Part shown: positions 1 to 64,000 of the stretch, one piece after another
How positions within the stretch are numbered: position 1 is the first letter of the stretch
How the letters are laid out: the number at the start of each line of letters is the position of its first letter
Sequence record: MW349128.1
DNA length: 64,000 nt
Origin: Staphylococcus phage Machias
Reading direction: 5' to 3' (one strand)
Notes under the pieces: model-generated
What the model saw: only the letters and a program-made list of their open reading frames with translations
Told to the model about the DNA's origin: nothing
Databases searched by the model: none
Program-made: the position numbers and the translations under genes

Positions 1-3000
1 GTTACTATAAGTTCATGATATATAGTCCCTCCAGTAGTAGACATCCATCTGAGATGAAGTCTCATACCACTTGTATTGACTCGACATGATAATTTTACTT
101 TAAGATATCTTTGATTGTGAAAATATGTGTATCTATTAACACGAGCAAATGCAGTATTATTTTTTTCAATTAACTGTTTTTTGTCTCTCCCTAAACTGTA
201 TGCTCCCCAGTCTATTCCATATAACCCATTTATGCCTTCGGTAACTATTTTCCTACTATCGTATTGACTGCCAGTCCCTGCAAAGTTCCACGTAACAAAC
301 TGAGGTTCATATGCTTGGACATTGGACTCACCCAAGTCAAGTCCATCAATCATTTTATTTACTCCATCTTTTCTTATAGTTATTCCTTCTGAATTCATTT
401 CAACATAGTTGTCTTTATCTGAAGAAGTTTTAGATATTTGTAATTTATCATCTACAAATGTTAAGTTGCCTTTATCATTGTATATTCTTGCATTATTTGT
501 ATTGATATTTAAATGATTACTTATGATGTCAATTGATTCTGGATTCATAGATATTTTACTTGCCATAGATTCTGTACTAAAAGTATCTAATCTGGATGGT
601 GTCCATTTAGTTAATTTGTCGTTTATTTCTATCTGAGGCAGTCCATAGTAAAATGTAGCATTTGTATTTTTTGGTTGACCTGGTCCTGAGAATCTCATTA
701 AGAATCTGATATAATTAGTTTTACCATTACTAGAAGTAGAAGGTATTTTTCCTTTAAAAGAAACTCTTACCCATTCATCATATTTAAAATCTTTAGGTAA
801 ATATTCATATCTAGCAAACATAGAATTGGAACCCTGAGATTTATTTTCGTAAGTTGCAAATTCAATATAAGGATTACTAACCAAATTATCTAAAGAAGAT
901 GATGGAACATATATATAAACTGAACCAGTGATCGTATCACCAATGTCAAAATCTCCACCTTTACCAATAGACATGTAATTAGACGTAATGGAAGGCCATG
1001 AATCAGTTCCTGTCATAGAAAATTTAAAAACTCTTTTAGAAGATCCATAACTGTAAGGTAAAGAATCTTTTTCGCTTTCTCCTTCTATCATAGTTACATT
1101 TTCAAATAAAGCATTTGCATTAGCATTATCATCTGTACCTGCTTTAGCTGCATAAAGTAAGATTTGGTTAGCATCTCTATTTGCAGTGAATTTGATTATA
1201 TTTCTTTTACTAGAACTTACAGGTGCCTCAAATCTGTCACTATCTGGTGCCATATCCGGTAATTTGGGATTTGATCTACTATGTGGATATATATAAGGGA
1301 ACACACTTACTTCATTAGTTGTATTACTACCGGAAAGTAGAGTATAATCAAATGAAAGTATATACGTTTTACCTTTTTTAATAGGTCTTGTTAAGTAAAA
1401 AGTTGTACGCTTATATGTTCCAGATGAAATATGATCGTCTCTATATCTACCTCCGACAATCATATTATTGTCAGTATTAATCGACATCGTATTAACGTCC
1501 TCTATATTATAGTATCCAGAAGAATACCCACTTATTTCCCATCCTTCCATACCATTACGTAAATCACTGTTAATAAGCATATTATTACTATCAAAATAAC
1601 TTTTCATTTGACTAACAGATAATTCTATAGAATCGGTTTTTTGGTCTATTTTAGATGATACAGTTGAAATAGATGTTTGAACGTCTTCAGGAGATGGAGA
1701 CCAATCAGTAGCTTTATTACCTTTTTCAATTTTAATATTAGATACATAAATAGGAGCAGTGGAATTTGCTTCTCTCGTTAAATAAAAACGCATATAATTA
1801 CATTCATAAGAATTAAATGGAATACTATATCTAACTATATCATTTGTAAGAGATTTATTAAATTCATTATACCCAAAAATAGCAACAAATGGATCAAAAT
1901 CAGTCTTATCATCTTTTAATTTTCTAATTTGAGGATAAATATTTCCTGTATTCGAACCATCTTTATAAGCATCAAAAGATATAATATATTCTGTATTAGG
2001 ATCTGTTTTAAAGGTTTGATTGATCCAATTTTGAGTTCCGTTTGTATTTTGTAAAGGTACAAAAATTCTTCCATTATTTTGAAATTTATTTGTAAAATTA
2101 CCATTCCAAAAAATTGGATTAAAATCACTAGTTCCATTTAATATATTTTTACCACCAACCTCAATTTTACCAATTTCAGTTATAGTGGTTTTCTTAGCTT
2201 CTAATAATATTTGTTCAGGTAATTGATTGATAGATGTAGTTAATGAAATTACGCTATTATCAATATCTTCTGGTGCTAAACCATAACCAGTTAATTTAGA
2301 TCCTTCAACTAAAATAGCATCTTTTATAGTAGCACTTATAGTTCCATTATTTGTAGTTCCTGTTTGAGCTGGATATAAATAGAATTCTGTACTAGCTGCA
2401 GTAGGTATGAATGTATATTCATTTCTATTATTTTCATTATTTTCAAAAGTTAAAACTTTAGATGCTGGTGTATAAGGATAAATTGAGAATTTACCTCCAT
2501 CATCACCTGAATTAACAACCTTAGTAAAAGCAAAAGTATATTCCACATTAGGTTTTAAAGGTTCAGAAAGTTTGTATTGAATACGTCTTGAATTAGTTCC
2601 TCCAACAATATCATTACGAACTCTACTATTTAATAGTAAGTTTCTAGAACCTATTTTAATATTATTAATTTTGCTATCAACATCTTCAGGAGCCGGTGTC
2701 CAATCAGTAGCTTTATTACCTTTTTCAAGTTTAGCATTTATTATACTACCATTAGAATTTAGATTTTCATCAGTGTATCCAGTTCCAAAATAAATAGATA
2801 TTTCATTAGAATTTGCACTTGCGACAAAAGTATATGCATTTCTTATTTTTGTGTCTAATGTTACATTTTTTCTATCGGATGAGTTATTTGTAAATTGTAA
2901 TGAAGTTTTGTTATTGATATTTCCAGAAGTAACATTAATTTCATAAGTTAATGTATAAGTTTCTCCAGCTATTATATTATTACTTAAATTATAAGTAACT

Positions 3001-6000
3001 CTTTTAGAGTTTGTAGAACCATTTATAGGAGCTCTATTTTTAGAATCTAATAATAGGTTTCTAGCACCAACTTGAATATTATTAATATTCTCATTAACTC
3101 TACTTTCGACAGCAGAAACTTGTGATGTTATTTGACCTGGTAACTGTTCAATACTAGAAGTATTAGCAGAAATTTTACCATCCATTTCATCTTGTTTATT
3201 AACAATACTACTAATCTTATCAGTCTCTACTTTTAATTCACTATACTGATTAGTAGTTTTAGTATCTAATTTTGTAATAGAAGATGCATTTAAACTTATA
3301 TCTTTTTCAGTTTGAGTTATACGAGTTTCACTTGCAACTAATCTACTTTCAATATCTTCTGGTGCTGGAGACCAATCAGTTGCTTTATTACCTTTTTCTA
3401 ATTTAGGTTTATTATAAGTTAAAACTAAATCTGTAGCAGAAGTTTTTATTACTATAGGTATATTAGTTATAGCATTTGAATTTATCCATTTAAATGTGTA
3501 ATAAATTCTTTTAAATTCTCCTACATTTAATGAATAAGTATTAACCTTAATTGTATTACTATTAGGATTAATAACTCCTGAACTATTTATTCCAATATCA
3601 ATATCAGTTGATTTATTACTTTTAACATCCATAGAAAAAGTATACCATTCATTAAGAACAATAGGTTCTGAAGTTATATTGTCTGTATTATTTTTTAAAA
3701 ATACATATGAACTTATATAATTACCTGAAGTTGGTGTTATATTCCAACTATTGTCACTATTTTTTACAGGTGTACCTAAACCAACATTATTAGGTTTAAA
3801 AATTATATTTGTTAAACTTTTTAATAGTAAATTTCTACTACCTATCTGAATATTATCAATTTGATCATCTACATCTTCAGGAGCAGGTGTCCAATCTGTG
3901 ACTTTATTACCTTTTTCTAATTTTAAATTTTTAATTTTTATTTTATTACTGTATCTATCTGTAGCTGAAGTTCCATCAGGAGTATATAACCCAGAATAAA
4001 TTATAAATCTATGATCAGTTAATTTAGGACATACAAAAGTTTGACTTACTTTTATTTTATTTCCTATAATTGCTTCTATACTTTGGTAACCCATTACTCT
4101 ATCGGATACAACAGAATCACTATAAAAAATTATACCATGACTTCTACTATTTATCTTATATCCTTTAGTATCTACTTCTAAAATTTCTAAATCATAAGAG
4201 TAAGTGTAAGTTTCTCCTTCAGTTAAAACATTTTTTAAATAATCAACGGTATATAAGTTCGTAGCCCAATAACTTCCTGTAAATTCTCCTGTTGATGTGA
4301 CATCTTTATTTATTGATGTACTGTATTTAGGTTTATATTTTTGGAATAAGTTTCTTCCACCAATTTGAATATTATTGATATTATTATTAACTCTATTCTC
4401 TACAGCAGAAACTTGACTAGTAATTTGATTTGGTAACTGTTCAATACTAGATCGGTTAGCAGAAATTTTACCATCCATTTCATCTTGTTTGATAACAATG
4501 GAAGTGATTTTATCAGTTTCTACTTTTAATTCACTGTATTGGTTAGTAGTTTTGGTATCTAATTGAGATATAGATGAAGCATTCAAAGTAATATCTTTCT
4601 CAGTTTGAGTTATACGAGTTTCATTTTTAGCAAATCTACTTTTATAATCTTCAGGAGAAATATCCCAAGCAGAAGCTACATTACCTTCTTCTAATTGAAT
4701 ATGACCAACATAAGTATCTTTAGTTGTATTATCTGAAGTGAACTGAATTTTAATGAAATTGTTAGTTCTAGAATTAAATTTCAACTCATAACGAGTAGGA
4801 GTTGTTGTCAATGTTTTAGCACTTTCAGTTAAAGTAATTAAATAGTTTTTAGGTGAAACTTCAGTAGTTAGACTTGAAGCTTTCGTAATAGGTGTTTTAA
4901 TTACTGGAGATGCAGCTGCTGAATAAGCATCATAACTTAACACATAATTTGTATTAGGTTTAACTGCTACTATCTGAGATACTTCAGCTAAATTTGTTTT
5001 GGTATTAGCATAAGTAATACCATTATTATCTTTTTTAGTAATACTAGCTAAGAAAGGTAAATCAAATTTTTCAGTTCCAGCAAGCATATTCTTAGTACCA
5101 ATTTTAATTTTACCTGAAATAGCTTCAGTACTTGTCTCAGAAGTTACTCTTTGATCAATTCTACCAATTTCAGCTGTAATATTAGTATTTAGATTTGATA
5201 CAGTTTCATTAACAGAATTTTTGGTAGCATAATCTTTAGAAATATCTTGTTTAATAGAATCAGCTGTAGCAGTAATACTAGCTTGTAAAGTTTGTGTAGT
5301 ATCATCAATAGCCGATTTTCTATCAGTAACTTCTTGAGTAATGGCATCATTTGCTACAGTTAATTTACCCGAAAGATCTGTTATATTTTCACCTTGTTTT
5401 TCAACCTTTTCGGCAGTAATAGAATAACTACTATCAAGTTGTTCTACTTTAGTTGATAAATCACTATAGTTATCTTCAGTTGCTGTTATTCTTTGTACTA
5501 ATGATGTAATTTTATCAGTTTCAATTTTTATTTGACCGATTTGTTTTTCTAATTCTTCTTTATCTACTTTTTGAGCTTCAGAAACTAAGTCAATCTGACC
5601 TGCAATAGTTTCTATTCTTGAAGTAACTTCATTAATAACTTTATCATCAAGATCATTAATCTTTTTAGTTACTTCTTGTCGAATCATATCTACTGTTTGA
5701 CTAACCTCAGAGAAACCTTCGATTACTTGTTTACGGTAATCATCCATTTCTTTTTTAGTCATCATAGTAGCTACTAATTCATTAGTATCAATTACAGTTT
5801 TCTTAACAGATTCTAATCCAGTAACATCATACATTTCTAAATTAGTAACCCAGAATTTAGGTTCATTAGATCCATCTTCAAATTCAACAACATCTGAATC
5901 TTCAGATTGGTTTACTTTAAAGTATAGTGTCATATAGAAAGCACCATATAAGAAACCATTAGTACCTCTAACATTCTCTTTAGTTATTAAACCTTGACGA

Positions 6001-9000
6001 TGATACCAACCATTAAATTCTTCTGGATCGTCATCTTCTTCTGTATTAGGAATATCTTCATCTTTAATTAAAGACCATTCTACATTATTGTCAGTGAATG
6101 TTCCTGAAACTTTAGTTCCAGCAGGGAAACCTCCATCTTCAGAATCATAATTAATTAAATCAAAAGGTCTATTTAAATAGATACAATTATTTTCTCTATC
6201 AATAGCACCAAAATCCCAACCATTCATGAATACATTTCTAGAATAAGTTGATTCTCCGTAATTATAACCATCATTACTCTTGAAGTTCCAAATAACTAAT
6301 GAGTGATTATCATTATAATCTGTTAAATTAGGATTGATATTTTTATTAACAATTCCTGCATTAGATACGTTATAATTATTAGTCATATTCTTAATAGCTT
6401 CTTCTTCATCTACTGGAGTTGAATTAGTTTCAACTGGTTCTTCAGATTCTGACATAGGTAAATCAGGTTCTGTAGTTTTATCTTCTTCAGGTGTATCATC
6501 TGCATATATTACACTATCTTCTTCTTCATCAGGTAATGCGTTAGGATCATCTATAGAAAGAATATCGTCTGCATCGTTAGGTAATACAACTGAACCGTCT
6601 CTATCATAATCATAAGCAGGTGTGTCATCTTCTTCATCTAAAGGTGCAGATTGAAATCTATAAGTGTCATCAAGACCATCAAGACTATTGAAATAAATAA
6701 CTTTATCTCCTTGTCTTAATTCTTGAGCTAATTCAATTACAGGTTTCTCACTACCCATTACATGTTGAGATTCTATTAATTGTCCGTCTTTATCATAACT
6801 TAAATGACCTATAGAAGAAGGAAGAGAATTATTATTTTTCATAAACATAGAAAGTTTGTATGTCTTCTCTGGATTAATCGGTATTAATCTTTCAGAAGAA
6901 GTAGTGGAGTTAAATCCTTCCATTCTAAATGAAGCTGCTGACTGAAAGGCATCTGAATTATCGTAATACATTCCAGGGAAGTTTGATTCATCTCCTTGAT
7001 CTGCATTACCGTTAAAAATTAAATTATCTCCACGAGAATCCATATAGTAATTAAACTCTTTTTGAGAAACTTCTAATTCTTGACCTAAATCTTCTCTAAC
7101 ACTATTAGCTTCAGCCATAGCTTTATCTATATCTTTAGATTTTTGATCTAACTCTTCTTGTTGTTTTTCTAATTCTGTTTTAGTATTTTCTAAATTAGCT
7201 TTAGATTCATTAATTTCATCTTTAGTTTTCTGAATCTGTTCTTGGATAAGGTCAAACATGTCTTGTTTATCTATAGTTCCATCTATTAAACCAGATTCAG
7301 AATTAAGAGGTAAACCTAATACGCTGGATAGATTTTCTTTCAGTTTAGTTAAGTTTTCTTTTAATCCTCTATCAGAATCATTAAGATCATTTTCAATTCT
7401 ATTAACTTTTACTTTCATTAATTCTAAAGAAGTTTTTACTTCATTGATATCCTCAGTTACATTGATATTTCCTGTTAATTTTTGAGTTTTACTATCATAA
7501 GATAATCCTAAAACTCTTCCAATTTCAGAAAATACAGTATCTTTAATACCATGAGAATATTCATTTTGAAGCTTATTCATTTCTAAATTAATAGCTTCAT
7601 TAGATAATTCAATAATATTTTTAGTACTATTAACTACAGAATAGAATCCTACAAAAGATTTATTAATATCTTTCATTAATGATTCATTCTGATCAGCTCT
7701 ATTAAGTTTATTAACTTCGGATTTTATTTTATCAAAATCATTATTAATTTCTTTAATTTTGTCTCTAACTTGAATTTTAATTGCATCTTCTTTAAGATAA
7801 GCAGAATCAAATATGGATTTCAATTGGTTAACAACTTGATCTTTTTGAGATTTAATTAAATTAAAATCAGAAATAATAGCATCAAAGTTAAGCTCTTTAT
7901 TTGATTGTAATACACTTGAACCATCTGTACCACTATTACTATTATTACTGATATCATTAATATAATTTTTAAATGACTCTAATTGTTTATTAACTAAAGA
8001 TTCAACTAATTTAACATCATTACTTTTAGAAGATGTATTGTCTTTAATAAAGATGTTATCATTAGCGTATTTAGTATAATTCTCTAACATTTCAGGTTTA
8101 TAAACTTCATTAGAATCTTTATACTTAGCAAAGAAGTTAAATTTCTCTATATTATAATCGAATAAACTTCTCTCTAATTTATATATTTGGAAACCTGCTG
8201 TTAATTCAGGTTTTATATTTTTATAATTGATGAATATTTGACTTGATATAAATTTATTATAATGACAGTTAGTCCAATTTCTTAATACTAAACCAGTCAT
8301 TTTTAAATCTATAGCATTCAAAGAACTATCGTTAAGGTATTTAGAAGCAATTTCTTCCATTTCATCTCTAGTTTTTCCTTTAACTTCCATAGTGTCAAAT
8401 ATATAATTTTCATCTTTAATAAATCTAGCTTGGTTTAATGAGTCTTTAACAGTAATAGATTCATTATTATCATTATACATGATTAAACCAGTTTTAATAT
8501 TTGATTTGTCTACATTAAATTCAAAACCAGGTATTCTACCAGAAATTTCTTTAGGATTAGATTTTCTTAAATCTTTACCTTTATTAATTATTAAAGTTCT
8601 TTCATTTGTATTAATATCATATTTATGTCTAATAGATAAATCTTTTTCAAATACAATATCTAATAATTTCTTAAATACAGATTTATTATCTTCAGGTAAA
8701 GTGATTTCCTCATCAACAACTAAATCATTATACTCAATACTATATCCTGTATTCAATAATAAAGTACTTAACACTGATTTTAATTGTCCATTTAATTCTT
8801 TATTAGAATTCATAAAGACATTATCTAAATCTTTTACATAAGCAGGAATTAATGAAGATTTTAAACCATTTTCTTCAATACAAACAAACTCAGAATCATT
8901 CTTACTTTCATCTTTAATAATTATATGTGTATTTTCTGAAATGTAGTTTTTACTTTTGAATTCAATATTGATAATTTCAGTTTTTTTACTAAAATCATAT

Positions 9001-9092
9001 ACTAATTTCTCACTAGAGATTACATTTTCAAAAGTTTCTGCAACTAATTTACCTTCAATTCTTTTATGTTCTTTATCTAGAATACTAATCAA
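1..9092 (-). CDS. Giant tail fibre / adhesin-like structural protein, more than 3000 aa; its 3' end lies beyond the window start. Contains coiled-coil segments and five copies of a KLEKGNKATDWTPAPEDV-type module junction.
   Basis: One minus-strand frame stays open from about 9092 (TTG after an AGGA-like SD; the first in-frame ATG is about 80 codons further in) to position 1. All other frames are closed, and the ORF track shows only antisense fragments here, consistent with a truncated giant ORF. Repeated peptide motifs and coiled-coil heptads seen in translation. Confidence 0.55.
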   Translation of the reverse strand, partial: MISILDKEHKRIEGKLVAETFENVISSEKLVYDFSKKTEIINIEFKSKNYISENTHIIIKDESKNDSEFVCIEENGLKSSLIPAYVKDLDNVFMNSNKELNGQLKSVLSTLLLNTGYSIEYNDLVVDEEITLPEDNKSVFKKLLDIVFEKDLSIRHKYDINTNERTLIINKGKDLRKSNPKEISGRIPGFEFNVDKSNIKTGLIMYNDNNESITVKDSLNQARFIKDENYIFDTMEVKGKTRDEMEEIASKYLNDSSLNAIDLKMTGLVLRNWTNCHYNKFISSQIFINYKNIKPELTAGFQIYKLERSLFDYNIEKFNFFAKYKDSNEVYKPEMLENYTKYANDNIFIKDNTSSKSNDVKLVESLVNKQLESFKNYINDISNNSNSGTDGSSVLQSNKELNFDAIISDFNLIKSQKDQVVNQLKSIFDSAYLKEDAIKIQVRDKIKEINNDFDKIKSEVNKLNRADQNESLMKDINKSFVGFYSVVNSTKNIIELSNEAINLEMNKLQNEYSHGIKDTVFSEIGRVLGLSYDSKTQKLTGNINVTEDINEVKTSLELMKVKVNRIENDLNDSDRGLKENLTKLKENLSSVLGLPLNSESGLIDGTIDKQDMFDLIQEQIQKTKDEINESKANLENTKTELEKQQEELDQKSKDIDKAMAEANSVREDLGQELEVSQKEFNYYMDSRGDNLIFNGNADQGDESNFPGMYYDNSDAFQSAASFRMEGFNSTTSSERLIPINPEKTYKLSMFMKNNNSLPSSIGHLSYDKDGQLIESQHVMGSEKPVIELAQELRQGDKVIYFNSLDGLDDTYRFQSAPLDEEDDTPAYDYDRDGSVVLPNDADDILSIDDPNALPDEEEDSVIYADDTPEEDKTTEPDLPMSESEEPVETNSTPVDEEEAIKNMTNNYNVSNAGIVNKNINPNLTDYNDNHSLVIWNFKSNDGYNYGESTYSRNVFMNGWDFGAIDRENNCIYLNRPFDLINYDSEDGGFPAGTKVSGTFTDNNVEWSLIKDEDIPNTEEDDDPEEFNGWYHRQGLITKENVRGTNGFLYGAFYMTLYFKVNQSEDSDVVEFEDGSNEPKFWVTNLEMYDVTGLESVKKTVIDTNELVATMMTKKEMDDYRKQVIEGFSEVSQTVDMIRQEVTKKINDLDDKVINEVTSRIETIAGQIDLVSEAQKVDKEELEKQIGQIKIETDKITSLVQRITATEDNYSDLSTKVEQLDSSYSITAEKVEKQGENITDLSGKLTVANDAITQEVTDRKSAIDDTTQTLQASITATADSIKQDISKDYATKNSVNETVSNLNTNITAEIGRIDQRVTSETSTEAISGKIKIGTKNMLAGTEKFDLPFLASITKKDNNGITYANTKTNLAEVSQIVAVKPNTNYVLSYDAYSAAASPVIKTPITKASSLTTEVSPKNYLITLTESAKTLTTTPTRYELKFNSRTNNFIKIQFTSDNTTKDTYVGHIQLEEGNVASAWDISPEDYKSRFAKNETRITQTEKDITLNASSISQLDTKTTNQYSELKVETDKITSIVIKQDEMDGKISANRSSIEQLPNQITSQVSAVENRVNNNINNIQIGGRNLFQKYKPKYSTSINKDVTSTGEFTGSYWATNLYTVDYLKNVLTEGETYTYSYDLEILEVDTKGYKINSRSHGIIFYSDSVVSDRVMGYQSIEAIIGNKIKVSQTFVCPKLTDHRFIIYSGLYTPDGTSATDRYSNKIKIKNLKLEKGNKVTDWTPAPEDVDDQIDNIQIGSRNLLLKSLTNIIFKPNNVGLGTPVKNSDNSWNITPTSGNYISSYVFLKNNTDNITSEPIVLNEWYTFSMDVKSNKSTDIDIGINSSGVINPNSNTIKVNTYSLNVGEFKRIYYTFKWINSNAITNIPIVIKTSATDLVLTYNKPKLEKGNKATDWSPAPEDIESRLVASETRITQTEKDISLNASSITKLDTKTTNQYSELKVETDKISSIVNKQDEMDGKISANTSSIEQLPGQITSQVSAVESRVNENINNIQVGARNLLLDSKNRAPINGSTNSKRVTYNLSNNIIAGETYTLTYEINVTSGNINNKTSLQFTNNSSDRKNVTLDTKIRNAYTFVASANSNEISIYFGTGYTDENLNSNGSIINAKLEKGNKATDWTPAPEDVDSKINNIKIGSRNLLLNSRVRNDIVGGTNSRRIQYKLSEPLKPNVEYTFAFTKVVNSGDDGGKFSIYPYTPASKVLTFENNENNRNEYTFIPTAASTEFYLYPAQTGTTNNGTISATIKDAILVEGSKLTGYGLAPEDIDNSVISLTTSINQLPEQILLEAKKTTITEIGKIEVGGKNILNGTSDFNPIFWNGNFTNKFQNNGRIFVPLQNTNGTQNWINQTFKTDPNTEYIISFDAYKDGSNTGNIYPQIRKLKDDKTDFDPFVAIFGYNEFNKSLTNDIVRYSIPFNSYECNYMRFYLTREANSTAPIYVSNIKIEKGNKATDWSPSPEDVQTSISTVSSKIDQKTDSIELSVSQMKSYFDSNNMLINSDLRNGMEGWEISGYSSGYYNIEDVNTMSINTDNNMIVGGRYRDDHISSGTYKRTTFYLTRPIKKGKTYILSFDYTLLSGSNTTNEVSVFPYIYPHSRSNPKLPDMAPDSDRFEAPVSSSKRNIIKFTANRDANQILLYAAKAGTDDNANANALFENVTMIEGESEKDSLPYSYGSSKRVFKFSMTGTDSWPSITSNYMSIGKGGDFDIGDTITGSVYIYVPSSSLDNLVSNPYIEFATYENKSQGSNSMFARYEYLPKDFKYDEWVRVSFKGKIPSTSSNGKTNYIRFLMRFSGPGQPKNTNATFYYGLPQIEINDKLTKWTPSRLDTFSTESMASKISMNPESIDIISNHLNINTNNARIYNDKGNLTFVDDKLQISKTSSDKDNYVEMNSEGITIRKDGVNKMIDGLDLGESNVQAYEPQFVTWNFAGTGSQYDSRKIVTEGINGLYGIDWGAYSLGRDKKQLIEKNNTAFARVNRYTYFHNQRYLKVKLSCRVNTSGMRLHLRWMSTTGGTIYHELIV

Positions 9093-9136
9093 ATTTTTTC
9101 ACCATCCTTCCGTCTTATTGATATTAATGTGTTTTA

Positions 9137-9556
9137 TTAATCTTCTAACTGCTCTGCTACACTATCAATAATAATTGCAGTTTCTCCTGATAATTGAGTT
9201 TCCATTCCATCGATAATATTTAATAATATTTCTCTATCTTTTACAGGAATATACGCATATTCAACATCAATAGCAAGTATATCTTCTTTAGCGTTTGGAA
9301 ATTCTTGAATATTAAGAATAATACTATTAGGATCATTAGGATCTTGAATTGAATTTCCTTCACTATCTTTTTTAGAAAATTCATTTATCATTTCTTCTCT
9401 ATCTTTAGCAAACTCTTCATGAGCTTCTTTAATATTATTAATAAATTTAGTACGATGTCTAGATTTATTACCATTTAATGGGATATTAAAAAGAATTTCA
9501 TGTACTTTATTAAGATCTTTATTTTTAATTTTTACTCTTTCAATTGTTTCAGTCAT
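9137..9556 (-). CDS. Hypothetical protein (139 aa) directly upstream of the giant fibre gene; possible fibre-associated or assembly protein
   Basis: Complete ORF on the same strand as the fibre gene with a short gap between them. Confidence 0.45.
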   Translation of the reverse strand: MTETIERVKIKNKDLNKVHEILFNIPLNGNKSRHRTKFINNIKEAHEEFAKDREEMINEFSKKDSEGNSIQDPNDPNSIILNIQEFPNAKEDILAIDVEYAYIPVKDREILLNIIDGMETQLSGETAIIIDSVAEQLED

Positions 9557-9667
9557 TTTTAAATTTCTCCTTCATTTTTAATAATATATAATAAAAGTTA
9601 ATAATGCACTTTAAAAAATTACTCAACATTTTTATTATTATAATGATAATAGAAAGTAGGTAAATAT

Positions 9668-10930
9668 ATGCCTCAATTAGGAGAAAATAGTAATTATTCA
9701 ATGTGTACTGCATCGCCTTCATTATCAAGTGTCATAAGTGGTGTACAGTCATTTATGTGGAATTATTTTAAATCAATGTTCCCTAGCAATTTTTTTGCTT
9801 CAACTTATGTAAGTACAGCTTTGAATTCAAATTCTTTAAAAGATATGAAGAATTTAAAAAAGGGATATCCTCATTTAGCTATGACTACACAATTTGAATT
9901 AGGCGATGGTTTTATGTCTAGTTTACCGATGTGGCATAAAACAGATAGATTTGTAATGAAGAATTTAAAAAGAAATTATAGAATGATATTTGAAGATGAT
10001 ACAAGAGGTATAAGAATATTCATGGTACCTCAAAGATATAAAATAGTATTTAATTATGGTATATTATTGCAAACACAAATGGGTGCTTGGAATACTCTTA
10101 ATCATATTAATCAAACTTTTGAATCTGGTGGATATAATTTTGCAAATGAAATAAGAATACCAACACAATTACCAGAAATATTTATTGTAAATATATGTAA
10201 GAAATTAAATTTAGATATTAATAACAATGAAGATAGACTTAAGTTAAATGATTATATGATGTCTAATGGTTTAGGTCCAATAACTAACAAAAAAAATTTA
10301 GCCAATGGTAAAGAGAAATATACTTACGATTTTACAACTAATATACTTTTAAATTATCCAGATTTAGTTAATTATGAAAATGAAATAAGTAACTTAATAA
10401 ATAAACAGAGTGCAGTTAAATATGCAATATCTGCTGAATTATGGGTACCTGGTAGTTATATATTAGAAATTGAAGAAGACTTTAATATTCAAAGGGAGAT
10501 AGAAAATCCTGGTGAAGATATATTACAATTTGATATTGCTATTTTACAAGATATGATTCCTAAAGAAAATGATAGAGGAATGAAATTATTACTTGAAAGA
10601 AATTTCAATACTGAAATGAATGTTAAATTTGATAGTACTCCAATAGAGTCTATAATGGATAAAGACATAATAAAATCTATTAAAGAAATTAATAAAATTG
10701 GTGGAAATATAGAAAAAATTATTGAATTCAAATTATTCAGAAATAATAAACCTATGGACAAAAGTGAATTTTATATTGACTATGATAATTTCGAATTGAT
10801 TGTTAAAGAACCTCAGTCTAATGTAGTTCATACACTTGTATTATATGCAGATATGAGAAAGATTAATATGATTAATGAATTAATTAATCAAGGAAGAAAA
10901 AAAGATATTCATAAAATGGATATTTTTTAG
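9668..10930 (+). CDS. Hypothetical protein (420 aa)
   Basis: Complete ORF with ATG start at 9668 after an AT-rich leader. Confidence 0.45.
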   Translation: MPQLGENSNYSMCTASPSLSSVISGVQSFMWNYFKSMFPSNFFASTYVSTALNSNSLKDMKNLKKGYPHLAMTTQFELGDGFMSSLPMWHKTDRFVMKNLKRNYRMIFEDDTRGIRIFMVPQRYKIVFNYGILLQTQMGAWNTLNHINQTFESGGYNFANEIRIPTQLPEIFIVNICKKLNLDINNNEDRLKLNDYMMSNGLGPITNKKNLANGKEKYTYDFTTNILLNYPDLVNYENEISNLINKQSAVKYAISAELWVPGSYILEIEEDFNIQREIENPGEDILQFDIAILQDMIPKENDRGMKLLLERNFNTEMNVKFDSTPIESIMDKDIIKSIKEINKIGGNIEKIIEFKLFRNNKPMDKSEFYIDYDNFELIVKEPQSNVVHTLVLYADMRKINMINELINQGRKKDIHKMDIF

Positions 10931-10945
10931 AAAAAAAAAATATTA

Positions 10946-10985
10946 GAGGTAATGATCAAATTAATGATCATTACCTCAATTTTAT
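10946..10985. terminator. Bidirectional rho-independent terminator (GAGGTAATGATC...GATCATTACCTC followed by a T-run) between convergent genes
   Basis: Perfect stem of about 12 bp followed by AATTTTATT. Confidence 0.5.
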
Positions 10986-10988
10986 TAA

Positions 10989-11780
10989 TTATTTTTTATA
11001 TTCAATTAGAGTATTTACTAGTGACATATCTACATTATTTTCATTAGCAATTTTACTTGCTTGTTTCTTAATTTCATGTAGTAAACTATTAATATCAGGT
11101 TTAACTTGTGGTGGAAAATTCTTTAATATACTACTATTAATTTCATCAAATATTTCTGTAGCTTTTATAGATTCATTTAAGAAATCATTAATATAACTTT
11201 CAGAGAATAATTTAATTTCATTAGATTCTTCTTTTAATTCTAAAATATTATTACCGTTCATTAATTCTTCTTTATAGAAGAAAATATACATATCAATATA
11301 AGTAGCTACCATAATATTGTATATATTATAATAATTTAAATTATATTTCTTATTATATTCTTCTGTAATATAACTAGACATTAATGCAATTAATCTATCT
11401 TCAATATTTTCTTTTCCATCTGGAAACATTTCTGATTTATCTTGTTTTCTTAAGATTGTTAAAAACTCAAATATATTTTTAGCAAAGTTATAATCTTTAT
11501 TAAGTTCTAAACTATCTAAAAAGAAATCATTAAAATTATCAAAAGCAATTCCTTTAATAAAATCTGATTTTCTTCTAATCATTTTAAAACTATAAAAATC
11601 TCTAAATGTTTTTGTATCTTCAATATTGATTAATCTTCTTTCTAAATCATCAAATTCTTTTCGATTATCCTCTTCTTTAAGTTCATCCATAATATTTTTA
11701 GCTATATCAATTTCAATATCTTTCTTATCTTCCTTAAATAAATATATAGCCTTGATTAAAGCTTCTTCTGTCATATCCAT
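10989..11780 (-). CDS. Hypothetical protein (263 aa)
   Basis: Complete ORF. Confidence 0.45.
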   Translation of the reverse strand: MDMTEEALIKAIYLFKEDKKDIEIDIAKNIMDELKEEDNRKEFDDLERRLINIEDTKTFRDFYSFKMIRRKSDFIKGIAFDNFNDFFLDSLELNKDYNFAKNIFEFLTILRKQDKSEMFPDGKENIEDRLIALMSSYITEEYNKKYNLNYYNIYNIMVATYIDMYIFFYKEELMNGNNILELKEESNEIKLFSESYINDFLNESIKATEIFDEINSSILKNFPPQVKPDINSLLHEIKKQASKIANENNVDMSLVNTLIEYKK

Positions 11781-11863
11781 TTCATCTCCTAATTTTTATA
11801 TAATATATAAATCTTTAATGATTTACATTTATATAATATATATTTAAAATAAATATTAAAAAT

Positions 11864-12499
11864 TTATATATCTGAAGCTTCTATAAGTTCATTATACTGT
11901 TCTATTTGATGGTCAAGTATATAGTCTTTATAATAACTTACAAATTCATTTACTTTACCAAATATTGATGATAATGGTATTATAATCTTACCTGCATGAG
12001 CTAATTGATGATTTGTTTTTGTTAATAATACTAATCCTACTTTATTCTCAAAATGTAATTTTAAAACTCTTTCAGCTATATCTATTGATGTAAACTGTTC
12101 ATCTTCCATGATAGCTTTATTTGTAACAATTTCAACAATTTCATAAAGAGTAAAAGGAAAGTGATGATATTCTGTAGTTGCCATATCTTCTGTAATATTT
12201 GACATTATTATATCATTTTTCAAATTGTATTCTTCTTTTAATATTGATAAATACTTTTTATATTCATTTGATCTTCTTACTAATCCTTCTACATTTTTAA
12301 TGAATTTCTTTAAACTGTTTTCTGATTCTATTTCAAAATATAGACTTGATATTTGAAACTTACTTTGTTTATTTACTAATATTGTATTATTATTAGAATC
12401 TTTTTTTATTAATACATTATTGATCTTATTATTTTTATTTAACTTTACTTTTTTATTATTTAAGTTATTGAATTTTATATCAATATTTTTATTATCCAT
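11864..12499 (-). CDS. Hypothetical protein (211 aa)
   Basis: Complete ORF. Confidence 0.45.
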   Translation of the reverse strand: MDNKNIDIKFNNLNNKKVKLNKNNKINNVLIKKDSNNNTILVNKQSKFQISSLYFEIESENSLKKFIKNVEGLVRRSNEYKKYLSILKEEYNLKNDIIMSNITEDMATTEYHHFPFTLYEIVEIVTNKAIMEDEQFTSIDIAERVLKLHFENKVGLVLLTKTNHQLAHAGKIIIPLSSIFGKVNEFVSYYKDYILDHQIEQYNELIEASDI

Positions 12500-12991
12500 T
12501 TTTATTCAATTCCTTTTTATTAATTAATATCAAATTCATTATTACTTTTTCTTTGAAATTTTCTTTTATTAAATTTAATATATTAATTTATTTTTAATAA
12601 TATTTTTAATTACTATTATTTTTTATAATATTAATTAAAATTAAAGAAAATTTTAAAAATTATTCCCCTAAAAAATATTTATTTATTATTTATATAATTT
12701 TATATTAAAAATATAATAATATATTCTGGAGATTTTCTAAAAAAATTTGTATAAATATTTCATTTCTTTAATTTTAATAATCTTCATTAATATATTATTA
12801 AGTTAATTTTATTTGTATGAATTTCATTATAATTTTTAATTTAATATATTTATTAATACCAATTTTAATATAAAAAATTAAAAATCAAAATAAATATATT
12901 ATTATATTTTGATAGAAATATAATAATATATTATTTTTTATTTGATAAAAATATAAATTCTCAAGTAACAACTAAATATTAAGAAAAATAA
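12500..12991. promoter_or_regulatory. About 490 bp of extremely AT-rich divergent intergenic region, presumably holding divergent promoters; contains a conserved 40-nt motif at 12591-12630
   Basis: No ORFs, divergent flanking genes, and a motif repeated at 62019-62058. Confidence 0.35.
12591..12630 (+). repeat. Conserved 40-nt intergenic motif TTTTTAATAATATTTTTAATTACTATTATTTTTTATAATA, copy 1
   Basis: 39/40 identical to 62019-62058, in the same orientation and the same context (upstream of a plus-strand gene, divergent from a minus-strand gene). Confidence 0.5.
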
Positions 12992-15556
12992 ATGAAAGAG
13001 AGGATTTCAATGGCCATAGAATACACTGATTATAAGAACTTCAGTAAAGATGATTTAAGAAAATACAATCCTCTTTATTTTTATAAAGCCTTTACTGAAG
13101 AAGATATAGAAAATTTAGATGATATAGTTAAATTCTGTCAAGGTTTAATAATAAAAGATCAAGAATTTGCAGATAGATTAGAATCAAATGATTCTATGAT
13201 GGAGTCAGATTTATATATTAGAGCTAAAGAAAACACTTTAGATGATTACTATTCAGTATTTGATAAAGATAGTATTTTAAGAAACTATAAAGAACGTAAT
13301 CCATACTATGGAAAATTACAAAATATATATGATATTGATCCATATGTATCACGTACAGCAAATGATTTTGATATTATTAAAATAAGTAACCATACATTGG
13401 ATAAAAAAGAAGAATCATTATTATTAGAAAGTTATTCTGAAGCTCTTAATTATTTTAAAAAAGTAACACATACTAGAGCTTTTAATAATCAAGTTTATTA
13501 TAGAGAAATGTATTATATGTATTTAATTAATGCAACTATACATAGATATATAAACAAAACAATGTATAGAGTATTTGATGTTGATAGATATACTAAAAGA
13601 GATTTAAAGAATGCTTTCATTTCTAATGGACTTGATTACTTTGATGATTTCCCTTTAGAATATCAAAGAAGAACATACAAACGCATAAATGATTTAATTC
13701 GTAATAAAGGCACAAATGAAATATTTCCAATTATAGAAGATATATTCTCCATTAACTCCATAGACATTAATAAATATTATTTGGCTAAACATGAAGATGA
13801 TCTAAAGTTTTATAAAACAAATGTAAATGATAATCTTGATGTATACAATGATAATCAATACGGTTATAATGAAATCATTGATCTTGATCCATACTGGAGA
13901 AATACTAAAGAAGAAGTTATGGATAAAGCATTTAATGTAATACAAACTAAATATCTTTCTACCGATGCTGTTATAGATATAATTAATAATAGTAAATCTT
14001 TATCATTCTTATACAGTTTAATTAACTTAATGAAAGAAGATAAAGATATTATTGAAGATGATAGCTTTAATATGACTAACTCAAGAATCAGTTCTAGAAA
14101 GTTTAATGTTTTTGATGGAATTGTTACACTTAATACACTTGTCATAAATTATATTAAATGGAATGATAGAATCAAGAATGATAAGAATATGAATATTTAT
14201 GGTTATAATTTTAATGCAGATATTAAAGATACCGTAGATGATATTCGTAGTTATATTTATTCCAGACAATTTGATAAATCAGATTACACTGATTTTGCTA
14301 GAGAACTAAATTTCCTTAATATTAAGAAATTTAAAAATAGAAATACGCTAAGCTATGAAGATATTGTTAAAGAATATGAAATGTCTGATTTAGCTCAAAG
14401 ACAATTTAAATTTATTTCAGAAATAATGACCGGTATAAATGGTTCTACGCAATTAGAATACTATATTGAAAATGATTTAATTATAGATGGAATGAGATAT
14501 TTGTGGACACAGATATCTAAACCTGAAAGAGAATTTGATTTTAAAAATATATCTTACTATAAGAACTTTATGGAAATATACAAAAAATTTTTAAATGTAA
14601 TGATTCATGATGGTCGTATAAATAAAGAAGATGTATATTTAATTATGATAGAAGATAATTCTATTGATAAAGATATTGATGAATTTGTTAAAGTTATGAA
14701 TGTTAAGTTTTTAGATAAATCTTATCAAGATTATAAACAAAATAAAAATGAAGAAAATATAGATAATTTAGTAACATCTATAAGAAGATCAATAGATTAT
14801 TCAATTAAGAATAAATTATACACTCCTAAAAAGCAAATAACTAGATATCCAGCTTTAAATTCTTACATCAGTGATATATTAGCTTACAGTGATTCTGATA
14901 AAGATCTTATTAACATTTATGATATTATTGAAATGTATAAATATAATGAAGAATTTCGTAAAGAATTAGAAGAGTTAATATATAATTCAAATGATCCTCA
15001 TTTACGAAAAAAATTTACTAATCTCCATAAACAGCTATTTATAACTAATTCTAGTAATGATATTTTTAAAGGTTTTAAAACTTATTCAGATTATCTTAAA
15101 TTTAAAGAACCTGATTTGTATTATTATACAGTTGTTGAAAGTGAAATTTATGATGAAGATGTTTTTGATAGAGAAAATATTTTTAGAGAAAGAATATTTG
15201 AATTAGTAAGTAGTATTGATAATCATCTTAATCTTAAAGAACAGTACTTCACAAATAGTAATTTTGTAGGTGTTGTTAATTTTATTAGAGATTATATTAC
15301 TATATTGATAACTCTATTCAAATCATATACAACTGATTTAATTTATACAAGTCTATTATTTAAATTGGATGATAAATTTGAAAATAGTATTCATTTAATT
15401 GATGAAGGAAATATTAAATATACTGGAACTACAAAATATGTAGATAAGATTAATACATTAGATAATAGAAATATAACTGATAAGATCATCAGAAAAGAAA
15501 ATATTGAGATGAAAGACAATGTTAACATTTCAATAATCAAAAGGGAGGAAAATTAA
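12992..15556 (+). CDS. Hypothetical large protein (854 aa), likely virion or morphogenesis-associated
   Basis: Complete ORF; its stop overlaps the start of the next gene (ATGA overlap at 15556). Confidence 0.45.
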   Translation: MKERISMAIEYTDYKNFSKDDLRKYNPLYFYKAFTEEDIENLDDIVKFCQGLIIKDQEFADRLESNDSMMESDLYIRAKENTLDDYYSVFDKDSILRNYKERNPYYGKLQNIYDIDPYVSRTANDFDIIKISNHTLDKKEESLLLESYSEALNYFKKVTHTRAFNNQVYYREMYYMYLINATIHRYINKTMYRVFDVDRYTKRDLKNAFISNGLDYFDDFPLEYQRRTYKRINDLIRNKGTNEIFPIIEDIFSINSIDINKYYLAKHEDDLKFYKTNVNDNLDVYNDNQYGYNEIIDLDPYWRNTKEEVMDKAFNVIQTKYLSTDAVIDIINNSKSLSFLYSLINLMKEDKDIIEDDSFNMTNSRISSRKFNVFDGIVTLNTLVINYIKWNDRIKNDKNMNIYGYNFNADIKDTVDDIRSYIYSRQFDKSDYTDFARELNFLNIKKFKNRNTLSYEDIVKEYEMSDLAQRQFKFISEIMTGINGSTQLEYYIENDLIIDGMRYLWTQISKPEREFDFKNISYYKNFMEIYKKFLNVMIHDGRINKEDVYLIMIEDNSIDKDIDEFVKVMNVKFLDKSYQDYKQNKNEENIDNLVTSIRRSIDYSIKNKLYTPKKQITRYPALNSYISDILAYSDSDKDLINIYDIIEMYKYNEEFRKELEELIYNSNDPHLRKKFTNLHKQLFITNSSNDIFKGFKTYSDYLKFKEPDLYYYTVVESEIYDEDVFDRENIFRERIFELVSSIDNHLNLKEQYFTNSNFVGVVNFIRDYITILITLFKSYTTDLIYTSLLFKLDDKFENSIHLIDEGNIKYTGTTKYVDKINTLDNRNITDKIIRKENIEMKDNVNISIIKREEN

Positions 15557-16392
15557 TGTTCAATTTTGAACGTTTTTCACGTAAATTGGTTGAAAATGGA
15601 GCTATGGAACAAGATCAAATAGATGATATAAGTTCTAGAGTTGAAACAAGAGATTCAAATTCTATAAATGTAAAATCTGGTTTTAAAGAAAATTTAAATA
15701 ATTATATTAAGGGTATTGTTAAATTTACAAATCCTAAAACAGGTGAGTTAATTCATCAAGAAGAAAATTTAGTTTTAATGAGAACTAGAGTTTGGATTTT
15801 AGAAAAACTATTCGGTCAAGGTATACCGTCTAATTATAATGGTGATGAAACTGAAGGAAGAACAATATGCTTATTTTCAGTAGGTTCAGGTGGAGCTGAT
15901 GTAAATAACTCTGCATTTACTCCATACACTGTAAAATTCTCAGATCAAAAATTAAACCGTCCTGTTCCTTTTGTAGTAGAAAATCCAGATAAAGAAAATT
16001 CGGATTTAACTGCAAATAATCCTAGTATGATAGAAGAACTATCAGAACAACAAAAGAAAAAATATTATCTATCAGAAGATAAACAAGATGGTACTACTAG
16101 TTTTTACGGTAAAAGATTTACTAATGCTACAAAAGATAAACCTTTAGGTGAATCAAAAGGATTTATTATTGATAATGAAGATGGTTCAGTTGCATTTTCT
16201 TTAAAAATGTCTGTAGAACCAGATGAATGTAGAGGAAGTATTATTAATGAGTTAGGTCTTTGGTTAGCTAAATATAATGAAGATACTAATAAATTTGATG
16301 GAACTGAATTAGCTACACGTTTAACATTTGATAGTCGTTCATTAAAGAATCTATCTGATGGTTTAGATATAGAATATATTATTTATATTTAG
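15556..16392 (+). CDS. Hypothetical protein (278 aa)
   Basis: Complete ORF translationally coupled to the upstream gene. Confidence 0.45.
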   Translation: MFNFERFSRKLVENGAMEQDQIDDISSRVETRDSNSINVKSGFKENLNNYIKGIVKFTNPKTGELIHQEENLVLMRTRVWILEKLFGQGIPSNYNGDETEGRTICLFSVGSGGADVNNSAFTPYTVKFSDQKLNRPVPFVVENPDKENSDLTANNPSMIEELSEQQKKKYYLSEDKQDGTTSFYGKRFTNATKDKPLGESKGFIIDNEDGSVAFSLKMSVEPDECRGSIINELGLWLAKYNEDTNKFDGTELATRLTFDSRSLKNLSDGLDIEYIIYI

Positions 16393-16401
16393 TGCAATAA
16401 T

Positions 16402-16438
16402 TCCCACAACGATATTTTATTATCGTTGTGGATTTTTA
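16402..16438. terminator. Rho-independent terminator (CCCACAACGATA ... TATCGTTGTGG followed by ATTTTTATT)
   Basis: Stem of about 11 bp plus T-run between convergent genes. Confidence 0.6.
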
Positions 16439-16681
16439 TTGCCTATCTTTTTCTTGTTCTTTTATTTCTTCTAAAAGAGCTTCATTAAACTTAGATAATC
16501 TGAAAATTAAATTTCTTTGATTATTTGTTTCCTTTTCTATTTTTGTTAATTTTTCTCTTAAAGAATTCAACTGTTTAGTAATTCTAAAATAACCTAAAAT
16601 CAGTGGAAAACTAAAAATCAAAAAATAAATAAAGAGGCATAGTAAGACTAACTGTAACAAGACATTTCCCCCTCGATGCAT
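16436..16681 (-). CDS. Small membrane protein (about 81 aa from the internal ATG at 16681): N-terminal TM helix plus charged coiled-coil C-terminus; holin- or spanin-like candidate
   Basis: Translation MHRGGNVLLQLVLLCLFIYFLIFSFPLILGYF followed by a KE-rich helix. Divergent from a putative cell-wall-binding and amidase gene pair. Confidence 0.3.
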   Translation of the reverse strand: MHRGGNVLLQLVLLCLFIYFLIFSFPLILGYFRITKQLNSLREKLTKIEKETNNQRNLIFRLSKFNEALLEEIKEQEKDRQ

Positions 16682-16709
16682 TATAAATAGAAAGGAGCTC
16701 ATAAAATAC

Positions 16710-17378
16710 ATGCAATATAAAGAATCGTTTAAAGAATTTGATTTTAGTAGAGACTTTGAAGCTGTAGTTATAGATAATACAGATTTCGATGAAAAGTATG
16801 AAGTAAAGCTATTTGTGTATGAACTTATTATGACTAAATTGCAGGATTCCCCAAGAAATATCAAAAGAAACCTAAATATTAATAATATAATAAACGTAGA
16901 AGATTTAGATGTAAGAAGTCAAGTAGATATAGGTAATTATTTAATTTGTCAACCATTAATGAATAATGATTTAGATAAACCTTTAAGAAAACCTAACCTT
17001 TATGATAAAGTTATACTTAAATTCCATAATGGTAATCCTAAATTTCCTTATTACTATGATATGCATTTACCTAGAAAATATAAACCTGAAGAACCAATTA
17101 TTTCAAATAATAGAAATCTTAAAGGAAGTTATTACAGATTATTAATGTATAGGGAAGATAACATGAAAGGTAATGATGTTAATACAGTAGGTATCGCACT
17201 GACAGGTTTGGGGTATTCTGCTAATAAATACGATAGTGAAAACTATGTATTTGATAGAACTATGTTAAGTTCTTTATTACAGTTTCAGAGTGATAATAAT
17301 CTTAAACAAGATGGAGACGTTGGTCCTATTACATTTAATAAATTGATAGAGAAATATAATTCAATTAGTTATTGCTAA
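16710..17378 (+). CDS. Protein with a C-terminal peptidoglycan-binding domain (PG_binding_1-like)
   Basis: C-terminal LTGLGYSANKYDSENYVFDRTMLSSLLQFQSDNNLKQDGDVGPITFNKL matches the PG_binding_1 repeat consensus; strong SD (AAGGAG) before the ATG. Confidence 0.5.
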   Translation: MQYKESFKEFDFSRDFEAVVIDNTDFDEKYEVKLFVYELIMTKLQDSPRNIKRNLNINNIINVEDLDVRSQVDIGNYLICQPLMNNDLDKPLRKPNLYDKVILKFHNGNPKFPYYYDMHLPRKYKPEEPIISNNRNLKGSYYRLLMYREDNMKGNDVNTVGIALTGLGYSANKYDSENYVFDRTMLSSLLQFQSDNNLKQDGDVGPITFNKLIEKYNSISYC

Positions 17379-17403
17379 TTTTTAGAAAGAAGTGAAATAA
17401 AGA

Positions 17404-17988
17404 TTGTATTATGATATAAAACAAGATAGACGTAGAAGAAGTAATACATTTCAAACCCATGTAGTTATTACTCATATGAATAATTTAATACTTAAAGAAA
17501 ATAAGTTTAATGACAGAAATATATTAAAGGGATCTTACAAATATTCTTGGGGTAAAGTTCAGAATTATTTAATCAGACATGCTAATATAAGAGCTTTACC
17601 TATGCATTATTTCGTTGAATTGATAGACAAGGATTATGTAGTTATAGAAGCACTATCAGATTATAAACCTAGTTATTATTTACAAGAATTAGCAGATAAA
17701 GGTATCATACCTCAAAAATATAGAAATAGTATTCTAATAGCTATATCTGATGATTTTAGTTTATATAATCCTGACACTAGAATGTTTAAACATTTATCTG
17801 ATAAATTATTAATTCCTTTAGCTAAAAGACATAGACTTAGTTTTCATGAAATAAAATTAATAGATGAGATATATTCAGATGATTATATTGATAAACTCAA
17901 TACAAATCGTTTTGAAACTAAATCAATGATTAAATTTGATAAGCAAAGATTAAAAAATCAATTTAATATGTATAATGTAATGAAATAA
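17404..17988 (+). CDS. Amidase_2 / T7-lysozyme-like (N-acetylmuramoyl-L-alanine amidase fold) protein, possibly endolysin-related
   Basis: Collinear blocks resemble T7 lysozyme: HVVITH / MHYFVELIDKD / NSILIAISDD / LAKRHRLSFHEIKLI. The third zinc ligand (Cys) is not evident. Confidence 0.4.
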   Translation: MYYDIKQDRRRRSNTFQTHVVITHMNNLILKENKFNDRNILKGSYKYSWGKVQNYLIRHANIRALPMHYFVELIDKDYVVIEALSDYKPSYYLQELADKGIIPQKYRNSILIAISDDFSLYNPDTRMFKHLSDKLLIPLAKRHRLSFHEIKLIDEIYSDDYIDKLNTNRFETKSMIKFDKQRLKNQFNMYNVMK

Positions 17989-18150
17989 ATTTATGATATA
18001 AATTAGTATTGTAACAAATTTTTATAGAAATTTATTTTTCTATAATTTATTCCTTTTTAAGTAATAAATTAGCGTATAGTTATAATGAAATTACTTATAC
18101 AAAGTTCTTTAATTTTATCCATATCCATTACTCCCTTATCCTAAAAATAT

Positions 18151-18188
18151 ATCCCAATACCTAAATTAATAGGTATTGGGATTTTATT
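18151..18188. terminator. Rho-independent terminator (ATCCCAATACCT ... AGGTATTGGGAT followed by TTTATT)
   Basis: 12-bp perfect stem plus T-run between convergent genes. Confidence 0.45.
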
Positions 18189-18900
18189 ATCCGAAAAATA
18201 ATTTTTTTCTATTAGAATTATAAATAGAGTTATTTTCCATTTTTTCAACTAATTCTCTTCTTTTTTCTCTAGCATCTCTTAAATCATCCATATTTAGATT
18301 TAATTCACCAAAAGTAGTTTGTAAATTTTGAAATCTACCTCTCATAGAGTATAATGACATTTGAACATCATATGAAGCTAATTCTAAAAAGTAATCATGC
18401 ATATTATTTGGTATTGAACCAAAATGTTTATCATGATAAGTATTTGCAATTATTAATAGATTAGTTGTACTCATAACAGATCCATTCATTATCTCTATTT
18501 TATTAGGATGAAGATATCTAAATGTAGATGGATTTAAATTAATAGCCATTAAATCTGCCATCATTTGAGAGTCAATAGGTGAACCCATCATAAAACCTGC
18601 ATAAGGACTCATACTACCAGCATACCCAGTTAAATTAGAAATATTGTTATTAGCACCAATCACTCTATTAATATTAACTATTGGATTTGGTGAATCAATA
18701 TAATAAACATTCTGAGTTCCTTCTACTTTATCTTCAGGCTTTACTATTATTCTTTCTTGTTTAGGATGAAATTTACTAAAAGTAGGAATTGTAAATCTTT
18801 CTACTGTTTTAATAATCTCATCAGGATTTAGTTCTAACTCATTAAACAGAAATCCTGTATCACGTTCTATATAATTAAGTACTTCTGTATTAGTTATCAT
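18187..18900 (-). CDS. Hypothetical protein (237 aa), downstream of the prohead protease
   Basis: Complete ORF. Confidence 0.45.
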   Translation of the reverse strand: MITNTEVLNYIERDTGFLFNELELNPDEIIKTVERFTIPTFSKFHPKQERIIVKPEDKVEGTQNVYYIDSPNPIVNINRVIGANNNISNLTGYAGSMSPYAGFMMGSPIDSQMMADLMAINLNPSTFRYLHPNKIEIMNGSVMSTTNLLIIANTYHDKHFGSIPNNMHDYFLELASYDVQMSLYSMRGRFQNLQTTFGELNLNMDDLRDAREKRRELVEKMENNSIYNSNRKKLFFG

Positions 18901-18923
18901 AAACTATATCACTTCCATACATA

Positions 18924-20258
18924 TTATTTAAAGTTTCTATAGAAATCATCAAGTCCATTAAGAACAGATTCTTCTAAGAAAACTTTAATAGTTTTATTAC
19001 TTTCTTTAATTGAAGCTAATTGAGATCCTTTATCGTAAATGATATTAGATTCATCAGCTTTATCAAATCCCATATCTTCAGCGATATATTTGATATTGTC
19101 TGAATTTTCTTTAATATAAGTTAAAACTTCTCTAGGAGAAAATTCTGTAACTTTACCGTTAGAAAACATATCAATTGATTCATTAACCATTTGTAAATCA
19201 CTAGTATTGTAATTATTATGATTCTCTGAAATTATATTTTGGATATAAGAATCTTGATGTGATGGAATTACACGTTATCTTAACTATATGATTTTCATAT
19301 AGACGAGACTATATCTTCCTAATTTATATTAGGTAATATATTTAGTCGTTGAACGGAATTTAATCCGATGCTGATTATCTTAATAAAGATTTCCAGCAAT
19401 TAATATTATTTATACTAAGCAATAATTTTTTACCCAGTCATACGTACATCTTAGCTATATGGTTTCCATATAGACGAGACTATATCATACTCTTAGTAAG
19501 AGCGAATATATTTAGTCGTTGAACAACTTGTATTAAGTTGATGCTAATTGGCTTAATTAAACTTCTTAGCAATTAATATTCTTTTTCATTATATATCACT
19601 ATATAAAGCTGCTATAATTTAACAGATTAATCTTAAAGGTTTAGTAACTTCTACTTCACCATTAGGTTTTCTTTCTATTTTACTAAAACCACGCATTGAG
19701 AAAGATACATCAGATTTTTGTCCAATTAAACCTTTCATATCCTTACCAGCTGATGTTTGAGCTGTTTCTACTTCTCCCATTAATTTATTACCATTCCACC
19801 AAGTTCTAGTGATAATATGAGAAATATTACGTTGATCAATATACATTTGACGTTTAGGTTCATCACTTAAAGGATGACCTGCAAATTATTATTCTTTATT
19901 ATTTTAATAAAGATTAGACTATATCATCTAGGTTATATATTTAGTCGTTGAACAACTTGTATTAAGTTGATGCTGATTACTTTAAATAAGATTTCAGCAA
20001 TTAATATAATTTAACGTGAGCCATTTTAACCTAAAACTCACCATAAAAAGTTCTTCTTGCTAATTTTTCTTGTACTACTGGACTATCTAAACCACTTTGG
20101 ATAACATCTTTACGATAAACACGACCATTACGGTTTTGTCTATCAGCTTCTTGTAACTCAGCAATGAATCTAACTGATTTATTATTATCTTGAACTACTT
20201 CTGGTTGAGAAGTTGTATTAGATTCATTAATAATGTAAGCTTTAATATCTTTAGACAT
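18924..20258 (-). CDS. T4 gp21-like prohead core protease, split into 4 exons by three group I introns. Approximate exons: 20258..20034, 19881..19624, 19438..19424 (micro-exon), 19270..18924.
   Basis: Exon translations NRNGRVYRKD, GEF/GHP, ISHII, WWNGNKLMGEV, VSFSMRGFS align block by block with the NRNGRIYP / EWEHP / SSRGVG blocks of T4 gp21 as recalled from memory. Each ORF fragment stops within 0-2 codons of an intron 5' end, and reading-frame continuity can be restored across introns. Confidence 0.6.
19271..19423 (-). ncRNA. Group I intron (about 150 nt, no ORF) in the prohead protease gene
   Basis: P AATTGCTGGAAA, Q AATCAGCATC, R GTTCAACGACTAAAT, P8 CCTAATATAAATTAGG, S GAAGATATAGTC, P9 CTATATGAAAATCATATAG. 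Confidence 0.55.
19439..19623 (-). ncRNA. Group I intron (about 185 nt, no ORF) in the prohead protease gene, with covarying P/Q elements
   Basis: P TTAATTGCTAAGAAG and Q AATTAGCATC keep P4 pairing by compensatory changes; R GTTCAACGACTAAAT; P8 hairpin; S GATATAGTC; P9 hairpin CTATATGGAAACCATATAG. Confidence 0.55.
19882..20033 (-). ncRNA. Group I intron (compact, about 150 nt, no ORF) in the prohead protease gene
   Basis: On the minus strand: P TTAATTGCTGAAA, Q AATCAGCATC, R GTTCAACGACTAAAT, S GATGATATAGTC, then a P9 hairpin CTTTATTAAAATAATAAAG. Confidence 0.6.
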
Positions 20259-20345
20259 CTATTTATACTTCCTTTCAAATTTTGATTGTAAATTAAGAAT
20301 ATTTCTATGTTATTCTTCTGAATTTAACAATCTTTTATTAGATTA

Positions 20346-21383
20346 ATGAAATATATGATAGGAGGAAAATCTTTGAAAAGTTTTGAAGAAGTAAAAGATA
20401 TATTACTTAATATTAAAGAACAAACGGATGAAAATTCTTTTCCTAATGAAGCTTATGATTATTTAGTTGATATTGAGAAGTATGCTAATATTGATAGTTT
20501 TACGAATGATCAAATTAGAAAAATTGTAAAATATCTAGTAGGTATTAAAGATTCATTAGAAAGATACGAAATTGAAAATGAACAATCTGAAATGGCAATA
20601 AATATGGTTCTTCATAAAATAGAAACTCTTAAAGATAGATATAATACACTTTATATCAATAATCGTATTCCTAATAATGGTTATATTGATAGTTTATATA
20701 AAGAAGATTTTAGTTCAAATAAAAGTGCAGAATTTAATTTTAAACAATTAACTGTAGCTTTAGCTGAAAGTCCTGCTGGTTCTAAATTAGAAAGAAAAGC
20801 TGTTATTAACTTCTTAATGGAAGGTAGTATGAATTATCTTAATGAAGCTTATGATGATGACGATGATGAAGATTATCTTGATGGTCTTGATAGTAGCTTT
20901 GAAACCTCTAAAGAACCTAAAGTTGCTGAAAAGAATTTAAATAAATTAATTGGTTCTGTTAAGAAAGCTACTGCTTCATCTAAAAATATGGATGACAAAC
21001 AATTAGCTAAAGCAAATAGAATTCGTTTTGTAAGAGCTATTTTAACAGCAATAATCTTCTGTATTGGATTAGAAGTAAGTGCTGGTGTTATTGGTAAAGC
21101 TAAAACTGCTTTATTAGGATTATTGGTTGCTATTGTGTATAATAGTACTAAAAATAGTGAACTTAATAGATTAATTATTGTACTAGAAGAAAGAATTCAA
21201 TCATTAGAAAATAAAATCGATTCAACTGATAATGAACAAAAGAGAAAAGAATTAAGAATATTAAAATCAGACTTAGAAGGTCAATTGAAAAAAGCAAATT
21301 TCCAAAAGAAAGCTATAGATAAAACTAAAAATGCTATCTCTCGTGGAGATGTAAATGACAGTGGTAATGACTATGGATATTAA
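20346..21383 (+). CDS. Hypothetical protein (345 aa) with an acidic stretch, internal TM-like segment and coiled-coil C-terminus; possible morphogenesis or scaffold-associated protein
   Basis: Complete ORF immediately upstream of the acidic scaffold-like ORF, overlapping it by 29 nt. Confidence 0.35.
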   Translation: MKYMIGGKSLKSFEEVKDILLNIKEQTDENSFPNEAYDYLVDIEKYANIDSFTNDQIRKIVKYLVGIKDSLERYEIENEQSEMAINMVLHKIETLKDRYNTLYINNRIPNNGYIDSLYKEDFSSNKSAEFNFKQLTVALAESPAGSKLERKAVINFLMEGSMNYLNEAYDDDDDEDYLDGLDSSFETSKEPKVAEKNLNKLIGSVKKATASSKNMDDKQLAKANRIRFVRAILTAIIFCIGLEVSAGVIGKAKTALLGLLVAIVYNSTKNSELNRLIIVLEERIQSLENKIDSTDNEQKRKELRILKSDLEGQLKKANFQKKAIDKTKNAISRGDVNDSGNDYGY

Positions 21384-22044
21384 TAGAGATTTACTAACTG
21401 AATCAATAAATAAACTAATGAAACAAAATATTCTTAATGAAGCTGAAGGTGATGAAGATAATCAAGATCAGAATTCATTAGATGATACTGAATCAACTTC
21501 ATCAGAAGAAGAGAATAACGAAGAAACTGAAGAAGATAATTCTAATGATGATTCTAGTGATGATTCTACAGAAGATCAAGAAGAAAATGAAGATGAATTA
21601 GATAGTGATCCTGAACAACCTGAAGCTGAAGAAACTGACACAGATAATCCAGAAGAAACACCTGAAGAAACTCCAGAAGAAACACCTGAAGAACCCAAAG
21701 AAAGTAATTCAGATAAGTTTTTAAAATTACAAATATTTAATAAATTAGTTGAATTAAAAGATGTAATGGACAAATTTAACTACATTATTAATGACAGAAA
21801 TATGGAAAATTTTTCAGATTCAGAAAGAAACGATATGTTTGATATAACTGAATTAACTACAAAATCTCTTGATCAACTTAAAGATAATATAAATTTATTT
21901 AACAATAAATTTATAAATATTGTCGATGTAGATAAATCTGAGAAGTTATATAAAAAATTTGAAAATACTTACAAAGAAATATTTGACAATTATTTAAAAG
22001 AATACAATAAGTTAGAAAGTACAAAAAAGCGTAGTAAAAAGTAA
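21355..22044 (+). CDS. Highly acidic, Glu/Asp/Ser-rich protein (229 aa); scaffolding-protein-like, directly upstream of the major capsid gene
   Basis: Composition (EETPEETPEETPEE repeats), helical C-terminus, and position before the capsid gene. Confidence 0.4.
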   Translation: MTVVMTMDINRDLLTESINKLMKQNILNEAEGDEDNQDQNSLDDTESTSSEEENNEETEEDNSNDDSSDDSTEDQEENEDELDSDPEQPEAEETDTDNPEETPEETPEETPEEPKESNSDKFLKLQIFNKLVELKDVMDKFNYIINDRNMENFSDSERNDMFDITELTTKSLDQLKDNINLFNNKFINIVDVDKSEKLYKKFENTYKEIFDNYLKEYNKLESTKKRSKK

Positions 22045-22228
22045 AATAAATGAATTTAATTACTTTTAATAATAGTTTTATTATTCTTTTTAAATTTAAT
22101 AACAATAACATATGAAAGTAAAAATACCCTTGAATATAATGGTTATTTTATTTCTTAACAAATTTATATAATAAAATTAATAATATAAAACTACACGCTA
22201 ATATATTTGAAAAGGAGCAGAAAAAATT

Positions 22229-23824
22229 ATGTTGAGTGCAAATAGAATTAAAGATGAATTCTCTAAACTCTTAGAGGATATCGAACAAAATATCAACGAA
22301 CAGTACAAATTAAGTACAGTTGGTAATGACTTCGCTTCAATTGCTACTGATGACGTAGTATTTGAAAGTTATAAAGATCAATTATTAGAAGGTTTTGATG
22401 AAGAGGAGCAGCTTTCTTTAGAAAGTATGTTAGATAATACTCGTGAAGAAATCTTATTAGAGTCTTCAATGGGACCTATCCAACCTTATGCTTCATTATC
22501 TATGCCTATCTTAGTTAAACTTTGGGCTCGTTTAGCTTTAACTGAAGCTTTACCAACTCAAGTTGCTAATAAACCACAATTCACAGTGCCAATCTTAACA
22601 CCTTACGTTGTAGATGCTGATGGAAACAAACATGCATTACCTGAATCAATTAATAACACACCTGAAACTTTAGTAGGATTAGTTCCTCTTAAAGAAGAAG
22701 TTACAATTTCTGGTGGTAAAGTTGAAGCTTACGATTTATTCGATGGCTTAAAAGAAGGTAAAGAAGTTCGTAAAGGCATTGATCGTGTTGACCGTAAATT
22801 CAAAGTTGTAGAAGCTAAATGGAGCGATTCTTTTGATGTACGTACAAACGAAAAAGGATTTGTTGAATTAGGTTCTCAAGTTATTAAAATGGAAAATGAC
22901 TCTCTAATGGCAGAAGTTAAATACCCTACAAATGGTGACGGTGAAGTTGCTGTTGATACAGTATTAGGTAAAGTTGACGTTTCTAACGGTACTTTAGCTT
23001 TAGCTTCAACTTCTGGTAAATTAGAAGCAATTAAAATTAAAGGTTATGTAGCTTCTGAACAACATACTTCAGCTACTAACATTGAGCTTGGTTTAGATCG
23101 TAAAGATATCACTATCGATACAGCTCAACACATCGAGGCTACAGTACCTCTTGAAGTAATTCAAGATATGAAAGCTACTTATGATATCGATGGAGTTGCT
23201 CGTTTATCTGAAACAATGTCTCAATTATCTAGTCAAAAAGTTGACTTAGATATCATTGAATTCTTAGATCACGAATACGAAGAAACTGATGCTAAATATC
23301 ACTTCAGCTTCGATGTTTATCCACATAGTGATTACAGTGCTCACCCTAAAGATTGGTTAGAAGGTCTACGTGAAGTAATTGACCATACTACACAATCAAT
23401 GAAAAATGATTACAAACTTTACGATGTACAATTCGTTATCGTAGGTAACCCAGTTGACGTTCGTTTAATCCCTAACGTTTCTTGGACATTTAATGGTGGT
23501 ACTGAAGATTCTTACTCTAACGGAATCAAAATTAACTATTCATTAGGTGCTGCTTCAGGTACTGCTAACTACCGTATTATCGGTTCTGACTTAGTTCGTC
23601 AAGGTGAATTGACTATTATTGCAATTCCTCAACAAGACAACTATAAAACATTCATGTTCTACCCTTACACATTCAACGTTGTAAATGGTGGAGGATACTT
23701 GAATACTCGTAACCCTAATGTTCCTAACATGATGATGACTCGTAGATATACAGTTGAATCATTTGTTCCGATCATTGGTCGTATTACAATCAAAAACAAC
23801 AACGGTTCAGTATACGCTCGTTAA
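22229..23824 (+). CDS. Major capsid protein (531 aa)
   Basis: Strong SD AAAGGAG, higher GC and codon bias typical of a highly expressed structural gene, downstream terminator, position after the scaffold-like gene, size typical of a myovirus major capsid protein. Confidence 0.55.
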   Translation: MLSANRIKDEFSKLLEDIEQNINEQYKLSTVGNDFASIATDDVVFESYKDQLLEGFDEEEQLSLESMLDNTREEILLESSMGPIQPYASLSMPILVKLWARLALTEALPTQVANKPQFTVPILTPYVVDADGNKHALPESINNTPETLVGLVPLKEEVTISGGKVEAYDLFDGLKEGKEVRKGIDRVDRKFKVVEAKWSDSFDVRTNEKGFVELGSQVIKMENDSLMAEVKYPTNGDGEVAVDTVLGKVDVSNGTLALASTSGKLEAIKIKGYVASEQHTSATNIELGLDRKDITIDTAQHIEATVPLEVIQDMKATYDIDGVARLSETMSQLSSQKVDLDIIEFLDHEYEETDAKYHFSFDVYPHSDYSAHPKDWLEGLREVIDHTTQSMKNDYKLYDVQFVIVGNPVDVRLIPNVSWTFNGGTEDSYSNGIKINYSLGAASGTANYRIIGSDLVRQGELTIIAIPQQDNYKTFMFYPYTFNVVNGGGYLNTRNPNVPNMMMTRRYTVESFVPIIGRITIKNNNGSVYAR

Positions 23825-23851
23825 GAGTAACTTTACTTTTGTTATTTATAT

Positions 23852-23890
23852 ACCCATACATCTCTCTGAGGTGTATGGGTTTATTTTATA
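23852..23890 (+). terminator. Rho-independent terminator after the capsid gene (ACCCATACATCTC ... GAGGTGTATGGGT followed by TTATTTTAT)
   Basis: Stem-loop plus T-run. Confidence 0.6.
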
Positions 23891-23908
23891 AAAAGAAAGG
23901 AAAATTAT

Positions 23909-25078
23909 ATGGTATCTTTAAAAGAAGAAATACAATTAAATAAAATAAATAAAATAATGAACATCAATGAAGATGCATTTAACTTTGGTAAAAATACTTC
24001 ATTACTAAAAGAAATAGATGAAGAATTTGATTCATTAATTAGTAAATATAATTTTGAAAAATCTGATTTTGATGTAATTGATAAGAATGAATACAATGAT
24101 ATTGCAAAAAGAATATCAGATATTGCTAAGAAATTATTTAACACTAATATGAAATTAAAATTTATTGAAGCCGATAAGCGTGGAAAAGATAAATTTAGAG
24201 TAGGTTCAGTAGCACATACATTAATTAAACCTGAAGATATTAGAAATATTACAGATGGAATCACTAAAATTGTTATTGAAGAAAAAAATGGTATTTACTA
24301 TTCTAAACCTAGAGAAATTGAAGTAAATATTGAATTATCTTCATTGAGATATTTTATAGAAAAGAAAGAATCAGGTCAAAAAGAATTTACTACTCTTAAT
24401 GGTAGAATGTATACCTTTTTATTATTACATGAAATAGGTCATAATTTATTTTTCCCTGTAGAAATTAATGTACTCTCTGGTGGTAAAACTCCTACATTCG
24501 AACTCAAATATAAAGATAATAAACCAGTTCAGTTTAAGTACACTAAAGAAATAGAAGCTGACACTAGAAGAAATAGAGTATTAGCAGCTCCTATGATTCT
24601 TGCAATGTCAACATTAGTAATGTGTTTAACTGCTGTATTTATAGGTGCTAGCATATCAATGGGTTCATTTATGGGAACAGGAATGTTACTAACAAGTGCA
24701 AGTTTCAATAGAAAAACTACTATGGATTATAATCTTTCAGAAAGATCTGCCAACCAATTACCTGCTCTTTATGGATATTCTGTAGAAATGGTTAAATTTT
24801 ATGATTTAGTGTATAAAGCATTTAGAATGAAATCTGAAAAAAGACCTAATAACTTAATAGCTAAAGCTATGAGAGGACTTTTATATCCTATGAGTGGTTT
24901 TATTAAAAGTTATAAAGATTATCCAACAGATTCAATTGATGCAGTTATTAAGACATTAAAATTTGAAATTAGTAACAATAATAATTCTAATGAAGTTAAA
25001 AAAGAACTCAAAAGACAATTAGATGAAATTCAAAGAATAATAAAATATTCTAATAGACTTAATACTAAGACAAGATAG
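23909..25078 (+). CDS. Putative membrane-associated zinc metallopeptidase (HExxH motif LLLHEIGHNLF plus a hydrophobic TM stretch), 389 aa
   Basis: HEIGH zincin motif and a TM-like segment VLAAPMILAMSTLVMCLTAVFIGASISMGSFMGTGMLL in translation. Confidence 0.4.
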   Translation: MVSLKEEIQLNKINKIMNINEDAFNFGKNTSLLKEIDEEFDSLISKYNFEKSDFDVIDKNEYNDIAKRISDIAKKLFNTNMKLKFIEADKRGKDKFRVGSVAHTLIKPEDIRNITDGITKIVIEEKNGIYYSKPREIEVNIELSSLRYFIEKKESGQKEFTTLNGRMYTFLLLHEIGHNLFFPVEINVLSGGKTPTFELKYKDNKPVQFKYTKEIEADTRRNRVLAAPMILAMSTLVMCLTAVFIGASISMGSFMGTGMLLTSASFNRKTTMDYNLSERSANQLPALYGYSVEMVKFYDLVYKAFRMKSEKRPNNLIAKAMRGLLYPMSGFIKSYKDYPTDSIDAVIKTLKFEISNNNNSNEVKKELKRQLDEIQRIIKYSNRLNTKTR

Positions 25079-25092
25079 TAAGAAAGAAGTGA

Positions 25093-28000
25093 ATGAAGAC
25101 TATGGCTATAACAAAATTAAAGAAAAAAATTTATTACGATTATAAAACTAATAACGTAAGCTTTTTAAGAGTTGCTAAAGAACTTAAAGATAATAATATA
25201 CAAAATTATGGTCTACCATTAACTCTATATGATAAGAAATTAATTGGCGTTGATCCTTGGGATGAAGATTTAGATAATGAAATGAAAACTCGTGTTATTA
25301 GGGAAGCTAAACTTAATATATGGTTTTATTTAAGAGAAGTTATCAGAGTTCCAGTTCCAGGTGGTAAGGTAATGTATGAACTTCATAGAGGTAACTTAGC
25401 TATGACGTTTTGTATGCTGCATAATTTAGATACTGCAATAATGTTACCACGTCAGCACTATAAAACATATTCTGCAGTATGTTATTATTCATGGATTATG
25501 TTATTGGTAGGTAATAACTATACAATGTTATTTACACATAAATCATACTCGGACACTACTGAAAACCTTAAAAGATTAAAAAATCTATTCAAAGAGAAGT
25601 GTTTACCTGAATATGTATTAGCTAACTTTGGAGATAAAAATGATAGAGATAAAATTAATGAATTTTCTTTAGCAAGTAATAACAACACAATAAAAACAGT
25701 ATCACCTCCAACAAATGCTGAGAGTAAAATACGTGCTCTCATTAAACTCTATTAACTGCTGAAAAAGATACTAAACCAATCAGCATCAATCAAATTGATT
25801 GTTCAACGACTAAATATAGAGATAATTAATATTATAAGATATAGTCTAGTGTGTATGAATATCATACAATGTATTACGGCAAACAAAGCAGGAAGAGGTA
25901 GCACCGTATGTAGATGCAGTGCATAAAGATTTTTAATTGCTGGAAGACTAATAATGAAGTTAATCAGCATCACTTTAATTAGTGTTCAACGACTAAATAA
26001 AATCAATTTTAATAATTTTTACTGTTAACATTCCTTTATCAGTACGATAACGGAGGGATAAAATGCCTAAAGGTGTTAAAAGTAAAGAAAAATTCATAGA
26101 ACAAAAAAATAAAACTTTTAAAGAAATAAAAGATATCAATGGAGATAAATTTGAAATACTGGGAGAGTATAAAAATTCTAAAGAACCAATTAAATGTCAT
26201 TGTAATATATGTGATAGAGATTTTTTCTTACCTACTGAAAAACTAAGATTAAAAAGAAAATTCTGTAATAGAAAAGATTGTAGATATTCAGAAAAACCCA
26301 AGAATTCTAAAGGTAAAGAAACTTTTTTAATAGAATTAAAAGATAAGTTCGGATTTAATTATACTTATATTGAAGGATTCAATGGAATGAATAAAAAGTG
26401 TAGATTCCGTTGTGGAAAATGTGGAAATATAAGATATTTTGCAAAGCCTTCTACTCTAATGGATAAAAGAAAGAAGTATAATTCAGTAAACTGTAACAGA
26501 TGTATAAATAATGAAAATTATATCATATTAGATAGTCAAGAATTATCTAAAAAGACAACAGAAGAGTTTCAAGGTGAATTAGATATGATATTTGGATATA
26601 ATAAATTTAATGTGTTAACTGAATATACTAGGAGCAAAGATTATATCTATTTGAAGAGTAATGACTGTGGACACAAATTTAAAACGAGACCAGATGATAT
26701 ACTTAAAAGAAAAAGATGTAGTGTATGTTCTAAAAGTATAGGAGAAATTGCCATCATTGAATTACTTCAAGAGAATAATGTAGAATATGAGAATGAAGTT
26801 ACTTTTGAAGGATCTAGTTTTAGATTTGATTTTTATTTTAAAAAAATAAATACTGTAGTTGAAGTAGATGGAAAAGGTCATATAAAAGGTTATGGAAATT
26901 TCATTAATGATAAAAGAAACAAAAGCAAAAGAACACCTGAAGATATAAAAAAATTAGATAATGAAAAAGATGAATTTATAAGAAGCAAAGGAATAAATAT
27001 GATACGTCTCCCTTACCAGAATAGAATAAATGAAGAATTAATTATCCCTATGAAAAAATTATTAAAATTATGATATAGTCTGATCTGCATGGATTATCAT
27101 GTAGTTTAACGTAAATGACCTATGGTTTGGCTTGATGAGTGGGCGTTTATACCGCATAATCAAGTAATGTTTGAAGCGATGAGTAAAAAGGCTCCATCTT
27201 TATAGAAATATAGATGATGAATAATATTAACTGCTGAAAAGTTTAAAAACCAATCAGCATCATTAAATAATGTTCAACGACTAAATTTATTAAATCTTAA
27301 AAAGATTATGATATAGTCTGATCTGCATGGATTATCATGCAGCTAACATAAATGACCAGCAATAAGTACAGCTTCAAGAATTGCAAAAGAAAATGGTTCT
27401 CCTTATGGACTTCTTATCACAACTACACCTAAAATGACTGGGTGAAGATAAATTAAAATTTATCTTAAGGACTTTATTAATTGCTGAAAGGTCCTTAGAG
27501 CTTAATGAGCTACAACGTGACTGGCAACAGTGAGCGTGATATGCTTAAAAATCATTAAGATTGGAAAATCAGCAGCTAATTTTCAATTTAATAAATTATT
27601 AAATCAATAATGAACAACTCTTTATACAAAAGATGTAGGAGTTGGTAATTTTGGATTTTTATGAAAAATTAAATAAAAAATTTGATAACAGTATAATAAC
27701 AAAAGAAAAATATATAAACGGCAATGAAAAGATTAAATTCTATTGTAAAAATTGTAAAAATTATTTTTATTCTAAACCTAGAAAAATTATTGAATCATCT
27801 TATAAATCATGTCATTTATGTAGGAAAAGGGAAAAAGAAAATATATTTAGGAATAATCTCATTAATATGATAAATAAAGAAATATATGAAATTATTGAAA
27901 TGAAAGATCCTATAAAAAATAATGAAAAATTTTCTTTAAAACATAAAGAATGTGGAAATATCTTTTCTATATCAGTGAGTAATTTTAAAAAAGGAAGAAA

Positions 28001-30190
28001 ATGCCCATATTGCTCAAATAAGCCTATGAAAAGGGATCAAAATTTCTTTTTAGAAAAAATAAATAATATTGATTCAAGTTTCTTAAAAGAATATGAATTA
28101 AAAAGCAATTATATAAGCGTTAACGAAAATATTAAAATTAAACATAAAGAATGTGGAAATATCTTTAATACTACCCCTAATAGAATTTATAGAGGTAATA
28201 GATGTAGTATGTGTTCACATAAATCTGATAAATATAATTTTAAAGAGGTAAAGAGTATAATAGAAAAAGATGGAAAATTTAAACTTTTATCTAATAATTA
28301 TATAAATAATAAATATAAATTAAAAATAAAATGTCTTAACTGTGGTAATATACAAGAGAAAAGTTTAGTTACATTTCAAGATAAAAGAAATAGAAAATGT
28401 ATATGTGAAAAATATTCTTTACCAATTCGTTATATAACAAATTTTTTAATAGATAAAAATATAAATTTTGAGCTAGAAAAAAGATTTGATAATTGTAGAA
28501 ATATTAGACCTTTACCCTTCGATATTTTTATAAATGATTTTAATATTCTAATTGAATATGATGGGGAACAACATTTTAAACCAATATATGGTATAGAAAA
28601 ACTCAATAAAACTAAAATAAATGATGAAATAAAAAATAATTTTTGTAATAAAGAAGGAATAGAATTAATTAGAATAAACTGTTATGATAATTATGAAGAT
28701 AAAATTGAAAATTTAGTTCAACGACTATCGAAAGTTGAGTATACATCGTGAGGATATATACAATATAAATGAGTAGAGTACAGCCAAGCGGTTAGTTTTT
28801 AAGTGATATTAGCTTAATATAATTCTATTAAATGGAAACATAAAGACGTGTATATTAACACATATACGTAAGATATAGTCTCAACGTTTAGGGAAAACCT
28901 AAAGAAGTTCATAAGAGAACTGGTATAGATTAGCGATCTATATTGAAGATTTTGAGTACTCTCGACACATCTCAAGGGCAATTTTTCTTTCAACAAATGA
29001 ATGAAGCAGCTCAATGGAATGAAAAAATATATGATTATTTTATTGATAGTGAAGAAGAAGGAAATTCTAAATTAGAAAAATACATGGAAGATAATTCAAA
29101 TAATGAATTCATGTATATAGAATATTCATATAAAGAATTAGGTAAAGATGAAAATTGGTTAGAAAAACAAAAGAGACAAATTGGTTCTTTAGAAGCTGTT
29201 AAACGTGAGATATTATTGGAATGGGCTTATAGTTCTGATGATTCATTATTCTCTGAAGAACAAATGACTGAAATATCTATGTATGCTAATAAAGAAATAT
29301 ATAATACTCTTGAATTTAATATTGATGGTAGAACTTATTATGTAAATATGATTAAATATATGGATAATATTACAGAGAAAAATTGGCTTATTGGTATTGA
29401 TATGTCTGGTGGTTTAGGACGAGATAATACAGCGTTTACTGTAGTGGATCCAGCTACTTTGGAACCAGTAATGACTTTTAAAAATAATGTAATTAATGGA
29501 CCTACATTCAGAAAATTAATTAAAGAATTGGTTAGTTTCTATATACCTAACGCTATATTAATACCTGAACGTAACTATGCAGGTTTAACAGTAATTGATC
29601 ATATGATATCTTATGATGGTTTAGAATCTAATTTATTCTATACGCTTAAAACTCGTGTAGCTGAAAAGCAAGTAGAAAATAAAAGTTTATTTAATGAAAT
29701 GTCTAGATATAGCAAAACTGAAAAAGTTAAAAAAGAAACTCGTAGATATGGTATTGATACAACTAAAAAATCTCGTGATATAATGTTAAATGAAATATTA
29801 TCTATGCTTGTTGAAGAAAAACCACATTTAATTAATAATAAACCACTTTTCCAAGAAATCAAATCTTTACAAATGATTAAAGGACGTATTGACCATCCAC
29901 CGGGAGGTCACGATGACTTAATGATGTCTTATTTATTCTGTTTATATGCGTATTACTATGAAAAAGATATTAATAAATTTGTAAAAATTAAATATGGTTC
30001 TAAACTCTCACCTAACAGTGAAAATGCAGAAGGAATGAAAAAAGAACAAGAAGCTAGAAGAAAAGATATTGCTTCAATTAAACGTATCAATAGTGTTATT
30101 GAAGGAAATGATATGAGTAATTCTATATTTGGTCAACAACAAAAACCAATGGATAACAATAATAAACGTATTATGGATTTATTCAAATAA
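25093..30190 (+). CDS. terL: Terminase large subunit, split into 5 exons by four group I introns. Approximate exons: 25093-25716, 25879-25907, 27118-27201, 27355-27439, 28937-30190.
   Basis: Walker A-like LPRQHYKT in exon 1; an Arg-finger-like ANKAGRGST micro-exon; Walker B VWLDEWAFIP in exon 3; coupling motif GLLITTTP in exon 4; nuclease domain (IGIDMSGG...D) in exon 5. Block order matches T4 gp17. Each exon fragment ends in a stop codon just inside an intron. Confidence 0.75.
25717..25878 (+). ncRNA. Group I intron T1 (about 160 nt, no ORF) in terL
   Basis: P TTAACTGCTGAAAAAG, Q AATCAGCATC, R GTTCAACGACTAAATAT, S AAGATATAGTC, P9 hairpin GTGTATGAATATCATACAAT, terminal G at 25878. Confidence 0.55.
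25908..27117 (+). mobile_element. Group I intron T2 in terL carrying a homing-endonuclease ORF in P8
   Basis: P TTAATTGCTGGAAG, Q AATCAGCATC, R GTTCAACGACTAAATAAAA before the ORF; S GATATAGTC overlaps the ORF stop (27071-27080); P9 and terminal G at 27117. Confidence 0.6.
26063..27073 (+). CDS. Intron-encoded homing endonuclease, Vsr/DUF559 (EDxHD, PD-(D/E)xK) type, with N-terminal Cys-rich zinc-finger-like repeats
   Basis: C-terminal FRFDFYFKKINTVVEVDGKGH ... GINMIRL matches the Vsr-like endonuclease signature; repeated CxxC...CxxC modules; lies inside an intron. Confidence 0.55.
   Translation: MPKGVKSKEKFIEQKNKTFKEIKDINGDKFEILGEYKNSKEPIKCHCNICDRDFFLPTEKLRLKRKFCNRKDCRYSEKPKNSKGKETFLIELKDKFGFNYTYIEGFNGMNKKCRFRCGKCGNIRYFAKPSTLMDKRKKYNSVNCNRCINNENYIILDSQELSKKTTEEFQGELDMIFGYNKFNVLTEYTRSKDYIYLKSNDCGHKFKTRPDDILKRKRCSVCSKSIGEIAIIELLQENNVEYENEVTFEGSSFRFDFYFKKINTVVEVDGKGHIKGYGNFINDKRNKSKRTPEDIKKLDNEKDEFIRSKGINMIRLPYQNRINEELIIPMKKLLKL
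27202..27354 (+). ncRNA. Group I intron T3 (about 153 nt, no ORF) in terL
   Basis: P TTAACTGCTGAAAAG, Q AATCAGCATC, R GTTCAACGACTAAAT, P8 AATCTTAAAAAGATT, S GATATAGTC, P9 CTGCATGGATTATCATGCAG, terminal G at 27354. Confidence 0.6.
27440..28936 (+). mobile_element. Group I intron T4 in terL with an extended P5 region and a homing-endonuclease ORF
   Basis: P2 hairpin GATAAATTAAAATTTATC; P TTAATTGCTGAAAGG; Q AAAATCAGCAGC; R GTTCAACGACTATCG inside the ORF 3' end; S AAGATATAGTCTC at about 28872; terminal G about 28936. Confidence 0.55.
27642..28751 (+). CDS. Intron-encoded homing endonuclease, Vsr/DUF559 (EDxHD) type, paralogous to 26063..27073; TTG start
   Basis: C-terminal PFDIFINDFNILIEYDGEQHF ... 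GIELIRI; repeated HKECGNIF ... CPYC zinc-finger-like modules. Confidence 0.55.
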   Translation: MVILDFYEKLNKKFDNSIITKEKYINGNEKIKFYCKNCKNYFYSKPRKIIESSYKSCHLCRKREKENIFRNNLINMINKEIYEIIEMKDPIKNNEKFSLKHKECGNIFSISVSNFKKGRKCPYCSNKPMKRDQNFFLEKINNIDSSFLKEYELKSNYISVNENIKIKHKECGNIFNTTPNRIYRGNRCSMCSHKSDKYNFKEVKSIIEKDGKFKLLSNNYINNKYKLKIKCLNCGNIQEKSLVTFQDKRNRKCICEKYSLPIRYITNFLIDKNINFELEKRFDNCRNIRPLPFDIFINDFNILIEYDGEQHFKPIYGIEKLNKTKINDEIKNNFCNKEGIELIRINCYDNYEDKIENLVQRLSKVEYTS

Positions 30191-30198
30191 AATATATA

Positions 30199-30240
30199 AG
30201 AGTAATGATGATTAACTTCGTCATTACTCTATTTTATTGG
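30199..30240 (+). terminator. Rho-independent terminator after terL (AGAGTAATGATG ... CGTCATTACTCT followed by ATTTTATT)
   Basis: Stem-loop plus T-run. Confidence 0.55.
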
Positions 30241-30362
30241 AAATTTTTATAAAATGTTATTAACTAAGTTGTATAGTAGAGTTGATTTTAGAAAAGATAA
30301 AAGAAAATTTTAGTTATTCGTCAGAATAATATATTATATAAAAATAAAAAGATAAATGGGAA

Positions 30363-31163
30363 GTGAAAATTTTGACTAAGACATACTTAATTGATGACAA
30401 AGATGATTTAGAAATGGTTAAAGAAGAATACGATGAAATTATTATGAATATTTCTGAAGATATTATGGTAGATAATATTAAAGATCAAATTCATGAATCT
30501 AATACAAAGCAATTTTATACTGATCAACATCATAAGAATTTCTTTGAATACTTTGAAATCCGATTTAATTTTGTATTAGAAAGATATAAAGATGATAATG
30601 ATATTTTAAATAGAACTAAAGAAGTTTATAATGATATTTTAAATGAAATATTAGAATCAATTCAAGATACTTATCAATTATCTATTGAATTTTCAGAAGA
30701 TATTTTAGTTGAAGATAAAGCTCAGTATATTAAATCATTATACTATTTCTTTGTATTAAATAAAAAAGAAATGATTAATAATCTATTTATTAATTATATT
30801 GAAAAGAATATTGTACATTTATCTAAGACTTATGAAGATAATTTAAATGATGATATTAATACTTCATTATCATATAACAATTTAAAGAAAACTATTGATA
30901 ATGAATACACAGCTATGATTTATTCTATTCCAGATATTATTGAAGGAATTTATATTGGAGATAATGAAGATATTATTGAAACTATAATTCTAGATGAAGA
31001 ATCTGAATTGAATAATTATCAGATTGATAAAATGTTAGTAGAACAATCAATTACTGATGTTAGATTTGATAATAATCTTATTAACGTATTAAGAGAAACA
31101 TTTGAAGATAATAACGTATTATTTAGAGAAATCCAGTATTATTTCATTAATAAATATAAATAA
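30363..31163 (+). CDS. Hypothetical acidic protein (266 aa)
   Basis: Complete ORF. Confidence 0.4.
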   Translation: MKILTKTYLIDDKDDLEMVKEEYDEIIMNISEDIMVDNIKDQIHESNTKQFYTDQHHKNFFEYFEIRFNFVLERYKDDNDILNRTKEVYNDILNEILESIQDTYQLSIEFSEDILVEDKAQYIKSLYYFFVLNKKEMINNLFINYIEKNIVHLSKTYEDNLNDDINTSLSYNNLKKTIDNEYTAMIYSIPDIIEGIYIGDNEDIIETIILDEESELNNYQIDKMLVEQSITDVRFDNNLINVLRETFEDNNVLFREIQYYFINKYK

Positions 31164-31169
31164 GGAGAT

Positions 31170-31922
31170 TTGTCAAAAATGGTAGAAGAGAATAAATATG
31201 TTGAAGAATTAGAAAAAGATTTACAAAATGCGATGGAAGAATTTGATAAAGAAAATGAAGAATTAGAAAAAGAAATCGAAGAAAAAAAGAAAGATATCAA
31301 TAAAGAATTATCAACTTACTATGGTAAAGATAATATTGATATCAATGACGTACTATCTGTAGATTCTAAAGTTCAAAGATATCAAGAAAAATTAGATTTC
31401 ATTAATGGGGATTTAACTTTTGAAAAAGATGAAGATATTCCTGAAAGATTAAAACCTTTAAAAGATTTAAAGATTAATGATACCAAACAAATTGAAAATA
31501 TCATTGAACAAATTAAAGATAGTAAAGAAGCTAAACATATGTTAGATAATATTACTATTAGTAAATTACCTGTTAAAGAAAATAAACTTAAAAAAGTAAA
31601 TGAAAAATTAAATATGAAAATTTACAATCATAATAAAATTCATGGAAATGAAAATAATGAATACAATTATATTGATCTAGAAGAGATCTATGAAAATCTA
31701 AAAAATGCATTAGACAGTGATAGTTTCAAAGAAACAAATTCATTGTATAAATTTATGTGTTCATTAGGTTCATACATGTTACAAAATTATGAAAAATCTC
31801 CTTATTATATAAAATCTCTTTCTGAAAATGTTGATTATATTGGAAAATTCGGTAATAAATTAGAACAGAACGAAGATTTTATCAAAGTAATTAATAGTAT
31901 CTTAATTAGATACCAAAAATAA
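31170..31922 (+). CDS. Hypothetical coiled-coil protein (250 aa)
   Basis: Complete ORF. Confidence 0.4.
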   Translation: MSKMVEENKYVEELEKDLQNAMEEFDKENEELEKEIEEKKKDINKELSTYYGKDNIDINDVLSVDSKVQRYQEKLDFINGDLTFEKDEDIPERLKPLKDLKINDTKQIENIIEQIKDSKEAKHMLDNITISKLPVKENKLKKVNEKLNMKIYNHNKIHGNENNEYNYIDLEEIYENLKNALDSDSFKETNSLYKFMCSLGSYMLQNYEKSPYYIKSLSENVDYIGKFGNKLEQNEDFIKVINSILIRYQK

Positions 31923-31960
31923 ATTATAAAAATTAGAATAGAAAGAGGTTAGAGTTAGTT

Positions 31961-32194
31961 ATGCCAGAAATTAAATTTTATACAAAGAATAATTGTAGTA
32001 AATGCATGTTTAGTAAAATGGTTCTAGGTAATCAAGGAATTGAATATACAGAAATTAATATTGATGAGGATGAAAAAGCTAAAGAAGATCTTTTATCTAA
32101 AGGCTATCAATCTTTACCAGTAATTGATTTCGGTACTGATGTTGTAGTTGGAAACGATCCAGCTAAATTAAATCAAGTATTATCTACATTATAG
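31961..32194 (+). CDS. nrdH: NrdH-like glutaredoxin-like redoxin
   Basis: CxxC motif (NCSKC), 77 aa, first gene of an nrdHIEF-ordered cluster. Confidence 0.7.
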   Translation: MPEIKFYTKNNCSKCMFSKMVLGNQGIEYTEINIDEDEKAKEDLLSKGYQSLPVIDFGTDVVVGNDPAKLNQVLSTL

Positions 32195-32212
32195 AAAGGA
32201 TGATTTATCATT

Positions 32213-32416
32213 ATGAATACTATCTTTGAAAATAAAGAATCAGTAGATTATAAAAAACTTGCTGAAATGGTTCAAAACGGTCAAGTTGAAGAATTAAATG
32301 ATAAACCTTTATACGAAGGACCTTATAAAGAAAATTTCAGTATTGAAGGTTGGAATTATACCTTTGAATCTGATGGTAGTTTTTGGAAATGGGAATATCG
32401 TCAAGTAGGATATTAA
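32213..32416 (+). CDS. Small hypothetical protein (67 aa)
   Basis: Complete ORF within the RNR cluster. Confidence 0.3.
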   Translation: MNTIFENKESVDYKKLAEMVQNGQVEELNDKPLYEGPYKENFSIEGWNYTFESDGSFWKWEYRQVGY

Positions 32417-32511
32417 ATATATGAATTAAAATGATCTATCATAAGGATAACTTATGATGGATCTATTTTAAACCTCAAATTTAGAAAATATAATTAAATG
32501 GAGAGATTTTC

Positions 32512-32934
32512 ATGAAATTGGTTTATTTTACTTTAACAGGTAATAGTAAAAAATTTGCAGATAAATTAGACAAAACAATAGTTGGAGAACCTATTGAACT
32601 TAATAGAAATAACTGTGAAGAAATAGAAATGGATGAAGATTATATACTTATATGTGGATCTTATAATACTCCTCATGCAATTTATAATCACGTTAAAAAG
32701 TTCTTTAGTAATGGAATGAATTTAAGTAGATGTATTGGTATTGTAGGTTCAGGTAATAGAAATCTTAATTATGAATTCTTAACTACACCTAAGAAATTAT
32801 GTAATGATTTTAATTTAGAATTATTAATGGGTATAGAATTATTCGGAATTAAAAATGAACATATCGAATTAAATAAAAAATTAAAAGAATTAAATAACTC
32901 TAGTATTATAAATAAAGATTTAGAATTAGTATAG
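32512..32934 (+). CDS. nrdI: NrdI flavodoxin-like protein
   Basis: N-terminal YFTLTGNSKKFADKL motif typical of NrdI, positioned before nrdE. Confidence 0.65.
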   Translation: MKLVYFTLTGNSKKFADKLDKTIVGEPIELNRNNCEEIEMDEDYILICGSYNTPHAIYNHVKKFFSNGMNLSRCIGIVGSGNRNLNYEFLTTPKKLCNDFNLELLMGIELFGIKNEHIELNKKLKELNNSSIINKDLELV

Positions 32935-32954
32935 ATATAAGGAGATAGGATAAA

Positions 32955-35900
32955 ATGCCAAAAGAAATAGATTTAACTTCAGAAAAATTTAAAGATTATT
33001 CATATAACGAATTAAACTCAAGAGGTTCACAATTAAAAGATGGTAATTTAGATTTAGAATTTGAATTAGCTTCAGTTAAAAAATACTTTTTAGATAATGT
33101 AAATAAAAATGTAAGATACTTTAAAACTTATAAAGAAAAAATTAACTATTTAGTAGATAATGATTATATTGATGGAGATATGATCAAAAATTATGATTTT
33201 GAATTTATTAAAGGATTAATGAAAGAATTAATGGCTTATAAACATAGATTCACTCGTTTATTAGGAGCTAAAAAATTCTATGAACAGTATGCAATGAAAG
33301 ATGATGCAGGAGAAATCTTATTAGAACTATATGAAGATAGAATTTTATTTGTAGCTTTATATTTAGCTGACGGTGATGAAGAATTAGCTAGAAATATTGC
33401 TAATGAAATTATTACAGGAACTTTCCAACCTGCCACACCAACATTCCTTAATGCAGGTAGAGTACGTTCTGGAGAATTAGTAAGTTGTTTCTTATTAACT
33501 ATGGAAGACTCTTTATCATCTATTTATAGAAATATCTCTAATGTAGCTCAATTAAGTAAACGTGGTGGAGGCGTAGGTAAACTATATACGTTTCATTAAG
33601 ATTTTTGAAAATTATAAATCTTAAATGATACTAATGCCTACGAAAAATCGTGTGAACTCATACTAAAGGGGTGTCTAATTATAATAATTAGGCTAACGGT
33701 CATAGCAGTTAATTATGCTGGTAAGAGAGACTAAGTCCTATTAAATTGATAGGATAGAGTTAATACCGTGCCAAGCTTTATACTATTCATAGCTTCTAGA
33801 TGGGAGCTTGATAAAATGAAAGAAAATGAAATATTTAAACAATTAGAAGAATTTCCAGACTATGATTTTGGTAGTCATGGAACTATAATATCTTATAAGA
33901 CTAAAAATCCTAGAAAAATTATACCCAAGATTGATAAGAATGGTTATCATGAAGTAGGATTGAGAGATTATACAAATAAAAGAAAATACAGAAAAGCACA
34001 TAGACTTATTCTATTAGCACATAATTATATAGAAAATTCAGAAGATATGCAAGTAAATCATATAAATGGTAAACCAGATGACAATCGTTTATCTAATTTA
34101 GAATGGTGTACATCTAAAGAAAATATGAAACATGCATATAATATTCTTAGTAAAAATAAAGATAATAATAAATTTAAAATAGAAGTTTTGATTAAAGATA
34201 AAAATGATAATATTTTTAATTTTGAATCTATGAGTAAAGCTTCAGTATTTATCAAAAGTTCTGTTGGTGGTCTAAGATCTTTCTGGGTTAGAAGAAAAAG
34301 ACCTACAAATGAATTTATTAAATATAAAGATTATGATATAATGTTTAAGCCTAGTGAAAACTGGATTAAAGAATATGGAAAAGAAATTGTTTAAAGTTAT
34401 GAATAGTAAATTGAAGGTGTAGAGACTATCGAAAAGAAAGTTTAATTACTTTACTTAGTAGAGTAGGTCAGAGATTAGTACTGATCGAAGTGCATGGCAT
34501 ATTATTTTAAATAATATGAAGATATAGTCCACTCATTATAGAAATATAGTGGTTAAAGTGATTAGTTTAAGTAATTTACGTGCTGACAATGATCCAATTA
34601 AAGGTGTTGAAGGTGCAGCTTCAGGTGTAGTTCCAGTTATGAAAGTATTTGAAGATACTTTATCATATGTAAATCAACTGGGTTAATTTTAATGGCTCAG
34701 TATAAATATTGTTAATTGCTGGAAAAGTTTACAAGCTTAATCAGCATCAATCAAGATGATTGTTCAACGACTAAATATAATAATACTTATTAATAGTATA
34801 AGATATAGTCTAATCTATATGAATTTCATATAGTTAATATAAATGCAACGTAATGGAGCTGGAGCTCTTTATTTAAATATTTTCCATAAAGATGTAGTAA
34901 AATTCTTAGATACTAAGAAAGAAAATGCTGATGAAAAAGTAAGATTAAAAACTATTTCATTAGGTTTAACAGTTCCAGATAAATATTATCAATTAGTTAA
35001 AGAAAATAAATCATTATATACATTTAGTCCATATGACATTAAAAAATATTACGATTTAGATTTCGATAGTATTGACTTTAATACTTATTATGATATCTTT
35101 GTAGATGATAAACGTATTAGTAAAGAGAAAATGTATGCTCGTGATTTAGAAACTACTATTAGTAAATTACAACAAGAATCTGGTTATCCTTATATCATTA
35201 ATATTGATACAGCTAATAGAGCTAATCCAATTAGTCATGGTACAATTAAAATGAGTAACTTGTGTAGCGAAATTCTACAAGTACAATACCCTTCATTAGT
35301 TGACGATAATCAACAATATGTTAAAACAGGAACAGACGTTTCATGTAATTTAGCTTCAACTATTGTACCTGGTTTAATGAAATCAAAAGACTTTGGTAAA
35401 TCAGTTGGAACTATGTTAAGAAGTTTAAATTCAGTAGCAGAAAAATCTAATATTGAAGCTGTACCTACAGTTAAGAAAGCTAATGATCTATTCCATACAG
35501 TTGGTTTAGGTGCAATGGGATTACACACTTATTTAGCTGAAAACCATATTCAATATGGATCAGAAGAATCTAAAGACTTTACTAATATTTATTTCATGTT
35601 ATTAAACTATTGGACATTAGTTGAATCAAATAAAATTGCTAAAGAAAAAGATGAGTCATTCTATTTATTTGAAAAAACTGAATATGCTGATGGCTCTTAC
35701 TTTGATAAACGTTATATTGGTAAAAATATTCAACCACGTACTGAAAAAGTTAAAGAATTATTTGAAGATATCTTTATTCCATCTGATAGTGATTGGGAAC
35801 AATTAAGAAATAATATTGTTATGGACGGTCTATACAATCAAAATAGATTAGCTGTAGCACCTAATGGTTCTATTGGTTATGTTAGAGAAGTATCACCTTC

Positions 35901-36300
35901 AATTCACCCTATTGTTGAATTAATTGAAGAGCGTGTAGAAGGTAAAACAGGTACTACTTTCTATCCAGCACCAGGTATTACACCAGACAACTTTGAATAC
36001 TTTAAGAAAAATGCATATCAACTGGATATGAGAGATATGATTGATTTATATTCAGAAGCTCAATATCATGTAGACCAAGGTATTTCAATGAATATTTACT
36101 TAATGAATGAACTTGATCCAGATATATATGAATGGAAAAAAGATTCTTTAGATAAAGAAACTACTACTCGTGATATTAGTAGATTACGTAACTATGCTTA
36201 TAGTAAAGGTATTAAATCTATGTATTATACTCGTATTTATTCACCAGACCATGATTCTCAATCTCAAGGAATAGTTGAATGTGAATCTTGTTCTATCTAA
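32955..36300 (+). CDS. nrdE: Ribonucleotide reductase class Ib alpha subunit NrdE, split into 3 exons. Approximate exons: 32955-33578, 34561-34683, 34846-36300.
   Basis: Exon 1 contains VSCFLL and KRGGGVG. Exon 2 ISLSNLRADNDPIKGVEGAASGVVPVMKVFEDTLSYVNQLG joins in frame to exon 3 QRNGAGALYLNIF ... NLCSEILQ ... C-terminal CESCS. The conserved RNR alpha order is restored. Confidence 0.85.
33579..34560 (+). mobile_element. Group I intron N1 in nrdE (about 980 nt) carrying an HNH homing endonuclease
   Basis: P-like AATTATGCTGGTAAG before the ORF; R-like GAGACTATCGAAAAG and S GAAGATATAGTCC after the ORF; terminal G at 34560. Confidence 0.55.
33768..34394 (+). CDS. Intron-encoded HNH homing endonuclease (probable true start at the internal ATG near 33816)
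   Basis: HNH motif VNHINGKPDDNRLSNLEWCTSKENMKHA. Confidence 0.65.
   Translation: MPSFILFIASRWELDKMKENEIFKQLEEFPDYDFGSHGTIISYKTKNPRKIIPKIDKNGYHEVGLRDYTNKRKYRKAHRLILLAHNYIENSEDMQVNHINGKPDDNRLSNLEWCTSKENMKHAYNILSKNKDNNKFKIEVLIKDKNDNIFNFESMSKASVFIKSSVGGLRSFWVRRKRPTNEFIKYKDYDIMFKPSENWIKEYGKEIV
34684..34845 (+). ncRNA. Group I intron N2 (about 160 nt, no ORF) in nrdE
   Basis: P TTAATTGCTGGAAAAG, Q AATCAGCATC, R GTTCAACGACTAAATAT, S AAGATATAGTC, P9 CTATATGAATTTCATATAG, terminal G at 34845. Confidence 0.6.
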
Positions 36301-36533
36301 TTGGAGGAAATTATATGACATTAAAAGAAAAATTTGAAAGTAAATATAGAAATTTAAATAAAGAACCAGAAATTTTAATTGTAGTAATTAAACTACCAAG
36401 TGGAGCTAAGGAAGTAATTTCCAATAGCTCTGACTTGGATAATAAAGTTCATTATTACTTAGAAAATTATGATGATCAATTTAGACATGTTAGAGATAAA
36501 AAAGTAAAGATAATTGATTTTATATTAGTATAA
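36288..36533 (+). CDS. Small hypothetical protein (81 aa) between nrdE and nrdF
   Basis: Complete ORF overlapping the nrdE stop. Confidence 0.3.
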   Translation: MFYLIGGNYMTLKEKFESKYRNLNKEPEILIVVIKLPSGAKEVISNSSDLDNKVHYYLENYDDQFRHVRDKKVKIIDFILV

Positions 36534-36554
36534 AGAATAAGGAGAGTTACTTAG

Positions 36555-37628
36555 ATGACAACAAAAGGAAATTTCTTAACAAGTAGTAATGATAATAAAA
36601 GTTATTATAGTCCTATGAATTGGAATAAAGTAGACGATTATGTAGATTTAATGACATTTGATACTTTAGTATCACAATTTTGGACTTCAACACGTATTCC
36701 AGTTTCAAATGATATTAAAGCTTGGAATGGATTAGATGATAATACAAAAGATGTAGTTAATAAAGTATTTGCCGAATTAACTACTCTTGATACACTTCAA
36801 TCACGTGAAGGAGGAGATGCTTTACTTCATCATGCTCTTACACCTATGGAAGAAGATGTATTAAACAACATCAGATTTATGGAAAGTATTCACAATCGCT
36901 CGTATAGTACTATTTTTACTACTTTGTTAAATTCAAAACAAGTAGATGAAAACTTCAAATGGGTAGAAGAAAATGAACATGTTCAAAAGAAAATTAAATT
37001 GATTAATGAAGCTTATCAATCAGGTGATATCCTTAAAGTGCAAGCCGCTTCAGTATTCTTAGAGTCATTCTTATTTTATTCAGGTTTTTATACTCCATTA
37101 AGATTAAAAGATAGTCTTAAAAGTGTATTAGAAATCATTAAATTAATCTTAAGAGATGAGTCACTTCATGGTTCTTATATTGGATATAAATTTGGTAAAC
37201 GTTATGAAAAATTAGAAGAAAATGAACAAAACGAAATTAAAATGTGGGTAACTAATTTACTATTTGAACTTTATCAAGTTGAATGTGAATTCATTGAAGA
37301 AGTTTATACTGAAATTGGTTGGGCTGAAGATGTTAAAATATTCGCTCAATATAATGCCAATAAAGCTTTATTAAATCTTAAATTAGATCCTATTTTCGAA
37401 ACTACTGAAGAAGATGTAAATCCAATTGTAATGGCTGGATTAAAAACTTCTACTGGTAATCATGATTTCTTCTCTCAAGAAGGTAACGGATATCTTATTG
37501 GTAAAGCTGAAAATACTAAAGAAGAAGATTATGATTCAATTGATGTTAATGAACTTAATAAGAATATCATTGATTCATATAAAGATAAAGCAGATGATAG
37601 ATTTAGTCATAGTTACTATATAGATTAA
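36555..37628 (+). CDS. nrdF: Ribonucleotide reductase class Ib beta subunit NrdF
   Basis: 357 aa; diiron-carboxylate ferritin-like fold motifs (E...H, EGxxxxH-like) and conserved position after nrdE. Confidence 0.75.
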   Translation: MTTKGNFLTSSNDNKSYYSPMNWNKVDDYVDLMTFDTLVSQFWTSTRIPVSNDIKAWNGLDDNTKDVVNKVFAELTTLDTLQSREGGDALLHHALTPMEEDVLNNIRFMESIHNRSYSTIFTTLLNSKQVDENFKWVEENEHVQKKIKLINEAYQSGDILKVQAASVFLESFLFYSGFYTPLRLKDSLKSVLEIIKLILRDESLHGSYIGYKFGKRYEKLEENEQNEIKMWVTNLLFELYQVECEFIEEVYTEIGWAEDVKIFAQYNANKALLNLKLDPIFETTEEDVNPIVMAGLKTSTGNHDFFSQEGNGYLIGKAENTKEEDYDSIDVNELNKNIIDSYKDKADDRFSHSYYID

Positions 37629-37655
37629 TAAACAAATGTATATGATTAATTTGCA

Positions 37656-37693
37656 GCCCTAACATTTCTAACTGAGATGTTAGGGCATTTTTT
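37656..37693 (+). terminator. Rho-independent terminator after nrdF (GCCCTAACAT ... ATGTTAGGGC followed by ATTTTTT)
   Basis: Stem-loop plus T-run. Confidence 0.6.
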
Positions 37694-37736
37694 ACGCACG
37701 AAAATTGAGCTTTAACATTCTTATATTTATGAAATA

Positions 37737-38510
37737 TTGAAGAGAAGGGAGATATATTTAAAATTGAATATTAAAGAATTTAGAAGAGAAGGAAATTCAA
37801 TAATTTTTACTGGTGAAGTATTAGATATTTATATACCAAGAGAACAATTTAAAAACGGTTTAGCTGAACATCGTGGAGAATATATTAATGCTTATGGTAT
37901 GTTCCAATTTGAAATTAAAACTGAAAAACAAGCTGAAGAAGGTAAATCTGGTGAAATTAGAAAGATTAAATATCCTAATAGAATGGATTTCAACTATACA
38001 GAACAGTTTAAATTTGATGGGAAATTATCAGAAGATTTAGATCCAATTCAGTATGACGTATTTAGATTGACTAATGGATGTCAGTTTATGGCTAATGTAC
38101 ATATTGAACAATCAGCTGAAACTGTTAAGAATTTTTTATTTCTATTTCATGCAGGTAAATTACCTTCATTTGTAGATTATAATGATATTATTAAACTTCA
38201 TTATGATGTATTAAATAGTAATAAAGTAAATCTTAAATCAAATTCATTAACTTATGAATTAATTATCGCTGAAATATGTAGATATAAAGGTAATGTAGAA
38301 ATGCCTTATAGAATAGCTTTGAATAAAAAAGATAATGTAGGATCATTAGACTATATTAATTATAATCTTAAGAAATTACCTAATCTTAATTCAACATTTG
38401 CTTCATTTACATTTGAAGGAATGGATGATACAATTGTAAGTTCTATAGGTAGAACTGCTAAGGGTGGAGAAGAAAAACGTACACCTTTAGAAGATGTTAT
38501 GAAATATTAA
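37737..38510 (+). CDS. Hypothetical protein (257 aa)
   Basis: Complete ORF. Confidence 0.4.
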   Translation: MKRREIYLKLNIKEFRREGNSIIFTGEVLDIYIPREQFKNGLAEHRGEYINAYGMFQFEIKTEKQAEEGKSGEIRKIKYPNRMDFNYTEQFKFDGKLSEDLDPIQYDVFRLTNGCQFMANVHIEQSAETVKNFLFLFHAGKLPSFVDYNDIIKLHYDVLNSNKVNLKSNSLTYELIIAEICRYKGNVEMPYRIALNKKDNVGSLDYINYNLKKLPNLNSTFASFTFEGMDDTIVSSIGRTAKGGEEKRTPLEDVMKY

Positions 38511-38530
38511 TAGAAAGAAGTGTTAATAAT

Positions 38531-38725
38531 ATGATATGGAAAATATCAAAGAATTTATTACCTTTGGTAAAATCTTTACTGTTATTTGCTAAATTTAATT
38601 CTAATAAAAAATATTTTAAACCTTATTTAGCATTTTTAGTTTTTCAAAATGAAATAAGTATAGATCAAATACCTGAAGAATATAAAGCTGATGTAGAAAA
38701 ATTAGTTAAAAGTTCTATGGAATAG
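38531..38725 (+). CDS. Small hypothetical protein (64 aa)
   Basis: Complete ORF. Confidence 0.25.
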   Translation: MIWKISKNLLPLVKSLLLFAKFNSNKKYFKPYLAFLVFQNEISIDQIPEEYKADVEKLVKSSME

Positions 38726-38852
38726 TTGCATTGTGTTTCATATATACTTCTGTACTTTAAACATACTATTATAAAATTTATTATATTAAAAATGTCTATT
38801 GAAAAAATAAAATCACATAGATGTAAATATCGAAAGGAAGGTTACAAAAAAT

Positions 38853-41800
38853 ATGGCAGACTTTATGTATCTCCATCCTTCTGTACAAACTCAAGTTAAC
38901 TCTTATCAAAATAACTTCCAAACAGCTGAAGGTCCAGTGACTTTATTTGCAGCTGACACATTTGAAAAAGGTAAAGATGGAGTTATTGACTTTGTTGGTA
39001 CTGAAGAAGAATTTATCTTTAAATATGGTGAACCAAATTACGCAAAATACGGACAAACTGCTTACAACATGGTAAACTGGTTACGTTCTGGTGGTCAAGC
39101 TTACGTATTACGTGTACTACCTCAAAACGCAACTTACTCTCATGCCATTTTAAATGTTCAAAGTAGAGTTCAACGTAAAGGCAAAAAAGTTTTAACAGAA
39201 GCAAATGAATTAGTAGAAATTGATGACGTTAAAATTCGTCCAACTATTGCATTTGTTAAGAAAAATAATAGAAATATTGAAGAATTAGTAAATGAAATTT
39301 CATTAGACCGTACTGCAGAACAAACTGTAGATGGATATAATAATAATTTCTTATTATTAGCTTATCCAAATGGTCGTGGTGAATCTTATAACGATCTAGG
39401 AATTCGTTTAACATTAAATACTTCTTATGACACTAGTGGTCGTACTGAACGTGTTTATAATTTAGAAGTATTAGATTTCGATGAATTTGGTAACGTTAAT
39501 GTAATAGATGGACCTTTCTTAGTAACATTTGATACAGATTCAATTTCTGATACTGGTGAATCAATGTTTATCGAAGAAGTAGTTAATCGTTATTCTAAAT
39601 ATATCAATATTAAATTTAATCTTGAAAATTTCCAAAGATTAGCTGAGCAAATTAATCCATATGTTCATCCAGCTAGTATTGATGTTATTTCTGGACGTTC
39701 TAAAGTAGGTTTAGACGGAAATCCTGAAACATTCTACTCTGAAATTACTAAAGATTCAGAAGATGTTCATGTTTCTTTACAACGCTACAACAATAAAGGT
39801 ATTCCAGTAACTATTAATGGACAACCAGTATTAAATAAACCTGATTTTAACGATCCAGTTGAAAATGCTTTAATTTCATTAGATAATGGTATTCGTGAAA
39901 AATCATTTGTAACAGATTCTGACCGTTTATCTTACATGAGAGATCAATATAAGACTCTACGTTCTGATAAATTCTCTGAATTCAAGTCAATCTTAAATAA
40001 AATTATCGTACCTAATGGTGGACTATTTGTTGATGATGCAGGAGATCTTCCTAAGACAATTAAAGAGAATTTAGTTTCTGATAAATTAACTCAAGAAGAT
40101 GTTACAGCTAATATTGAAGATGAAGAAGCAGTAGAAAAAGAATTAGCTGAAAAATTCAAACCTTCTGAAATTAACTTTGGTGGTAAACCTTCAGGTGTTG
40201 TATCTGAATTGGTTGAAAACTATAAAACTTATTTCGAAGATTCTAATGAAGAAAACTTATCAGCTGTATTAGCTTCTTCTGAAGAAATTGGTTCTTTACT
40301 ATTAAATGAATTCTTAGATAATGGTAATAAACTTAATGCAGCTTATGAATTAGTTTATAAATCTAATTCAGGTATTTCTTCAAATCCTAAATATCAAGCA
40401 GATGTTAAAGAATTACGTGATGTTCTTTCTCAAAAAGACCAAATCCGTATCTTTGGTATTCAACATAAATCTAATATCTTAGATATTACAAATGATATTG
40501 CTGAATTACGTATTGGAATGAAATCTGTAACTAATATTGAAGGTATGAGTAAAGTATTAAACGATACTGAAACTGAACTTAAATATGTTACTGATAATTT
40601 AATTCCTGCTGTTAAAGAAGGATTACCAGAAGATGCTATTAAATTCATTAACACTGTTCCTGATGAAGATGGAGACGGTGAACGTGAAATAGTTTCTCCT
40701 GAATCTATGTTAAACCGTATTGCAGATTGTCAATTATTGATTGATGATGTTCGTGTAGGTTTAATGGAAGATAACGCAACTAATCGTGAAGAAGTTTATA
40801 CTGCATGTAATGAAATTGCTAATCAATTAGTTGACTTAATTAATAGAGCTGTTTCAGTATCTTCAACTTATAAAGTTGCTCGTGCTGTACGTATTGCAGC
40901 TAACACTATCTATTATGATATTGCTATTTTCCGTAAGAACATTGATGAAATGATCCAAACTCGTTCTAACTATACTGAACGTGATATCACTTCAAATGCT
41001 CATCAAAATATTGAATTGGCTGTTGCTAACTTGAATAAAGCTAACTCTAAATACTTCAATACTAACCTTATTGATGTAGCTAGTCCGGTTAAATTCTTAT
41101 TCGGTTCAGATGGTGATTTCTCTTATGAAAATGATTTATCATATAGTGAACGTAAGAATGCAGTTAATCGTGAATTAATTAAAGCTTATAAAGGTTTAAT
41201 TGATGAAGATTTAACAAATACAAAAGCTGTTCCGTTTGATGTTGTTCTTGATGCTCGTTATTCTAACGAAGTTAAGTTCGCTATTTCTGAATTAGCTAAA
41301 AACAACCGTAAGGACTTTGTATTCTTAGCTGATACTGTTACTGATCGTTACCCAGTTAGTCCTGAAGATGCAATTAAATGGAGAAAAGAAGAATTTGCAG
41401 TATCTTCTGAGTACACAGCTATTTACTCTCAAGACTTAACTTACTATGATGAGTATACTGGTAGAGACATTCGTTTCACACCAACTTATCGTTTAGCTTC
41501 AATGATTCCTTATCAAGCAGTTAATTCTGGTTTACACTTCCCTATTGCAGGACCTAGACGTGGACTAGTAGAAGGACATAAAGCTTTATCATGGGCTCCT
41601 AATGAACCTTATAAAGAAAAACTTTATACTTCTAAGATTAACTACATTGAAAAAGATATTGATAGAACTAAATTTGGTTCTCAAATGACATCTATTAAAT
41701 CAGATGGTCCATTATCTAACCTTAATAATATCTTCACATTAAATCAAATTAAACGTGATGCTGAAACATTAGTTTCTGATTACCAATTTGAATTAAATGA

Positions 41801-42002
41801 TGATGAAACTCGTTCTATCATGAATACAGAATTGAATTCTTATTTAACTCGTTATGTATCTAACCGTAGTTGTGAAACTATTCAAGCTGAAGTTAGTGCT
41901 GATGAATATGATAAAGCTCAACGTATCGTACGTGTACGTATTTCTGTTAAATTCAACAATGTTATTGAACGTATCTTCATTGATATCAATGTTGAAAAAT
42001 AA
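38853..42002 (+). CDS. Tail sheath protein (unusually long, 1049 aa)
   Basis: Higher GC and codon bias; strong SD; N-terminal sheath-like blocks (GQAYVLRV, PNYAKYGQTAYNMVNWLRSGG); followed by a terminator and then the tail tube gene. Confidence 0.6.
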   Translation: MADFMYLHPSVQTQVNSYQNNFQTAEGPVTLFAADTFEKGKDGVIDFVGTEEEFIFKYGEPNYAKYGQTAYNMVNWLRSGGQAYVLRVLPQNATYSHAILNVQSRVQRKGKKVLTEANELVEIDDVKIRPTIAFVKKNNRNIEELVNEISLDRTAEQTVDGYNNNFLLLAYPNGRGESYNDLGIRLTLNTSYDTSGRTERVYNLEVLDFDEFGNVNVIDGPFLVTFDTDSISDTGESMFIEEVVNRYSKYINIKFNLENFQRLAEQINPYVHPASIDVISGRSKVGLDGNPETFYSEITKDSEDVHVSLQRYNNKGIPVTINGQPVLNKPDFNDPVENALISLDNGIREKSFVTDSDRLSYMRDQYKTLRSDKFSEFKSILNKIIVPNGGLFVDDAGDLPKTIKENLVSDKLTQEDVTANIEDEEAVEKELAEKFKPSEINFGGKPSGVVSELVENYKTYFEDSNEENLSAVLASSEEIGSLLLNEFLDNGNKLNAAYELVYKSNSGISSNPKYQADVKELRDVLSQKDQIRIFGIQHKSNILDITNDIAELRIGMKSVTNIEGMSKVLNDTETELKYVTDNLIPAVKEGLPEDAIKFINTVPDEDGDGEREIVSPESMLNRIADCQLLIDDVRVGLMEDNATNREEVYTACNEIANQLVDLINRAVSVSSTYKVARAVRIAANTIYYDIAIFRKNIDEMIQTRSNYTERDITSNAHQNIELAVANLNKANSKYFNTNLIDVASPVKFLFGSDGDFSYENDLSYSERKNAVNRELIKAYKGLIDEDLTNTKAVPFDVVLDARYSNEVKFAISELAKNNRKDFVFLADTVTDRYPVSPEDAIKWRKEEFAVSSEYTAIYSQDLTYYDEYTGRDIRFTPTYRLASMIPYQAVNSGLHFPIAGPRRGLVEGHKALSWAPNEPYKEKLYTSKINYIEKDIDRTKFGSQMTSIKSDGPLSNLNNIFTLNQIKRDAETLVSDYQFELNDDETRSIMNTELNSYLTRYVSNRSCETIQAEVSADEYDKAQRIVRVRISVKFNNVIERIFIDINVEK

Positions 42003-42025
42003 TAGTTTAATATAAACCCATTATA

Positions 42026-42059
42026 GGATACGACAATGTAAGTCGTATCCTATTTTTTA
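42026..42059 (+). terminator. Rho-independent terminator after the sheath gene (AGGATACGAC ... GTCGTATCCT followed by ATTTTTTATTT)
   Basis: 10-bp stem plus T-run. Confidence 0.6.
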
Positions 42060-42181
42060 TTTATAAATTTTAAAATATAAAAGATATTATCTTATAATTA
42101 TTTATACTAATATGAAGTTAATATAAACTCTTTATTATATATCATTATGGATAAATATTTATGAAAAGGAGAAAATAATCT

Positions 42182-42988
42182 ATGATTTTACCAAGTAAGA
42201 ATCAGCGTGTGTTTGATAATAACATCGCTAAAAATAAATGGTTCTACAATGGCCATATGAACTTACAAACTCTTGAGTTTGATCCGTTCGTAACTGGTTA
42301 CAGCTTTATCGTATGGACTAAAGTTCCTTCATGGGTTGAAAAACAATTCCCTGGATTTAAAGCTATGACTCAAAAGAACTTTAAATCATTCCAAGGTTTA
42401 GAAAATATTGAATTAACTACAAATGATTATATGCATACATTTAACGGTAATAACTATCGTACTGCTGCATCTATCACTAAAGGAAACACTGGTTTCCAAA
42501 TGACTCACCAAGAATTCTCTGGTAGTCCAATTAAAAATATGTATCAATATTGGGTATCTGGTATCCGTGATCCTCGTACTGGTATTGCAACTTATCCTAA
42601 AATTCATAATTTAGAATATGCTGCTAAGAACCATACAGGAGAATTACTATACATCCAAACTCGTCCTGATGCTAATAACACTAGTAAAAATAATATTGAA
42701 TTTGCTGCTTACTATACAGCTGTTATGCCTACTCGTATTAGCATTGATCACCATAACTATACTATGGAAACTCACGAAGAAGTTCAAATTGAACAAGATT
42801 TCGCAGGTAATATGGAAATCTCTGCTCGTGTAAATGACTTCGCTAAGTCTAAACTTAAAGAAGTATACAGCTTCGTTGAACAAGGTATGTTTGATCCTAA
42901 TGCACCTAAAGAAGCAGGAGCTCAGCTTTCTGACTTTGATTATAACAAAGGTGGAATTACAGGTTCAGGTAACGGAGATATTAAATAA
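42182..42988 (+). CDS. Tail tube protein (268 aa)
   Basis: SD AAAGGAG, high expression-type codon usage, position immediately after the sheath gene, size typical of a myovirus tube protein. Confidence 0.5.
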   Translation: MILPSKNQRVFDNNIAKNKWFYNGHMNLQTLEFDPFVTGYSFIVWTKVPSWVEKQFPGFKAMTQKNFKSFQGLENIELTTNDYMHTFNGNNYRTAASITKGNTGFQMTHQEFSGSPIKNMYQYWVSGIRDPRTGIATYPKIHNLEYAAKNHTGELLYIQTRPDANNTSKNNIEFAAYYTAVMPTRISIDHHNYTMETHEEVQIEQDFAGNMEISARVNDFAKSKLKEVYSFVEQGMFDPNAPKEAGAQLSDFDYNKGGITGSGNGDIK

Positions 42989-43004
42989 TTTTAGCAATAA
43001 AAAT

Positions 43005-43038
43005 CCCCTAACACATTTATTTGTGTTAGGGGTTATAT
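43005..43038. terminator. Bidirectional rho-independent terminator (CCCCTAACACA ... TGTGTTAGGGG followed by TTATATTTT) between the convergent tail tube gene and the minus-strand tail module
   Basis: 11-bp stem plus T-run. Confidence 0.6.
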
Positions 43039-43039
43039 T

Positions 43040-45202
43040 TTAATAATTTATTCTAGAGTATATGTGACATAATGTTATAATATCTAAATTCTCAGTTTCA
43101 TTCAATAATCTGTCTTTCCAATTTTCTCCGAGATCGTATATTGTTTCACCAATTTCACTTTCAGTAAAATTCTGTAGCGGAACTAATTTAGCGTCATACT
43201 TATTAAATTTGTTAATATATCCATCATAAGTATAATCTTGACTCAGATATTTAATGGATTCAAATACAAAAGGTTTAAATATCATATATCTATCAAATTG
43301 CATATCATCATGTATCATTAAAATTTTAGGTAAATAATGAGATTTTATTGGGAAAGAAATATCTAAATTCTGTATTGGATTTTTATATCTAATATCGAAT
43401 TCTAATTTTCTAGTGTTATAATCAAATTCATTAATAGCATAATATATAGGAGGTTTTTCTATATAAAACTCAATATTATCTTCAGTATCTATATATTCAC
43501 TAATACTTCTAAATGATCTTGATTTTTCACCATCAATATTATTTAATTCATCATCATTATTTGTTTCTACATAATCCTTAAATATGAAATAATGATCTTT
43601 AAGATTAGGGTATAATAATGCTTTTGGATTGACATCTGAATGTTTTTCAATGGTATTTGAATTTATTATCAATGAGTCAAATAAAAAATTATTTTCATCA
43701 GACACTGTTATTTTAATTTCATTTTCTTTTTTCAGATATACTTCTTTAATACGATCATCTATACCTATATCAGTATTTCTCTTATATAAAGATAATGTAC
43801 ATAAATCATTATGATCTCCATATACTTTAGCTAAGTAATTTTTACCATTTATACTAATTATTGCTTCTTCTTTTTTATTATTAACTTCATTCCTATTTTT
43901 TCTTCTAAACAGTAAATTGAATGTGTACATTCCGGATTCAGTTAATTTGATTTCATTTTTAAGTGTACCTGTTAAAATTGTAAATTTATTGTTCATTCTA
44001 TTAACTTCATCAATAGAAGTTAATTTACCATCTATCTTTACAGTTTCTAAAATATTTCCAGTACCCATATTTAATGAATCATTATCTACATAAAAATCAC
44101 TCATTGGAATTATAGTACGAGTGCCAATCTTAAAGTCGTTATAAGTTTTAACATAAAAAGGATTTTTGGATTCAGGAACTTCAGTCTCTTGAAGTATAAT
44201 AATATCTATATCATTATTTTTAGTAGAGAATCTTTCATCGTATTCAAATTTAAACGTATGTTTTCCTTTTTCCAAATACAATGGTACTTCTTCATAAAAT
44301 TCATTTTCTGAATCTCTATAAAATTCTAATATAGATCTATTCCATATAAATTCCCTATCTGTCGGAGATCTAAAATAGTACCCTACATTATCTACAAATA
44401 CTTTGTTCACTGTACCATTACTAAAATGGTTTCCATTTTTACATCTAATTTCATAATAAGAAGAATTAGGAATATAAATGTTCATTTCCAATATTCCATC
44501 CTCAATAGTTACATAACCTTCTCCAAGAAATCTATCATATCCTGATTTTCTTTTATAAGCTCCATCAAAGTTACTTTCCCTTGTTTTATATATATCACCT
44601 AGATATGCATCATAAAATATCCTACCGTCATCTAATAATCCTTCATGTATTAGTCCATCTATAATTTCAGATTCTTTTAATACTTTACGATTATAAGCAT
44701 AATCTTTAGGATACTTTCTATTATCTTGATATATTGGTGGGTAAGGTTCGATTTTCACTTCCTTTCTTTCTATACTATTAAAAGACAAATCTTCATATTC
44801 TATATTCCCTATGAAGTTTGTGTCATAAATTCTCTCTGTTTTACCTAAATAATTATAGAATATAGTAAATAAGTCATATTTTAATTCACCAATAATTTCA
44901 TAAGGTCTTTCTTCATATACTAAAATATCTGAAGAAATATCCTCTAATCTAAAGGTTGGATTCTCTAAACCATATTCACTTTTGATATAATCTTCTGATT
45001 TTGGAATATCAAGTGTATTATCTTCATTAAATGTAAATTTATTATATTCCTCAGAATTAGATTCCACTCTTAATATTAATTTATCACTTTTCTTTGTTTT
45101 AGTTTCGATTAAAGTTTTATTTTCATTATCTTTAATTTTAGTTATTACAATGTCTCCAGAATTGTGTTTATCAATTAATTCTTCTATTCTATATAATTTC
45201 AT
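43040..45202 (-). CDS. Hypothetical large structural protein (720 aa), last gene of the minus-strand tail module; baseplate candidate
   Basis: Complete ORF in the tail gene block. Confidence 0.4.
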   Translation of the reverse strand: MKLYRIEELIDKHNSGDIVITKIKDNENKTLIETKTKKSDKLILRVESNSEEYNKFTFNEDNTLDIPKSEDYIKSEYGLENPTFRLEDISSDILVYEERPYEIIGELKYDLFTIFYNYLGKTERIYDTNFIGNIEYEDLSFNSIERKEVKIEPYPPIYQDNRKYPKDYAYNRKVLKESEIIDGLIHEGLLDDGRIFYDAYLGDIYKTRESNFDGAYKRKSGYDRFLGEGYVTIEDGILEMNIYIPNSSYYEIRCKNGNHFSNGTVNKVFVDNVGYYFRSPTDREFIWNRSILEFYRDSENEFYEEVPLYLEKGKHTFKFEYDERFSTKNNDIDIIILQETEVPESKNPFYVKTYNDFKIGTRTIIPMSDFYVDNDSLNMGTGNILETVKIDGKLTSIDEVNRMNNKFTILTGTLKNEIKLTESGMYTFNLLFRRKNRNEVNNKKEEAIISINGKNYLAKVYGDHNDLCTLSLYKRNTDIGIDDRIKEVYLKKENEIKITVSDENNFLFDSLIINSNTIEKHSDVNPKALLYPNLKDHYFIFKDYVETNNDDELNNIDGEKSRSFRSISEYIDTEDNIEFYIEKPPIYYAINEFDYNTRKLEFDIRYKNPIQNLDISFPIKSHYLPKILMIHDDMQFDRYMIFKPFVFESIKYLSQDYTYDGYINKFNKYDAKLVPLQNFTESEIGETIYDLGENWKDRLLNETENLDIITLCHIYSRINY

Positions 45203-45236
45203 AATTTTAGTTCCTTTCAGTTATGTTAATTTTAAA

Positions 45237-45829
45237 TTAAGTAAACATATTCAATCCCGGATTATTTGGATGGGGATTATATTGGGATTTATATCCATAA
45301 ATTGCATCATCAATTTGTTGTTGAAAAACTCTTCCTTTAATTACTTGCATACTTCTAGAATATTGAGTTTTCATATTAATTTGAGCTTTATCAATAATGG
45401 ATAGTTGATCTCTTCTAATTCCTGCTAAGCAATCAATATAAGATAATAATCCTGTATTAAATTTCATTCTTTGGAATGATTTAGAAGCCATTAAGTTTGG
45501 ATACATATCTCTAATATTAATAGATACAGTAATTTCTCTTGGGAAACCATCTGCAGTCCATGTACCTTCTTCACCACGAACTATATTCATTGAAGTTATT
45601 ATACCTGTATTACATTCAAATCTACCAGGACAATTAGCTCTAATAATAAACGGTTGCTTATAAGAGAATATTGAATCTTGTAAAGGTAAAGCTAATACTA
45701 ATAATGAAAGAAATGGTAAATATACATTGTCAAATATAGATTGTGGATCTCCATAAGCACTATAGAATTTAAATTCTAGATTATAAGTACGGTCAAAAGT
45801 TGAATTCATCCAAACCTGGTTTGTTAAAT
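45237..45829 (-). CDS. Downstream exon (exon 2) of a tail/baseplate gene interrupted by the IStron-like element. The open frame extends upstream of the annotated ATG to about 45829.
   Basis: The frame stays open for 10 codons upstream of the ATG (NQDLTNQVW), up to a G at 45830 that can serve as the intron terminal G. Confidence 0.35.
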
Positions 45830-45839
45830 CTTGATTTTA

Positions 45840-46070
45840 TATATTAAATATAAAGGCAAGACCTTGTATAAAATACACTTGGCTCAGTGACTAACGTATA
45901 AGGGAACCCTTATACTCCTTGTAAAGCTAATCGGACATTAGCTTATCACCCGTTTATCGTCTCCCGCTACCCGCAGGCGACTCTCATATCTTTTATTTTG
46001 TGAGATTAAACATATTTTAAATCTAGAATATTTTTAGCTGCATTTAAATCTCTATCAAGAACTACATCAC
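45840..46070 (-). ncRNA. Candidate TnpB omegaRNA (reRNA) scaffold / IS right end overlapping the tnpB 3' end
   Basis: Locally GC-rich (unlike the surroundings) with several hairpins on the minus strand: GCTAATGTCCGATTAGC, TATAAGGGTTCCCTTATA, CGCCTGCGGGTAGCGGGAG. Sits immediately 3' of tnpB, where omegaRNAs are encoded. Confidence 0.4.
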
Positions 46071-47199
46071 AATTAGGACAATCATGAGTATCATCACCTA
46101 AAACTAATTTCTCTTTATTAGTTCTAACATAACCACATGATGAACATGTCTGTGTAGTCTTTTTCTTAGTAATAATATTTAATTCATTATCATAAAAATT
46201 AGATTTAAATTTTAATTTTTCTAAAAAATCATACTTACCAAATCTTCTATTAGAACGTCTAAGATTTCTGAATCTATCAGATATTTTATGTGGATATGGT
46301 TCTATATTGATTACTTTATAATTTTTAACTAACCAATTAGTAATTTTGTCCCTATGATCTTCCAACATATCATATTCTCTATTATAAGACTTTCTTAATT
46401 GTTTTAAAAGTTTGTAATATGATTTTGAATAATATTTTTTTCTATCTAATTTAGATTTAATTTTTTCAGTTTTTCTTTCTTGTTTCCATAGAATATTCGG
46501 TATTTTAAATTCAAATACTTGACCGTTTGAGTCTACAGCAGCTAAAGGAGTTTTTATCCCCATATCAATACCAATTGAATAATTATTTTCTCTCTGTTTC
46601 TTATAATTGATTATCTCATAAGTTATAGAGATGTAGAATTTTTCATTCTTTCTGCTTATGGTGTAATATTTAAAATTAATATCGTTAGAGTTAATAAATT
46701 TTAAAGATTCCTTAGTTTTAATAACAAAAGGTTTAATTCCTTTCATTGCAGAAACTCTTATCCATTTTTTAGATAAAAATTTTACAGGTAAACTTAGTTT
46801 ATCTTTAACTATAAATCTAAATGAATCGTTAGAATATTTTTTCTTTTTAAATTTAGGTTTAAATTTATCACTATCTATATAATTTTTAGATTTTCTAGCT
46901 TTACTCTGCATTTCATAGTATTTAGAAAAAGTCTGATTTAGATCTTTTAAAGCTTCTTGTCTAACCATACTATTAACTTCATAAAGATAAGGATAATTTC
47001 CAGAATTTTGAATTTCGTTGTTTAATTTCTTTTGAAAATCAAATCCACTAAATTTCTTATCATCATCAATATTCTGATAATCTTCTAAAGCCATATTCCA
47101 TACTTTTCTTCTTACACCAAAGCATTTATTGAAATAATTCTTTTGGTCTTGATTTGGGTATATTCTAGTTTTGAAAGATTTAACTATTCCTTTTTTCAT
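46006..47199 (-). CDS. tnpB: TnpB (IS200/IS605-family RNA-guided nuclease, OrfB), apparently intact
   Basis: RuvC-I SIGIDMGIKTPLAAV, RuvC-II E in KVINIEPY, zinc finger CSSCGYV...CPNCDVV, RuvC-III DRDLNAAKNIL; strong SD AGGAGGTG. Confidence 0.85.
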   Translation of the reverse strand: MKKGIVKSFKTRIYPNQDQKNYFNKCFGVRRKVWNMALEDYQNIDDDKKFSGFDFQKKLNNEIQNSGNYPYLYEVNSMVRQEALKDLNQTFSKYYEMQSKARKSKNYIDSDKFKPKFKKKKYSNDSFRFIVKDKLSLPVKFLSKKWIRVSAMKGIKPFVIKTKESLKFINSNDINFKYYTISRKNEKFYISITYEIINYKKQRENNYSIGIDMGIKTPLAAVDSNGQVFEFKIPNILWKQERKTEKIKSKLDRKKYYSKSYYKLLKQLRKSYNREYDMLEDHRDKITNWLVKNYKVINIEPYPHKISDRFRNLRRSNRRFGKYDFLEKLKFKSNFYDNELNIITKKKTTQTCSSCGYVRTNKEKLVLGDDTHDCPNCDVVLDRDLNAAKNILDLKYV

Positions 47200-47453
47200 T
47201 GTTTAATTTCACCTCCTAATCATATTATATAAATATGTTAGGAAATTCCTGATATGAATTTTTTATCAGTATTTTATACAATCTCTAAATTAGTAATTTA
47301 GAGCACAGACTATATCATACTCATTGATATGAGTGAATATATTTAGTCGTTGGACAAGTCTTATTGACTTGATGCTGATTGAGATAATAATCTATTCCAG
47401 CAATTAATATTCTTTGCTAATTAAAATTACTTTTAATAGGGACTATTTGTGTG

Positions 47454-48354
47454 AATAATCCGGATAATACATTGATGCACCATCTAAATGTTCCATAAAG
47501 TTACCTACAATACCACCAATAACTGGCATATTTGCTACCATATCATTAATACTATCTTTAATAGTTCTAGTAATTTTACCTAAAATAGAAGCTCCACCAA
47601 TACGAGCCATTTCTTTTTGTTCTCGTATTTCTTGGTTTTTATTATTAACTTGAGAAGCAATATCAGATTGATTATATTCATGCATTGCAGATTCTGATAT
47701 ACTAGTTGATTTATCTGCATAGTAAGCTAGTCCATAGTTTTTATCATCTTGTAGAGATCCACCTAGATCAAATGATCCTTTTAAACCCATTGATGCATGA
47801 ACTTGAGAAGCCATAGTTTGTACGTATTTATAATATTCAGCCATTTTAGGTTCAAAGCTTATCATACGACCATCTTTAGTATTACCGATACCTACTAAAG
47901 ATAAACCAGAGTTTACTAATCTATCCATTCCTTCACCAAAACTCCATAATTTACCTTCTCCTGGTTTACCAAATAATTTACCATTTAATTTAGGCATACC
48001 CGGCATTATAAATACTAAAGGTAAATCTAATTCAAATGTTCTTTTATATATTCTTCTATTAGGATCATCTAAACTAGAATAGTACATAGGCATTCCAAAT
48101 ACATCTAGTTCACCTTTAACATTTCTTAATTGTTTTTTATCTTTAGCATTTTTATCTGTTAAATATTCAGTTGCTTGTCTTTGATTACCCAAAGCATCCA
48201 TAAAAGCACCAGTATCTTTTTGAGTAGGATCATATTCATGATAGTCATAATCACCTTTTTTCTCATCAGCTTGAGGTATTAAAGCCATATCATCATCTGC
48301 CACTTTTAAAGGTTCTTGTTCCTTAGACTCTTTTTTATCTTTTTCTTCAGCCAA
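47454..48354 (-). CDS. Upstream exon (exon 1, 303 aa as an ORF) of the tail/baseplate gene interrupted by the IStron-like element
   Basis: The ORF stops (TAG 47443-47445) a few codons inside the group I intron 5' region, the same pattern as all other intron-split genes in this window. Confidence 0.45.
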
Positions 48355-48455
48355 TTTATTTCACTTCCTTTTAATAATAAAGAGGATATGACACATAATA
48401 AATGTCATATCCCCAATTTAATTTATTTACTATAAATTTATGTTGCATCAAAATA

Positions 48456-51400
48456 TTATTTTCCTGAGAAAACAGGTATAGCTGGTCTAACGTCAATAAC
48501 AAATCTATCTCCATAAGAATCTCTAATTGCTTCTTGTAAATCTTGATTACCTGTAGATGGATCTTGACTTGAACCATCAGGAGTATAAGGATTATTAGGA
48601 TCATTAGGATTATTAGGGTTGTTTGGATTATTAGGATTTGATTGATTATCATTTCCATTATTATTGCTATTATTTCCATTAGAACCATTAGATCCATTAG
48701 AACCATTATTTCCATTAGATCCATTTTGACCGTCTTTACCGTTATTAATAATATTAGGATTTTCTTTAATAATTTTTTCAAGCTCTTTTTGAATATCTTT
48801 AATAATTACATTACCTTTAGAATCTACTAAATCACCTTTATTATTAATAATAGTATTAGAAATATTTGTTGTATTTCCATCTTTATTAATATTTTTACCT
48901 TTAAAGGACATATCTTTAAGTTGTTCTAACATTTTGGCAGTATTTTTATCAATATTGCTTGTATGTTTAATTATATTATCTAAATCCATACGTTTTTGTG
49001 GATCTACTTTCATAGGTCCTTTATTTTCATAATTTACTTTAGAATTATTATAATTATTAGTAATATTATAGATATTTCTTACTGTATTATTATTACCTTG
49101 TATAGTTTGATTTGTAATGGAATTATTATTAGTTGTAGGTTTACCATTATTATAATTATTATTGATAACCGTAGAACTATTATTTCCTCCATTATTAATT
49201 ATACTAGAATTATTCTGGTTATTATTAACATTTCCTTGACTTCCTGAAGATGATTGATTGTTACCATCAGCTCCAGAACTATATGAAGGTGATGAACCAT
49301 CTTTACCGTCTTTTCCATCAGAACCATCTTTACCAGATGATCCTTCTGAATCGTCAGATGATGAACTTGATCCACTTGAAGATCCAGATTCTGTAGCTTC
49401 CTTACCTGCTTTAGCTTTAAGTTCAGCCTGTTGTTCTTCATCTATCTTTTTAGCTTCTTCATAGTCAATTCCATAAATTCTAGCATAACGTTTCATTAAT
49501 CTATCATTTAAAGCTTCTTGTTCTTCTTCATCCATACGGTTATCATCTCTACCAGTAATAGAACCGTACCAAGTACCATTTTTGAAACTATATTCAGAAG
49601 CTCCAGCAGAAGATCCATTAGAGTCTCCTCCTTCACTATCGCTTCCACCTATTTTATCACTACCATCTAGAGGTTTACCTGTATCATCAGGACCACCGCC
49701 GCCATATCTCATTGTAATACCAATTTGTAATCCCATTTTTTGGTATTTATTTGCAGGAGTTACAGCAACACCATGACCATAATATGATTCAACTTGTTTT
49801 CCTCCACCTATATACATAGTAACATGGTTATCGTTATCACATAAAGTAATATCACCAATTTTTTTCTTAGTGCCTTTACTTATTTTTCTAAATTTAGTAC
49901 CACCATCTCTAAAAGTAAAAGTGGTAGCATTAATATCCATTTCTAAACCAGCTTTTTTGAATGAACGAGCAATTAAACTAGAACAGTCAAATGAATTTTT
50001 ACCTTGTCTATTTGACTGAGAGTATGTTGCACCATCTTGAGCTATTGCCCATTGTACTGCTTGTTTAATTTTATCTCTTTCAGATCCACCGGATCCTCCA
50101 CCTTTACCATAAACTCCACCAGTAATAGTAGGTTTTTCTAAAACTAAACCAGTTTTTCCAACTTTTTTATTTTTATTAGATGTAGATGATACCATATTTG
50201 CAAATTGATTAACGTTCGTATCACTATAAACAGTACTAGAACCTCCACCTTTAGCTTTAGTGGATTTCTTAGATGAACCCCCTAGTTTATCTAACCATTT
50301 TTTAGCGTTTGATTGTCTTTCAGGAATAACTTTAACTCCTGCACGTTCATACAAATTCTCCCATACAACTGTTGCTTCATCAACATTCTTAGCTTTCTTA
50401 ATAGCAGACCAAGCAGCAGATTCAGATCCTTGAAGTTCATACCACATGAAGTCTAACTGAGCATCAAGATCAGACCATTTCTTACCTTTCTTTTCAGCAA
50501 ATGCTTTAAGATTATCTTTACGATCATCCCATTGAGCTAGTCCTTTACCTCCGACCCAACCAGAGTTTTGTTCGGCACCGGGATCCATTTTGGATTCACG
50601 TTCAAAGTTACCTAATATACCTGCTATCTGATGATCTTCTAACCCTTTTTCAGCAAAGAAATTCCATACTTTAGATGCAACATCTTTACCATCAACACTT
50701 TCTGCTCCTCCATCAGATGATCCTTCTGAAGAAGAACTTCCTGATGAACCGGCCATGAATCCTGCCATAATATCATTCATCATTCCGCCAAGTTTATCAA
50801 ACCAATCACCAATTTTGTTTACTACTTCACCATCAGGATCAGTTATATCTTTTTTAGATTTTTTCTTTTTCTTCTTACTTAATAAAGAATAGAAAGGAGA
50901 TAATCTTAACATAGTTTCAGCCAATTTTTTAGGAGCTTTTTTAAGTTTACTCATTAAATTATTAGGCATCATTTTATGCATTTTTTCACTAATTTTACCC
51001 ATGATAGATAAAGGAGAATTTTTCATTACTCCATTAACATCTTTCTCGATATTATCTTTAGTTTTATTAGTTGACTCTTCTACTTGTTTTTTAGCATCTT
51101 TACTAGCTTTATCAGACATTCCTTGCATTTCAGCCATTTCTTTCTTAGCTCTTTCAGATGCATGATCTTCAATACCTTCTTGATAAGAACCTAATTCTTC
51201 TTTACTAGCTTCCACCATTTCACGACTTTGATTAGACATATCTTCTTCATGAGAAGAGAATTTGTCATCAAGGAATCCTGATAAGTTTTTAGCTAAGCCT
51301 ATTCCACCTTGAATAAGATTAGAAGTAGCTCCGACCATATTACTAATTCCTTTTCCAGCCATAGCTAAAGGTGCCATTAATAACATTGAAGCTCCACCTA

Positions 51401-54200
51401 CAGCTTTTTTAATTAAACCACCAAAACCTTCAGATTTTTCTTCCATCATACTATCAGTAGAATCACCAAATCCTTTAGCCATTCCAGTAGTTTTTTGTAC
51501 CATATTCATACCTAGACCAAAAGCAGGTTTTACAATTCCTTTATAAAGTCCAACTCCAGCTAATCCCATTAAAGGAACTTGAGCTAATAAAGGATTGTCT
51601 TTAATAAAACTTCCAATTAATGAAGAACTATCTTTATCACCAGTTAATTTAGAATCAACTAAAGGATCAACACTAAATTTAGCATTTTCACCGTTAGGTT
51701 GCTCTGAATCTAATTTCTCTTGTTCTTTTTTCTGTTTTGCAGGGTGATCATTAAAACCTATAAAGCTTCCTAAAGTTTTAATTGGATGTTTAAGAGATTC
51801 AATTGGATGTGCTATAGTACTCATTATTTCAGGAGCAGACAATAATATAGATAAAGGTAATCCTACACCAGTTGCGGCCAGTCCTACTCTTGAACCTACT
51901 TTCAAACCAGCTTTAACTATACCTTTACCGGCTTTAGATCTCATTAATTTACTTCCAACTTTACTTGCACCAAATTTACCTTTAGCTTTATTTCTTAGTT
52001 TAGAACGTAATCCTCTTCCAGCACCAGATAACAAAGCTCCACCAGCAGCAAATTTACCGGCAAGTGATTCACCAGCACCTATAACACTTTTACCAATTTT
52101 AGTATTAGCCATTTTACTATCTAATACTTTTCTTTTAAGTTTATCTTTATCAATATCTTTAATTTTATCTTTAGCTTTTTCTTCTATTTTATCTTTAATC
52201 TCATCTTTTAATGGATTATCTTCTTTTTCTTCTTGTTGTCTATTTACTTCAGAAGCATGAGCTTCATTACTATCTGAGATCAAAGTAGATTTTTGTTTAT
52301 CTTTATTATTTAAATTATTTCCATTATTAGAATTAGAAGAATTATTAGAATTAGAAGACTTAGTATCTTTAATATCATCCAATTTTTCTTTAATTTCATC
52401 AAATTTACTATCTTGTTTTTGACTATCTCCAGATACAATATTATTATTATCATTTTGTGAAGATTGTTGATTATTTTTTCTTACATCTAGTTTATCATTT
52501 ATTCTAGATACAATATTTTTAATTTCACTTATATCGCTATTGATAATATTAAAATTAATGTCAGAAAATTCATTGTTACCTTTAGAAGCATATGACTTAG
52601 GTTTTTGACCTTTATCATTAACTGCATTTATAGTACTTCCGCCAAGATTTTTTCTAATTGATTTAGATTTTTGATTCAATTGCATTCTAGCTTTAGTTAA
52701 ACTAGTTTTTACTTCTTTATCTTCAAATAGCTCTTCTAAAAGACTATTTACATTAGATGACTTAGTTTTAACTTTATCACTATCTTTAGAACTATTAACA
52801 TTTTCACTAATAATATTTTTTACTAATGATTTATAATCTTTAGAGTCTATATTTTTATCTTTAGCTTTACTTTCAACTCTTTTAAAGAATTCAGAACTTT
52901 CAATAGTTTTATCTATAGATTTTTTAATTTCATCATTAATAGTTTTAGATGTTTTAAAAGATCCTGAATCATAATCATAATGAATTTCTTCACCATCTTC
53001 AGAAGTTAAACCAACTATTTTAGATAAATAACCAGGAATAACTGTATTAATAGTACTATGTGTTTCAACATCAAAAGCTACTCTTTCATTTTTATTCTTT
53101 TTATTTGCTGTTGAAATTCCACCATCTATATTATTAAATAATTTATCTATAAGTTTGCTTTTCTGTTTATCTATGAAATCACGATTAGTTTTCTTCTTAT
53201 CTTCTTTATTTTCATCTTTAGTAAATACCGTTGACATATTTGTTAGCTTTTCACTAATTTTATCACTGTTTATTATATCAAAAGCTTTACCTTTAGCACT
53301 GTCTAAAAGTCCACCTTGTATGCCTTTAGTTCTACTCCCAATAATATCTTTAACTAATTCAATACCTTGTTTTTTAGCAAATTCTTTAGCTTTATCTTTA
53401 AAACCATCTGCTTGACTACCACTTAGTATATTAGAAAGAGTTATATTAGATAAGAACAAATCTTCTAAAGAATTACTATTTTTAATTTCACTTATATTTT
53501 TTACAGATGTATTATTTCTAATATCATTACTAGTTTTGATTAAACCTGTTAATCCTTCAAATAAATTCTCTCTAACATTATCATTAGTTTCTCTCATGTA
53601 ATGAAGAGTTTCCATTAAATTATTAAAACCTGTGGCATTAATTTGAGATAAATTAGATATAGAAGAAGTTAAAAGAGCAGAAGATTTAGCTGAAGATGAA
53701 TTATCATTAATTACTGTTGTTGATGAAATGACTTCAGATTTATTACTTTCTTCTTCATCAAAATCATCGAAAGAAAAATCTCCTATTTCATCATTATCTG
53801 AATTTTCATCACTCATATCAAAATCATCAAAGCTACTGAAATCAAAATCATCGCCCATATCCATTGTTCCGCCATCTAAATTGGATGATTTATTTAAAGC
53901 TCCTTTATCTATGATCGTTTCACCAGTTTTTAAAGTTCTTTTAGTACTTTTAAGAGCTTCTTTAGATAAATCTTTCCCAGTTTCAGTTAACTTCTTAAAT
54001 TGTTCTTTTCTATTATCTTTAACTTCTTTGATAGCTTTTAAAGGATTATTGTTATCAATAAGTTTTTTCATATTGTTTGATTTCATGTTATTCAAATTCT
54101 TTTTGAATTCATTATCAATGTATTTTCTAGAAGAATTAGAAGAGGAGTTCCTATTGAACTCTCTTTCTAATTTCTTATTATTAAATTTATCTTTAGCCAA
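48456..54200 (-). CDS. Giant tape-measure-like tail protein 1 (1914 aa) with a lysozyme-like domain and an NlpC/P60 (CHAP-like) peptidase domain
   Basis: Gly/Lys-rich GKxxGK repeats and hydrophobic helices typical of tape-measure proteins; AGILGNFERES...GKGLAQWDDR phage tail lysozyme-like block; C...H NlpC/P60 block (FDCSSLIARSF...HVTMYIGGG); C-terminal Ser/Asn-rich low complexity. Confidence 0.65.
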   Translation of the reverse strand: MAKDKFNNKKLEREFNRNSSSNSSRKYIDNEFKKNLNNMKSNNMKKLIDNNNPLKAIKEVKDNRKEQFKKLTETGKDLSKEALKSTKRTLKTGETIIDKGALNKSSNLDGGTMDMGDDFDFSSFDDFDMSDENSDNDEIGDFSFDDFDEEESNKSEVISSTTVINDNSSSAKSSALLTSSISNLSQINATGFNNLMETLHYMRETNDNVRENLFEGLTGLIKTSNDIRNNTSVKNISEIKNSNSLEDLFLSNITLSNILSGSQADGFKDKAKEFAKKQGIELVKDIIGSRTKGIQGGLLDSAKGKAFDIINSDKISEKLTNMSTVFTKDENKEDKKKTNRDFIDKQKSKLIDKLFNNIDGGISTANKKNKNERVAFDVETHSTINTVIPGYLSKIVGLTSEDGEEIHYDYDSGSFKTSKTINDEIKKSIDKTIESSEFFKRVESKAKDKNIDSKDYKSLVKNIISENVNSSKDSDKVKTKSSNVNSLLEELFEDKEVKTSLTKARMQLNQKSKSIRKNLGGSTINAVNDKGQKPKSYASKGNNEFSDINFNIINSDISEIKNIVSRINDKLDVRKNNQQSSQNDNNNIVSGDSQKQDSKFDEIKEKLDDIKDTKSSNSNNSSNSNNGNNLNNKDKQKSTLISDSNEAHASEVNRQQEEKEDNPLKDEIKDKIEEKAKDKIKDIDKDKLKRKVLDSKMANTKIGKSVIGAGESLAGKFAAGGALLSGAGRGLRSKLRNKAKGKFGASKVGSKLMRSKAGKGIVKAGLKVGSRVGLAATGVGLPLSILLSAPEIMSTIAHPIESLKHPIKTLGSFIGFNDHPAKQKKEQEKLDSEQPNGENAKFSVDPLVDSKLTGDKDSSSLIGSFIKDNPLLAQVPLMGLAGVGLYKGIVKPAFGLGMNMVQKTTGMAKGFGDSTDSMMEEKSEGFGGLIKKAVGGASMLLMAPLAMAGKGISNMVGATSNLIQGGIGLAKNLSGFLDDKFSSHEEDMSNQSREMVEASKEELGSYQEGIEDHASERAKKEMAEMQGMSDKASKDAKKQVEESTNKTKDNIEKDVNGVMKNSPLSIMGKISEKMHKMMPNNLMSKLKKAPKKLAETMLRLSPFYSLLSKKKKKKSKKDITDPDGEVVNKIGDWFDKLGGMMNDIMAGFMAGSSGSSSSEGSSDGGAESVDGKDVASKVWNFFAEKGLEDHQIAGILGNFERESKMDPGAEQNSGWVGGKGLAQWDDRKDNLKAFAEKKGKKWSDLDAQLDFMWYELQGSESAAWSAIKKAKNVDEATVVWENLYERAGVKVIPERQSNAKKWLDKLGGSSKKSTKAKGGGSSTVYSDTNVNQFANMVSSTSNKNKKVGKTGLVLEKPTITGGVYGKGGGSGGSERDKIKQAVQWAIAQDGATYSQSNRQGKNSFDCSSLIARSFKKAGLEMDINATTFTFRDGGTKFRKISKGTKKKIGDITLCDNDNHVTMYIGGGKQVESYYGHGVAVTPANKYQKMGLQIGITMRYGGGGPDDTGKPLDGSDKIGGSDSEGGDSNGSSAGASEYSFKNGTWYGSITGRDDNRMDEEEQEALNDRLMKRYARIYGIDYEEAKKIDEEQQAELKAKAGKEATESGSSSGSSSSSDDSEGSSGKDGSDGKDGKDGSSPSYSSGADGNNQSSSGSQGNVNNNQNNSSIINNGGNNSSTVINNNYNNGKPTTNNNSITNQTIQGNNNTVRNIYNITNNYNNSKVNYENKGPMKVDPQKRMDLDNIIKHTSNIDKNTAKMLEQLKDMSFKGKNINKDGNTTNISNTIINNKGDLVDSKGNVIIKDIQKELEKIIKENPNIINNGKDGQNGSNGNNGSNGSNGSNGNNSNNNGNDNQSNPNNPNNPNNPNDPNNPYTPDGSSQDPSTGNQDLQEAIRDSYGDRFVIDVRPAIPVFSGK

Positions 54201-54221
54201 TTTTTATTCTCACCACTCTTT

Positions 54222-57200
54222 TTATTTTAATTCTTCTAAAAGTCTATCTAATTCTTTAGTAGAAGCTAATGTATTTCTATCTATATTTGACAACATTTTA
54301 ACGAGGTCATCTGAATACCAATATTGCTCATAATCATATATATAATCTGTATTACCATTAGTTACAGTTGAATTTTTATAATTATTTACAATTTTATTAT
54401 AATGATTTGTAGTTTTATTTTTACCTTTTACAAATTCTTGTTTTACATCGGTATTATTAACAGTACTTCCTTGACCTTGATTATAATTATTATTTGTTGT
54501 ATTATTACTTGTATTACCTTGATTATTTTGTGTTGATTTATTACTATTAGAAAAACCACTATTCTCTAATGTTGGTAATTGGAAACCATTACCTAATTTA
54601 GAAATTTGACTACCTGCTTTTTCAATATTTTCTTTAGCTTTATCCTTAGAAGAACTTGCAGAAGATCCAGAATCTTTATCGTCTCCATCTTTAGATGAAC
54701 TTGATCCGCTTGAAGATCCAGACTCAGTAGCTTCTTTACCTGCTTTAGCTTTAAGCTCTTCTTGTTGTTCTTTATCTATTTTCTTAGCTTCTTCATAGTC
54801 AATTCCATAGATTTTAGCATAACGTTTCATTAAACGATCATTAAGCTCTTCTTGTTCTTCTTCATCCATTCTTCTATCATCTCTACCGGTAATAGAACCA
54901 TACCAAGTACCATTTTTGAAACTGTATTCTCCGGCTCCGGAACCTGAAGAAGAATCAGAACTATCACTATCAGAAGATTCACCATCTTCATCTTTAGAAA
55001 CTTTAGATTCAGATCCTTTTTCATCTTCATCTTTATTATCTTTTTTATCAGCTTTAGATTTTTCTTTTTCTACTTCTTTATCAATTTTTTCTTCTGCTTT
55101 TTTATCATCAGAAGAACCTCCACCACCAATATAAGGATTTACATACATTTTTATTAAATCTACTAATATCATTCTACCTTTATTAGTTGGCATATAACCA
55201 TCTTCTTTAACTAAAACAGAATTAGCTTTACTAAACCAGTCAATTATATTAGCTGCACTAGCATTAATTGATTCATTGACTGCATTCATCAAATCAGTTA
55301 AATCTAAACTAGTACCGTTTTTATTACTATTGAAATAAGTATTAACGAAATATACATTAGCTTTATCATACATATTCTGTATTTCTGATATTTCTCCTGT
55401 AGATAATCCTCCGTTTAAACCTAATTGGATGACTATTGCTACACCTGTTCTGTTATACTCATCAATATTATTCTGTAATATTCTTCTACCAGATTCAGAT
55501 CCACCAGAATATTGTTTCCCTACAGAAGCTTCTATTTTAGCACCTTTAATTTTAATTCTAAGATCATTTGAAGCATCTTTAGTTATTTCATCACCTATAA
55601 TCAAAATTTTATTAAATTGATTTGATGATCTTAATATTCCAGTTTGTTTTTTCTCTTTACTTTCTTTAATTGCATTAAATACTTTATTTACTTTTTTAGC
55701 TTTTTCTTTAACTTTATAATCATCTTGCTTATTGATTCTATTTATTTGTGTATTAATTTTATCTTGCTCTCTCTTTTGTTGAGCAATTTCTTTTCTTCGG
55801 TTCTGCATATCTTGGATGCTTTTCTTCTTAAGTTGTCTTTGCATAGATACAGAATTCATATCACCTACTAGTGAATGACCTCCACCTTTATCTTTTTCAC
55901 CTTTTTTACTACTTCCACCTTTAGAACTACTCTTATCGTCATCATCATCTGAACCTTTACCTTTTACTTTAGCAAATACATAAGGTGCTGGATCAATTGC
56001 AGTTTCATTTGAAGGTCTTCCTTTCATGACCTGGAAGTGCATATGTGGTGCAGTAGTTTGAGCCCCTGTATTACCAGAGACGGCAATTTTTTGACCTACT
56101 CCTACTTTATCACCTTTTTTAGCAGTTATTTTACTATTATGCATATACCAAGTGTAGATACTACCGTTTTTGACCTCAACGATATTACCTCCACCAACGT
56201 CTTTAATTATATTACTTACTGTACCAGGTACAATAGCTAATATATCTGTTCCTGTAGGCATACCAATATCTATACCCCAGTGTTTTGAACTTCCGTTAAA
56301 TGATAGTCCTTGATAATTACCAAATGGTTGCCAGAATTGGTGTTTCTTAATCCAAGCACCTGCAGCATTATCAGGTATTTTATTCAATACAGATTGTGAT
56401 GTAATAGAAGGTGCATTTTTATCTATTTCAATTTCATCACCTTGTAATTGTCCACTACTGCTACCTGATGAAGATGATGAATCTCCACCTGAACTAGAGT
56501 TTTTCATTTTAGACATGGCAACTACCATTTCTTCCATTTTAACTAAGAAACGTGCAAACCAATCACCAATTTCTCCTCCACCTTTAGTAGAGAAATCTAT
56601 TCCACCTTTTGCAATTTGATATAAACTACCTAAAGGAGTATCATAGAACATATTTTCTTGTATTTCTTCTTCAGCTTTAGGACCTGACTTCATTTTATTA
56701 TCAGTTATTGTTTTAAACATATCTCCACCAACTTTTGAAATTGGGAATAAAGGAGATGATCTAAACATCATTTTAGAAGTAGATAATATTAATCTTCCTA
56801 AACCTGTTTCATCTTCATTTTCTTTTTCTTCTTTTTCTCTAGCCTCAAGATTATCTCCTGGGTGTTTAGACAATCCGAAAAAGCTTCCTAAAGTTTTAAT
56901 TGGATGTTTAAGAGATTCAATAGGATGTTTTATAGTTTTGATAATATCTGGTGCCCACATTGCCGCACCTATAATAGGACCAACAATAGGTATAAAAGGT
57001 AATGCTGTTTTTAGACCAGCTTTTAAAGCAAATTTTCCAGCAGCTTTCATACCGCCTTTACTGAATAATTTATTTTTAGCTTTACCTAAGAATCCAAAAG
57101 TTTTTTTACCCCCATTTTTTATAGAGCTAAATATACCTTTACCTATAGAACTAGCTTTTTTAAAACCTTTACCTAAAAATTTACCCGTTTTAGTTAATCC

Positions 57201-60146
57201 CTTAACTGCAAATGATTTTACTTTAGGTAACTTTTTAGCACCCCATTTTACTACAGATGCACCTGTATTGAATGCACCTTTACCAAATTTAACAGTTTTA
57301 TTGAATACACCTTTACCAAATTTAACAGTTTTTCCAAATATATTTTTACCTAAATTTCCAATACCTTTTATTAAATTTTTAGTTTTCCCATAAAAGTTCT
57401 TTCCTATATCTACAACTTTACCAATAGCACCTTTAACTTTACCAGGTAGTCCTCTAACTACATCAAGCATTTTCATTGCACCTTCAGGTAAGAATTTCTT
57501 TAGTATCTTAGGTAAGAATTTTGCTGCTATAGCACCTCCACCTAACATTAAACCAGCTTTACCTAAAAATCCTAATCCTGTTCCAACACTACCCATTAGA
57601 CCTTTTTCTTGATCTTTTTTCCTTTTACCGTTCATTAATTTAGCCAAAACAGTAGCAGATAGTCCTGCAAAAGCAATTGTTCCTGGTTTACTAAAATCTA
57701 ACATTGAGTTCATTAATTTCTTAGTACCTGTTTCTTTTTCAGCTGCTCCACCAGAGCCAAATTTAAGAGTTCCTCTTAAATCTTCAGCAACCTTTGTTTT
57801 ACTAGATCCTGATAATTTTGATATAACGTCTTCACCAGTCTCAGCAGCATTTGCAGTTGATAAACCTTTTTTCATTTCATCTAATTTTTTATTATCATCA
57901 GATTGATTCATGTCGTTTATCATAGTTTTACTTTGCTTAGGATAAGCAGTGCTAATTAAATTTTCAAGATATTTTCTAGCTTTAGATTGCTTTTCTTCTC
58001 TAGATAAATCATCAATACTTTTAGTTGGTTCTTTATTTAAATCAACTTTATTATTACTCTGAGGTCCTTTAATATTCTTTATTAAATTCATTAAAGGATG
58101 ATTATCTGTATAGTTATTATCTATGATACCAGAATTATGATCTTCATTATTACCATTATTATTAGTGTTTTCTCTTAAAATAGATGAAGGATCTTTACGC
58201 ATATCATTAAATTTATTAACAGAACTTGATAGTTTACCTAATTTGTCTTGAACTGATTTTGTTTTTTCATTAGATAAATAACTAGGTAAATTAAACTTAC
58301 TAGACGAATCTATAATACTATTAATTTTTCCTATTTTATCATTTACATAATCTTTATTATTGCTTATATTTTCTGGATTAATATCGTCTAATTTACTTTC
58401 TATTTCTAAGAATAATTTTTTAAGTTCATCAAGATCATCATTCTTCCATTCGATATCAGAATAATCTTTAACTTCATTAATTTTATTTACTCTAGCAGAA
58501 CTTGATTGAGTTTCATTATTTCTTCTTTTTAATCCTTTAATATCTGTAAATGACATTAATGTTGAATCATCTTTACCAATCTTGTTATACTCAGAGCCTA
58601 TTGATTTCTTAATATTAAAAAGATCAATATTAAATTTAGATATATCATTATTGAAAATATTTTCAATAATATCTGAATAATTTATATCCTTAGTATGCTT
58701 AGATAATTCATCTTTATTTTTTACTGGTTTATTAATTTTACTTAAAGAGAGTAAGATATCTTTAATTTCTTCATCTTCAATACCATTATCAGATAAATCT
58801 TTTCCTAATTTAGTATCTTTAAAATTAAATAATGATTTTTCTTTTAATTTATCATTTATATTTTTTCTAGTATTCTCTCTACTATCCCAAGTTCCTTCAG
58901 AATAGTTATATATACTACCTAATTCACTATTATTAACTAAACCGTTAGATTTTCCTTCTCTTTTAGCAATTAGGTTACCTTGTAATCTAGATAAAAGATC
59001 TGGTATAGCTTTATTAATAGAAGTATGACTTTCCCTATCAAATTGAACCGGAGTACTTTTATCTCTTTTATTCTTAGTTGATATTGTTCCATCACTTAAA
59101 ACGTTATCTTTTAAATTTCCGATTCTTTTATTAAGTGCTTCACCTAAATTAGAAATATATTTATTATCATTACCTTTAAGTTTATCTAAGGTATTTGATA
59201 ACCTTCCTTCATCATCAGTCAGTTCACTTACTAATAAAGAACCTAAATTATTAGGATCAAATTTTCTATTAAGTCTACTAAATATACCTTTATTTTCAAC
59301 ATCATCTGGATCGTATCCTGAAGTACTTCCATACATCAATTTCTTCATGCCCATTTGAGCACCTGTAGTTAATGCTAATTCAATAGGATTTTTTGCAAAT
59401 CCCATTAATATATTCTTAAGTCCTTCAGAACCACCTAACATACTTATCATTGAATTATTTTCAATATTTGTTTTATTATCTAAATATTTTAATAAACTTA
59501 TATTGCCATTAAGTATCTCAAATAGTTTACTTTGTTTTCCTCTTTTAGTGTTTTCTTCAAGTAAGGTATTTTGATATATAGAACTCTGTATTGATGCTAA
59601 ATTCGATACAGCTGAATTCATTAAAGTACTTGTAGCCTCATTTGATATCGCTAAATTTCTTAAAGCTATATTAGTTCCTGTAAAACCTTTTTGGTTAATC
59701 GTAGCGAGATTATTAAAAGCAATTAAAGGGGAATTTACTAGACTAGATTTCTTTTTATCTGAAACATTTATTATTTCAGATTTTGTACCATCATCATTAT
59801 CAATTATTTCAGTAATTGTTTCATACTCAGGTTTAGAATTTGATAGTTCTTCACTTTCTTCTGAAAATATATCATTTTCTTTTGAACTAGATTTAATGCT
59901 TTTTATTAAATTCTTAGTGGAAGATTTAATTTCAGAAACGTTTTTAATTCTTCTTTCTTCTTTATTCATTAAATTTAATCCATCAGAACCAATAACACTA
60001 TCTAATGCTGGATTTGATTTAATAAATGCATTGAAAAGAATACGACTAGTATTTTTAGAAGCATTTTTAATTATCTCTGATTTATTATTTTTTTCTAGCC
60101 TCTTTATATTCTTTTTATTATTATCCATTACTTTTAATTTCACCAC
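54222..60146 (-). CDS. Giant tape-measure-like tail protein 2 (1974 aa), paralogue of the previous gene, with an M23 peptidase domain and an SGNH/GDSL hydrolase domain
   Basis: M23 motifs HWGIDIGMPTGTD ... GNTGAQTTAPHMHFQV; SGNH block ILIIGDEITKD ... GLNGG; GKxxGK repeats; shares the HPIESLKHPIKTLGSF and YSFKNGTWYGSITGRDD motifs with the upstream paralogue. Confidence 0.65.
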   Translation of the reverse strand: MVKLKVMDNNKKNIKRLEKNNKSEIIKNASKNTSRILFNAFIKSNPALDSVIGSDGLNLMNKEERRIKNVSEIKSSTKNLIKSIKSSSKENDIFSEESEELSNSKPEYETITEIIDNDDGTKSEIINVSDKKKSSLVNSPLIAFNNLATINQKGFTGTNIALRNLAISNEATSTLMNSAVSNLASIQSSIYQNTLLEENTKRGKQSKLFEILNGNISLLKYLDNKTNIENNSMISMLGGSEGLKNILMGFAKNPIELALTTGAQMGMKKLMYGSTSGYDPDDVENKGIFSRLNRKFDPNNLGSLLVSELTDDEGRLSNTLDKLKGNDNKYISNLGEALNKRIGNLKDNVLSDGTISTKNKRDKSTPVQFDRESHTSINKAIPDLLSRLQGNLIAKREGKSNGLVNNSELGSIYNYSEGTWDSRENTRKNINDKLKEKSLFNFKDTKLGKDLSDNGIEDEEIKDILLSLSKINKPVKNKDELSKHTKDINYSDIIENIFNNDISKFNIDLFNIKKSIGSEYNKIGKDDSTLMSFTDIKGLKRRNNETQSSSARVNKINEVKDYSDIEWKNDDLDELKKLFLEIESKLDDINPENISNNKDYVNDKIGKINSIIDSSSKFNLPSYLSNEKTKSVQDKLGKLSSSVNKFNDMRKDPSSILRENTNNNGNNEDHNSGIIDNNYTDNHPLMNLIKNIKGPQSNNKVDLNKEPTKSIDDLSREEKQSKARKYLENLISTAYPKQSKTMINDMNQSDDNKKLDEMKKGLSTANAAETGEDVISKLSGSSKTKVAEDLRGTLKFGSGGAAEKETGTKKLMNSMLDFSKPGTIAFAGLSATVLAKLMNGKRKKDQEKGLMGSVGTGLGFLGKAGLMLGGGAIAAKFLPKILKKFLPEGAMKMLDVVRGLPGKVKGAIGKVVDIGKNFYGKTKNLIKGIGNLGKNIFGKTVKFGKGVFNKTVKFGKGAFNTGASVVKWGAKKLPKVKSFAVKGLTKTGKFLGKGFKKASSIGKGIFSSIKNGGKKTFGFLGKAKNKLFSKGGMKAAGKFALKAGLKTALPFIPIVGPIIGAAMWAPDIIKTIKHPIESLKHPIKTLGSFFGLSKHPGDNLEAREKEEKENEDETGLGRLILSTSKMMFRSSPLFPISKVGGDMFKTITDNKMKSGPKAEEEIQENMFYDTPLGSLYQIAKGGIDFSTKGGGEIGDWFARFLVKMEEMVVAMSKMKNSSSGGDSSSSSGSSSGQLQGDEIEIDKNAPSITSQSVLNKIPDNAAGAWIKKHQFWQPFGNYQGLSFNGSSKHWGIDIGMPTGTDILAIVPGTVSNIIKDVGGGNIVEVKNGSIYTWYMHNSKITAKKGDKVGVGQKIAVSGNTGAQTTAPHMHFQVMKGRPSNETAIDPAPYVFAKVKGKGSDDDDDKSSSKGGSSKKGEKDKGGGHSLVGDMNSVSMQRQLKKKSIQDMQNRRKEIAQQKREQDKINTQINRINKQDDYKVKEKAKKVNKVFNAIKESKEKKQTGILRSSNQFNKILIIGDEITKDASNDLRIKIKGAKIEASVGKQYSGGSESGRRILQNNIDEYNRTGVAIVIQLGLNGGLSTGEISEIQNMYDKANVYFVNTYFNSNKNGTSLDLTDLMNAVNESINASAANIIDWFSKANSVLVKEDGYMPTNKGRMILVDLIKMYVNPYIGGGGSSDDKKAEEKIDKEVEKEKSKADKKDNKDEDEKGSESKVSKDEDGESSDSDSSDSSSGSGAGEYSFKNGTWYGSITGRDDRRMDEEEQEELNDRLMKRYAKIYGIDYEEAKKIDKEQQEELKAKAGKEATESGSSSGSSSSKDGDDKDSGSSASSSKDKAKENIEKAGSQISKLGNGFQLPTLENSGFSNSNKSTQNNQGNTSNNTTNNNYNQGQGSTVNNTDVKQEFVKGKNKTTNHYNKIVNNYKNSTVTNGNTDYIYDYEQYWYSDDLVKMLSNIDRNTLASTKELDRLLEELK

Positions 60147-60204
60147 CGCTCATATTTTCTTAATACAAATATGTTCCATCAAGTTATATGATTTGATAAT
60201 AATT

Positions 60205-60267
60205 TACAAAAAAAAACAAAAATTTCCCTAACACAAATACTCCATTTAAGGAATATAAGTGTTAGGG
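60205..60267 (-). terminator. Minus-strand terminator (CCCTAACAC ... GTGTTAGGG with a T-run on the minus strand) downstream of 60275..60937
   Basis: 9-bp stem; on the minus strand the hairpin is followed by AAATTTTTGTTTTTTTTT. Confidence 0.45.
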
Positions 60268-60274
60268 AAAATAA

Positions 60275-60937
60275 TTATTTATTTTTAACTACTTCTTGAA
60301 TTTTATCTAATACTAAATCTACATCTTTTTCTAAAGATAATTTTTCAAATAACATAGTTAATAAGAAATCTATTGTTTTATGGTTAATAAAGAAAATAGA
60401 ACCAATAATATGATTCATTTCTTTTTTACTGACTTTTTTATTTTCTTGATGATATTTTCTATTAGGTGTTAATCTTCTTATATGACCACCATTATTAACC
60501 ACTGTTTTACTTACAGAATCAATTATTGTTTGATAGAATTTATCATCACTAACTTTTTCACCTGTATTTAATACAAAATCTTTACTGAAATTTAAATCAT
60601 TTAATTCTATTACATATTTGTATTCTAAATTATACTTCTCAATCAAAGTAGAATTTATAGAAACAAAATAAAGAATTATATCTAATAATTCAAGAGAAGC
60701 TAATGAAGTTAATTCATAGCGTTCCTTAATATTATCAGTCTTTAATAAATTATACATTTCAATATTAAACTCATAAGATTCTTCAATTATTTGAGGTAAA
60801 AATCTATCAATCATTTGATGTAATTCTTCGTCACCAAAATCATAACGTTTAATTACATCAATATGATTTAAATATAGATTCTCTATATTAATATTAATAC
60901 TTCTTTTCTTATTGTAAAAATGCTTCATTAATATCAT
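60275..60937 (-). CDS. Hypothetical protein (220 aa) immediately upstream of the tape-measure-like genes; possible tail assembly chaperone
   Basis: Position and size. Confidence 0.35.
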   Translation of the reverse strand: MILMKHFYNKKRSININIENLYLNHIDVIKRYDFGDEELHQMIDRFLPQIIEESYEFNIEMYNLLKTDNIKERYELTSLASLELLDIILYFVSINSTLIEKYNLEYKYVIELNDLNFSKDFVLNTGEKVSDDKFYQTIIDSVSKTVVNNGGHIRRLTPNRKYHQENKKVSKKEMNHIIGSIFFINHKTIDFLLTMLFEKLSLEKDVDLVLDKIQEVVKNK

Positions 60938-60949
60938 CCAATCTATTTA

Positions 60950-61867
60950 TTATTGAAATTTATTTTTAAACTCTTTTTCATACTCTTCATTAACTTTATT
61001 TAAATCGATTTCTTCACCATCTACTGTTCTAAATTTATCAGCAGATAATTTCTCACCTTTTAATACTTCTTTATCATCAGATTCAACTTTAGCTTGCATA
61101 ACTATATGTGGAGTTACATATGAAGGTGATTTAACTGTATCTAATTTAGGTGCATGAATACGAGCTTTTTGTAATTTACGTGTAAAGTTGATGTTATTAA
61201 TTGAAATTGTTTTACCCTCTTTTAAAGCTGATGTACGTAATGAATCTGCTAATGTTACAATATCTTTTAATTCTTTTTTACTGTATGCTTCATTTCCTGA
61301 TTCATCTACAAGATTCATTAATAAATCATTTAATAATTCATCTTTAGTGTATGATTTATCACTGTATTTCTTTTTAGTAGTTTTCTTAACGTCTTTTTTA
61401 ACTCGATTAACTTTAATTTTTTCCACTTTATTATCATCCTTTTTACTTGTTTTAGTTTTTGTACTAGATTTCTTTTTAACTGGATTCTTAACTTCTTCTA
61501 CTTTTTCTTCTTTAACTTCTTTTTCTTCTTTAATTTCTTTTTCTTTATCAGGATTAATTCCTGAAGCTGTAATAGTTACATTATCATATTCTGTATCTGT
61601 TGGAATATCCTTTAATTTGATAATTACATCTTTTAATTCATCAGAAGCAATATTAATTTCATTCTTATTGTAATTAATTTTGATTACATTATCATCTTCT
61701 GGGATTAATACTAAATTCTTTCTATCATATTTTTCTGGAATTGTTTCAATTTCAAAAGTTAATACGTCACCTTTATAACCTTGTTCTTCACTTACTTTTA
61801 ATTCTGCTGATTCTAATACACTTAAATCCTTAGTTTCATTAGTTACTTTTCTTCTTGTAATTGCCAT
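60950..61867 (-). CDS. Hypothetical Lys/Glu-rich protein (305 aa); tail module
   Basis: Complete ORF, first gene of the minus-strand tail operon after the AT-rich promoter region. Confidence 0.4.
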   Translation of the reverse strand: MAITRRKVTNETKDLSVLESAELKVSEEQGYKGDVLTFEIETIPEKYDRKNLVLIPEDDNVIKINYNKNEINIASDELKDVIIKLKDIPTDTEYDNVTITASGINPDKEKEIKEEKEVKEEKVEEVKNPVKKKSSTKTKTSKKDDNKVEKIKVNRVKKDVKKTTKKKYSDKSYTKDELLNDLLMNLVDESGNEAYSKKELKDIVTLADSLRTSALKEGKTISINNINFTRKLQKARIHAPKLDTVKSPSYVTPHIVMQAKVESDDKEVLKGEKLSADKFRTVDGEEIDLNKVNEEYEKEFKNKFQ

Positions 61868-62222
61868 ATCCTATTCTCTCCTTATATTTTTATATATTTG
61901 AAATTAGTATTTAACCTAATCTCATTAAAATAATATATATTTAAAATATTAGTTGTAATTTTTAATTTTTTCTATGATCCAAATTAAGTTTATTTATAAG
62001 TATTTTTCTTTAATTTTAATTACTTAATTTTTAATAACATTTTTAATTACTATTATTTTTTATAATATATTTATTAATTAATAAAAAATCTATTATTTAC
62101 AAATATATAAATAATATATTGTGGTGGATTTCAAATTTTTTATAAAGAAAAAATTATTAAACTGAATTAACCAATAATTATTAAATTACAAAGTAAATGA
62201 TTTACAAAAATAATCGAGGTGT
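61868..62222. promoter_or_regulatory. AT-rich divergent intergenic region (probable divergent promoters) containing copy 2 of the conserved 40-nt motif (62019-62058)
   Basis: No ORFs, divergent flanking genes, 39/40 match to 12591-12630. Confidence 0.35.
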
Positions 62223-63446
62223 ATGAATTTCATGGGATTAAATAAAAAACAAGAAGAAGGATTAATGAAGGCTAAGCACTGGTGGAATAATGATACATCA
62301 AGACCTTTTGTTTTAGCAGGAATTGCTGGAAGTGGTAAAAGTTATTTGATGACTAAAATAATAGATACTTTAGGATTACATGAATCTCAAGTATCATTTA
62401 TAGCATATACAGGTATGGCAGCAGGAGTATTAGTTAAGAGAGGTATAAATGCTACTACCATTCATAGAACTATTTATAATCCTTTCGTAGATGAAAAAAC
62501 AGGTGAAGTTAGATTTGTTTTAAAAACTAAAGAAGAATTTGATCCTGAAATTAAATTAATAATCATTGATGAAATATCTATGGTTCCTGATAAAATGATT
62601 GAAGAGATTAAACAATTTGAAATACCTATATTAGTTTGTGGAGACAAATCTCAATTGACACCAGTTTTTGGTACTAATTCATTAATAGAAAATCCAGACA
62701 TATTCTTAGATGAACCTGTTAGACAGGCATTAGATAACCCTATTCTTAAAATGGCTAATGAAGTTCGTAAAGGAGAAGATATTGAATATGGTTCTTATGG
62801 AGATAATTTACAAGTAATAAATTCAAATGAATTAACAATAGATATGTATAAAAATGCAGATCAAGTTCTTATGAGTTATAATAAAACAGTTAATCAATTT
62901 AATAGCTTCTATAGAAATCAAGTTGAAGGAATTGACATTGAATCAAATCCTTTTCCTAAAGCAGGAGAAAAAATTATTTGCTTGAAAAATAACTGGAATA
63001 AAGTTATTACTGAAGGAAATATAAATCAATATCTTACAAATGGTTTAATTGGAGAAATAACAAGATCTGGTAAGAAAAATAGTTTTACTGCTTCAACACA
63101 ATTAGATTTTAAGCCAGTAGGTTTTGATAATGAAAGATTTAGTAGAATATATTATGATGATTTAATTTTCAATGGAACTATTAGAGATCAACAAGAATTA
63201 TTTGAATTAAGAAAGACAGATAATGAAATTAATAAGATCTTTAAAAAACGTTATGTAACCACTATGAGTAATTTTAGTATGAAAGTTAATCCTTTTAATT
63301 ATGCTTATGGAATAACTGTTCATAAATCTCAAGGTTCTGAATTTGATAACGTTATTGTATTCGATGAAAATTATTCTAAAGATAGATACAAATCATTATA
63401 CACTGCAATTACTCGTGCTAAAAAGAATTTAATTATAGTTAAGTAA
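62223..63446 (+). CDS. Dda/RecD-like SF1 DNA helicase
   Basis: Walker A GIAGSGKSY, Walker B IIIDEISMV, VCGDKSQLTPV, C-terminal TVHKSQGSEFD motif. Confidence 0.8.
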   Translation: MNFMGLNKKQEEGLMKAKHWWNNDTSRPFVLAGIAGSGKSYLMTKIIDTLGLHESQVSFIAYTGMAAGVLVKRGINATTIHRTIYNPFVDEKTGEVRFVLKTKEEFDPEIKLIIIDEISMVPDKMIEEIKQFEIPILVCGDKSQLTPVFGTNSLIENPDIFLDEPVRQALDNPILKMANEVRKGEDIEYGSYGDNLQVINSNELTIDMYKNADQVLMSYNKTVNQFNSFYRNQVEGIDIESNPFPKAGEKIICLKNNWNKVITEGNINQYLTNGLIGEITRSGKKNSFTASTQLDFKPVGFDNERFSRIYYDDLIFNGTIRDQQELFELRKTDNEINKIFKKRYVTTMSNFSMKVNPFNYAYGITVHKSQGSEFDNVIVFDENYSKDRYKSLYTAITRAKKNLIIVK

Positions 63447-63459
63447 AGGAGATCTTTCA

Positions 63460-63690
63460 ATGACTAATAATAATAATCAAATTACTCAGGTTTCAAATCA
63501 ATTAAACACTGCATTGAATAATATTGCTAAAGCAATAAGAGGTCAGGATAAAATTGATGAAATTGAAGAGTTGAAACGAGAGAATAAAGAACTTCATGAA
63601 TTTCTCTTTAAAGTTTATCAGAATAATGAAGTTGATAGAAAAAAATTAAAGAAAATACTTTTTAAAGATATTAATAGTAAATTTATATAA
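63460..63690 (+). CDS. Hypothetical coiled-coil protein (76 aa)
   Basis: Complete ORF with SD AAGGAG. Confidence 0.35.
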   Translation: MTNNNNQITQVSNQLNTALNNIAKAIRGQDKIDEIEELKRENKELHEFLFKVYQNNEVDRKKLKKILFKDINSKFI

Positions 63691-63701
63691 GGAGAATTAC
63701 A

Positions 63702-64000
63702 ATGACAAGTGAAAAGAAAATTGCATCAGAATTAACTTTAGATCAGAAAATTAAATTATTAGAACCTAAAATACAAGAAGAATCTTATTTAAGACCATTG
63801 AGTCAAGTTGATGAGTCTTTTTATAATGAAGTTATTAAAGATGAATTAATGGATCAAATTAATAAAGAAAATCATAAATTCGAAAATAGCTTTGACTATC
63901 ATATATTTAAAAATGGCCCTATACAGTTAATGGGTTTCATATACAAGTTTGAATTCAACGAACAAGATTTAAAAGTTAAAAAAGAAAAACCTAGAGAAGA
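63702..64000 (+). CDS. Hypothetical protein, 5' partial (continues beyond the window end)
   Basis: ATG at 63702 preceded by AAGGAG; open to the end of the window. Confidence 0.4.
   Translation, partial: MTSEKKIASELTLDQKIKLLEPKIQEESYLRPLSQVDESFYNEVIKDELMDQINKENHKFENSFDYHIFKNGPIQLMGFIYKFEFNEQDLKVKKEKPRE

What the first reader, a model, noticed from the sequence alone, without database searches (positions are those of the whole stretch)
19271..34845. A family of about ten group I introns sharing a near-identical catalytic core, most only 150-185 nt long
What first looked like a dispersed repeat is the classical group I P/Q/R/S core, always in the order P-Q-R-S followed by a short P9 hairpin, and always inside an interrupted conserved gene. 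Copies sit in the protease (about 19271-19423, 19439-19623, 19882-20033), terL (25717-25878, 25908-27117, 27202-27354, 27440-28936), nrdE (33579-34560, 34684-34845) and the IStron (about 47260-47440, listed separately). One copy (19439-19623) carries compensatory changes in P and Q (GCTAA/TTAGC) that preserve P4 pairing, which argues for functional RNA rather than decaying repeats. The six ORF-less copies have only about 85 nt between P and S and total lengths of roughly 150-185 nt. That places them below the roughly 200-nt size of the smallest commonly cited group I ribozymes (for example the Azoarcus intron). Ten introns in 64 kb is an exceptional density.
Basis: seen in the sequence. Interest (0 to 1): 0.8.

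Follow-up and report, generated by a model that had tools for sequence, protein, structure and literature searches.

The report
Miniature group I introns in phage
Three essential genes of this Staphylococcus jumbo phage are split by ten group I introns, six of them only 153-179 nt long, which by sequence makes them smaller than any group I intron shown to self-splice that I know of; splicing itself has not been tested.

Summary
The window comes from a Staphylococcus jumbo phage 96-98% identical to AH12 and PB50. It holds ten group I introns.

- Six are ORF-less and 153-179 nt long: three in the protease gene, two in terL, one in nrdE.
- One has the same core with an endonuclease ORF in P8 (terL, 1210 nt).
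- One is an IStron with the same core.
- Two are larger introns with different cores.

Intron-less alleles in sister phages fix the boundaries. Removing the introns restores full-length protease, TerL and NrdE.

Each intron has an exon-guide P1 helix, P3-P9 with the P3/P7 pseudoknot, and a terminal G. The helices covary (94% paired against 27-48% in controls), while P4 and P7 never change. Rfam's group I model aligns end to end but scores 33-47 bits against a threshold of 50, so standard scans miss them.

AH12 carries 30 copies. Some members lack P2, P8 or P9, and one in MarsHill is 127 nt. Exons are as short as 11 nt. Similar cores occur in many uncultivated huge-phage contigs.

Intron-split genes were already reported in these phages, but I found no description of the RNA class or its small size. 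Self-splicing is untested, and terL intron 3 has a non-canonical junction.

The parts
19882..20035 (-). Protease intron A, 154 nt, ORF-less, no P2 and no P8. P1 is exon GUGAGU paired with guide GCUCAC.
   Evidence: Boundaries from SA1 alignment. Core hit 103.6 bits. Rfam 32.6 bits. PB50 carries the same intron with a 10-nt P8 hairpin that is deleted here.
19443..19621 (-). Protease intron B, 179 nt, ORF-less, with P2. P1 is CUGU/GCAG. P4 carries the compensatory pair UGCUA/UAGCA.
   Evidence: Own model 139.4 bits. Rfam 45.5 bits, E 3e-10, model positions 1-253.
19432..19442 (-). 11-nt micro-exon TATGACTGGGT lying between two introns.
   Evidence: Aligns to SA1 protease nt 484-494. It is needed for the in-frame 843-nt spliced product.
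19273..19431 (-). Protease intron C, 159 nt, ORF-less, no P2. P1 is CUGGGU/GCUUAG.
   Evidence: Own model 133.6 bits. Rfam 41.6 bits.
25726..25878 (+). terL intron 1, 153 nt, ORF-less, no P2, P5 almost absent. P1 is GAGAGU/GCUCUC.
   Evidence: Own model 106.5 bits.
25908..27117 (+). terL intron 2, 1210 nt. Same compact core, with a 336-aa ORF (26063-27073) in the P8 loop. Preceded by the 29-nt exon 25879-25907.
   Evidence: Split core hits at 25927-26052 and 27041-27104. PB50 annotates the ORF as a homing endonuclease. MarsHill and LY01 carry ORF-less introns of 157 and 156 nt at the same site.
27184..27354 (+). terL intron 3, 171 nt (or 170), ORF-less, with P2. The junction is non-canonical.
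   Evidence: Own model 108.8 bits. Conserved Arg in five relatives requires the junction ATGAG|...G|ACC. Keeping U27184 in the exon gives a stop at codon 268.
27431..28954 (+). terL intron 4, 1524 nt. Larger, different group I core with a 369-aa ORF (27642-28751) carrying CapR/treble-clef and DUF2726 (Vsr-like) domains. P1 is CACCU/GGGUG.
   Evidence: Absent precisely at this junction in PB50. ORF domains. P/Q/R/S read in the sequence. No Rfam hit; only partial hits with my own model.
33579..34560 (+). nrdE intron 1, 982 nt. Different group I core with an HNH_3 + NUMOD4 endonuclease ORF (33768-34394). P1 is GUAGGU/GCCUAC.
   Evidence: Absent precisely in PB50. Pfam domains. Rfam matches the 3' half at 39 bits, E 3e-8.
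34684..34845 (+). nrdE intron 2, 162 nt, ORF-less, no P2. P1 is CUGGGU/GCUCAG.
   Evidence: Own model 123.2 bits. Rfam 37.7 bits. PB50 has a 714-nt intron with an HNH ORF in P8 at the same site.
45816..47457 (-). IStron, 1642 nt. Same compact core (47413-47285) with P2, followed by a TnpB ORF (47199-46006) and a 3' tail ending in G. P1 is GGAU/GUCC.
   Evidence: Own model 127.2 bits. OrfB_IS605 and Cas12f1-like_TNB domains. Precisely absent from the AH12 virion-protein gene.

Best explanation
These are genuine group I introns, transcribed as part of the protease, terL and nrdE pre-mRNAs and removed by group I chemistry.

Inferred mechanism:
1. The last 3-7 exon nucleotides pair with an internal guide sequence to form P1, with a U.G wobble at the cleavage site.
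2. A stripped-down core binds guanosine, which attacks the 5' splice site. This core has P3 (6 bp), P4 (5 bp), a vestigial P5, P6 (4-6 bp), an invariant P7 (GACUA/UAGUC plus a bulged C), a short or absent P8 and a short P9.
3. The terminal G, 11-12 nt after P9, replaces the guanosine, and the exons are ligated.

The six small introns are the ORF-less state of a multi-copy family. Sibling copies at the same sites carry homing-endonuclease genes in the P8 loop. The family has about 30 copies in the sister genome AH12.

Shown here: the anatomy, covariation, precise presence/absence alleles and restoration of the reading frames. Inferred: catalysis itself, and whether it needs protein help.
For: 1. 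Rfam RF00028 aligns over its whole length to the small copies at E 2e-6 to 7e-11.
2. My own model finds 7 cores in the window, 30 in AH12 and 86 in IMG/VR loci.
3. Covariation. AH12 copies: 94.3% of cells paired against 27-48% with slid partners. P4 and P7 are invariant, and every pair of P8 and P9 and 5 of 6 pairs in each of P3 and P6 show changes on both sides. IMG/VR copies: 92.6% paired against 38-50%, with 34 of 34 pairs showing double changes.
4. Guide and exon covary across sites: CGAU/GUCG, GGAU/GUCC, GAGU/GCUC, GAAU/GUUC, CUGU/GCAG. They also covary at one orthologous site: GCACCGU/GCAGUGC in the window against CUACUGU/GCAGUAG in MarsHill.
5. Intron-less alleles exist exactly at the predicted junctions in SA1, PALS_2, PB50 and AH12.
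6. Removing the introns gives 843-, 2040- and 2202-nt ORFs without stops, 94%, 80% and 97% identical to the SA1 proteins.
7. Exons of 11, 29, 66 and 76 nt cannot be expressed on their own.
8. A P8-less allele is kept in three phages, in an essential gene.
Against: - No transcript or biochemical data exist for these phages.
- All small copies score below Rfam's gathering threshold (32.6-47 bits against 50), and the default scan of the window finds nothing.
- The cores lack the peripheral helices and the obvious tetraloop-receptor contacts that stabilise known small group I ribozymes. Some copies lack P8 or P9, which are normally core elements. Autonomous folding is therefore doubtful.
- terL intron 3 cannot be spliced in frame with both U at -1 and a terminal G.
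- The covariation alignments were fitted to the model, which inflates pairing percentages somewhat.
Confidence: 0.87

Rival explanations
1. The small RNAs keep group I anatomy but are not autonomous ribozymes. They splice only with a phage- or host-encoded cofactor: a maturase-like endonuclease from a sibling intron, an RNA chaperone, or another factor that replaces the missing peripheral helices.
For: - P2, P8 or P9 is missing in some copies, and P5 is vestigial.
- GC content is 21-29% and MFE z-scores are only -1.6 to -4.8.
- About 30 near-identical cores per genome would make one shared cofactor economical.
- In Bastillevirinae phages, four of eight validated introns spliced only in infected cells (PMC11878797 abstract).
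Against: No candidate cofactor was identified. All catalytic joining segments and P7 are strictly conserved, as expected for an active ribozyme. From my own knowledge, engineered sunY mini-ribozymes of about 180 nt are active.
Confidence: 0.4
2. The elements are decaying, inactive intron relics or a dispersed DNA repeat. The interrupted genes would then be pseudogenes, or be expressed as separate fragments or by translational bypass.
For: Public annotations of PB50, AH12 and LY01 list the pieces as separate CDSs. Default Rfam scans find nothing.
Against: - Prohead protease, TerL and NrdE are single genes in SA1 and PALS_2.
- Exons of 11-76 nt cannot be translated alone.
- Reading through terL intron 1 hits a stop at 25753.
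- Compensatory changes in the helices and in the guide/exon pairing show selection on the RNA structure.
- The copies occur only inside genes, in the sense orientation.
Confidence: 0.03
3. The small copies spread to new sites by RNA-level reverse splicing into transcripts that match the guide sequence. Reverse transcription and recombination would follow. In this view they did not spread by endonuclease-driven DNA homing.
For: - Members of one subfamily sit at different genes whose upstream exons share only the 4-7 nt complementary to the guide. Examples: CGAU at 5 sites, GGAU at 3, and ACUGGGU in both the protease and nrdE genes.
- The copies are ORF-less.
- MarsHill-like phages encode a retron-like reverse transcriptase of unknown role (preprint 10.1101/2020.12.14.422802).
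Against: - DNA-level insertion followed by selection for splicing competence would leave the same signature.
- Guide sequences do differ between close relatives, so guides also adapt after insertion.
- Sibling introns with endonuclease ORFs at the same sites and co-conversion-like tracts point to ordinary homing at occupied sites.
Confidence: 0.2

Closest known systems
Azoarcus sp. BH72 pre-tRNA-Ile group I intron (205 nt, subgroup IC3). From my own knowledge, it is usually cited as the smallest natural self-splicing group I intron.
   Same: ORF-less and compact, with only the conserved core helices, U.G at P1 and a terminal G.
   Different: Azoarcus keeps P2, P8 and P9 with tetraloop-receptor contacts, is GC-rich, sits in a tRNA anticodon loop and is single-copy. 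The phage introns are 127-179 nt and 21-29% GC, and they often lack P2. Some lack P8 or P9. They lie in protein-coding genes and number about 30 per genome.
Group I introns of Staphylococcus phage Twort (three in orf142, two in nrdE) and other phage introns such as those of Bastillevirinae
   Same: Several self-splicing introns per gene in phages of Firmicutes. They target nrdE, terL and other conserved genes. HNH or Vsr-like endonuclease ORFs sit in peripheral loops.
   Different: The ribozyme part of Bastillevirinae introns spans 350 +/- 108 nt, and whole introns average 802 nt (PMC11878797). From my own knowledge, the Twort ribozyme is about 250 nt with P7.1/P7.2. The introns here are half that size or less. 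blastn finds relatives only in Staphylococcus jumbo phages.
Intron-disrupted genes of MarsHill-like Staphylococcus jumbo phages and of Bacillus phage AR9 (Korn et al. preprint 10.1101/2020.12.14.422802; Lavysh et al. 2016, not readable here)
   Same: These are the same phage clade and partly the same insertions. Disruption of the prohead protease, terL, RNA polymerase, DNA polymerase and gyrB genes was reported from protein alignments.
   Different: The preprint never uses the term 'group I' and gives no RNA structure or sizes. It could not reconstruct TerL. My model finds no copy in the first 50 kb of AR9, and Rfam finds none in its two-intron gyrA gene, which lies in that stretch.
IStrons (group I intron fused to an IS605-family tnpB element, for example CdISt1 of Clostridioides difficile)
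   Same: The copy at 45816-47457 has exactly this layout: ribozyme at the 5' end, then TnpB, then a 3' tail ending in G.
   Different: Its ribozyme belongs to the compact phage family, and it sits in a phage virion-protein gene.
[quoted passage not shown]
   Same: Claimed group I derivatives far below 200 nt.
   Different: The abstract calls them putative or degenerate; I did not read the paper's structural detail. The phage introns keep P/Q/R/S, P3, P4, P6, P7 and the joining segments intact.

Membership tests
Group I intron (Rfam RF00028) | Score at or above the curated gathering threshold of the family covariance model | tested here: not met
   The default scan gives no hit. With lax filters the model aligns over its full length at 32.6-47.0 bits against a threshold of 50, with E 2e-6 to 7e-11. 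The shortfall comes from deleted P2, P5, P6 and P8 segments and the AT-rich composition.
Group I intron (Rfam RF00028) | Conserved core helices P3-P9, including the P3/P7 pseudoknot, supported by covariation | tested here: met
   94.3% of cells paired against 27-48% in slid controls. P3, P5, P6, P8 and P9 covary; P4 and P7 are invariant. An independent set of 53 distinct IMG/VR copies gives 92.6% paired. Individual members lack P8 or P9.
Group I intron (Rfam RF00028) | Conserved sequence elements P, Q, R, S and joining segments J4/5, J6/7, J8/7 | tested here: met
   AAUUGCUG, AAUCAGCAUC, GUUCAACGACUAAAU and (A)GAUAUAGUC are present in all seven compact copies in the window. They match the RF00028 consensus letters.
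Group I intron (Rfam RF00028) | P1 formed by the 5' exon and an internal guide sequence, with a U.G wobble at the 5' splice site | tested here: met
   Met for 9 of the 10 introns in the window. Guide and exon covary across sites. The exception is terL intron 3. Two AH12 copies use a C.A wobble instead.
Group I intron (Rfam RF00028) | Terminal G at the 3' splice site | tested here: met
   All ten introns end in G at the junction fixed by intron-less alleles. In the compact copies this G lies 11-12 nt after P9.
Group I intron (Rfam RF00028) | Precise excision that restores the host gene | tested here: met
   Tested by comparison only. The spliced ORFs equal the intron-less SA1 genes in length (protease, nrdE) or nearly so (terL) and contain no stops. 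Empty sites exist in sister phages.
Group I intron (Rfam RF00028) | Guanosine-dependent self-splicing | not testable with these tools
   Needs in vitro transcription and splicing assays, or RNA from infected cells.
IStron | Group I ribozyme at the 5' end fused to an IS200/IS605-family tnpB element, inserted as one intron in a gene | tested here: met
   Core at 47413-47285 (127.2 bits). TnpB domains present. The whole 1642 nt is precisely absent from the AH12 homologue, with U|...G| ends. Applies only to the 45816-47457 copy.

The most novel reading that the evidence does not exclude
These would be the smallest natural, autonomously self-splicing group I ribozymes (127-180 nt), including working forms without P2, P8 or P9. 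The family would have multiplied to about 30 copies per genome by guide-sequence-directed transposition, that is, reverse splicing into matching transcripts, possibly using the phage's own reverse transcriptase. That would make this phage group the first tractable system for RNA-level group I mobility.
Probability: 0.2. Interest if true: 0.85.

Novelty: new variant of a known kind. Interest (0 to 1): 0.66.

Why it matters
If these introns splice as predicted, nature has reduced the group I ribozyme to about 110-130 nt of core. That is well below the 205-nt Azoarcus intron, and some versions lack helices normally considered core (P8, P9).

- **Catalytic architecture.** The family sets a natural lower bound and offers compact scaffolds for ribozyme engineering, including permuted-intron circular RNA production.
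- **Annotation.** Standard Rfam scans miss the whole family. Essential genes in PB50, AH12 and LY01 are therefore deposited as fragments, and the TerL of MarsHill-like phages could not be reconstructed in the original description.
- **Mobility experiments.** The system combines about 30 paralogous copies, intron-poor sister phages (SA1, S6, DC4, PALS_2) and a culturable host. That makes it unusually suited to testing how ORF-less group I introns move, which has never been shown directly.
- **Micro-exons.** Exons of 11-15 nt, one of them encoding the RNA polymerase catalytic motif, show how far gene fragmentation can go in a virus.

Tried and rejected
- **Default Rfam scans.** Scans of the whole window and of 18500-36000 gave nothing. 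Only short stretches with lax filters gave hits. terL intron 4 gave no Rfam hit at all.
- **AR9 as a characterised relative.** My model finds no copy in AR9 1-50000 and Rfam finds none in its gyrA introns. AR9 introns therefore cannot stand in as experimental support. The AR9 paper and the J Virol version of Korn et al. are not held.
- **IMG/VR loci.** tblastn of SA1 protease, TerL, NrdE, MCP and NrdF against the IMG/VR loci returned nothing. Those loci interrupt other genes, for example RNA polymerase beta'.
- **Size record.** Literature searches for a documented size record returned nothing usable. One search was wasted on an unspecific phrase.
- **P1 finder.** An automatic P1 finder needed manual curation because AT-rich hairpins compete with the true P1.
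- **Rejected readings.**
  - Inteins and translational bypass: the inserts contain stops in frame, have no protein domains, and several lengths are not multiples of 3.
  - MITE-like DNA repeat: the copies are strictly intragenic, sense-oriented, and show guide/exon pairing.
- **terL intron 3.** I tried to resolve its junction by alternative P1 registers and alternative terminal nucleotides. No fully canonical, in-frame solution exists.

Full report
**Source.** The window is from a Staphylococcus jumbo phage. Region 19000-34000 is 97.8% identical to vB_StaM_PB50, 96.4% to AH12, and about 82% to PALS_2, S6, DC4, SA1, MarsHill, Madawaska and LY01. In SA1 the prohead protease, terL and nrdE genes are each a single uninterrupted gene. 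This gave me intron-less references.

- The 15-mer GTTCAACGACTAAAT occurs 8 times against 0.18 expected.
- Every copy has the same order of elements: AAUUGCUG (P), AAUCAGCAUC (Q), GUUCAACGACUAAAU (R), GAUAUAGUC (S), then a hairpin.
- A covariance model built from the seven compact cores (117-131 nt from P3 to P9) finds exactly those seven in the 64 kb, at E 1e-16 to 3e-23.
- The same search gives split or partial hits for the three ORF-containing introns and nothing convincing elsewhere.

**Boundaries.** I used spliced alignment to the SA1 genes plus the rule that the exon ends in U and the intron ends in G.

| Gene | Intron | Coordinates | Length (nt) |
|---|---|---|---|
| protease (minus strand) | A | 20035-19882 | 154 |
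| protease | B | 19621-19443 | 179 |
| protease | C | 19431-19273 | 159 |
| terL | 1 | 25726-25878 | 153 |
| terL | 2 | 25908-27117 | 1210 |
| terL | 3 | 27184-27354 | 171 |
| terL | 4 | 27431-28954 | 1524 |
| nrdE | 1 | 33579-34560 | 982 |
| nrdE | 2 | 34684-34845 | 162 |
| virion-protein gene (minus strand) | IStron | 47457-45816 | 1642 |

An 11-nt exon (19442-19432) lies between protease introns B and C. The internal terL exons are 29, 66 and 76 nt.

Joining the exons gives ORFs of 843, 2040 and 2202 nt with no internal stop. They are 94.0%, 80.2% and 96.6% identical to the SA1 proteins, and the protease and nrdE lengths are identical to SA1.

Independent empty sites confirm the junctions:
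- PB50 lacks terL intron 4 and nrdE intron 1 exactly where predicted.
- AH12 lacks the IStron exactly.
- AH12, PALS_2 and SA1 lack terL intron 3.

**Is it group I?**
- Rfam's default scan is negative. When short stretches are searched, so that the speed filters relax, RF00028 aligns over its full length (positions 1-253) to the small copies. The scores are 45.5, 41.6, 32.6 and 37.7 bits in the window and 47.0 and 45.1 bits in MarsHill, at E 2e-6 to 7e-11. All are below the gathering score of 50.
- The alignments delete P2 and most of P5, P6 and P8. They match the consensus letters of J6/7-P7-J7/3 and J8/7-P7.
- Each intron forms P1 between the last exon nucleotides and a guide sequence, with U.G at the cleavage site: GUGAGU/GCUCAC, CUGU/GCAG, CUGGGU/GCUUAG, GAGAGU/GCUCUC, CUGGGU/GCUCAG, CACCU/GGGUG, GUAGGU/GCCUAC and GGAU/GUCC.
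- The terminal G lies 11-12 nt after P9 in all the compact copies.
- MFE folding recovers P4, P5, P6, P7, P8 and P9 in most copies, with z-scores from -1.6 to -4.8.

**Covariation.**
- The near-identical genome AH12 was searched over 257.5 of its 264.7 kb. It carries 30 compact cores.
- On their alignment, with P7 written as a pseudoknot, 94.3% of cells pair. With slid partners the figure is 27-48%.
- P4 and P7 never vary, apart from one G-C to A-U change in P4. Every pair of P8 and P9, and 5 of 6 pairs in each of P3 and P6, shows changes on both sides.
- In 100 of those loci the model finds 86 cores, 53 of them distinct, spanning 112-173 nt. These are 92.6% paired against 38-50% in controls, and 34 of 34 pairs show double changes.
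- Both alignments were fitted to the model, so the percentages lean high. The slid controls and the number of double changes still leave little doubt.
- P1 covaries as well. Across sites the 4-nt guides track their exons: CGAU/GUCG, GGAU/GUCC, GAGU/GCUC, GAAU/GUUC and CUGU/GCAG.
- At terL site 656, synonymous exon differences between the window and MarsHill are matched by guide changes.

**How small, and what is missing?**
- Most copies have no P2. P5 is 0-5 bp, P6 4-6 bp, P8 4-6 bp and P9 6-8 bp.
- Protease intron A and three further AH12 copies have no P8 at all. PB50 carries the same intron with a 6-bp P8, and the window, AH12 and LY01 alleles differ from it by a clean 10-nt deletion. The P8-less form is thus maintained in an essential gene in three phages.
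- In MarsHill and LY01 the terL intron at site 641 is 127 nt. After P7 there are only 8 nt (UAAAAUAG), so there is no P9.
- That intron is followed by a 14-nt exon and then a 157-nt intron.
- For comparison, Bastillevirinae phage introns average 802 nt, with 350 +/- 108 nt of non-coding ribozyme (PMC11878797).
- The 205-nt Azoarcus figure is from my own knowledge. I found no paper in the library that documents a smaller complete group I intron. Only putative or degenerate fungal elements of 56-81 nt turned up (PMC3160393).

**Origin and dynamics.**
- The small introns are the ORF-less state of a mobile family.
  - At nrdE site 746, PB50 has a 714-nt intron with an HNH ORF in P8, where the window has 162 nt.
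  - At terL site 656, the window has a 1210-nt intron with an ORF in P8, where MarsHill and LY01 have 157 and 156 nt.
  - At terL site 797, the window and PALS_2 have introns of 1524 and 1511 nt with a CapR/Vsr-like ORF, where AH12 and LY01 have 156 and 161 nt.
- terL has seven insertion sites across these phages, six of them within 175 nt.
- Exon sequence next to the insertion sites differs from the intron-less PB50 allele far more than the 2% genome average, as expected for co-conversion.
- blastn of one small intron finds 98 places in five Staphylococcus jumbo phages and none in SA1, S6, DC4 or PALS_2. The family is therefore rich in some lineages of the clade and nearly absent from others.
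- In cellular genomes the same R...S pattern is rare: 41 loci in 185,579 species. Those loci score weakly with my model, at 37-48 bits.

**Target sites.** Members of one subfamily occupy different genes whose upstream exons share only the guide complement. For example, ACUGGGU precedes both protease intron C and nrdE intron 2. This fits reverse-splicing transposition. It equally fits DNA insertion followed by selection for splicing, so I treat it as a lead, not a result. The review literature says there is no direct evidence for the RNA pathway (PMC3984707).

**Unexplained.**
- For terL intron 3, the family rule gives P1 as GAGU/GCUC, so cleavage should follow U27184. The terminal G is G27354. 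That combination leaves a +1 frameshift and a stop at codon 268.
- The conserved Met-Arg-Pro-Ala in five relatives, which use three different Arg codons, requires ATGAG|...G|ACC, with G at position -1. PB50 has the same sequence.
- The family does tolerate other non-U junctions. In AH12, two introns flank a 15-nt exon (A-D-F-D-G of the RNA polymerase catalytic motif), and in both the exon ends in C paired with an A in the guide. These junctions are fixed by the intron-less SA1 allele.

**Prior knowledge.**
- Korn et al. reported intron-disrupted protease, terL, polymerase and gyrase genes in MarsHill-like phages from protein alignments. They did not class or fold the RNAs, and they could not reconstruct TerL.
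- The DC4 paper found no introns with Rfam.
- A review of crAss-like phages called 14 introns per genome unprecedented. AH12 has 30 compact cores alone.
- The finding is therefore not a new kind of element. It is an undescribed, extreme variant of group I introns, and its function is inferred rather than shown.

Noticed in passing
window 27179-27190 and 27350-27358 (same sequence in L002/PB50): terL intron 3 cannot be spliced in frame with both U at -1 and a terminal G. Conserved Arg requires the junction ATGAG|...G|ACC. The canonical choice gives a frameshift.
   Followed up: partly
L128 (AH12) 11340-11760, minus strand: A 15-nt exon, GCTGACTTTGATGGC, encodes A-D-F-D-G of the RNA polymerase beta' catalytic motif and lies between two compact introns. 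Both upstream exons end in C paired with A in the guide, a C.A wobble instead of U.G. The junctions were confirmed against intron-less SA1 (L174).
   Followed up: yes
L125 (MarsHill) 10420-10717; L126 (LY01) 10832-11129: A 127-nt group I intron without P2 or P9 is followed by a 14-nt exon and then a 157-nt intron. The P1 hairpin of the second intron sits where P9 of the first would be. This resolves the TerL that the MarsHill authors could not reconstruct.
   Followed up: partly
window 27400-27430, 28955-28970, 33560-33578, 34561-34575 compared with L002: Exon sequence flanking terL intron 4 and nrdE intron 1 differs from intron-less PB50 at several positions within about 15-30 nt. The genome average divergence is about 2%. 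This looks like co-conversion or endonuclease-resistance tracts.
   Followed up: no
window 27071-27080 and 28716-28751: The endonuclease ORFs overlap ribozyme core elements. The stop codon of the terL intron 2 ORF overlaps the S element, and the 3' end of the terL intron 4 ORF contains the R element.
   Followed up: no
window 45816-46005: There are about 190 nt between the TnpB stop codon and the 3' splice site of the IStron. This is presumably the TnpB guide-RNA scaffold, so the guide and the 3' splice site must share sequence.
   Followed up: no
L063 6700-7900, minus strand (IMG/VR contig 3300045988_181688, 218 kb): Five compact group I cores lie within 1.2 kb of an uncultivated phage contig, around an exon encoding P-L-N-A-D-F-D-G-D of RNA polymerase beta'. 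L077 and L101 hold similar tandem arrays.
   Followed up: partly
window 48649-48744 and 52294-52362: Runs of 9-nt periodic repeats lie on the minus strand, inside a 1914-aa ORF (48456-54200).
   Followed up: no
window 1680-4703: Five copies of a 60-nt segment, plus longer repeats of 120-300 nt at 72-87% identity, suggest a tandem family of paralogous genes.
   Followed up: no
L126 (LY01) 12414-14358: A 1945-nt insertion at terL site 1619 carries a CDS annotated as 'mobile element protein'. It may be a second IStron-type element inside terL. My alignment did not give canonical U/G ends.
   Followed up: no

What the first reader, a model, noticed from the sequence alone, without database searches (positions are those of the whole stretch)
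18924..20258. T4 gp21-like prohead protease interrupted three times, leaving a 15-nt micro-exon between two back-to-back introns
Exon translations align block by block with the T4 prohead core protease blocks as recalled: NRNGRVYRKD with NRNGRIYP, GEF.HP with EWEHP, VSFSMRGFS with SVSSRGVG. Between introns 2 and 3 only about 15 nt (19438-19424, ACTGGGTAAAAAATT, reading YWVKN with flanking bases) remain. Including this micro-exon restores a sequence resembling T4 LITYDVVPNPSDY (ours LRLI-YWVKN-LIPSHQDSY). Two group I introns separated by a 5-codon exon is a striking arrangement. It implies that accurate P1/P10 recognition on very short exons is required for an essential morphogenetic enzyme.
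Basis: partly seen in the sequence, partly recalled or inferred. Interest (0 to 1): 0.65.

Follow-up and report, generated by a model that had tools for sequence, protein, structure and literature searches.

The report
Phage protease gene with 11-base micro-exon
The head-maturation protease gene of this Staphylococcus jumbo phage is split by three very small self-splicing (group I) introns, two of them separated by an exon of only 11 bases that encodes the enzyme's predicted catalytic aspartate; this is a real, extreme example of an arrangement already known in phages and mitochondria.

Summary
The minus-strand gene 20258-18924 is interrupted by three insertions of 154, 179 and 159 nt that are absent from uninterrupted homologues in phages PALS_2 and SA1. 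Joining the four exons gives a 280-aa protein, 94% identical to those homologues, that passes the Pfam Peptidase_S77 (T4 gp21) threshold. All three insertions are compact group I introns without endonuclease genes. Each gives a full-length Rfam RF00028 match below the gathering score. Each has a U.G pair at the 5' splice site, a terminal G, a P7 G-binding helix, and P3-P9 helices with strong covariation across 63 distinct relatives. Junction 1 reads GES|GHP, not GEF.HP. All 11 bases are claimed by the neighbours' guide sequences: P10 of intron 2 takes nt 1-5 and P1 of intron 3 takes nt 5-11. Relatives differ in intron content. LY01 has a 6-nt micro-exon, and Bacillus phage BpSp has an endonuclease-bearing intron at exactly site 3. 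Precedents are Twort orf142 (23-nt exon), placozoan cox1 (1-nt exon) and intron-split proteases in MarsHill-like phages. I rate it a new member of a known kind. Splicing was not tested experimentally.

The parts
20268..20275 (-). Shine-Dalgarno-like AAAGGAAG, 9 nt upstream of the ATG
   Evidence: read directly from the sequence
20036..20258 (-). Exon 1 (223 nt): codons 1-74 plus the first base of Ser75; ends ...GGTGAGT
   Evidence: Alignment to the intronless PALS_2/SA1 genes. MarsHill carries contiguous GAGTCAGGTCAT. tblastn of the joined protein gives residues 1-74 at 100%.
19882..20035 (-). Intron 1 (154 nt): group I, no ORF, no P2, and P8 reduced to 5 nt (CCUAG). IGS GCUCAC at 20021-20016 pairs with exon GUGAGU. 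Ends in G. An in-frame stop lies 2 codons into the intron.
   Evidence: Rfam RF00028 32.6 bits, E 3.5e-6, full length. R1 150.5 bits. P1 duplex -8.7 kcal/mol. P8 length. Orthologues occur at the same site in LY01, Madawaska and PB50.
19622..19881 (-). Exon 2 (260 nt): rest of Ser75 through Cys161. Contains catalytic His77 (GESGHP) and Ser136 (SFSMRG).
19443..19621 (-). Intron 2 (179 nt): group I with P1, P2, P3-P9. P1 is CUGU/GCAG (IGS 19612-19609). P10 guide UUAUA (19617-19613) pairs with micro-exon nt 1-5 UAUGA. Ends in G. TAA stop at its first codon.
   Evidence: Rfam RF00028 45.5 bits, E 4.8e-10. R1 162.9 bits. LY01 orthologue shows P10 covariation: guide UUGUA with exon UACGA.
19432..19442 (-). 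Micro-exon TATGACTGGGT (11 nt): Tyr162, Asp163, Trp164 and 2 nt of Val165
   Evidence: Identical or synonymous to the contiguous TATGAYTGGGT of PALS_2, SA1, S6 and MarsHill. Flanked by a U at -1 and a terminal G on both sides. Asp163 aligns with gp21 Asp168.
19273..19431 (-). Intron 3 (159 nt): group I, no P2, no ORF. P1 is ACUGGGU/GCUUAGU (IGS 19420-19414), using micro-exon nt 5-11. P10 guide AAUUAU (19427-19422) pairs with exon-4 GUAAUU. Ends in G.
   Evidence: Rfam RF00028 41.6 bits, E 7.3e-9. R1 149 bits. P1 duplex -6.6 kcal/mol. Bacillus phage BpSp has an ORF-bearing intron at the identical site with IGS GCUCAGU.
18924..19272 (-). Exon 4 (349 nt including the TAA stop): last base of Val165 through Lys280, the C-terminal scaffold-like part
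   Evidence: dN/dS 0.14 against PALS_2

Best explanation
The window comes from a Staphylococcus jumbo phage that is 99.5% identical to AH12 (S6/PALS_2/MarsHill group). Its single-copy head-maturation protease gene (MEROPS S77, T4 gp21 type) has been invaded at three sites by members of one family of very small group I introns. These introns lack homing-endonuclease genes.

Inferred mechanism: the gene is transcribed as one precursor. Each intron folds into a group I core (P3-P9, with a P3/P7 pseudoknot and a G-binding pair in P7). Each selects its 5' splice site through a P1 helix ending in a U.G pair and excises itself through two guanosine-initiated transesterifications.

The result is a 843-nt reading frame encoding a 280-aa protease. 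The catalytic His77 codon lies two codons downstream of intron 1. The predicted third triad residue, Asp163, is encoded in the 11-nt micro-exon.

The micro-exon is fully occupied by pairing with its neighbours. Nt 1-5 (UAUGA) pair with the P10 guide of intron 2. Nt 5-11 (ACUGGGU) form P1 of intron 3. The two introns can therefore act independently and in either order.

Shown here: the insertions, the exon joins, family membership of the protein, the group I sequence and structure signatures, and purifying selection on all exons. Inferred: actual self-splicing, the order of splicing and its efficiency.
For: (1) The three insertions are absent from the PALS_2 and SA1 genes, and the exon joins reproduce their protein: 262/280 identical, CYDWVV and GESGHP restored. 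MarsHill has the joined sequences contiguous.

(2) The joined protein matches Pfam Peptidase_S77 above its cut-off across all junctions, PHROG head maturation protease and gp21 by BLASTP with H/S/D aligned. H85/S140 are catalytic in T4 (PMC12991175), and the triad is His-Ser-Asp (PMC5694885).

(3) Each insertion gives a full-length Rfam Intron_gpI hit, E 5e-10 to 3.5e-6. RNAalifold recovers P4, P5, P6, P7 and P9 with compensatory changes.

(4) Across 63 distinct family members, 94.7% of cells are paired, against 31-54% when partners are slid. P3, which was not part of the aligning model, is 92.5% paired with compensatory changes at 6 of 6 pairs.

(5) Every junction has U at -1 and a terminal G, with P1 duplexes of 4-7 bp.

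(6) The P10 guide and the micro-exon covary between the window and LY01.

(7) dN/dS is 0.13 overall and 0.14 in exon 4, downstream of all introns.

(8) The gene is single-copy in the window and in AH12. AH12, LY01 and Madawaska carry these introns and their records name a host or isolation source, so I take them to be propagated isolates.

(9) In Jug phages, 37 of 76 predicted group I introns (average length ~206 nt across 2,513 introns) were confirmed as spliced by metatranscriptome reads (PMC12880540).
Against: There are no RNA or protein data for this phage, so splicing is inferred.

All three Rfam scores lie below the family's gathering score (45.5, 41.6 and 32.6 against 50).

Intron 1 lacks P2 and has only 5 nt where P8 should be. 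P1 of intron 2 is only 4 bp (-2.9 kcal/mol), so splicing may need protein help.

The 5'/3' junctions of intron 3 can be slid by one base (a 12-nt exon giving GTA instead of GTT). That changes no amino acid, and only the U/G rule favours the 11-nt version.
Confidence: 0.88

Rival explanations
1. One reading: the same three introns, but with a 15-nt micro-exon ACTGGGTAAAAAATT (19438-19424) that gives LRLI-YWVKN-LIPSHQ, and with GEF.HP at junction 1.
For: These junctions also obey U at -1 and a terminal G. They keep the frame and the same protein length.
Against: Uninterrupted homologues read LRLICYDWVVIPSHQ and GESGHP. MarsHill has TATGACTGGGTAGTAATT and GAGTCAGGTCAT contiguous. BpSp's intron sits exactly after TATGACTGGGT.
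Confidence: 0.02
2. The gene is a decaying pseudogene or a split gene. The insertions are not removed, and the annotated fragments (three 'hypothetical proteins' in AH12) are either non-functional or act as separate polypeptides.
For: GenBank records for AH12, LY01 and S6 annotate only separate ORFs. There are stop codons at or just after each 5' splice site. No expression data exist.
Against: All exons, including exon 4, show dN/dS of 0.08-0.14. The fragment ORFs would start at internal Met codons and would omit His77 and Asp163. The gene is the only S77 protease copy in what I take to be propagated isolates. The insertions carry complete, covarying ribozyme cores.
Confidence: 0.04
3. The introns are spliced, but a fraction of transcripts skips the micro-exon (5' splice site of intron 2 joined to the 3' splice site of intron 3). 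This yields a frameshifted 179-aa product without Asp163, so the tandem pair lowers or regulates the dose of active protease.
For: Intron 2's P10 guide pairs better with the start of exon 4 (7 bp, -3.0 kcal/mol) than with the micro-exon (5 bp, -1.0 kcal/mol). Exon skipping between similar tandem group I introns was seen in Twort orf142 and Coxiella 23S rRNA, and was reproduced with engineered Tetrahymena pairs (PMC10136302).
Against: This rests purely on thermodynamics; the duplexes are AU-rich and weak. There is no evidence that the truncated product exists or matters. Introns 2 and 3 are only 70% identical, which is less alike than the 'highly similar' Twort pair.
Confidence: 0.2

Closest known systems
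Staphylococcus phage Twort orf142: three group I introns in one late gene, 23-nt exon between I2 and I3 (Landthaler & Shub 1999, as summarised in PMC10136302)
   Same: A Staphylococcus phage late structural-module gene. Three related group I introns without endonuclease genes. A very short exon between two of them. Potential for exon skipping.
   Different: Different phage family and gene. The exon here is 11 nt (6 nt in relative LY01) against 23 nt. The introns here are much smaller (154-179 nt) and lack P2 (I1, I3) and P8 (I1). Splicing has not been shown experimentally here.
Intron-split prohead protease genes of AR9/PBS1-like jumbo phages (AR9 YP_009283018, BpSp gp191/189/187, MarsHill, Madawaska; bioRxiv 10.1101/2020.12.14.422802)
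   Same: The same gene and the same two hot spots, next to the catalytic His motif and at the YDWV motif. BpSp's second intron is at exactly the window's site 3 with a matching guide sequence. Madawaska is annotated with three exons.
   Different: None of those records has introns at both site 2 and site 3, so none has this micro-exon. BpSp, MarsHill and S6 introns carry endonuclease ORFs. The MarsHill/S6 intron is a different subfamily, 7 nt upstream of site 1.
Placozoan mitochondrial cox1 single-nucleotide micro-exon flanked by two group IB introns (PMC5436844)
   Same: A micro-exon created by the insertion of a second group I intron next to an existing one. It encodes part of an essential catalytic-site residue.
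   Different: An organellar setting with larger introns, where protein-assisted splicing is likely. The exon is 1 nt, so P1/P10 pairing to the exon is impossible there, whereas here the 11 nt are fully used for pairing.
Short group I introns (average ~206 nt) of gut 'Jug' jumbo phages (PMC12880540)
   Same: Many small group I introns per genome interrupt essential genes, and splicing was confirmed by metatranscriptomes. The same Q/R core motifs are found in IMG/VR jumbo contigs that match model R1, including adjacent tandem pairs. I assume but did not check that these contigs are Jug phages.
   Different: Different hosts (Bacteroides/Phocaeicola) and genes. In the passages I read, micro-exons are not described.

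Membership tests
Group I self-splicing intron (Rfam RF00028) | Score at or above the curated Rfam gathering threshold (50 bits) | tested here: not met
   45.5, 41.6 and 32.6 bits. The hits are full-length (model 1-253) with E 4.8e-10 to 3.5e-6 in a 1.4-kb search. There were no hits at gathering in the whole window. The shortfall comes from deleted peripheral helices (P2, P8, long loops).
Group I self-splicing intron (Rfam RF00028) | Conserved core helices P3-P4-P5-P6-P7-P9, including the P3/P7 pseudoknot, supported by covariation | tested here: met
   RNAalifold recovers P4, P5, P6, P7 and P9, with 12 of 29 pairs compensatory. On 63 distinct sequences, 94.7% of cells are paired against 31-54% slid, and P3 is 92.5% paired with 6 of 6 pairs compensatory.
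Group I self-splicing intron (Rfam RF00028) | P8 helix present | tested here: not met
   Introns 2 and 3 have P8 (CUCUU/AAGAG; CCUAAU/AUUAGG). Intron 1 has only CCUAG between P3' and J8/7. Ten of 63 distinct family members share such a deletion.
Group I self-splicing intron (Rfam RF00028) | 5' splice site after a U that forms a U.G wobble with an internal guide sequence (P1); intron ends in G | tested here: met
   GUGAGU/GCUCAC, CUGU/GCAG and ACUGGGU/GCUUAGU. All three introns end in G.
Group I self-splicing intron (Rfam RF00028) | G-binding P7 with a bulged nucleotide and a G-C pair | tested here: met
   ACGACUA / UAGUCU is invariant in all three (read). P7 pairs are 99.7% paired across the family.
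Group I self-splicing intron (Rfam RF00028) | GTP-dependent self-splicing | not testable with these tools
   Needs in vitro transcription/splicing or RNA-seq of infected cells.
Peptidase S77 (T4 gp21 prohead core protease) | Pfam PF03420 above the gathering score | tested here: met
   36.3 bits against 27, residues 37-179. S80 scores below its cut-off (21.4 against 23.4).
Peptidase S77 (T4 gp21 prohead core protease) | Catalytic His and Ser (T4 H85, S140) and the triad Asp conserved | tested here: met
   BLASTP to RB32 gp21 aligns H77/H85, S136/S140 and D163/D168. The catalytic role of H85/S140 comes from PMC12991175 and the His-Ser-Asp triad from PMC5694885. I could not check the residue number of the Asp in T4 against the structure paper.
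Peptidase S77 (T4 gp21 prohead core protease) | Located in a head-morphogenesis module | tested here: met
   Major head protein at 22229-23824 and a virion structural protein at 18187-18900. A terminase-like region lies downstream.
[quoted passage not shown] | Two complete group I introns in one reading frame, separated by an exon that must be kept for the correct product | tested here: met
   Introns 2 and 3 are each full-length model hits. The 11 nt between them equal the homologues' TATGAYTGGGT, and removing them shifts the frame.
Twintron (intron inside an intron) | The inner intron interrupts the outer intron's own sequence, with no exon sequence between them | tested here: not met
   The 11 nt between the two cores are exon sequence. 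Each intron is complete on its own.

The most novel reading that the evidence does not exclude
Every base of the 11-nt exon is claimed by the guide sequences of two neighbouring ribozymes, and intron 2's P10 guide fits the start of exon 4 better than it fits the micro-exon. The pair could therefore act as a group I alternative-splicing switch. Ordered or cooperative splicing would decide between active protease (exon included, Asp163 present) and a truncated 179-aa product, and so tune or time prohead maturation. Separately, the 154-nt intron 1, which lacks P2 and P8, would be one of the most reduced naturally functional group I ribozymes.
Probability: 0.1. Interest if true: 0.75.

Novelty: new member of a known kind. 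Interest (0 to 1): 0.45.

Why it matters
Annotation. In AH12, LY01, S6 and PB50 this essential gene is deposited as unrelated 'hypothetical', 'terminase' or 'homing endonuclease' fragments. The corrected four-exon model restores a complete S77 protease.

RNA biology. The locus offers a natural test of how short an exon can be while still serving as P10 partner for one group I intron and P1 partner for the next. It is 11 nt here and 6 nt in LY01, where the two pairings overlap by 3 nt and cannot form together. It also offers a set of 154-180-nt introns, some without P2 or P8, that must work in vivo because they sit in single-copy essential genes.

Evolution. There are five insertion sites in one 843-nt gene, clustered at the His and Asp catalytic motifs. 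Site 3 is shared with a Bacillus phage. Three introns in the window sit after the same heptamer ACTGGGT. The family also varies in copy number: a blastn search with intron 2 found 22-31 matching places in the AH12 and LY01 genomes and no match in the PALS_2, S6, SA1 or DC4 records. Together these give a compact system for studying how introns without endonuclease genes spread.

Tried and rejected
- Rfam at gathering thresholds over the whole window gave no hits. Only the permissive search of the 1.4-kb region showed the three sub-threshold full-length Intron_gpI matches. A permissive Rfam search of 24500-30000 gave nothing at E<=0.01, although the custom model finds introns there.
- The search for related loci with the joined protein in IMG/VR found no relatives.
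- phmmer against PDB sequences gave only a weak gp21 hit (E 0.03), so I fetched RB32 gp21 for a direct BLASTP instead.
- I could not retrieve the gp21 structure paper, so the Asp assignment rests on alignment plus PMC5694885.
- Literature searches for AH12, LY01 and PB50 and for 'smallest group I intron' returned nothing useful.
- Other readings rejected: twintron, split-protein, pseudogene, translational bypass (T4 gene 60 style) and intein. The reasons are given under rivals and membership; the inserts carry ribozyme cores and stops, and are absent at the DNA level from homologues.
- A possible pairing of intron 1's CCUAG with UUAGG near its 5' end is probably coincidental. PB50's orthologue keeps UUAGG but has a normal P8, and other P8-less family members have unrelated pentamers.
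- Not run, because Pfam and BLASTP already settled family membership: structure prediction and the large protein-database searches.
Full report
**What is in the sequence.**
The window is a Staphylococcus jumbo phage. Region 18700-20400 is 99.5% identical to phage AH12 and 86-89% identical to LY01, Madawaska, S6, MarsHill, PALS_2, DC4 and SA1.

On the minus strand an ORF starts at 20258 behind an AAAGGAAG ribosome-binding site and stops after 75 codons. Two further ORF pieces follow, at 19846-19619 and 19190-18924.

PALS_2 and SA1 carry an uninterrupted 843-nt gene (280 aa) at this position; SA1's is annotated 'prohead core scaffold protein and protease'. A nucleotide alignment of the window to these two genes shows three clean insertions and nothing else.

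**Exact anatomy (window coordinates, minus strand).**

| Part | Coordinates | Length | Notes |
|---|---|---|---|
| Exon 1 | 20258-20036 | 223 nt | |
| Intron 1 | 20035-19882 | 154 nt | |
| Exon 2 | 19881-19622 | 260 nt | |
| Intron 2 | 19621-19443 | 179 nt | |
| Micro-exon | 19442-19432 | 11 nt | TATGACTGGGT |
| Intron 3 | 19431-19273 | 159 nt | |
| Exon 4 | 19272-18924 | 349 nt | includes TAA stop |

The joined frame is 843 nt and encodes 280 aa, 262 of them identical to PALS_2.

These joins are the only ones that restore the homologues' GESGHP and LRLICYDWVVIPSHQ. Independent checks agree:
- MarsHill and S6 have a different intron 7 nt upstream. They carry GAGTCAGGTCAT contiguously, which equals window exon 1 end plus exon 2 start, including the unusual TCA serine codon.
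- MarsHill carries TATGACTGGGTAGTAATT contiguously.
- PB50's site-1 intron has a different 3' half but the same ...G|CAGGTCAT junction.
- Bacillus phage BpSp has an intron exactly after TATGACTGGGT.

Every junction has U at -1 and a terminal intron G.

That explains the misreading. They are contradicted by all the homologue comparisons.

One residual ambiguity remains. Intron 3 could be slid by one base, giving a 12-nt exon and GTA instead of GTT. That is synonymous and violates the U/G rule.

**The protein.**
- The joined product passes Pfam Peptidase_S77 (36.3 bits, cut-off 27) over residues 37-179, so the match crosses all three junctions.
- It matches PHROG head-maturation-protease families.
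- It aligns with gp21 of the T4-like phage RB32 so that H77, S136 and D163 face H85, S140 and D168.
- H85 and S140 are the residues mutated to make catalytically dead T4 gp21 (PMC12991175). The gp21 triad is described as His-Ser-Asp (PMC5694885).

Intron 1 therefore sits two codons upstream of the catalytic His codon, and the micro-exon encodes Tyr162-Asp163-Trp164-Val165(2 nt), including the predicted catalytic Asp.

The neighbourhood is a head module, with the major head protein at 22229-23824 and a virion protein at 18187-18900. The gene is single-copy in the window and in AH12.

dN/dS against PALS_2 is 0.13 overall. By exon it is 0.08 (exon 1), 0.12 (exon 2) and 0.14 (exon 4), so the part downstream of all the introns is under purifying selection too.

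**The introns.**
All three carry the classical P/Q/R/S motifs (AAUUGCUG, AAUCAGCA, GUUCAACGACUAAAU, GAUAUAGUC).

Rfam Intron_gpI matches each one end to end. The scores are below the gathering score because peripheral elements are missing: 45.5, 41.6 and 32.6 bits against 50, with E 4.8e-10 to 3.5e-6.

RNAalifold on 11 introns from this gene in four phages, plus one from the window's ribonucleotide-reductase-like gene, recovers P4, P5, P6, P7 and P9. Twelve of 29 pairs have compensatory changes.

I built a covariance model from that alignment (R1). It finds eight strong copies in the window and 188 matches once relatives and IMG/VR jumbo-phage contigs are included.

On the 63 distinct sequences among the best 150 matches:
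- 94.7% of cells form standard pairs, against 31-54% when partners are slid by 1-3 columns.
- The P3 helix was not in the model used for aligning. It is 92.5% paired with compensatory changes at all six pairs. This supports the P3/P7 pseudoknot typical of group I introns.

P7 has the bulged C and the G-C pair of the guanosine-binding site (read).

Only intron 2 has a P2. Intron 1 has just CCUAG where P8 should be, whereas its PB50 orthologue keeps a normal P8. The same kind of P8 loss occurs in 10 of the 63 distinct family members.

None of the three introns contains an ORF of 31 aa or more.

Stops follow each 5' splice site closely: 2 codons into intron 1, at the first codon of intron 2, and 7 codons into intron 3.

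**How the micro-exon is recognised.**

| Intron | P1 (exon / guide) | Strength |
|---|---|---|
| 1 | GUGAGU / GCUCAC | -8.7 kcal/mol |
| 2 | CUGU / GCAG | -2.9 kcal/mol |
| 3 | ACUGGGU / GCUUAGU | 7 bp, -6.6 kcal/mol |

All three end in a U.G pair.

Immediately 5' of intron 2's P1 guide lies UUAUA. It can pair with the first five micro-exon bases, UAUGA (P10). In LY01 the exon begins UACGA and the guide reads UUGUA, a compensatory change.

So micro-exon nt 1-5 serve P10 of intron 2 and nt 5-11 serve P1 of intron 3. The pairings share a single base, which means the two ribozymes could act in either order.

Intron 2's guide pairs even better with the start of exon 4: UGUAAUU, 7 bp, -3.0 against -1.0 kcal/mol. 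Exon skipping, as documented for Twort orf142 and Coxiella 23S rRNA (PMC10136302), is therefore conceivable. It would give a frameshifted 179-aa product. This is inference only.

**Variation among relatives.**

| Phage(s) | Intron content of the protease gene |
|---|---|
| PALS_2, SA1, DC4 | none |
| S6, MarsHill | one 1.18-kb intron carrying a LAGLIDADG-family ORF (Pfam match in MarsHill), 7 nt upstream of site 1 |
| Madawaska, PB50 | site 1, plus a site between TAYGAT and TGGGT (site 2') |
| LY01 | sites 1, 2 and 2', leaving a micro-exon of only 6 nt (TACGAT, L005 1256-1261) |
| Window, AH12 | sites 1, 2 and 3 |

In LY01 the P10 pairing (nt 1-5) and the P1 pairing (nt 3-6) overlap, so they cannot form together.

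Further afield, AR9 has an intron at GEAG|HP. BpSp has one there and another at exactly site 3. The BpSp site-3 intron has guide GCUCAGU and a 314-aa ORF in the P1 loop, and it matches R1.

That makes five insertion sites in one 843-nt gene, clustered at two catalytic motifs.

Introns at the same site are 81-95% identical. Introns at different sites are 61-77% identical.

**How the family spreads.**
- Intron 3's closest relative in the window is the intron at 34684-34845, in a ribonucleotide-reductase-like gene (76% identity). It sits after the same heptamer ACUGGGU and has guide GCUCAGU.
- ACTGGGT occurs six times in the window (1.8 expected). Three of the six are immediately followed by an intron.
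- A blastn search with intron 2 finds 22 places in AH12, 31 in LY01, 16 in PB50, 10 in Madawaska and 8 in MarsHill. The PALS_2, S6, SA1 and DC4 records do not appear among the matches.

This pattern fits a lineage-specific expansion. Candidate routes are endonuclease-mediated homing followed by ORF loss (as the BpSp site-3 intron suggests) and/or guide-directed reverse splicing into ectopic sites. I did not test which route applies.

**Comparison with what is known.**
- Korn et al. list the prohead scaffold/protease among the intron-disrupted genes of MarsHill-like phages and AR9, with exon counts taken from protein alignment (bioRxiv 10.1101/2020.12.14.422802). Madawaska's record has a three-exon join.
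- Twort orf142 has three group I introns with a 23-nt exon and shows exon skipping. Coxiella has a 34-nt exon (PMC10136302).
- Placozoan cox1 has a 1-nt exon between two group IB introns (PMC5436844).
- Gut Jug phages carry about 18 group I introns per genome, averaging ~206 nt. For 37 of 76 predicted introns, splicing was supported by metatranscriptomes (PMC12880540).
- IMG/VR jumbo contigs contain adjacent R1 hits only 2 nt apart. These imply other micro-exons of about 12-14 nt.

The arrangement is therefore a further, extreme member of a known kind. It is the shortest phage exon between group I introns that I could find described, but it is not unique even among its own relatives.

**Limits.**
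No transcript or protein data were available, so splicing, its order and its efficiency are inferred. The identification of Asp163 as the third triad residue rests on pairwise alignment and a secondary literature statement. The Rfam scores are sub-threshold, and family assignment rests on the full-length matches, the covariation and the splice-site rules.

Noticed in passing
L005 (Staphylococcus phage LY01, OR836606) 1074-1445; micro-exon at 1256-1261: LY01's protease gene has introns at site 2 and at a site between TACGAT and TGGGT. Only 6 nt of exon (TACGAT) lie between two group I introns. The P10 pairing (nt 1-5) and the P1 pairing (nt 3-6) overlap there.
   Followed up: partly
window 25093-30190 (+): A terminase-large-subunit-like region is fragmented by at least four group I introns: R1 hits at 25712-25881, 25887-26035 and 27173-27353, and a weaker one at 27436-27615. 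Two long intron ORFs lie at 26063-27073 and 27642-28751 (the second has a weak treble-clef Zn-finger match). The first two introns appear to be separated by an exon of only about 29 nt (about 25873-25901). I did not determine the exon joins.
   Followed up: partly
window 34684-34845 (+): A 162-nt intron of the same family interrupts a ribonucleotide-reductase-like gene (...VNQLG|QRNGAGALY...). It sits after ACTGGGT with guide GCUCAGU. It is the closest in-window relative of protease intron 3 (76% identity).
   Followed up: partly
window 19432-19438 (-), 27437-27443 (+), 34677-34683 (+): Three of the six ACTGGGT heptamers in the window are immediately followed by an intron. The terminase-region copy even shares ATGACTGGGT with the protease micro-exon. 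This suggests a common target sequence. For the 27449 intron I could not find a matching guide sequence.
   Followed up: partly
window 47272-47443 (-), with an ORF starting about 47198 (-): Another strong family member (R1 119.6 bits). An ORF begins just downstream of its 3' part (ATGAAAAAAGGAATAG...). The host gene and the ORF were not examined.
   Followed up: no
window 33590-33765 (+), 39685-39851 (-), 28785-28845 (+), 26996-27116 (+): Weak R1 hits (E 3e-4 to 0.85). They may be more divergent group I introns or the 3' halves of ORF-containing ones.
   Followed up: no
window 20036-20038 / 19880-19881, compared with L001 655-657: Alleles with an intron at or near site 1 encode Ser75 as TCA (GAGT|CAGG). 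Intronless PALS_2 and SA1 use AGT (GAGAGTGG). The intronless allele therefore lacks the U needed for the P1 U.G pair. This could reflect co-conversion of flanking exon sequence or resistance of the intronless allele to invasion.
   Followed up: no
IMG/VR loci, e.g. L054 4553-4893 (-), L057 11929-12283 (-), L016 3404-3746 (-), L030 7131-7981 (-), L090 385-1184 (-): Metagenomic jumbo-phage contigs (200-400 kb) carry the same intron family in runs of two to four. Some adjacent model hits are only 2 nt apart, which implies further micro-exons of about 12-14 nt (e.g. ACACTTTCCCAT). The host genes were not identified.
   Followed up: partly
AH12 OR455461 70377-71711; PB50 OR770614 42487-43673; LY01; S6: Public records annotate the protease exons as separate 'hypothetical protein', 'terminase large subunit' or 'homing endonuclease' CDSs. 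None records the introns or the micro-exon.
   Followed up: yes
window 19443-19448 (-): Intron 2 ends ...GATGTACG. The TACG just before the micro-exon resembles the first four bases of LY01's micro-exon TACGAT, which follows ...ATAATG there. It may be a remnant of a rearrangement between site-2 and site-2' alleles.
   Followed up: no

What the first reader, a model, noticed from the sequence alone, without database searches (positions are those of the whole stretch)
45830..47453. IStron-like element: a group I intron fused to TnpB, sitting inside a phage tail gene
The canonical P/Q/R/S/P9 group I intron core found in the nine other introns in this window here lies directly 5' of an intact tnpB (RuvC D/E/D and zinc finger present, strong SD) on the same strand. 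Just upstream, the 303-aa ORF stops 0-3 codons inside the intron 5' end, exactly as every other intron-split exon here does. Just downstream, a second ORF on the same strand remains open above its ATG up to a G at 45830. Splicing from about 47454 to about 45829 would restore a single ~500-aa tail/baseplate protein (... MYYPDY / Y LTNQVWMNSTFDRTYN ...). This is the architecture of IStrons (IS605-type elements that have acquired a self-splicing intron so that insertion into an essential gene is phenotypically silent), known so far mostly from clostridial and Bacillus chromosomes. No tnpA is present, so the element is non-autonomous. A phage-borne, tnpB-only IStron in a tail gene would be unusual. 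It also raises the question of whether the TnpB/omegaRNA pair drives homing between co-infecting phages.
Basis: partly seen in the sequence, partly recalled or inferred. Interest (0 to 1): 0.9.

Follow-up and report, generated by a model that had tools for sequence, protein, structure and literature searches.

The report
TnpB-carrying self-splicing intron in phage

Summary
The finding is real, and its main interpretation holds. The window comes from Staphylococcus jumbo phage Machias. Seven related phages carry one uninterrupted 484-496-aa virion-protein gene. The true junction is MYYPD|VWMN.

The insert has three parts:
- A compact group I ribozyme (P1-P9.1). Its fold is supported by covariation across 42 related introns.
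- An intact tnpB with D212/E300/D384, a CCCC zinc finger and dN/dS of 0.13-0.23.
- A conserved, covarying 190-nt 3' RNA that ends at the terminal G. This is the expected position of an omegaRNA.

The 5' exon ends in U, paired to G of the guide sequence, and a 5-bp P10 fits exon 2. Two diverged copies in phage LY01 sit in other genes. All three copies follow CGGAT. Relatives at 42-49% identity in metagenomic phage-like contigs have the same architecture, and their target motif and ribozyme guide sequence co-vary.

There is no tnpA. IStrons, including phage-borne and tnpB-only ones, are already described, so this is a new member of a known kind. Splicing, omegaRNA function and homing are inferred, not shown.

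The parts
47458..48354 (-). Exon 1 of the virion structural protein gene (299 codons; TTG start)
   Evidence: 98% identical to the 5' part of the uninterrupted PB50 gene. The PHROG 20401 match spans both exons.
47458..47462 (-). CGGAT, the 5-nt motif abutting the left end. It is the presumed TAM, and its GGAU forms the exon half of P1.
   Evidence: The same 5 nt precede all three related copies: Machias and LY01 A and B.
45816..47457 (-). The whole IStron (1,642 nt), running from TATTCACAC... to ...AACAAACCAG
   Evidence: Exact insertion relative to PB50 and MarsHill, with no boundary ambiguity.
47440..47461 (-). P1 hairpin: exon GGAU plus intron UAUU, paired with AAUAGUCC (internal guide sequence). 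It has U-1 paired to G at the splice site. CAAAU at 47445-47449 is the P10 guide for exon 2 GUUUG.
   Evidence: The MFE fold recovers P1. The pairing is read directly from the sequence.
47249..47439 (-). Ribozyme body:
- P2: 47417-47439
- P3: 47407-47412 with 47335-47340
- P4: 47397-47402 with 47373-47378
- P5: 47381-47394
- P6: 47355-47371
- P7: 47344-47348 with 47308-47312
- P8: 47319-47334
- P9: 47283-47303
- P9.1: 47249-47269
   Evidence: Fold z-score of -4.74. Covariance model hit of 147.7 bits. Covariation over 42 homologues, including the P3/P7 pseudoknot.
47210..47217 (-). Shine-Dalgarno AGGAGGTG for tnpB
   Evidence: Read from the sequence. Conserved in the LY01 copies and in metagenomic relatives.
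46006..47199 (-). tnpB, 397 aa, 100% identical to 'transposase [Staphylococcus phage Machias]'
45816..46005 (-). Conserved structured 3' RNA, the presumed omegaRNA scaffold, which may begin inside the tnpB 3' end. It contains the core GTCGCCTGCGGGTAGCGGGAGACGATAAACGG (45950-45981), hairpins at 45924-45944 and 45896-45915, GTTAGTCAC (45887-45895) and the terminal TTAACAAACCAG (45816-45827). G45816 is the intron's terminal G.
   Evidence: 89-92% identical between copies, against 83-88% for the ORF. 12 of 22 predicted pairs show compensatory changes across 8 elements. Fold z-score of -3.05.
45796..45815 (-). The first 20 nt of exon 2 (GTTTGGATGAATTCAACTTT), the predicted guide segment of the omegaRNA and the target sequence in intron-less alleles
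   Evidence: Inferred from position, by analogy with the TnpB/IStron literature.
45237..45815 (-). Exon 2 of the virion structural protein gene (192 codons plus stop)
   Evidence: 96.6% identical to the 3' part of the PB50 gene.

Best explanation
The element at 47457..45816 (minus strand) is a TnpA-less IStron of the IS200/IS605-like ('group A') type. It is inserted in the virion structural protein gene of Staphylococcus jumbo phage Machias.

**Shown here**
- It is an exact 1,642-bp insertion relative to seven related phages.
- Its 5' 258 nt form a compact group I ribozyme, P1-P9.1 with the P3/P7 pseudoknot.
- The 5' exon ends in U, paired with G of the guide sequence GUCC. The intron ends in G.
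- A 5-bp P10 (CAAAU with GUUUG) aligns exon 2.
- It encodes an intact TnpB under purifying selection.
- Its last 190 nt are a conserved, covarying RNA that abuts the 3' splice site.

**Inferred**
- The gene is transcribed through the element. No terminator-like site lies inside it.
- The ribozyme excises the whole 1.6 kb by the usual two guanosine-initiated transesterifications. This restores the 491-aa protein (...MYYPD|VWMN...), so the insertion costs the phage little.
- Unspliced transcripts yield TnpB and an omegaRNA. Its scaffold is the 3' 190 nt and its guide is the first 16-20 nt of exon 2.
- The complex would cut intron-less alleles (TAM plus GTTTGGATGAA...) in co-infecting relatives. 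Recombinational repair would then copy the element in, which is RNA-guided intron homing.
- Splicing and guide-RNA formation should be mutually exclusive, because splicing cuts the scaffold from the guide. This was shown experimentally for clostridial IStrons.
- Because the TAM (CGGAT) includes the exon half of P1 (GGAU), the intron is pre-adapted to splice from any site the element can enter.
- Movement to new sites has occurred: there are three different sites in Machias and LY01. That needs something besides homing, either a Y1 TnpA supplied in trans or reverse splicing. Which one is unknown.
For: **Empty sites and exact boundaries:**. One PHROG profile (20401, E=4e-89) spans the junction of the spliced protein.

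**Ribozyme:**
- The R and S elements match the canonical group I consensus (the Tetrahymena comparison is from my own knowledge).
- The MFE fold recovers P1, P2 and P4-P9, with z=-4.74.
- Model R1 finds 42 homologous cores.
- 94.4% of cells are paired against 72% in shuffles. 30 of 43 pairs carry compensatory changes. The covariation score is 0.517 against 0.133, reached by 0 of 500 shuffles. Slid controls score 0.086 or less.
- P3 was not in the model, yet is 95.6% paired with 5 of 6 pairs covarying.

**TnpB:**
- Pfam domains and ISDra2 TnpB at E=1e-18 with the D/E/D residues and zinc finger aligned.
- dN/dS of 0.13-0.23 among three copies.
- Five full-length paralogues, 74-89% identical, in Machias and LY01.

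**3' RNA:** it is more conserved than the ORF and has compensatory hairpin changes.

**Same architecture elsewhere:** seven relatives at 42-49% identity in metagenomic contigs (most carrying phage-type genes) interrupt a prohead protease gene, a DnaB gene and other genes.

**TAM and guide sequence:** the TAM is shared by 3 of 3 close copies, and TAM and guide sequence co-vary across 10 elements.

**Transcription:** no minus-strand terminator-like site lies inside the element.

**Literature framework:** PMC4227781, bioRxiv 10.1101/2023.11.20.567912 and PMC13565253.
Against: - No RNA evidence exists. Splicing, omegaRNA production and TnpB cleavage are all inferred.
- Rfam's Intron_gpI model does not score the region even at E<=10.
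- No curated omegaRNA model matched, and I could not identify the omegaRNA pseudoknot.
- The target motif CGGAT and the end CCAG differ from the published group A signatures (TTGAT, ATTAT or TTTAT, and TCAG).
- All seven empty alleles read CC(C/T)GAT, not CCGGAT. With a strict CGGAT TAM, TnpB might not cut the alleles sampled so far.
- There is no tnpA in the element, and none was sought in the rest of the phage or in the host, so the route to new sites is unexplained.
[quoted passage not shown] It is unknown whether TnpB works on that substrate.
Confidence: 0.82

Rival explanations
1. Immobile relic. The intron still splices, so the phage is viable, but TnpB and the 3' RNA no longer do anything. 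The element is simply inherited vertically.
For: - There is no tnpA.
- The element is absent from this site in all seven sampled relatives.
- The paralogues are old, at 74-89% aa identity, rather than a recent burst.
- The sampled empty alleles lack the CGGAT motif.
Against: - dN/dS of 0.13-0.23, including between two paralogues inside LY01.
- All catalytic and zinc-binding residues are intact.
- The 3' non-coding RNA is more conserved than the ORF and shows compensatory changes.
- All five paralogues are full length.
Confidence: 0.12
2. A phage weapon rather than, or as well as, a selfish homing element. The TnpB-omegaRNA complex cuts the essential virion gene of co-infecting intron-less competitors and excludes them. 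This would resemble the intron-encoded endonuclease of PhiPA3.
For: - The guide region lies in a conserved essential structural gene.
- Relatives match the first 11 nt of the predicted target (MarsHill and SA1).
- There is a precedent for an intron endonuclease used in phage competition (PMC11620839, listed).
- The OMEGA review notes that homing and killing of competitors can coexist.
Against: There is no functional data. The TAM in the sampled competitors differs at position -4. This reading cannot be distinguished from plain homing by sequence alone.
Confidence: 0.15
3. Spread to new sites by reverse splicing, not by a transposase. The excised intron RNA reverse-splices into transcripts after GGAU sites that pair with its guide sequence GUCC. 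It is then reverse-transcribed and recombined into the genome. TnpB serves only for homing.
For: - All three sites end in GGAU, which is complementary to the guide sequence.
- These phages encode a reverse transcriptase of unknown role (Korn et al.; LY01 annotation).
- They carry about 35 ORF-less introns of the same family at many different sites.
Against: - The C at -5 is shared by 3 of 3 sites but cannot pair with the guide sequence. That fits protein TAM recognition better.
- Across the clade the motifs (TTGAT, ATGAT) match known IS200/IS605 targets.
- Reverse splicing of a 1.6-kb intron followed by cDNA integration has no demonstrated precedent in phages (my own knowledge).
Confidence: 0.1
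4. An ordinary IS insertion that disrupts the gene, or two independent genes with an IS between them, with no splicing.
For: Two separate ORFs can be called, of 303 aa and of 190 aa with its own ATG. Rfam finds no intron.
Against: - The gene is a single ORF in seven relatives.
- One PHROG profile spans the junction.
- The insertion boundaries coincide with a canonical U-1/G wobble pair, a terminal G and P10.
- The ribozyme fold is supported by covariation.
- The phage was isolated as viable.
Confidence: 0.02

Closest known systems
Group A (IS200/IS605-type) IStrons: CdISt1 and the CdiIStrons of Clostridioides difficile (Braun 2000; Tourasse 2014, PMC4227781; Zedaveinyte 2023, bioRxiv 10.1101/2023.11.20.567912)
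   Same: - The order is 5' group I ribozyme, then tnpB, then a 3' RNA ending at the right end.
- The splice sites coincide with the element ends.
- The 5' exon ends in T.
- A fixed 5-nt motif ending in GAT precedes the left end. Close relatives of this element use TTGAT or ATGAT.
- The 3' end is NCAG.
- The C. difficile copies also lack full-length tnpA.
   Different: - The motif is CGGAT rather than TTGAT, ATTAT or TTTAT.
- The end is CCAG or ACAG rather than TCAG.
- No tnpA remnant is present.
- The ribozyme is a compact, roughly 210-nt core without the extra hairpin between P3' and P8 that the metagenomic relatives have. It belongs to the phage's own family of about 35 ORF-less introns. Published IStron introns are all classed IA2.
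- The host is a virulent jumbo phage, not a bacterial chromosome.
CbISt3 and CbISt4 in Clostridium botulinum phages c-st and D-1873 (Tourasse 2014, PMC4227781)
   Same: They are phage-borne IStrons. CbISt4 has a defective ORF A with an intact ORF B.
   Different: - They are IS607-type (group B) elements that insert after GG, splice after a G and end in CGG.
- Their TnpB is only about 27% identical to this one.
- Their host phages are plasmid-like prophages rather than lytic jumbo phages (my own knowledge).
CboIStron and CseIStron (IS607 family), the experimentally dissected IStrons (Zedaveinyte et al.; PMC13521648)
   Same: The same three-function logic applies. Splicing severs the omegaRNA scaffold from its guide at the 3' splice site, which coincides with the right end.
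   Different: - They use a serine-recombinase TnpA and the TAM TGGG.
- Their antagonism and pseudoknot are shown experimentally. Here these are only inferred from position.
ISDra2 TnpB-omegaRNA (PDB 8EXA, 8BF8, 8H1J)
   Same: It is the closest natural solved homologue (E=1e-18), with the same domain order, the same D/E/D residues and the same zinc finger. Its TAM is TTGAT, which also precedes relative L165 of this clade.
   Different: ISDra2 has tnpA and no intron. The alignment shows only distant overall similarity.
Homing-endonuclease group I introns of phages (T4 td/I-TevI; Twort orf142; SPO1/SP82; Staphylococcus phage K)
   Same: They are self-splicing introns in essential phage genes that carry a nuclease ORF outside the catalytic core. 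They spread by cutting intron-less alleles during co-infection (my own knowledge).
   Different: The nuclease here is an RNA-guided TnpB whose guide is transcribed from the intron-exon 2 junction. It is not a protein-only GIY-YIG, HNH or LAGLIDADG enzyme.

Membership tests
IStron (group I intron + IS200/IS605/IS607 element) | A group I ribozyme occupies the 5' part of the element | tested here: met
   P1-P9.1 lie at 47249-47461. Fold z=-4.74, model hit of 147.7 bits, and covariation including the P3/P7 pseudoknot.
IStron (group I intron + IS200/IS605/IS607 element) | An ORF B (tnpB) lies downstream of the ribozyme on the same strand, inside the intron | tested here: met
   tnpB at 46006-47199 (-). 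Pfam PF12323, PF01385 and PF07282.
IStron (group I intron + IS200/IS605/IS607 element) | The element ends coincide with the splice sites, and precise removal restores the host ORF | tested here: met
   Exact insertion relative to PB50 and MarsHill. The spliced product is 491 aa and collinear with its relatives. One PHROG match spans the junction.
IStron (group I intron + IS200/IS605/IS607 element) | Splicing demonstrated in vivo or in vitro | not testable with these tools
   Needs RT-PCR, RNA-seq or an in vitro splicing assay.
IStron group A (IS200/IS605 type) | Inserted after TTGAT, ATTAT or TTTAT, with a 3' terminus of TCAG (PMC4227781) | tested here: inconclusive
   Here the motif is CGGAT and the end is CCAG (ACAG in LY01). 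It shares the ...GAT and ...CAG ends with T at -1. Relatives L165, L016 and L164 use TTGAT or ATGAT. The motif is not one of the three published pentanucleotides.
IStron group A (IS200/IS605 type) | A Y1 (HUH) tnpA or its remnants in the element | tested here: not met
   No ORF of 40 aa or more other than tnpB lies in 45816-47457 on either strand. The literature accepts tnpA-less IStrons as members.
IStron group A (IS200/IS605 type) | Subterminal palindromes at the left and right ends, as recognised by TnpA | tested here: inconclusive
   Hairpins exist near both ends: P2 at 47417-47439, and TTTATAT/ATATAAA about 23 nt from the right end with a compensatory change in LY01 copy A. They are equally explained as RNA helices. 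LY01 copy B has a G-T pair at that position, which favours RNA.
IStron group A (IS200/IS605 type) | Intron of subgroup IA2 | tested here: inconclusive
   The core has no extra hairpin between P3' and P8, unlike the larger ribozymes of metagenomic relatives. I made no formal subgroup assignment.
IStron group B (IS607 type) | Inserted after GG, 5' exon ending in G, element ending in CGG | tested here: not met
   The exon ends in T, the target is CGGAT and the end is CCAG.
Group I intron | The 5' exon ends in U, forming a U-G wobble pair with the internal guide sequence in P1 | tested here: met
   GGAU|UAUU pairs with AAUAGUCC. The same holds in 9 of 10 elements of the clade, with U-A in one.
Group I intron | A terminal G, and a P10 pairing of the guide sequence with the 3' exon | tested here: met
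   G45816 is the last intron base. CAAAU (47445-47449) pairs with GUUUG, the first 5 nt of exon 2.
Group I intron | A conserved P3-P9 core with a P3/P7 pseudoknot and the R and S elements | tested here: met
Group I intron | A match to the curated Rfam model RF00028 | tested here: not met
   No hit at the gathering score, nor at E<=10 on the region or E<=5 on the window. None of the 8 covariation-supported introns in the window is detected, so this reflects the model's reach.
TnpB (OMEGA RNA-guided nuclease) | A RuvC D/E/D triad and a CCCC zinc finger in a TnpB domain arrangement | tested here: met
   D212, E300 and D384 align with ISDra2 D191, E278 and D361. The cysteines are C352, C355, C374 and C377.
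TnpB (OMEGA RNA-guided nuclease) | An omegaRNA scaffold encoded at or after the 3' end of tnpB and reaching the right end, with its guide taken from the flanking DNA | tested here: inconclusive
   A conserved RNA of the right size and position is present, with 12 of 22 pairs covarying. There is no curated model match, no pseudoknot was identified and no RNA ends are known.
TnpB (OMEGA RNA-guided nuclease) | RNA-guided, TAM-dependent DNA cleavage | not testable with these tools
   Needs a plasmid-interference or in vitro cleavage assay.

The most novel reading that the evidence does not exclude
The Machias element may represent a whole clade of TnpA-less IStrons that live in phage genomes and propagate purely as RNA-guided homing introns, or as weapons against co-infecting phages.

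In this reading TnpB replaces the protein homing endonuclease of classical phage introns. The guide is supplied automatically by the 3' exon. The TAM and the ribozyme's internal guide sequence co-evolve (CGGAT with GUCC, TGAT with GUCA, TGGT with GCCAC, TGGGT with GCCCA), so one short motif serves both DNA targeting and RNA splicing. In Staphylococcus jumbo phages the system would also have to act on uracil-substituted DNA.
Probability: 0.35. Interest if true: 0.75.

Novelty: new member of a known kind. Interest (0 to 1): 0.55.

Why it matters
IStrons have recently become the model for how one transcript balances self-splicing against guide-RNA function, but all experimental work is on clostridial chromosomal elements. 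This Machias element has several useful properties:

- It is naturally tnpA-free.
- It sits in an essential structural gene of a culturable virulent phage.
- Intron-less sister phages are available as natural recipients: PB50 and AH12 at about 97% identity, plus MarsHill, SA1 and LY01.

The finding also corrects the annotation of Machias. One 491-aa virion protein should replace two ORFs plus a 'transposase'.

It shows that Rfam-based screens miss about 35 introns per genome in these phages. It also provides a covariation-supported model of a minimal group I ribozyme of about 135-210 nt.

Tried and rejected
- **Rfam.** I ran the gathering threshold on the window, E<=10 on 45000-48500 and E<=5 on the whole window. 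There was no Intron_gpI or omegaRNA family hit, only chance-level snoRNA and miRNA matches. I rejected this as evidence against an intron, because the same search misses all 8 covariation-supported introns.
- **RNAalifold on the plain MAFFT alignment of 40 cores.** It recovered only P4 and P7, because the variable hairpins were misaligned. I replaced it with anchor-based helix checks and a model-based alignment.
- **Exact 15-mer scans.** None of the loci checked carried the extended motif, so these are chance matches and the pattern was too short.
- **The search for related loci with TnpB in IMG/VR.** It found nothing.
- **The look-up of encoding contigs for the two other Machias paralogues (P0003, P0005).** They are not on record, so their insertion sites could not be read.
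- **An early mis-assignment.** I first read the metagenomic relatives as group B-like, inserting after GG. Re-reading P1 pairing and the shared left-end sequence showed that all have T at -1 and TAMs of the form NNG(A/G)T.
- **The omegaRNA pseudoknot (PK-1/PK-2).** I looked for it by eye and found no convincing conserved pairing.
- **The RE column.** The right-end coordinates printed by the script are wrong for several elements.
Full report
**Origin of the window.** The tnpB product is 100% identical to 'transposase [Staphylococcus phage Machias]' on a 274,478-bp contig. The region is 97% identical to phages PB50 and AH12, and about 84% identical to MarsHill, Madawaska, S6, DC4, SA1 and LY01. 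These are AR9-like jumbo phages of Staphylococcus and are presumed to contain uracil-substituted DNA (Korn et al., bioRxiv 10.1101/2020.12.14.422802). That paper lists introns in genes for RNA polymerase subunits, the prohead protease, DNA polymerase, TerL and gyrB. It does not mention a transposase, TnpB or an IStron. Four full-text searches found no paper describing IStrons in Staphylococcus jumbo phages.

**Check of the observation.** The 397-aa ORF at 46006-47199 (-) is a TnpB.
- Pfam finds HTH_OrfB_IS605, OrfB_IS605 and Cas12f1-like TNB domains.
- The closest natural solved structure is ISDra2 TnpB, at E=1e-18.
- The RuvC residues D212, E300 and D384 and the zinc-finger cysteines C352, C355, C374 and C377 are all present.
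- The ORF follows an AGGAGGTG Shine-Dalgarno sequence.
- No other ORF of 40 aa or more lies inside the element, so there is no tnpA.

Upstream of tnpB on the same strand lie sequences matching the canonical R and S elements of group I introns, GTCCAACGACTAAAT and ATGATATAGTC. The comparison with Tetrahymena R and S is from my own knowledge.

**Exact boundaries.** PB50, AH12, MarsHill, DC4, S6, SA1 and LY01 each carry one uninterrupted gene of 484-496 codons at this position. It lies between the tail lysin gene and a 720-aa ORF. BLAST of the window against PB50 and MarsHill shows two collinear blocks that abut in the relatives and are separated by 1,642 nt here.

The insertion is window 47457..45816 on the minus strand, with no positional ambiguity. 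Exon 1 ends ...TATTATCCGGAT at 47458. The insert runs TATTCACAC...AACAAACCAG. Exon 2 begins GTTTGGATG at 45815.

Joining the exons gives a 491-aa protein that is collinear with its relatives and has the junction MYYPD|VWMN. A single PHROG profile, 20401 'virion structural protein' at E=4e-89, aligns across residues 62-454 and therefore across the junction at residue 299/300. The proposed refutation, two independently conserved genes, is not observed.

**The ribozyme.** The first 258 nt fold into a compact group I intron.
- P1 is exon GGAU plus intron UAUU, paired with AAUAGUCC. The last exon base U47458 sits opposite G of the guide sequence.
- The body comprises P2, P3 (GAAUAU with AUAUUC), P4, P5, P6, P7 (GACUA with UAGUC), P8, P9 and P9.1.
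- The MFE fold recovers all the nested helices, with z=-4.74.
- CAAAU in the P1 loop is complementary to GUUUG, the first five bases of exon 2, which gives P10.
- The intron ends in G, and UG in J7/9 can pair with the CA that precedes it, which gives P9.0 (read from the sequence).

The core is one of a family. BLAST and a covariance model built from eight copies find 8 cores in the window and 34 in LY01, at E=1e-6 to 6e-24.

On the model alignment, with P3 added as a pseudoknot, the support is strong:
- 94.4% of cells are standard pairs, against 72.0% after shuffling.
- 30 of 43 pairs carry compensatory changes.
- The covariation score is 0.517 against 0.133, reached by 0 of 500 shuffles. Versions slid by 1-3 columns score 0.086 or less.
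- P3 was not part of the model and so cannot be biased by fitting. It is 95.6% paired, with 5 of 6 pairs changing on both sides.

An alignment-free check gave the same picture. Rfam's RF00028 detects none of these introns. The DC4 paper reported the same failure (PMC10638138).

**The 3' RNA.** The 190 nt between the tnpB stop codon and the terminal G are 89-92% identical among the three close copies. The ORF is 83-88% identical, with dS of 0.5-0.7. A 9-bp hairpin changes by compensation: GUAUAAGGG/CCCUUAUAC in Machias against GUGAGAGAG/CUCUCUUAC in LY01 copy A. Across eight elements, including relatives 46-48% identical in TnpB, the block GUCGCC..GGGAGACGAUAAACG, the motif GUUAGUCAC and the terminal UUAACAAGACAG are conserved. 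12 of 22 predicted pairs show compensatory changes.

This is the size and position expected of an omegaRNA scaffold, whose guide would be the first 16-20 nt of exon 2. I could not identify its pseudoknot, and no curated RNA model matches, so the assignment is an inference.

**Mobility and relatives.** LY01 has two copies about 84% identical in DNA. They lie in two other genes and on the same strand as their host genes. Machias has two further paralogues that I could not read. The five TnpBs are 74-89% identical and all are full length. dN/dS among the three I could align is 0.13-0.23, so the protein is under purifying selection.

All three readable copies follow CGGAT and end in (C/A)CAG. GGAU pairs with the guide sequence GUCC. 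The C at -5 cannot pair, which suggests protein (TAM) recognition.

The next relatives, at 42-49% aa identity, come from metagenomic contigs, most of which carry phage-type genes. In every case a group I core lies upstream of tnpB, the same 3' RNA lies downstream, and the host gene is split. The split genes include a prohead protease and a DnaB helicase.

Across ten elements the 5-nt motif and the guide sequence co-vary:

| Motif before the left end | Ribozyme guide sequence |
|---|---|
| CGGAT | GUCC |
| TTGAT or ATGAT | GUCA |
| GTGGT or ATGGT | GCCAC |
| TGGGT | GCCCA or ACCCA |

T is always at -1. Boundaries in the metagenomic elements are inferred from P1 pairing and shared ends, not from empty sites.

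TTGAT is the target of ISDra2 and CdISt1 (PMC4227781). This places the clade with the IS200/IS605-like 'group A' IStrons, although the Machias motif is not one of the three published pentanucleotides.

**How it most likely works.** The steps below are inferred, except where marked.
- Transcription of the virion gene reads through the element. No terminator-like site lies on the minus strand inside it.
- The ribozyme removes the whole 1.6 kb and restores the mRNA.
- TnpB is translated from the precursor or from the excised intron.
- Unspliced RNA can be bound by TnpB as an omegaRNA whose guide is exon 2.
- The complex cuts intron-less alleles, and recombination copies the element in.
- In clostridial IStrons, splicing severs the scaffold from the guide, and TnpB or the omegaRNA structure represses splicing (bioRxiv 10.1101/2023.11.20.567912). 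The same geometry exists here.
- A 2026 review already states that TnpA-less IStrons could propagate by intron homing, including between co-infecting phages (PMC13565253).

One caveat applies to homing. All seven empty alleles read CC(C/T)GAT rather than CCGGAT. MarsHill and SA1 do match the first 11 nt of the predicted target. The sampled relatives may therefore be poor substrates if the TAM is strict.

The Machias P1 loop differs from the LY01 copies precisely where it creates the 5-bp P10 with this exon. That suggests adaptation to this site.

How the element reached three different sites without tnpA is open. A TnpA supplied in trans and reverse splicing are both possible.

**Comparison and novelty.** Architecture, logic and most junction features are those of known IStrons. 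Phage-borne IStrons and IStrons with only ORF B were reported in 2014. The new points are these:
- The host is a virulent jumbo phage of Staphylococcus, and the element was unremarked in the genome paper.
- The CGGAT motif has not been reported for IStrons.
- The ribozyme is compact and belongs to the phage's own large family of ORF-less introns.
- A clade of tnpA-less IStrons found mainly in phage-like contigs shows co-variation of TAM and guide sequence.

I therefore rate it a new member of a known kind, with moderate interest, mainly as an experimentally tractable natural system.

Noticed in passing
window 19281-19411, 19452-19584, 19891-20012 (-); 25744-25872, 25925-26056 (+); LY01 record 40384-41102, 137586-138823, 176193-176775, 233119-233615: Compact group I introns of the same family occur in tight tandem clusters. 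There are 2-4 cores within 300-1,240 nt, which implies very short exons between neighbouring introns. Which genes they split, and how such micro-exons are spliced, was not examined.
   Followed up: partly
whole window; also LY01 (L004-L009): Rfam Intron_gpI detects none of the 8 (window) plus 34 (LY01) covariation-supported introns. Intron counts for these phages that rest on Rfam are therefore zero by artefact, as in the DC4 paper.
   Followed up: yes
window 25925-26056 (+): This is the weakest model hit, at 52 bits. It has P3-P7 5' intact but lacks the S element and the P7 3' strand, reading ACTGTTAAC in place of GATATAGTC. It may be degenerate, or interrupted by an insertion in or after P8.
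   Followed up: no
LY01 record 62380-63483, 183049-184158, 230326-231429 and partial 53860-54549 (loci L005, L007, L008): There are three or four further TnpB genes only about 26% identical to the Machias one. Three of them are annotated 'mobile element protein' or 'transposase'. No intron core of this family directly abuts them. Whether they are plain IS elements or IStrons with another ribozyme is unknown.
   Followed up: no
LY01 record 60015-60178 (L005:10018-10148, -): This ORF-less intron has P9 and a downstream tail (GTGCTCTAAAAT...AGAGATTGTAAATA) that closely resemble the IStron's ribozyme. It is 75% identical over element positions 14-181. It could be either the ancestor type or a tnpB-deleted derivative of the IStron.
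   Followed up: partly
window 47458-47462 against the empty alleles in L001, L003, L019-L022 and LY01 213652-215142: Only the intron-bearing Machias allele has the Pro codon CCG, which makes CGGAT and a 4-bp P1. All seven intron-less alleles have CCC or CCT. This could be exon co-adaptation, co-conversion, or selection of TAM-escape alleles.
   Followed up: partly
L010 3281-5900; L014 743-4194 (metagenome contig ERZ27235459 k119_3831, 134 kb): A single uncultured phage-like contig carries at least two IStrons of this clade. One lies in a prohead protease (Peptidase_S77) gene and one lies after a DnaB-like helicase ORF. Their ribozymes are about 400 nt, larger than the Machias one.
   Followed up: partly
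LY01 record 73311-74813 (L005 23311-24813): A gene annotated 'retron-type RNA-directed DNA polymerase' is present in these intron-rich phages. Korn et al. call its function unclear. A role in intron spread by reverse splicing is conceivable but untested.
   Followed up: no
window 48382-48414 (-): The only terminator-like hairpin in 45200-48500 lies between the tail lysin gene and the start of the split virion gene.
   Followed up: no

Follow-up and report, generated by a model that had tools for sequence, protein, structure and literature searches.

An IStron-like insert with a putative TnpB omegaRNA scaffold in Staphylococcus jumbo phage Machias

Layout of the locus

The window analysed is a stretch of 64,000 nt from the genome of Staphylococcus phage Machias (MW349128.1). 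Staphylococcus jumbo phages of this type are presumed by their describers to have uracil-substituted DNA, and the Machias description paper reports many intron-split genes and homing endonucleases, with TnpB and IStrons not mentioned. On the minus strand of the window a protein-coding gene is split by a 1642-nt insert that carries, from 5' to 3', a group I ribozyme core, tnpB and a putative omegaRNA scaffold. The features and the evidence used to place them are:

45816-47457, minus strand: whole IStron-like insert, 1642 nt (missing from the uninterrupted PB50 and S6 homologues)
47458-47462, minus strand: last 5 nt of exon 1, CGGAT (PB50 comparison; 5' strand of P1; candidate TAM)
47283-47457, minus strand: group I ribozyme core, P1 to P9 (covariation; RF00028 on relatives)
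47212-47243, minus strand: hairpin UCCUAA...UUAGGAGG over the tnpB ribosome-binding site (read from the sequence)
46006-47199, minus strand: tnpB, 397 aa plus stop codon (Pfam domains; intact catalytic residues)
45982-46005, minus strand: hairpin UCUCA...UGAGA between the tnpB stop and SL1 (minimum-free-energy fold)
45816-45982, minus strand: putative omegaRNA scaffold, 167 nt (family alignment and RNAalifold)
45796-45815, minus strand: predicted guide GTTTGGATGAATTCAACTTT, first 20 nt of exon 2 (conservation ends after the terminal G)

The insert and the interrupted gene

BLAST against phage genomes found the interrupted gene intact in PB50 and AH12 (96-97% identical) and in S6-type phages; the PB50 homologue is annotated as a 'virion protein' of 491 aa. 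PB50 is 97% identical in the flanks, and the insert boundary was set by alignment to its intact gene, which bears out the proposal of the earlier note that the DNA flanking the element is the downstream exon. Excision of the insert rejoins the exons in frame (...MYYPD|VWMNSTFDR), as in PB50. Exon 1 ends in ...CCGGAT and the insert in ...AACAAACCAG; a U precedes the 5' splice site and the final nucleotide of the insert is G, both according to group I rules. The phage is viable although a virion-protein gene is interrupted, and the insert is therefore presumably removed by splicing.

As in IStrons, a group I ribozyme lies at the 5' end and the splice sites are the ends of the element. tnpB is present and intact and no tnpA was found, which resembles the published 'ORF B only' IStrons (PMC4227781). 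The search for a TnpA-like ORF was done by tblastn and was negative in the window and in all of phage LY01 (OR836606.1), with an IS608 TnpA probe, and is weak as negative evidence.

Next to the insert, synonymous exon positions depart from those of intron-less relatives (CCG GAT against CCC/CCT GAT, 47458-47463), and the first 20 nt of exon 2 (45796-45815) carry three changes in the comparison with PB50 (L001) and S6 (L003). The synonymous differences fit co-conversion, or selection for P1 pairing or for a TAM, and would bear on whether intron-less relatives can be cut.

Group I ribozyme core

The core lies within the first 175 nt of the insert and was divided as follows:

47461-47440, minus strand: P1, with a compensatory A-U to G-C change
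47414, minus strand: start of P3/P4
47352-47335, minus strand: P7 5' strand and P3'
47316-47307, minus strand: P7'
47306-47304, minus strand: J7/9 (GUG)
47303-47283, minus strand: P9

In P1 (GGAU|UAUU with AAUAGUCC) the compensatory change is found in the LY01 copies, and U47458, the splice-site U, is paired to G. Small introns sharing this core form a family that counts 7 members in the window and 32 in LY01. A structure comprising P3-P4-P5-P6-P7-P3'-P8-P7', with P3 and P7 crossing, was scored over 39 family members. Paired cells made up 93.7%, and 165 cells held double changes against 57 in shuffles; slid controls were only 29-44% paired.

RF00028 (Intron_gpI, gathering threshold 50 bits) scored 61 bits on homologous segments just upstream of tnpB in two distant relatives (L010 and L014). 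The match covers the whole model through P9, and the catalytic core is therefore complete before tnpB, as in the IStron layout (PMC4227781). The core in the window gave no RF00028 match, either over the whole window at the gathering threshold or over 45200-48000 at E<=10; the Staphylococcus-phage cores are reduced versions of the group I core. No convincing P10 pairing of exon 2 with the internal guide sequence was seen on inspection by eye.

Six further small introns with the same core (AAUUGCUGG...CAACGACUAAAU...GAUAUAGUCU), without tnpB and without omegaRNA, are present in the window. Three lie in tandem within ~700 nt (19.3-20.0 kb), apparently with very short exons between them:

19306-20007, minus strand: TnpB-less introns
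25750-25818, plus strand: TnpB-less intron
27220-27320, plus strand: TnpB-less intron
34712-34811, plus strand: TnpB-less intron

A metagenomic relative (L097) has a second group I core ~1.2 kb upstream of its tnpB-bearing intron; multiple introns per gene region therefore occur in uncultured relatives too.

tnpB

The 397-aa ORF was identified as TnpB because it matches three Pfam domains (HTH_OrfB_IS605, OrfB_IS605 and Cas12f1-like_TNB). Its product is 100% identical to 'transposase [Staphylococcus phage Machias]'. Two close copies, with TnpB 80% identical, were found in other genes of LY01. Machias TnpB and all close copies retain an intact RuvC triad (D212/E300/D384) and CxxC...CxxC zinc finger, and the catalytic columns are kept across 31 homologues. 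Synonymous divergence of tnpB among the three copies (Machias and the two of LY01) is 0.5-0.67, and dN/dS against the LY01 copies is 0.13-0.23, a ratio by which tnpB is shown to be under purifying selection.

The Shine-Dalgarno sequence of tnpB (AGGAGG) is paired inside the UCCUAA...UUAGGAGG hairpin, and a CCUAAC...GUUAGGAGG arrangement is also found in the distant relatives L010, L014 and L101. By analogy with other intron-encoded phage endonucleases, this suggests translational control of tnpB.

Exact-protein look-ups of two other Machias TnpB paralogues (P0003 and P0005) returned no record. IMG/VR was searched with the single TnpB protein, which gave no relatives, and with a TnpB protein alignment, which gave only generic TnpBs at 25-32% identity; these were left out of the analysis, apart from inspection of L016. 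LY01 has four more TnpB-like genes (53.8-55.0, 62.3-63.5, 183.0-184.2 and 230.3-231.4 kb), just 25-28% identical to Machias TnpB, some of them annotated as 'mobile element protein' or 'transposase'.

The structured segment 3' of tnpB

The earlier note had drawn attention to a GC-rich, hairpin-forming segment downstream of the tnpB stop, which it placed at 45840-46070. GC content is 26.4% over the whole window, 37.4% at 45816-46005 and 47.7% at 45880-45990, a level that just 0.02% of 111-nt windows attain. The hairpins it named were located on the minus strand at 45942-45926 (GCTAATGTCCGATTAGC) and 45914-45897 (TATAAGGGTTCCCTTATA), with CGCCTGCGGG at 45979-45970 and CGGGAG at 45966-45961. The 190-nt RNA 46005-45816 folds with -49 kcal/mol (z = -3.1 against dinucleotide shuffles). 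Composition and folding were confirmed in this way, and the limits were moved: the structured element reaches 45816, 24 nt past 45840, and 46006-46070 is tnpB coding sequence. Its parts are:

45981-45959, minus strand: SL1, with PK-1 (GGU) in the loop at 45971-45969
45958-45951, minus strand: GAUAAACG junction
45950-45947 with 45884-45881, minus strand: long-range helix H2
45942-45926, 45914-45897 and 45878-45866, minus strand: scaffold hairpins
45863-45827, minus strand: terminal helix
45826-45816, minus strand: tail UAACAAACCAG, with PK-2 (ACC) at 45820-45818 and the terminal G at 45816

The scaffold starts 24 nt past the tnpB stop (46006) and ends at the insertion boundary, and the same layout was found in at least 12 relatives. 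The UCUCA...UGAGA hairpin between stop and SL1 occurs in the Staphylococcus-phage copies only; the relatives have no equivalent conserved sequence there.

The GGU of the SL1 loop (45971-45969) pairs with the ACC at 45820-45818, which ends two nt before the last G of the insert. This pseudoknot, defined as SL1 loop positions 2-4 with tail positions -4 to -2, was added to the SL1 and H2 helices given by RNAalifold. Over 13 sequences the combined structure is 96.9% paired; slid partners gave 20-59%, and 0/500 shuffles reached the observed value. All three pseudoknot pairs show double changes: most sequences have GUC/GAC, the window has GGU/ACC, L096 has AAU/AUU and L103 has GUU/AAC. The structure result was reproduced on a second alignment. 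A U.G wobble in SL1 is conserved in 11/13 sequences, and one H2 pair is a G.A mismatch in the three Staphylococcus-phage copies.

In the MAFFT alignment of the whole scaffold the middle hairpins and the terminal helix do not line up correctly from one subgroup to another, and formal counting was therefore confined to SL1, H2, the pseudoknot and P9.0 (see below). For the hairpins at 45914-45897 and 45852-45834, covariation was taken straight from the three close copies (Machias and two of LY01), whose 3' segments are 90-93% identical against a tnpB synonymous divergence of 0.5-0.67. One hairpin shows a compensatory series, UAUAAGGG/CCCUUAUA against ACAGAGG/CCUCUAU against GAGAGAG/CUCUCUU, and the second an A-U / G.U / G-C series. 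The enclosing stem (45861-45856 with 45833-45828) was assessed by comparison with L010, L014 and L101. No curated Rfam family matches the scaffold (whole window at gathering threshold, and 45200-48000 at E<=10).

The segment at 45982-45816 (minus strand) is probably, at a rough probability of 80%, the omegaRNA scaffold of the adjacent TnpB, as the earlier note had proposed, within a TnpA-less IStron-like insert. We infer the RNA function from a conserved, covarying structure 3' of tnpB, and homology to characterised omegaRNAs is by architecture and tnpB linkage, not by alignment to a characterised sequence.

Relatives and distribution

A search with a scaffold profile matched the window once, at 45983-45816, and matched none of the six TnpB-less introns. 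Protein searches found relatives in metagenomic phages (TnpB 34-48% identical), each at a different insertion site and splitting prohead-protease, DnaB-like and other genes. In all of these the RNA 3' of tnpB ends in UAACAAGACAG or a variant, followed by unrelated flanks.

The motif GTCRCC-N11-GGAGAC-RATAAAYG was scanned in one genome per prokaryotic species (bacteria and archaea). It gave 75 matches, 62 of them with a TnpB ORF immediately upstream on the same strand, in Poribacteria, Streptomyces, Micromonospora, cyanobacteria, Asgard archaea and Parcubacteria (loci L275-L349). Poribacteria have dozens of such elements per genome, ending in ...ACAACGG, in which the loop AGUUG pairs with AAC before the terminal CGG, in the same register as in the phage. 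Judged by motif and predicted pairing, the 5' module and the pseudoknot logic are thus common to the phage RNA and the RNAs of ordinary TnpB elements.

Two other candidates were rejected. Ninety IMG/VR matches to GGGAGACGATAAAYG were attributed to chance, as no upstream SL1 arm was correctly placed in any of them. The TnpB region of Clostridioides phage HGP05, tried as a CdISt1-type comparator, looked like an ordinary IS605-type element with nothing like the intron core or the omegaRNA.

LY01 also contains a derivative of ~290 nt (~60180-59891, minus strand; L005 10994-10891) in which the intron core and P9 are fused to the 3' two-thirds of the scaffold. It is without tnpB and SL1, is preceded by TTGAT and ends in ...UUUAACAAGACAG. 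The derivative looks like a tnpB deletion that retained the intron ends. With the 3' two-thirds retained, some of the scaffold may also have a role in splicing, or may just persist after the deletion.

Predicted guide and target-adjacent motif

The junction of scaffold and guide is the 3' splice site (45816|45815). Conservation between copies stops right after the terminal G (...CAG): the tail UAACAAGACAG is conserved, and the 24 nt past the G differ in nearly every copy, the exception being L196 and L198, which share a site. As scaffold conservation and the pseudoknot extend to within two nt of the boundary, the guide is predicted to start at 45815; its length would be 16-20 nt by analogy with characterised TnpB systems. 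The earlier note had the guide ending near 45830-45845. Those positions fall in the last helix of the scaffold (45863-45827), which the conserved tail (45826-45816) follows. The interpretation given in the note, right in substance and wrong on the guide coordinates, is partly supported. A guide within the last 40 nt of the element, targeting the TnpB-less introns, was also considered and rejected, since these nucleotides are conserved, structured and engaged in the pseudoknot.

The intron-less sites read CCCGAT|GTTTGGATGAACTCTACATT in PB50 and CCTGAT|GTATGGATGAACTCAAC in S6. The earlier note had suggested comparing the guide with the uninterrupted target in related phages; of the closest intron-less sites, PB50 differs from the guide predicted here at positions 12, 15 and 18 and S6 at positions 3 and 12, which counts against the proposed reading.

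The 5' flank is CGGAT in 3/3 close copies (Machias and the two of LY01), ATGAT in L096, TTGAT in the LY01 mini element and NGGT in more distant copies. They are similar to TTGAT, the site of both IS605-type elements and group A IStrons (PMC4227781). CGGAT is a candidate TAM; because the same bases form P1, a motif read by the protein is inseparable here from P1 pairing.

Proposed overlap of splicing and guide-RNA formation

In the 12 elements scored for P9.0, the two nt before the terminal G pair with J7/9, which joins J7/9 to the last nucleotides of the insert ~1.5 kb away. Each of the two pairs is formed in 100% of them and each covaries (most elements have UG/CA, L097 and L100 have CG/CG, and L096 has UA/UA). 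As evidence of covariation, P9.0 and the pseudoknot are short helices (2 and 3 bp) that vary in few independent lineages.

C45818 (position -2) is both the 3' end of PK-2 (45820-45818) and the first nucleotide of P9.0 (45818-45817), so that guide-RNA formation and 3' splice-site use physically overlap, as had been suggested. In L096 the -2 nucleotide is U and both its partners are A. Because C45818 is needed in both pairings, the omegaRNA fold and 3' splice-site docking would be mutually exclusive. Such antagonism is experimental in the IStron of Clostridium botulinum described below; in the Machias element we infer it from covariation only.

The following model is proposed. For splicing, J7/9 (U47305, G47304) would dock on C45818-A45817 as P9.0, G45816 would enter the G-binding site, and the exons would be ligated to restore the virion-protein mRNA. 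The same cut would part the scaffold from the guide. Alternatively, the transcript would be processed to a guide RNA: the SL1 loop GGU (45971-45969) would pair with A45820-C45818, the pseudoknot would form and TnpB would bind, with the first 16-20 nt of exon 2 (45815 to ~45796) acting as guide. If CGGAT is the TAM, the predicted cleavage target is CGGAT-GTTTGGATGAATTCAAC, and TnpB-omegaRNA would cut intron-less alleles (...GAT, then GTTTGGATGAA...) in co-infecting relatives. Repair off the intron-bearing genome would then copy the element in (homing).

Elements were found at different sites, in different genes, in Machias, LY01 and the metagenomic phages, which indicates recent mobility. As no TnpA was found with the weak probe in the window and LY01, homing is the most likely means of spread, and homing of TnpA-less IStrons has been anticipated by a 2026 review (PMC13565253). 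The wider reading is offered tentatively, at somewhat below even odds. It holds that a TnpA-less IStron of lytic Staphylococcus jumbo phages uses TnpB as an RNA-guided homing endonuclease guided by its own downstream exon, that the element thereby spreads, or excludes intron-less competitors, at co-infection, and that the C45818 switch balances virion protein against guide RNA.

Alternative explanations

The segment could be nothing more than a P9.x-type extension at the 3' periphery of the group I intron, which would help to fold or dock the 3' splice site and have no guide function. TnpB-less introns of the family have 3' tails similar to its own (UAAC...G), its last nucleotides are engaged in P9.0, and the tnpB-less LY01 derivative retains its 3' two-thirds beside the intron core. 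Against this, TnpB-less introns (six in the window, ~30 in LY01) run from P9 to the 3' splice site in ~12 nt and, that one derivative excepted, give no profile match. Apart from the derivative the segment always travels with tnpB, the SL1 module, in a scan for the motif and an upstream TnpB ORF, adjoins tnpB in bacterial IS elements, and in L010 and L014 the Rfam group I model is complete before the tnpB start. A purely splicing role was accordingly judged quite improbable. The probability that the hairpins act as DNA, as right-end subterminal structures for an IS200/IS605 TnpA supplied in trans, is very low. The omegaRNA stem-loops of IS605 elements do coincide with right-end DNA hairpins (PMC10690162), and the target-like motifs ending in GAT resemble the IS605-type TTGAT (PMC4227781). 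However, the weak tblastn probe detected no TnpA-like ORF in the window or in all of LY01, and the SL1 U.G wobble (11/13) and the long-range pseudoknot fit a sense-strand RNA better than a single-stranded DNA hairpin.

It is unlikely, if somewhat less so than these two, that RNA and TnpB are a relic or have been repurposed, with a scaffold that folds and a TnpB that cuts no DNA and serves as an RNA-guided repressor or splicing modulator. Domesticated TnpB relatives, such as TldR, are known in phages (PMC10705468), and TnpB binding represses splicing in CboIStron (PMC10690162); with no TnpA found in the same searches, classical transposition would not be ongoing. The intact RuvC triad and zinc finger of all close copies speak against loss of cleavage, as do the low dN/dS (0.13-0.23) and the recent mobility implied by insertion in different sites and genes of Machias, LY01 and the metagenomic phages. 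The guides also match the adjacent exon, which is a requirement of homing.

Discussion

In group A IStrons (CdISt1-type), an IS200/IS605 element is joined to a group I intron of type IA2 (Tourasse 2014, PMC4227781). The Machias insert is like them in having the ribozyme core 5' and tnpB 3', in splice sites that are the element ends, and in interrupting protein-coding genes in frame; its 5' exon ends with the T of ...GAT (cf. TTGAT) and the element ends in CAG (cf. TCAG). Unlike them, it is without TnpA, none having been detected in the phage with the weak probe, and dozens of TnpB-less mini-introns with the same core occur beside it. Its host is a lytic AR9-like Staphylococcus jumbo phage, whereas group A IStrons are hosted by chromosomes of Clostridia, Enterococcus and Fusobacterium. 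Machias TnpB is just ~25-28% identical to the phage-borne TnpBs of the phage collection.

CboIStron is an IS607-type IStron of Clostridium botulinum in which PK-2 lies within nucleotides that splicing needs as well, and splicing and omegaRNA maturation exclude one another (PMC10690162; PMC13521648). As there, an upstream stem-loop (PK-1) is predicted in Machias to be pseudoknotted with the last scaffold nucleotides (PK-2), and splicing would part scaffold from guide. A serine-recombinase TnpA and a TGGG TAM belong to CboIStron, whose 5' splice site follows a G and whose terminus is CGG; in the Machias element a U closes the 5' exon, CAG forms the terminus and no transposase was found. The interplay of omegaRNA and intron that the earlier note put forward had already been demonstrated by experiment in these C. 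botulinum IStrons (PMC10690162; PMC13521648).

ISDra2 TnpB-omegaRNA (Karvelis 2021, PMC8612924) likewise has a right-end guide RNA 3' of tnpB with a flank-derived guide, and the TTGAT-like 5' flanks found here (CGGAT, ATGAT and TTGAT) are a further likeness. ISDra2 is without an intron, and its likeness to the Machias element is one of architecture, not of omegaRNA alignment. T4 td/I-TevI and the PhiPA3 intron endonuclease (PMC11620839) are similar in combining a self-splicing intron in an essential phage gene with a nuclease ORF that lies outside the core and has its ribosome-binding site sequestered in a hairpin; spread in these systems, as expected for Machias, is by homing at co-infection. 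Unlike these, the Machias nuclease would be RNA-guided, by a guide within the intron-exon transcript itself.

IStrons are known that contain tnpB only, and others have been described in C. botulinum phages (PMC4227781). No report of IStrons in lytic or jumbo phages was found in the literature searched, the coverage of which was incomplete. The mechanism has been published, and the gain is in breadth and detail, not in a new principle. The omegaRNA 5' module GUCRCC-N11-GGAGAC-RAUAAAYG is widely conserved, is absent from Rfam and could help to annotate TnpB guide RNAs. Natural variants narrow the overlap of pseudoknot and P9.0 to single nucleotides, which makes the balance between splicing and guide RNA easy to test by mutation. 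With these findings the range of IStrons, so far bacterial chromosomes and Clostridium prophages, comes to include lytic jumbo phages and several uncultured phages, where, with no transposase found, RNA-guided homing at co-infection would be the only plausible route of spread.
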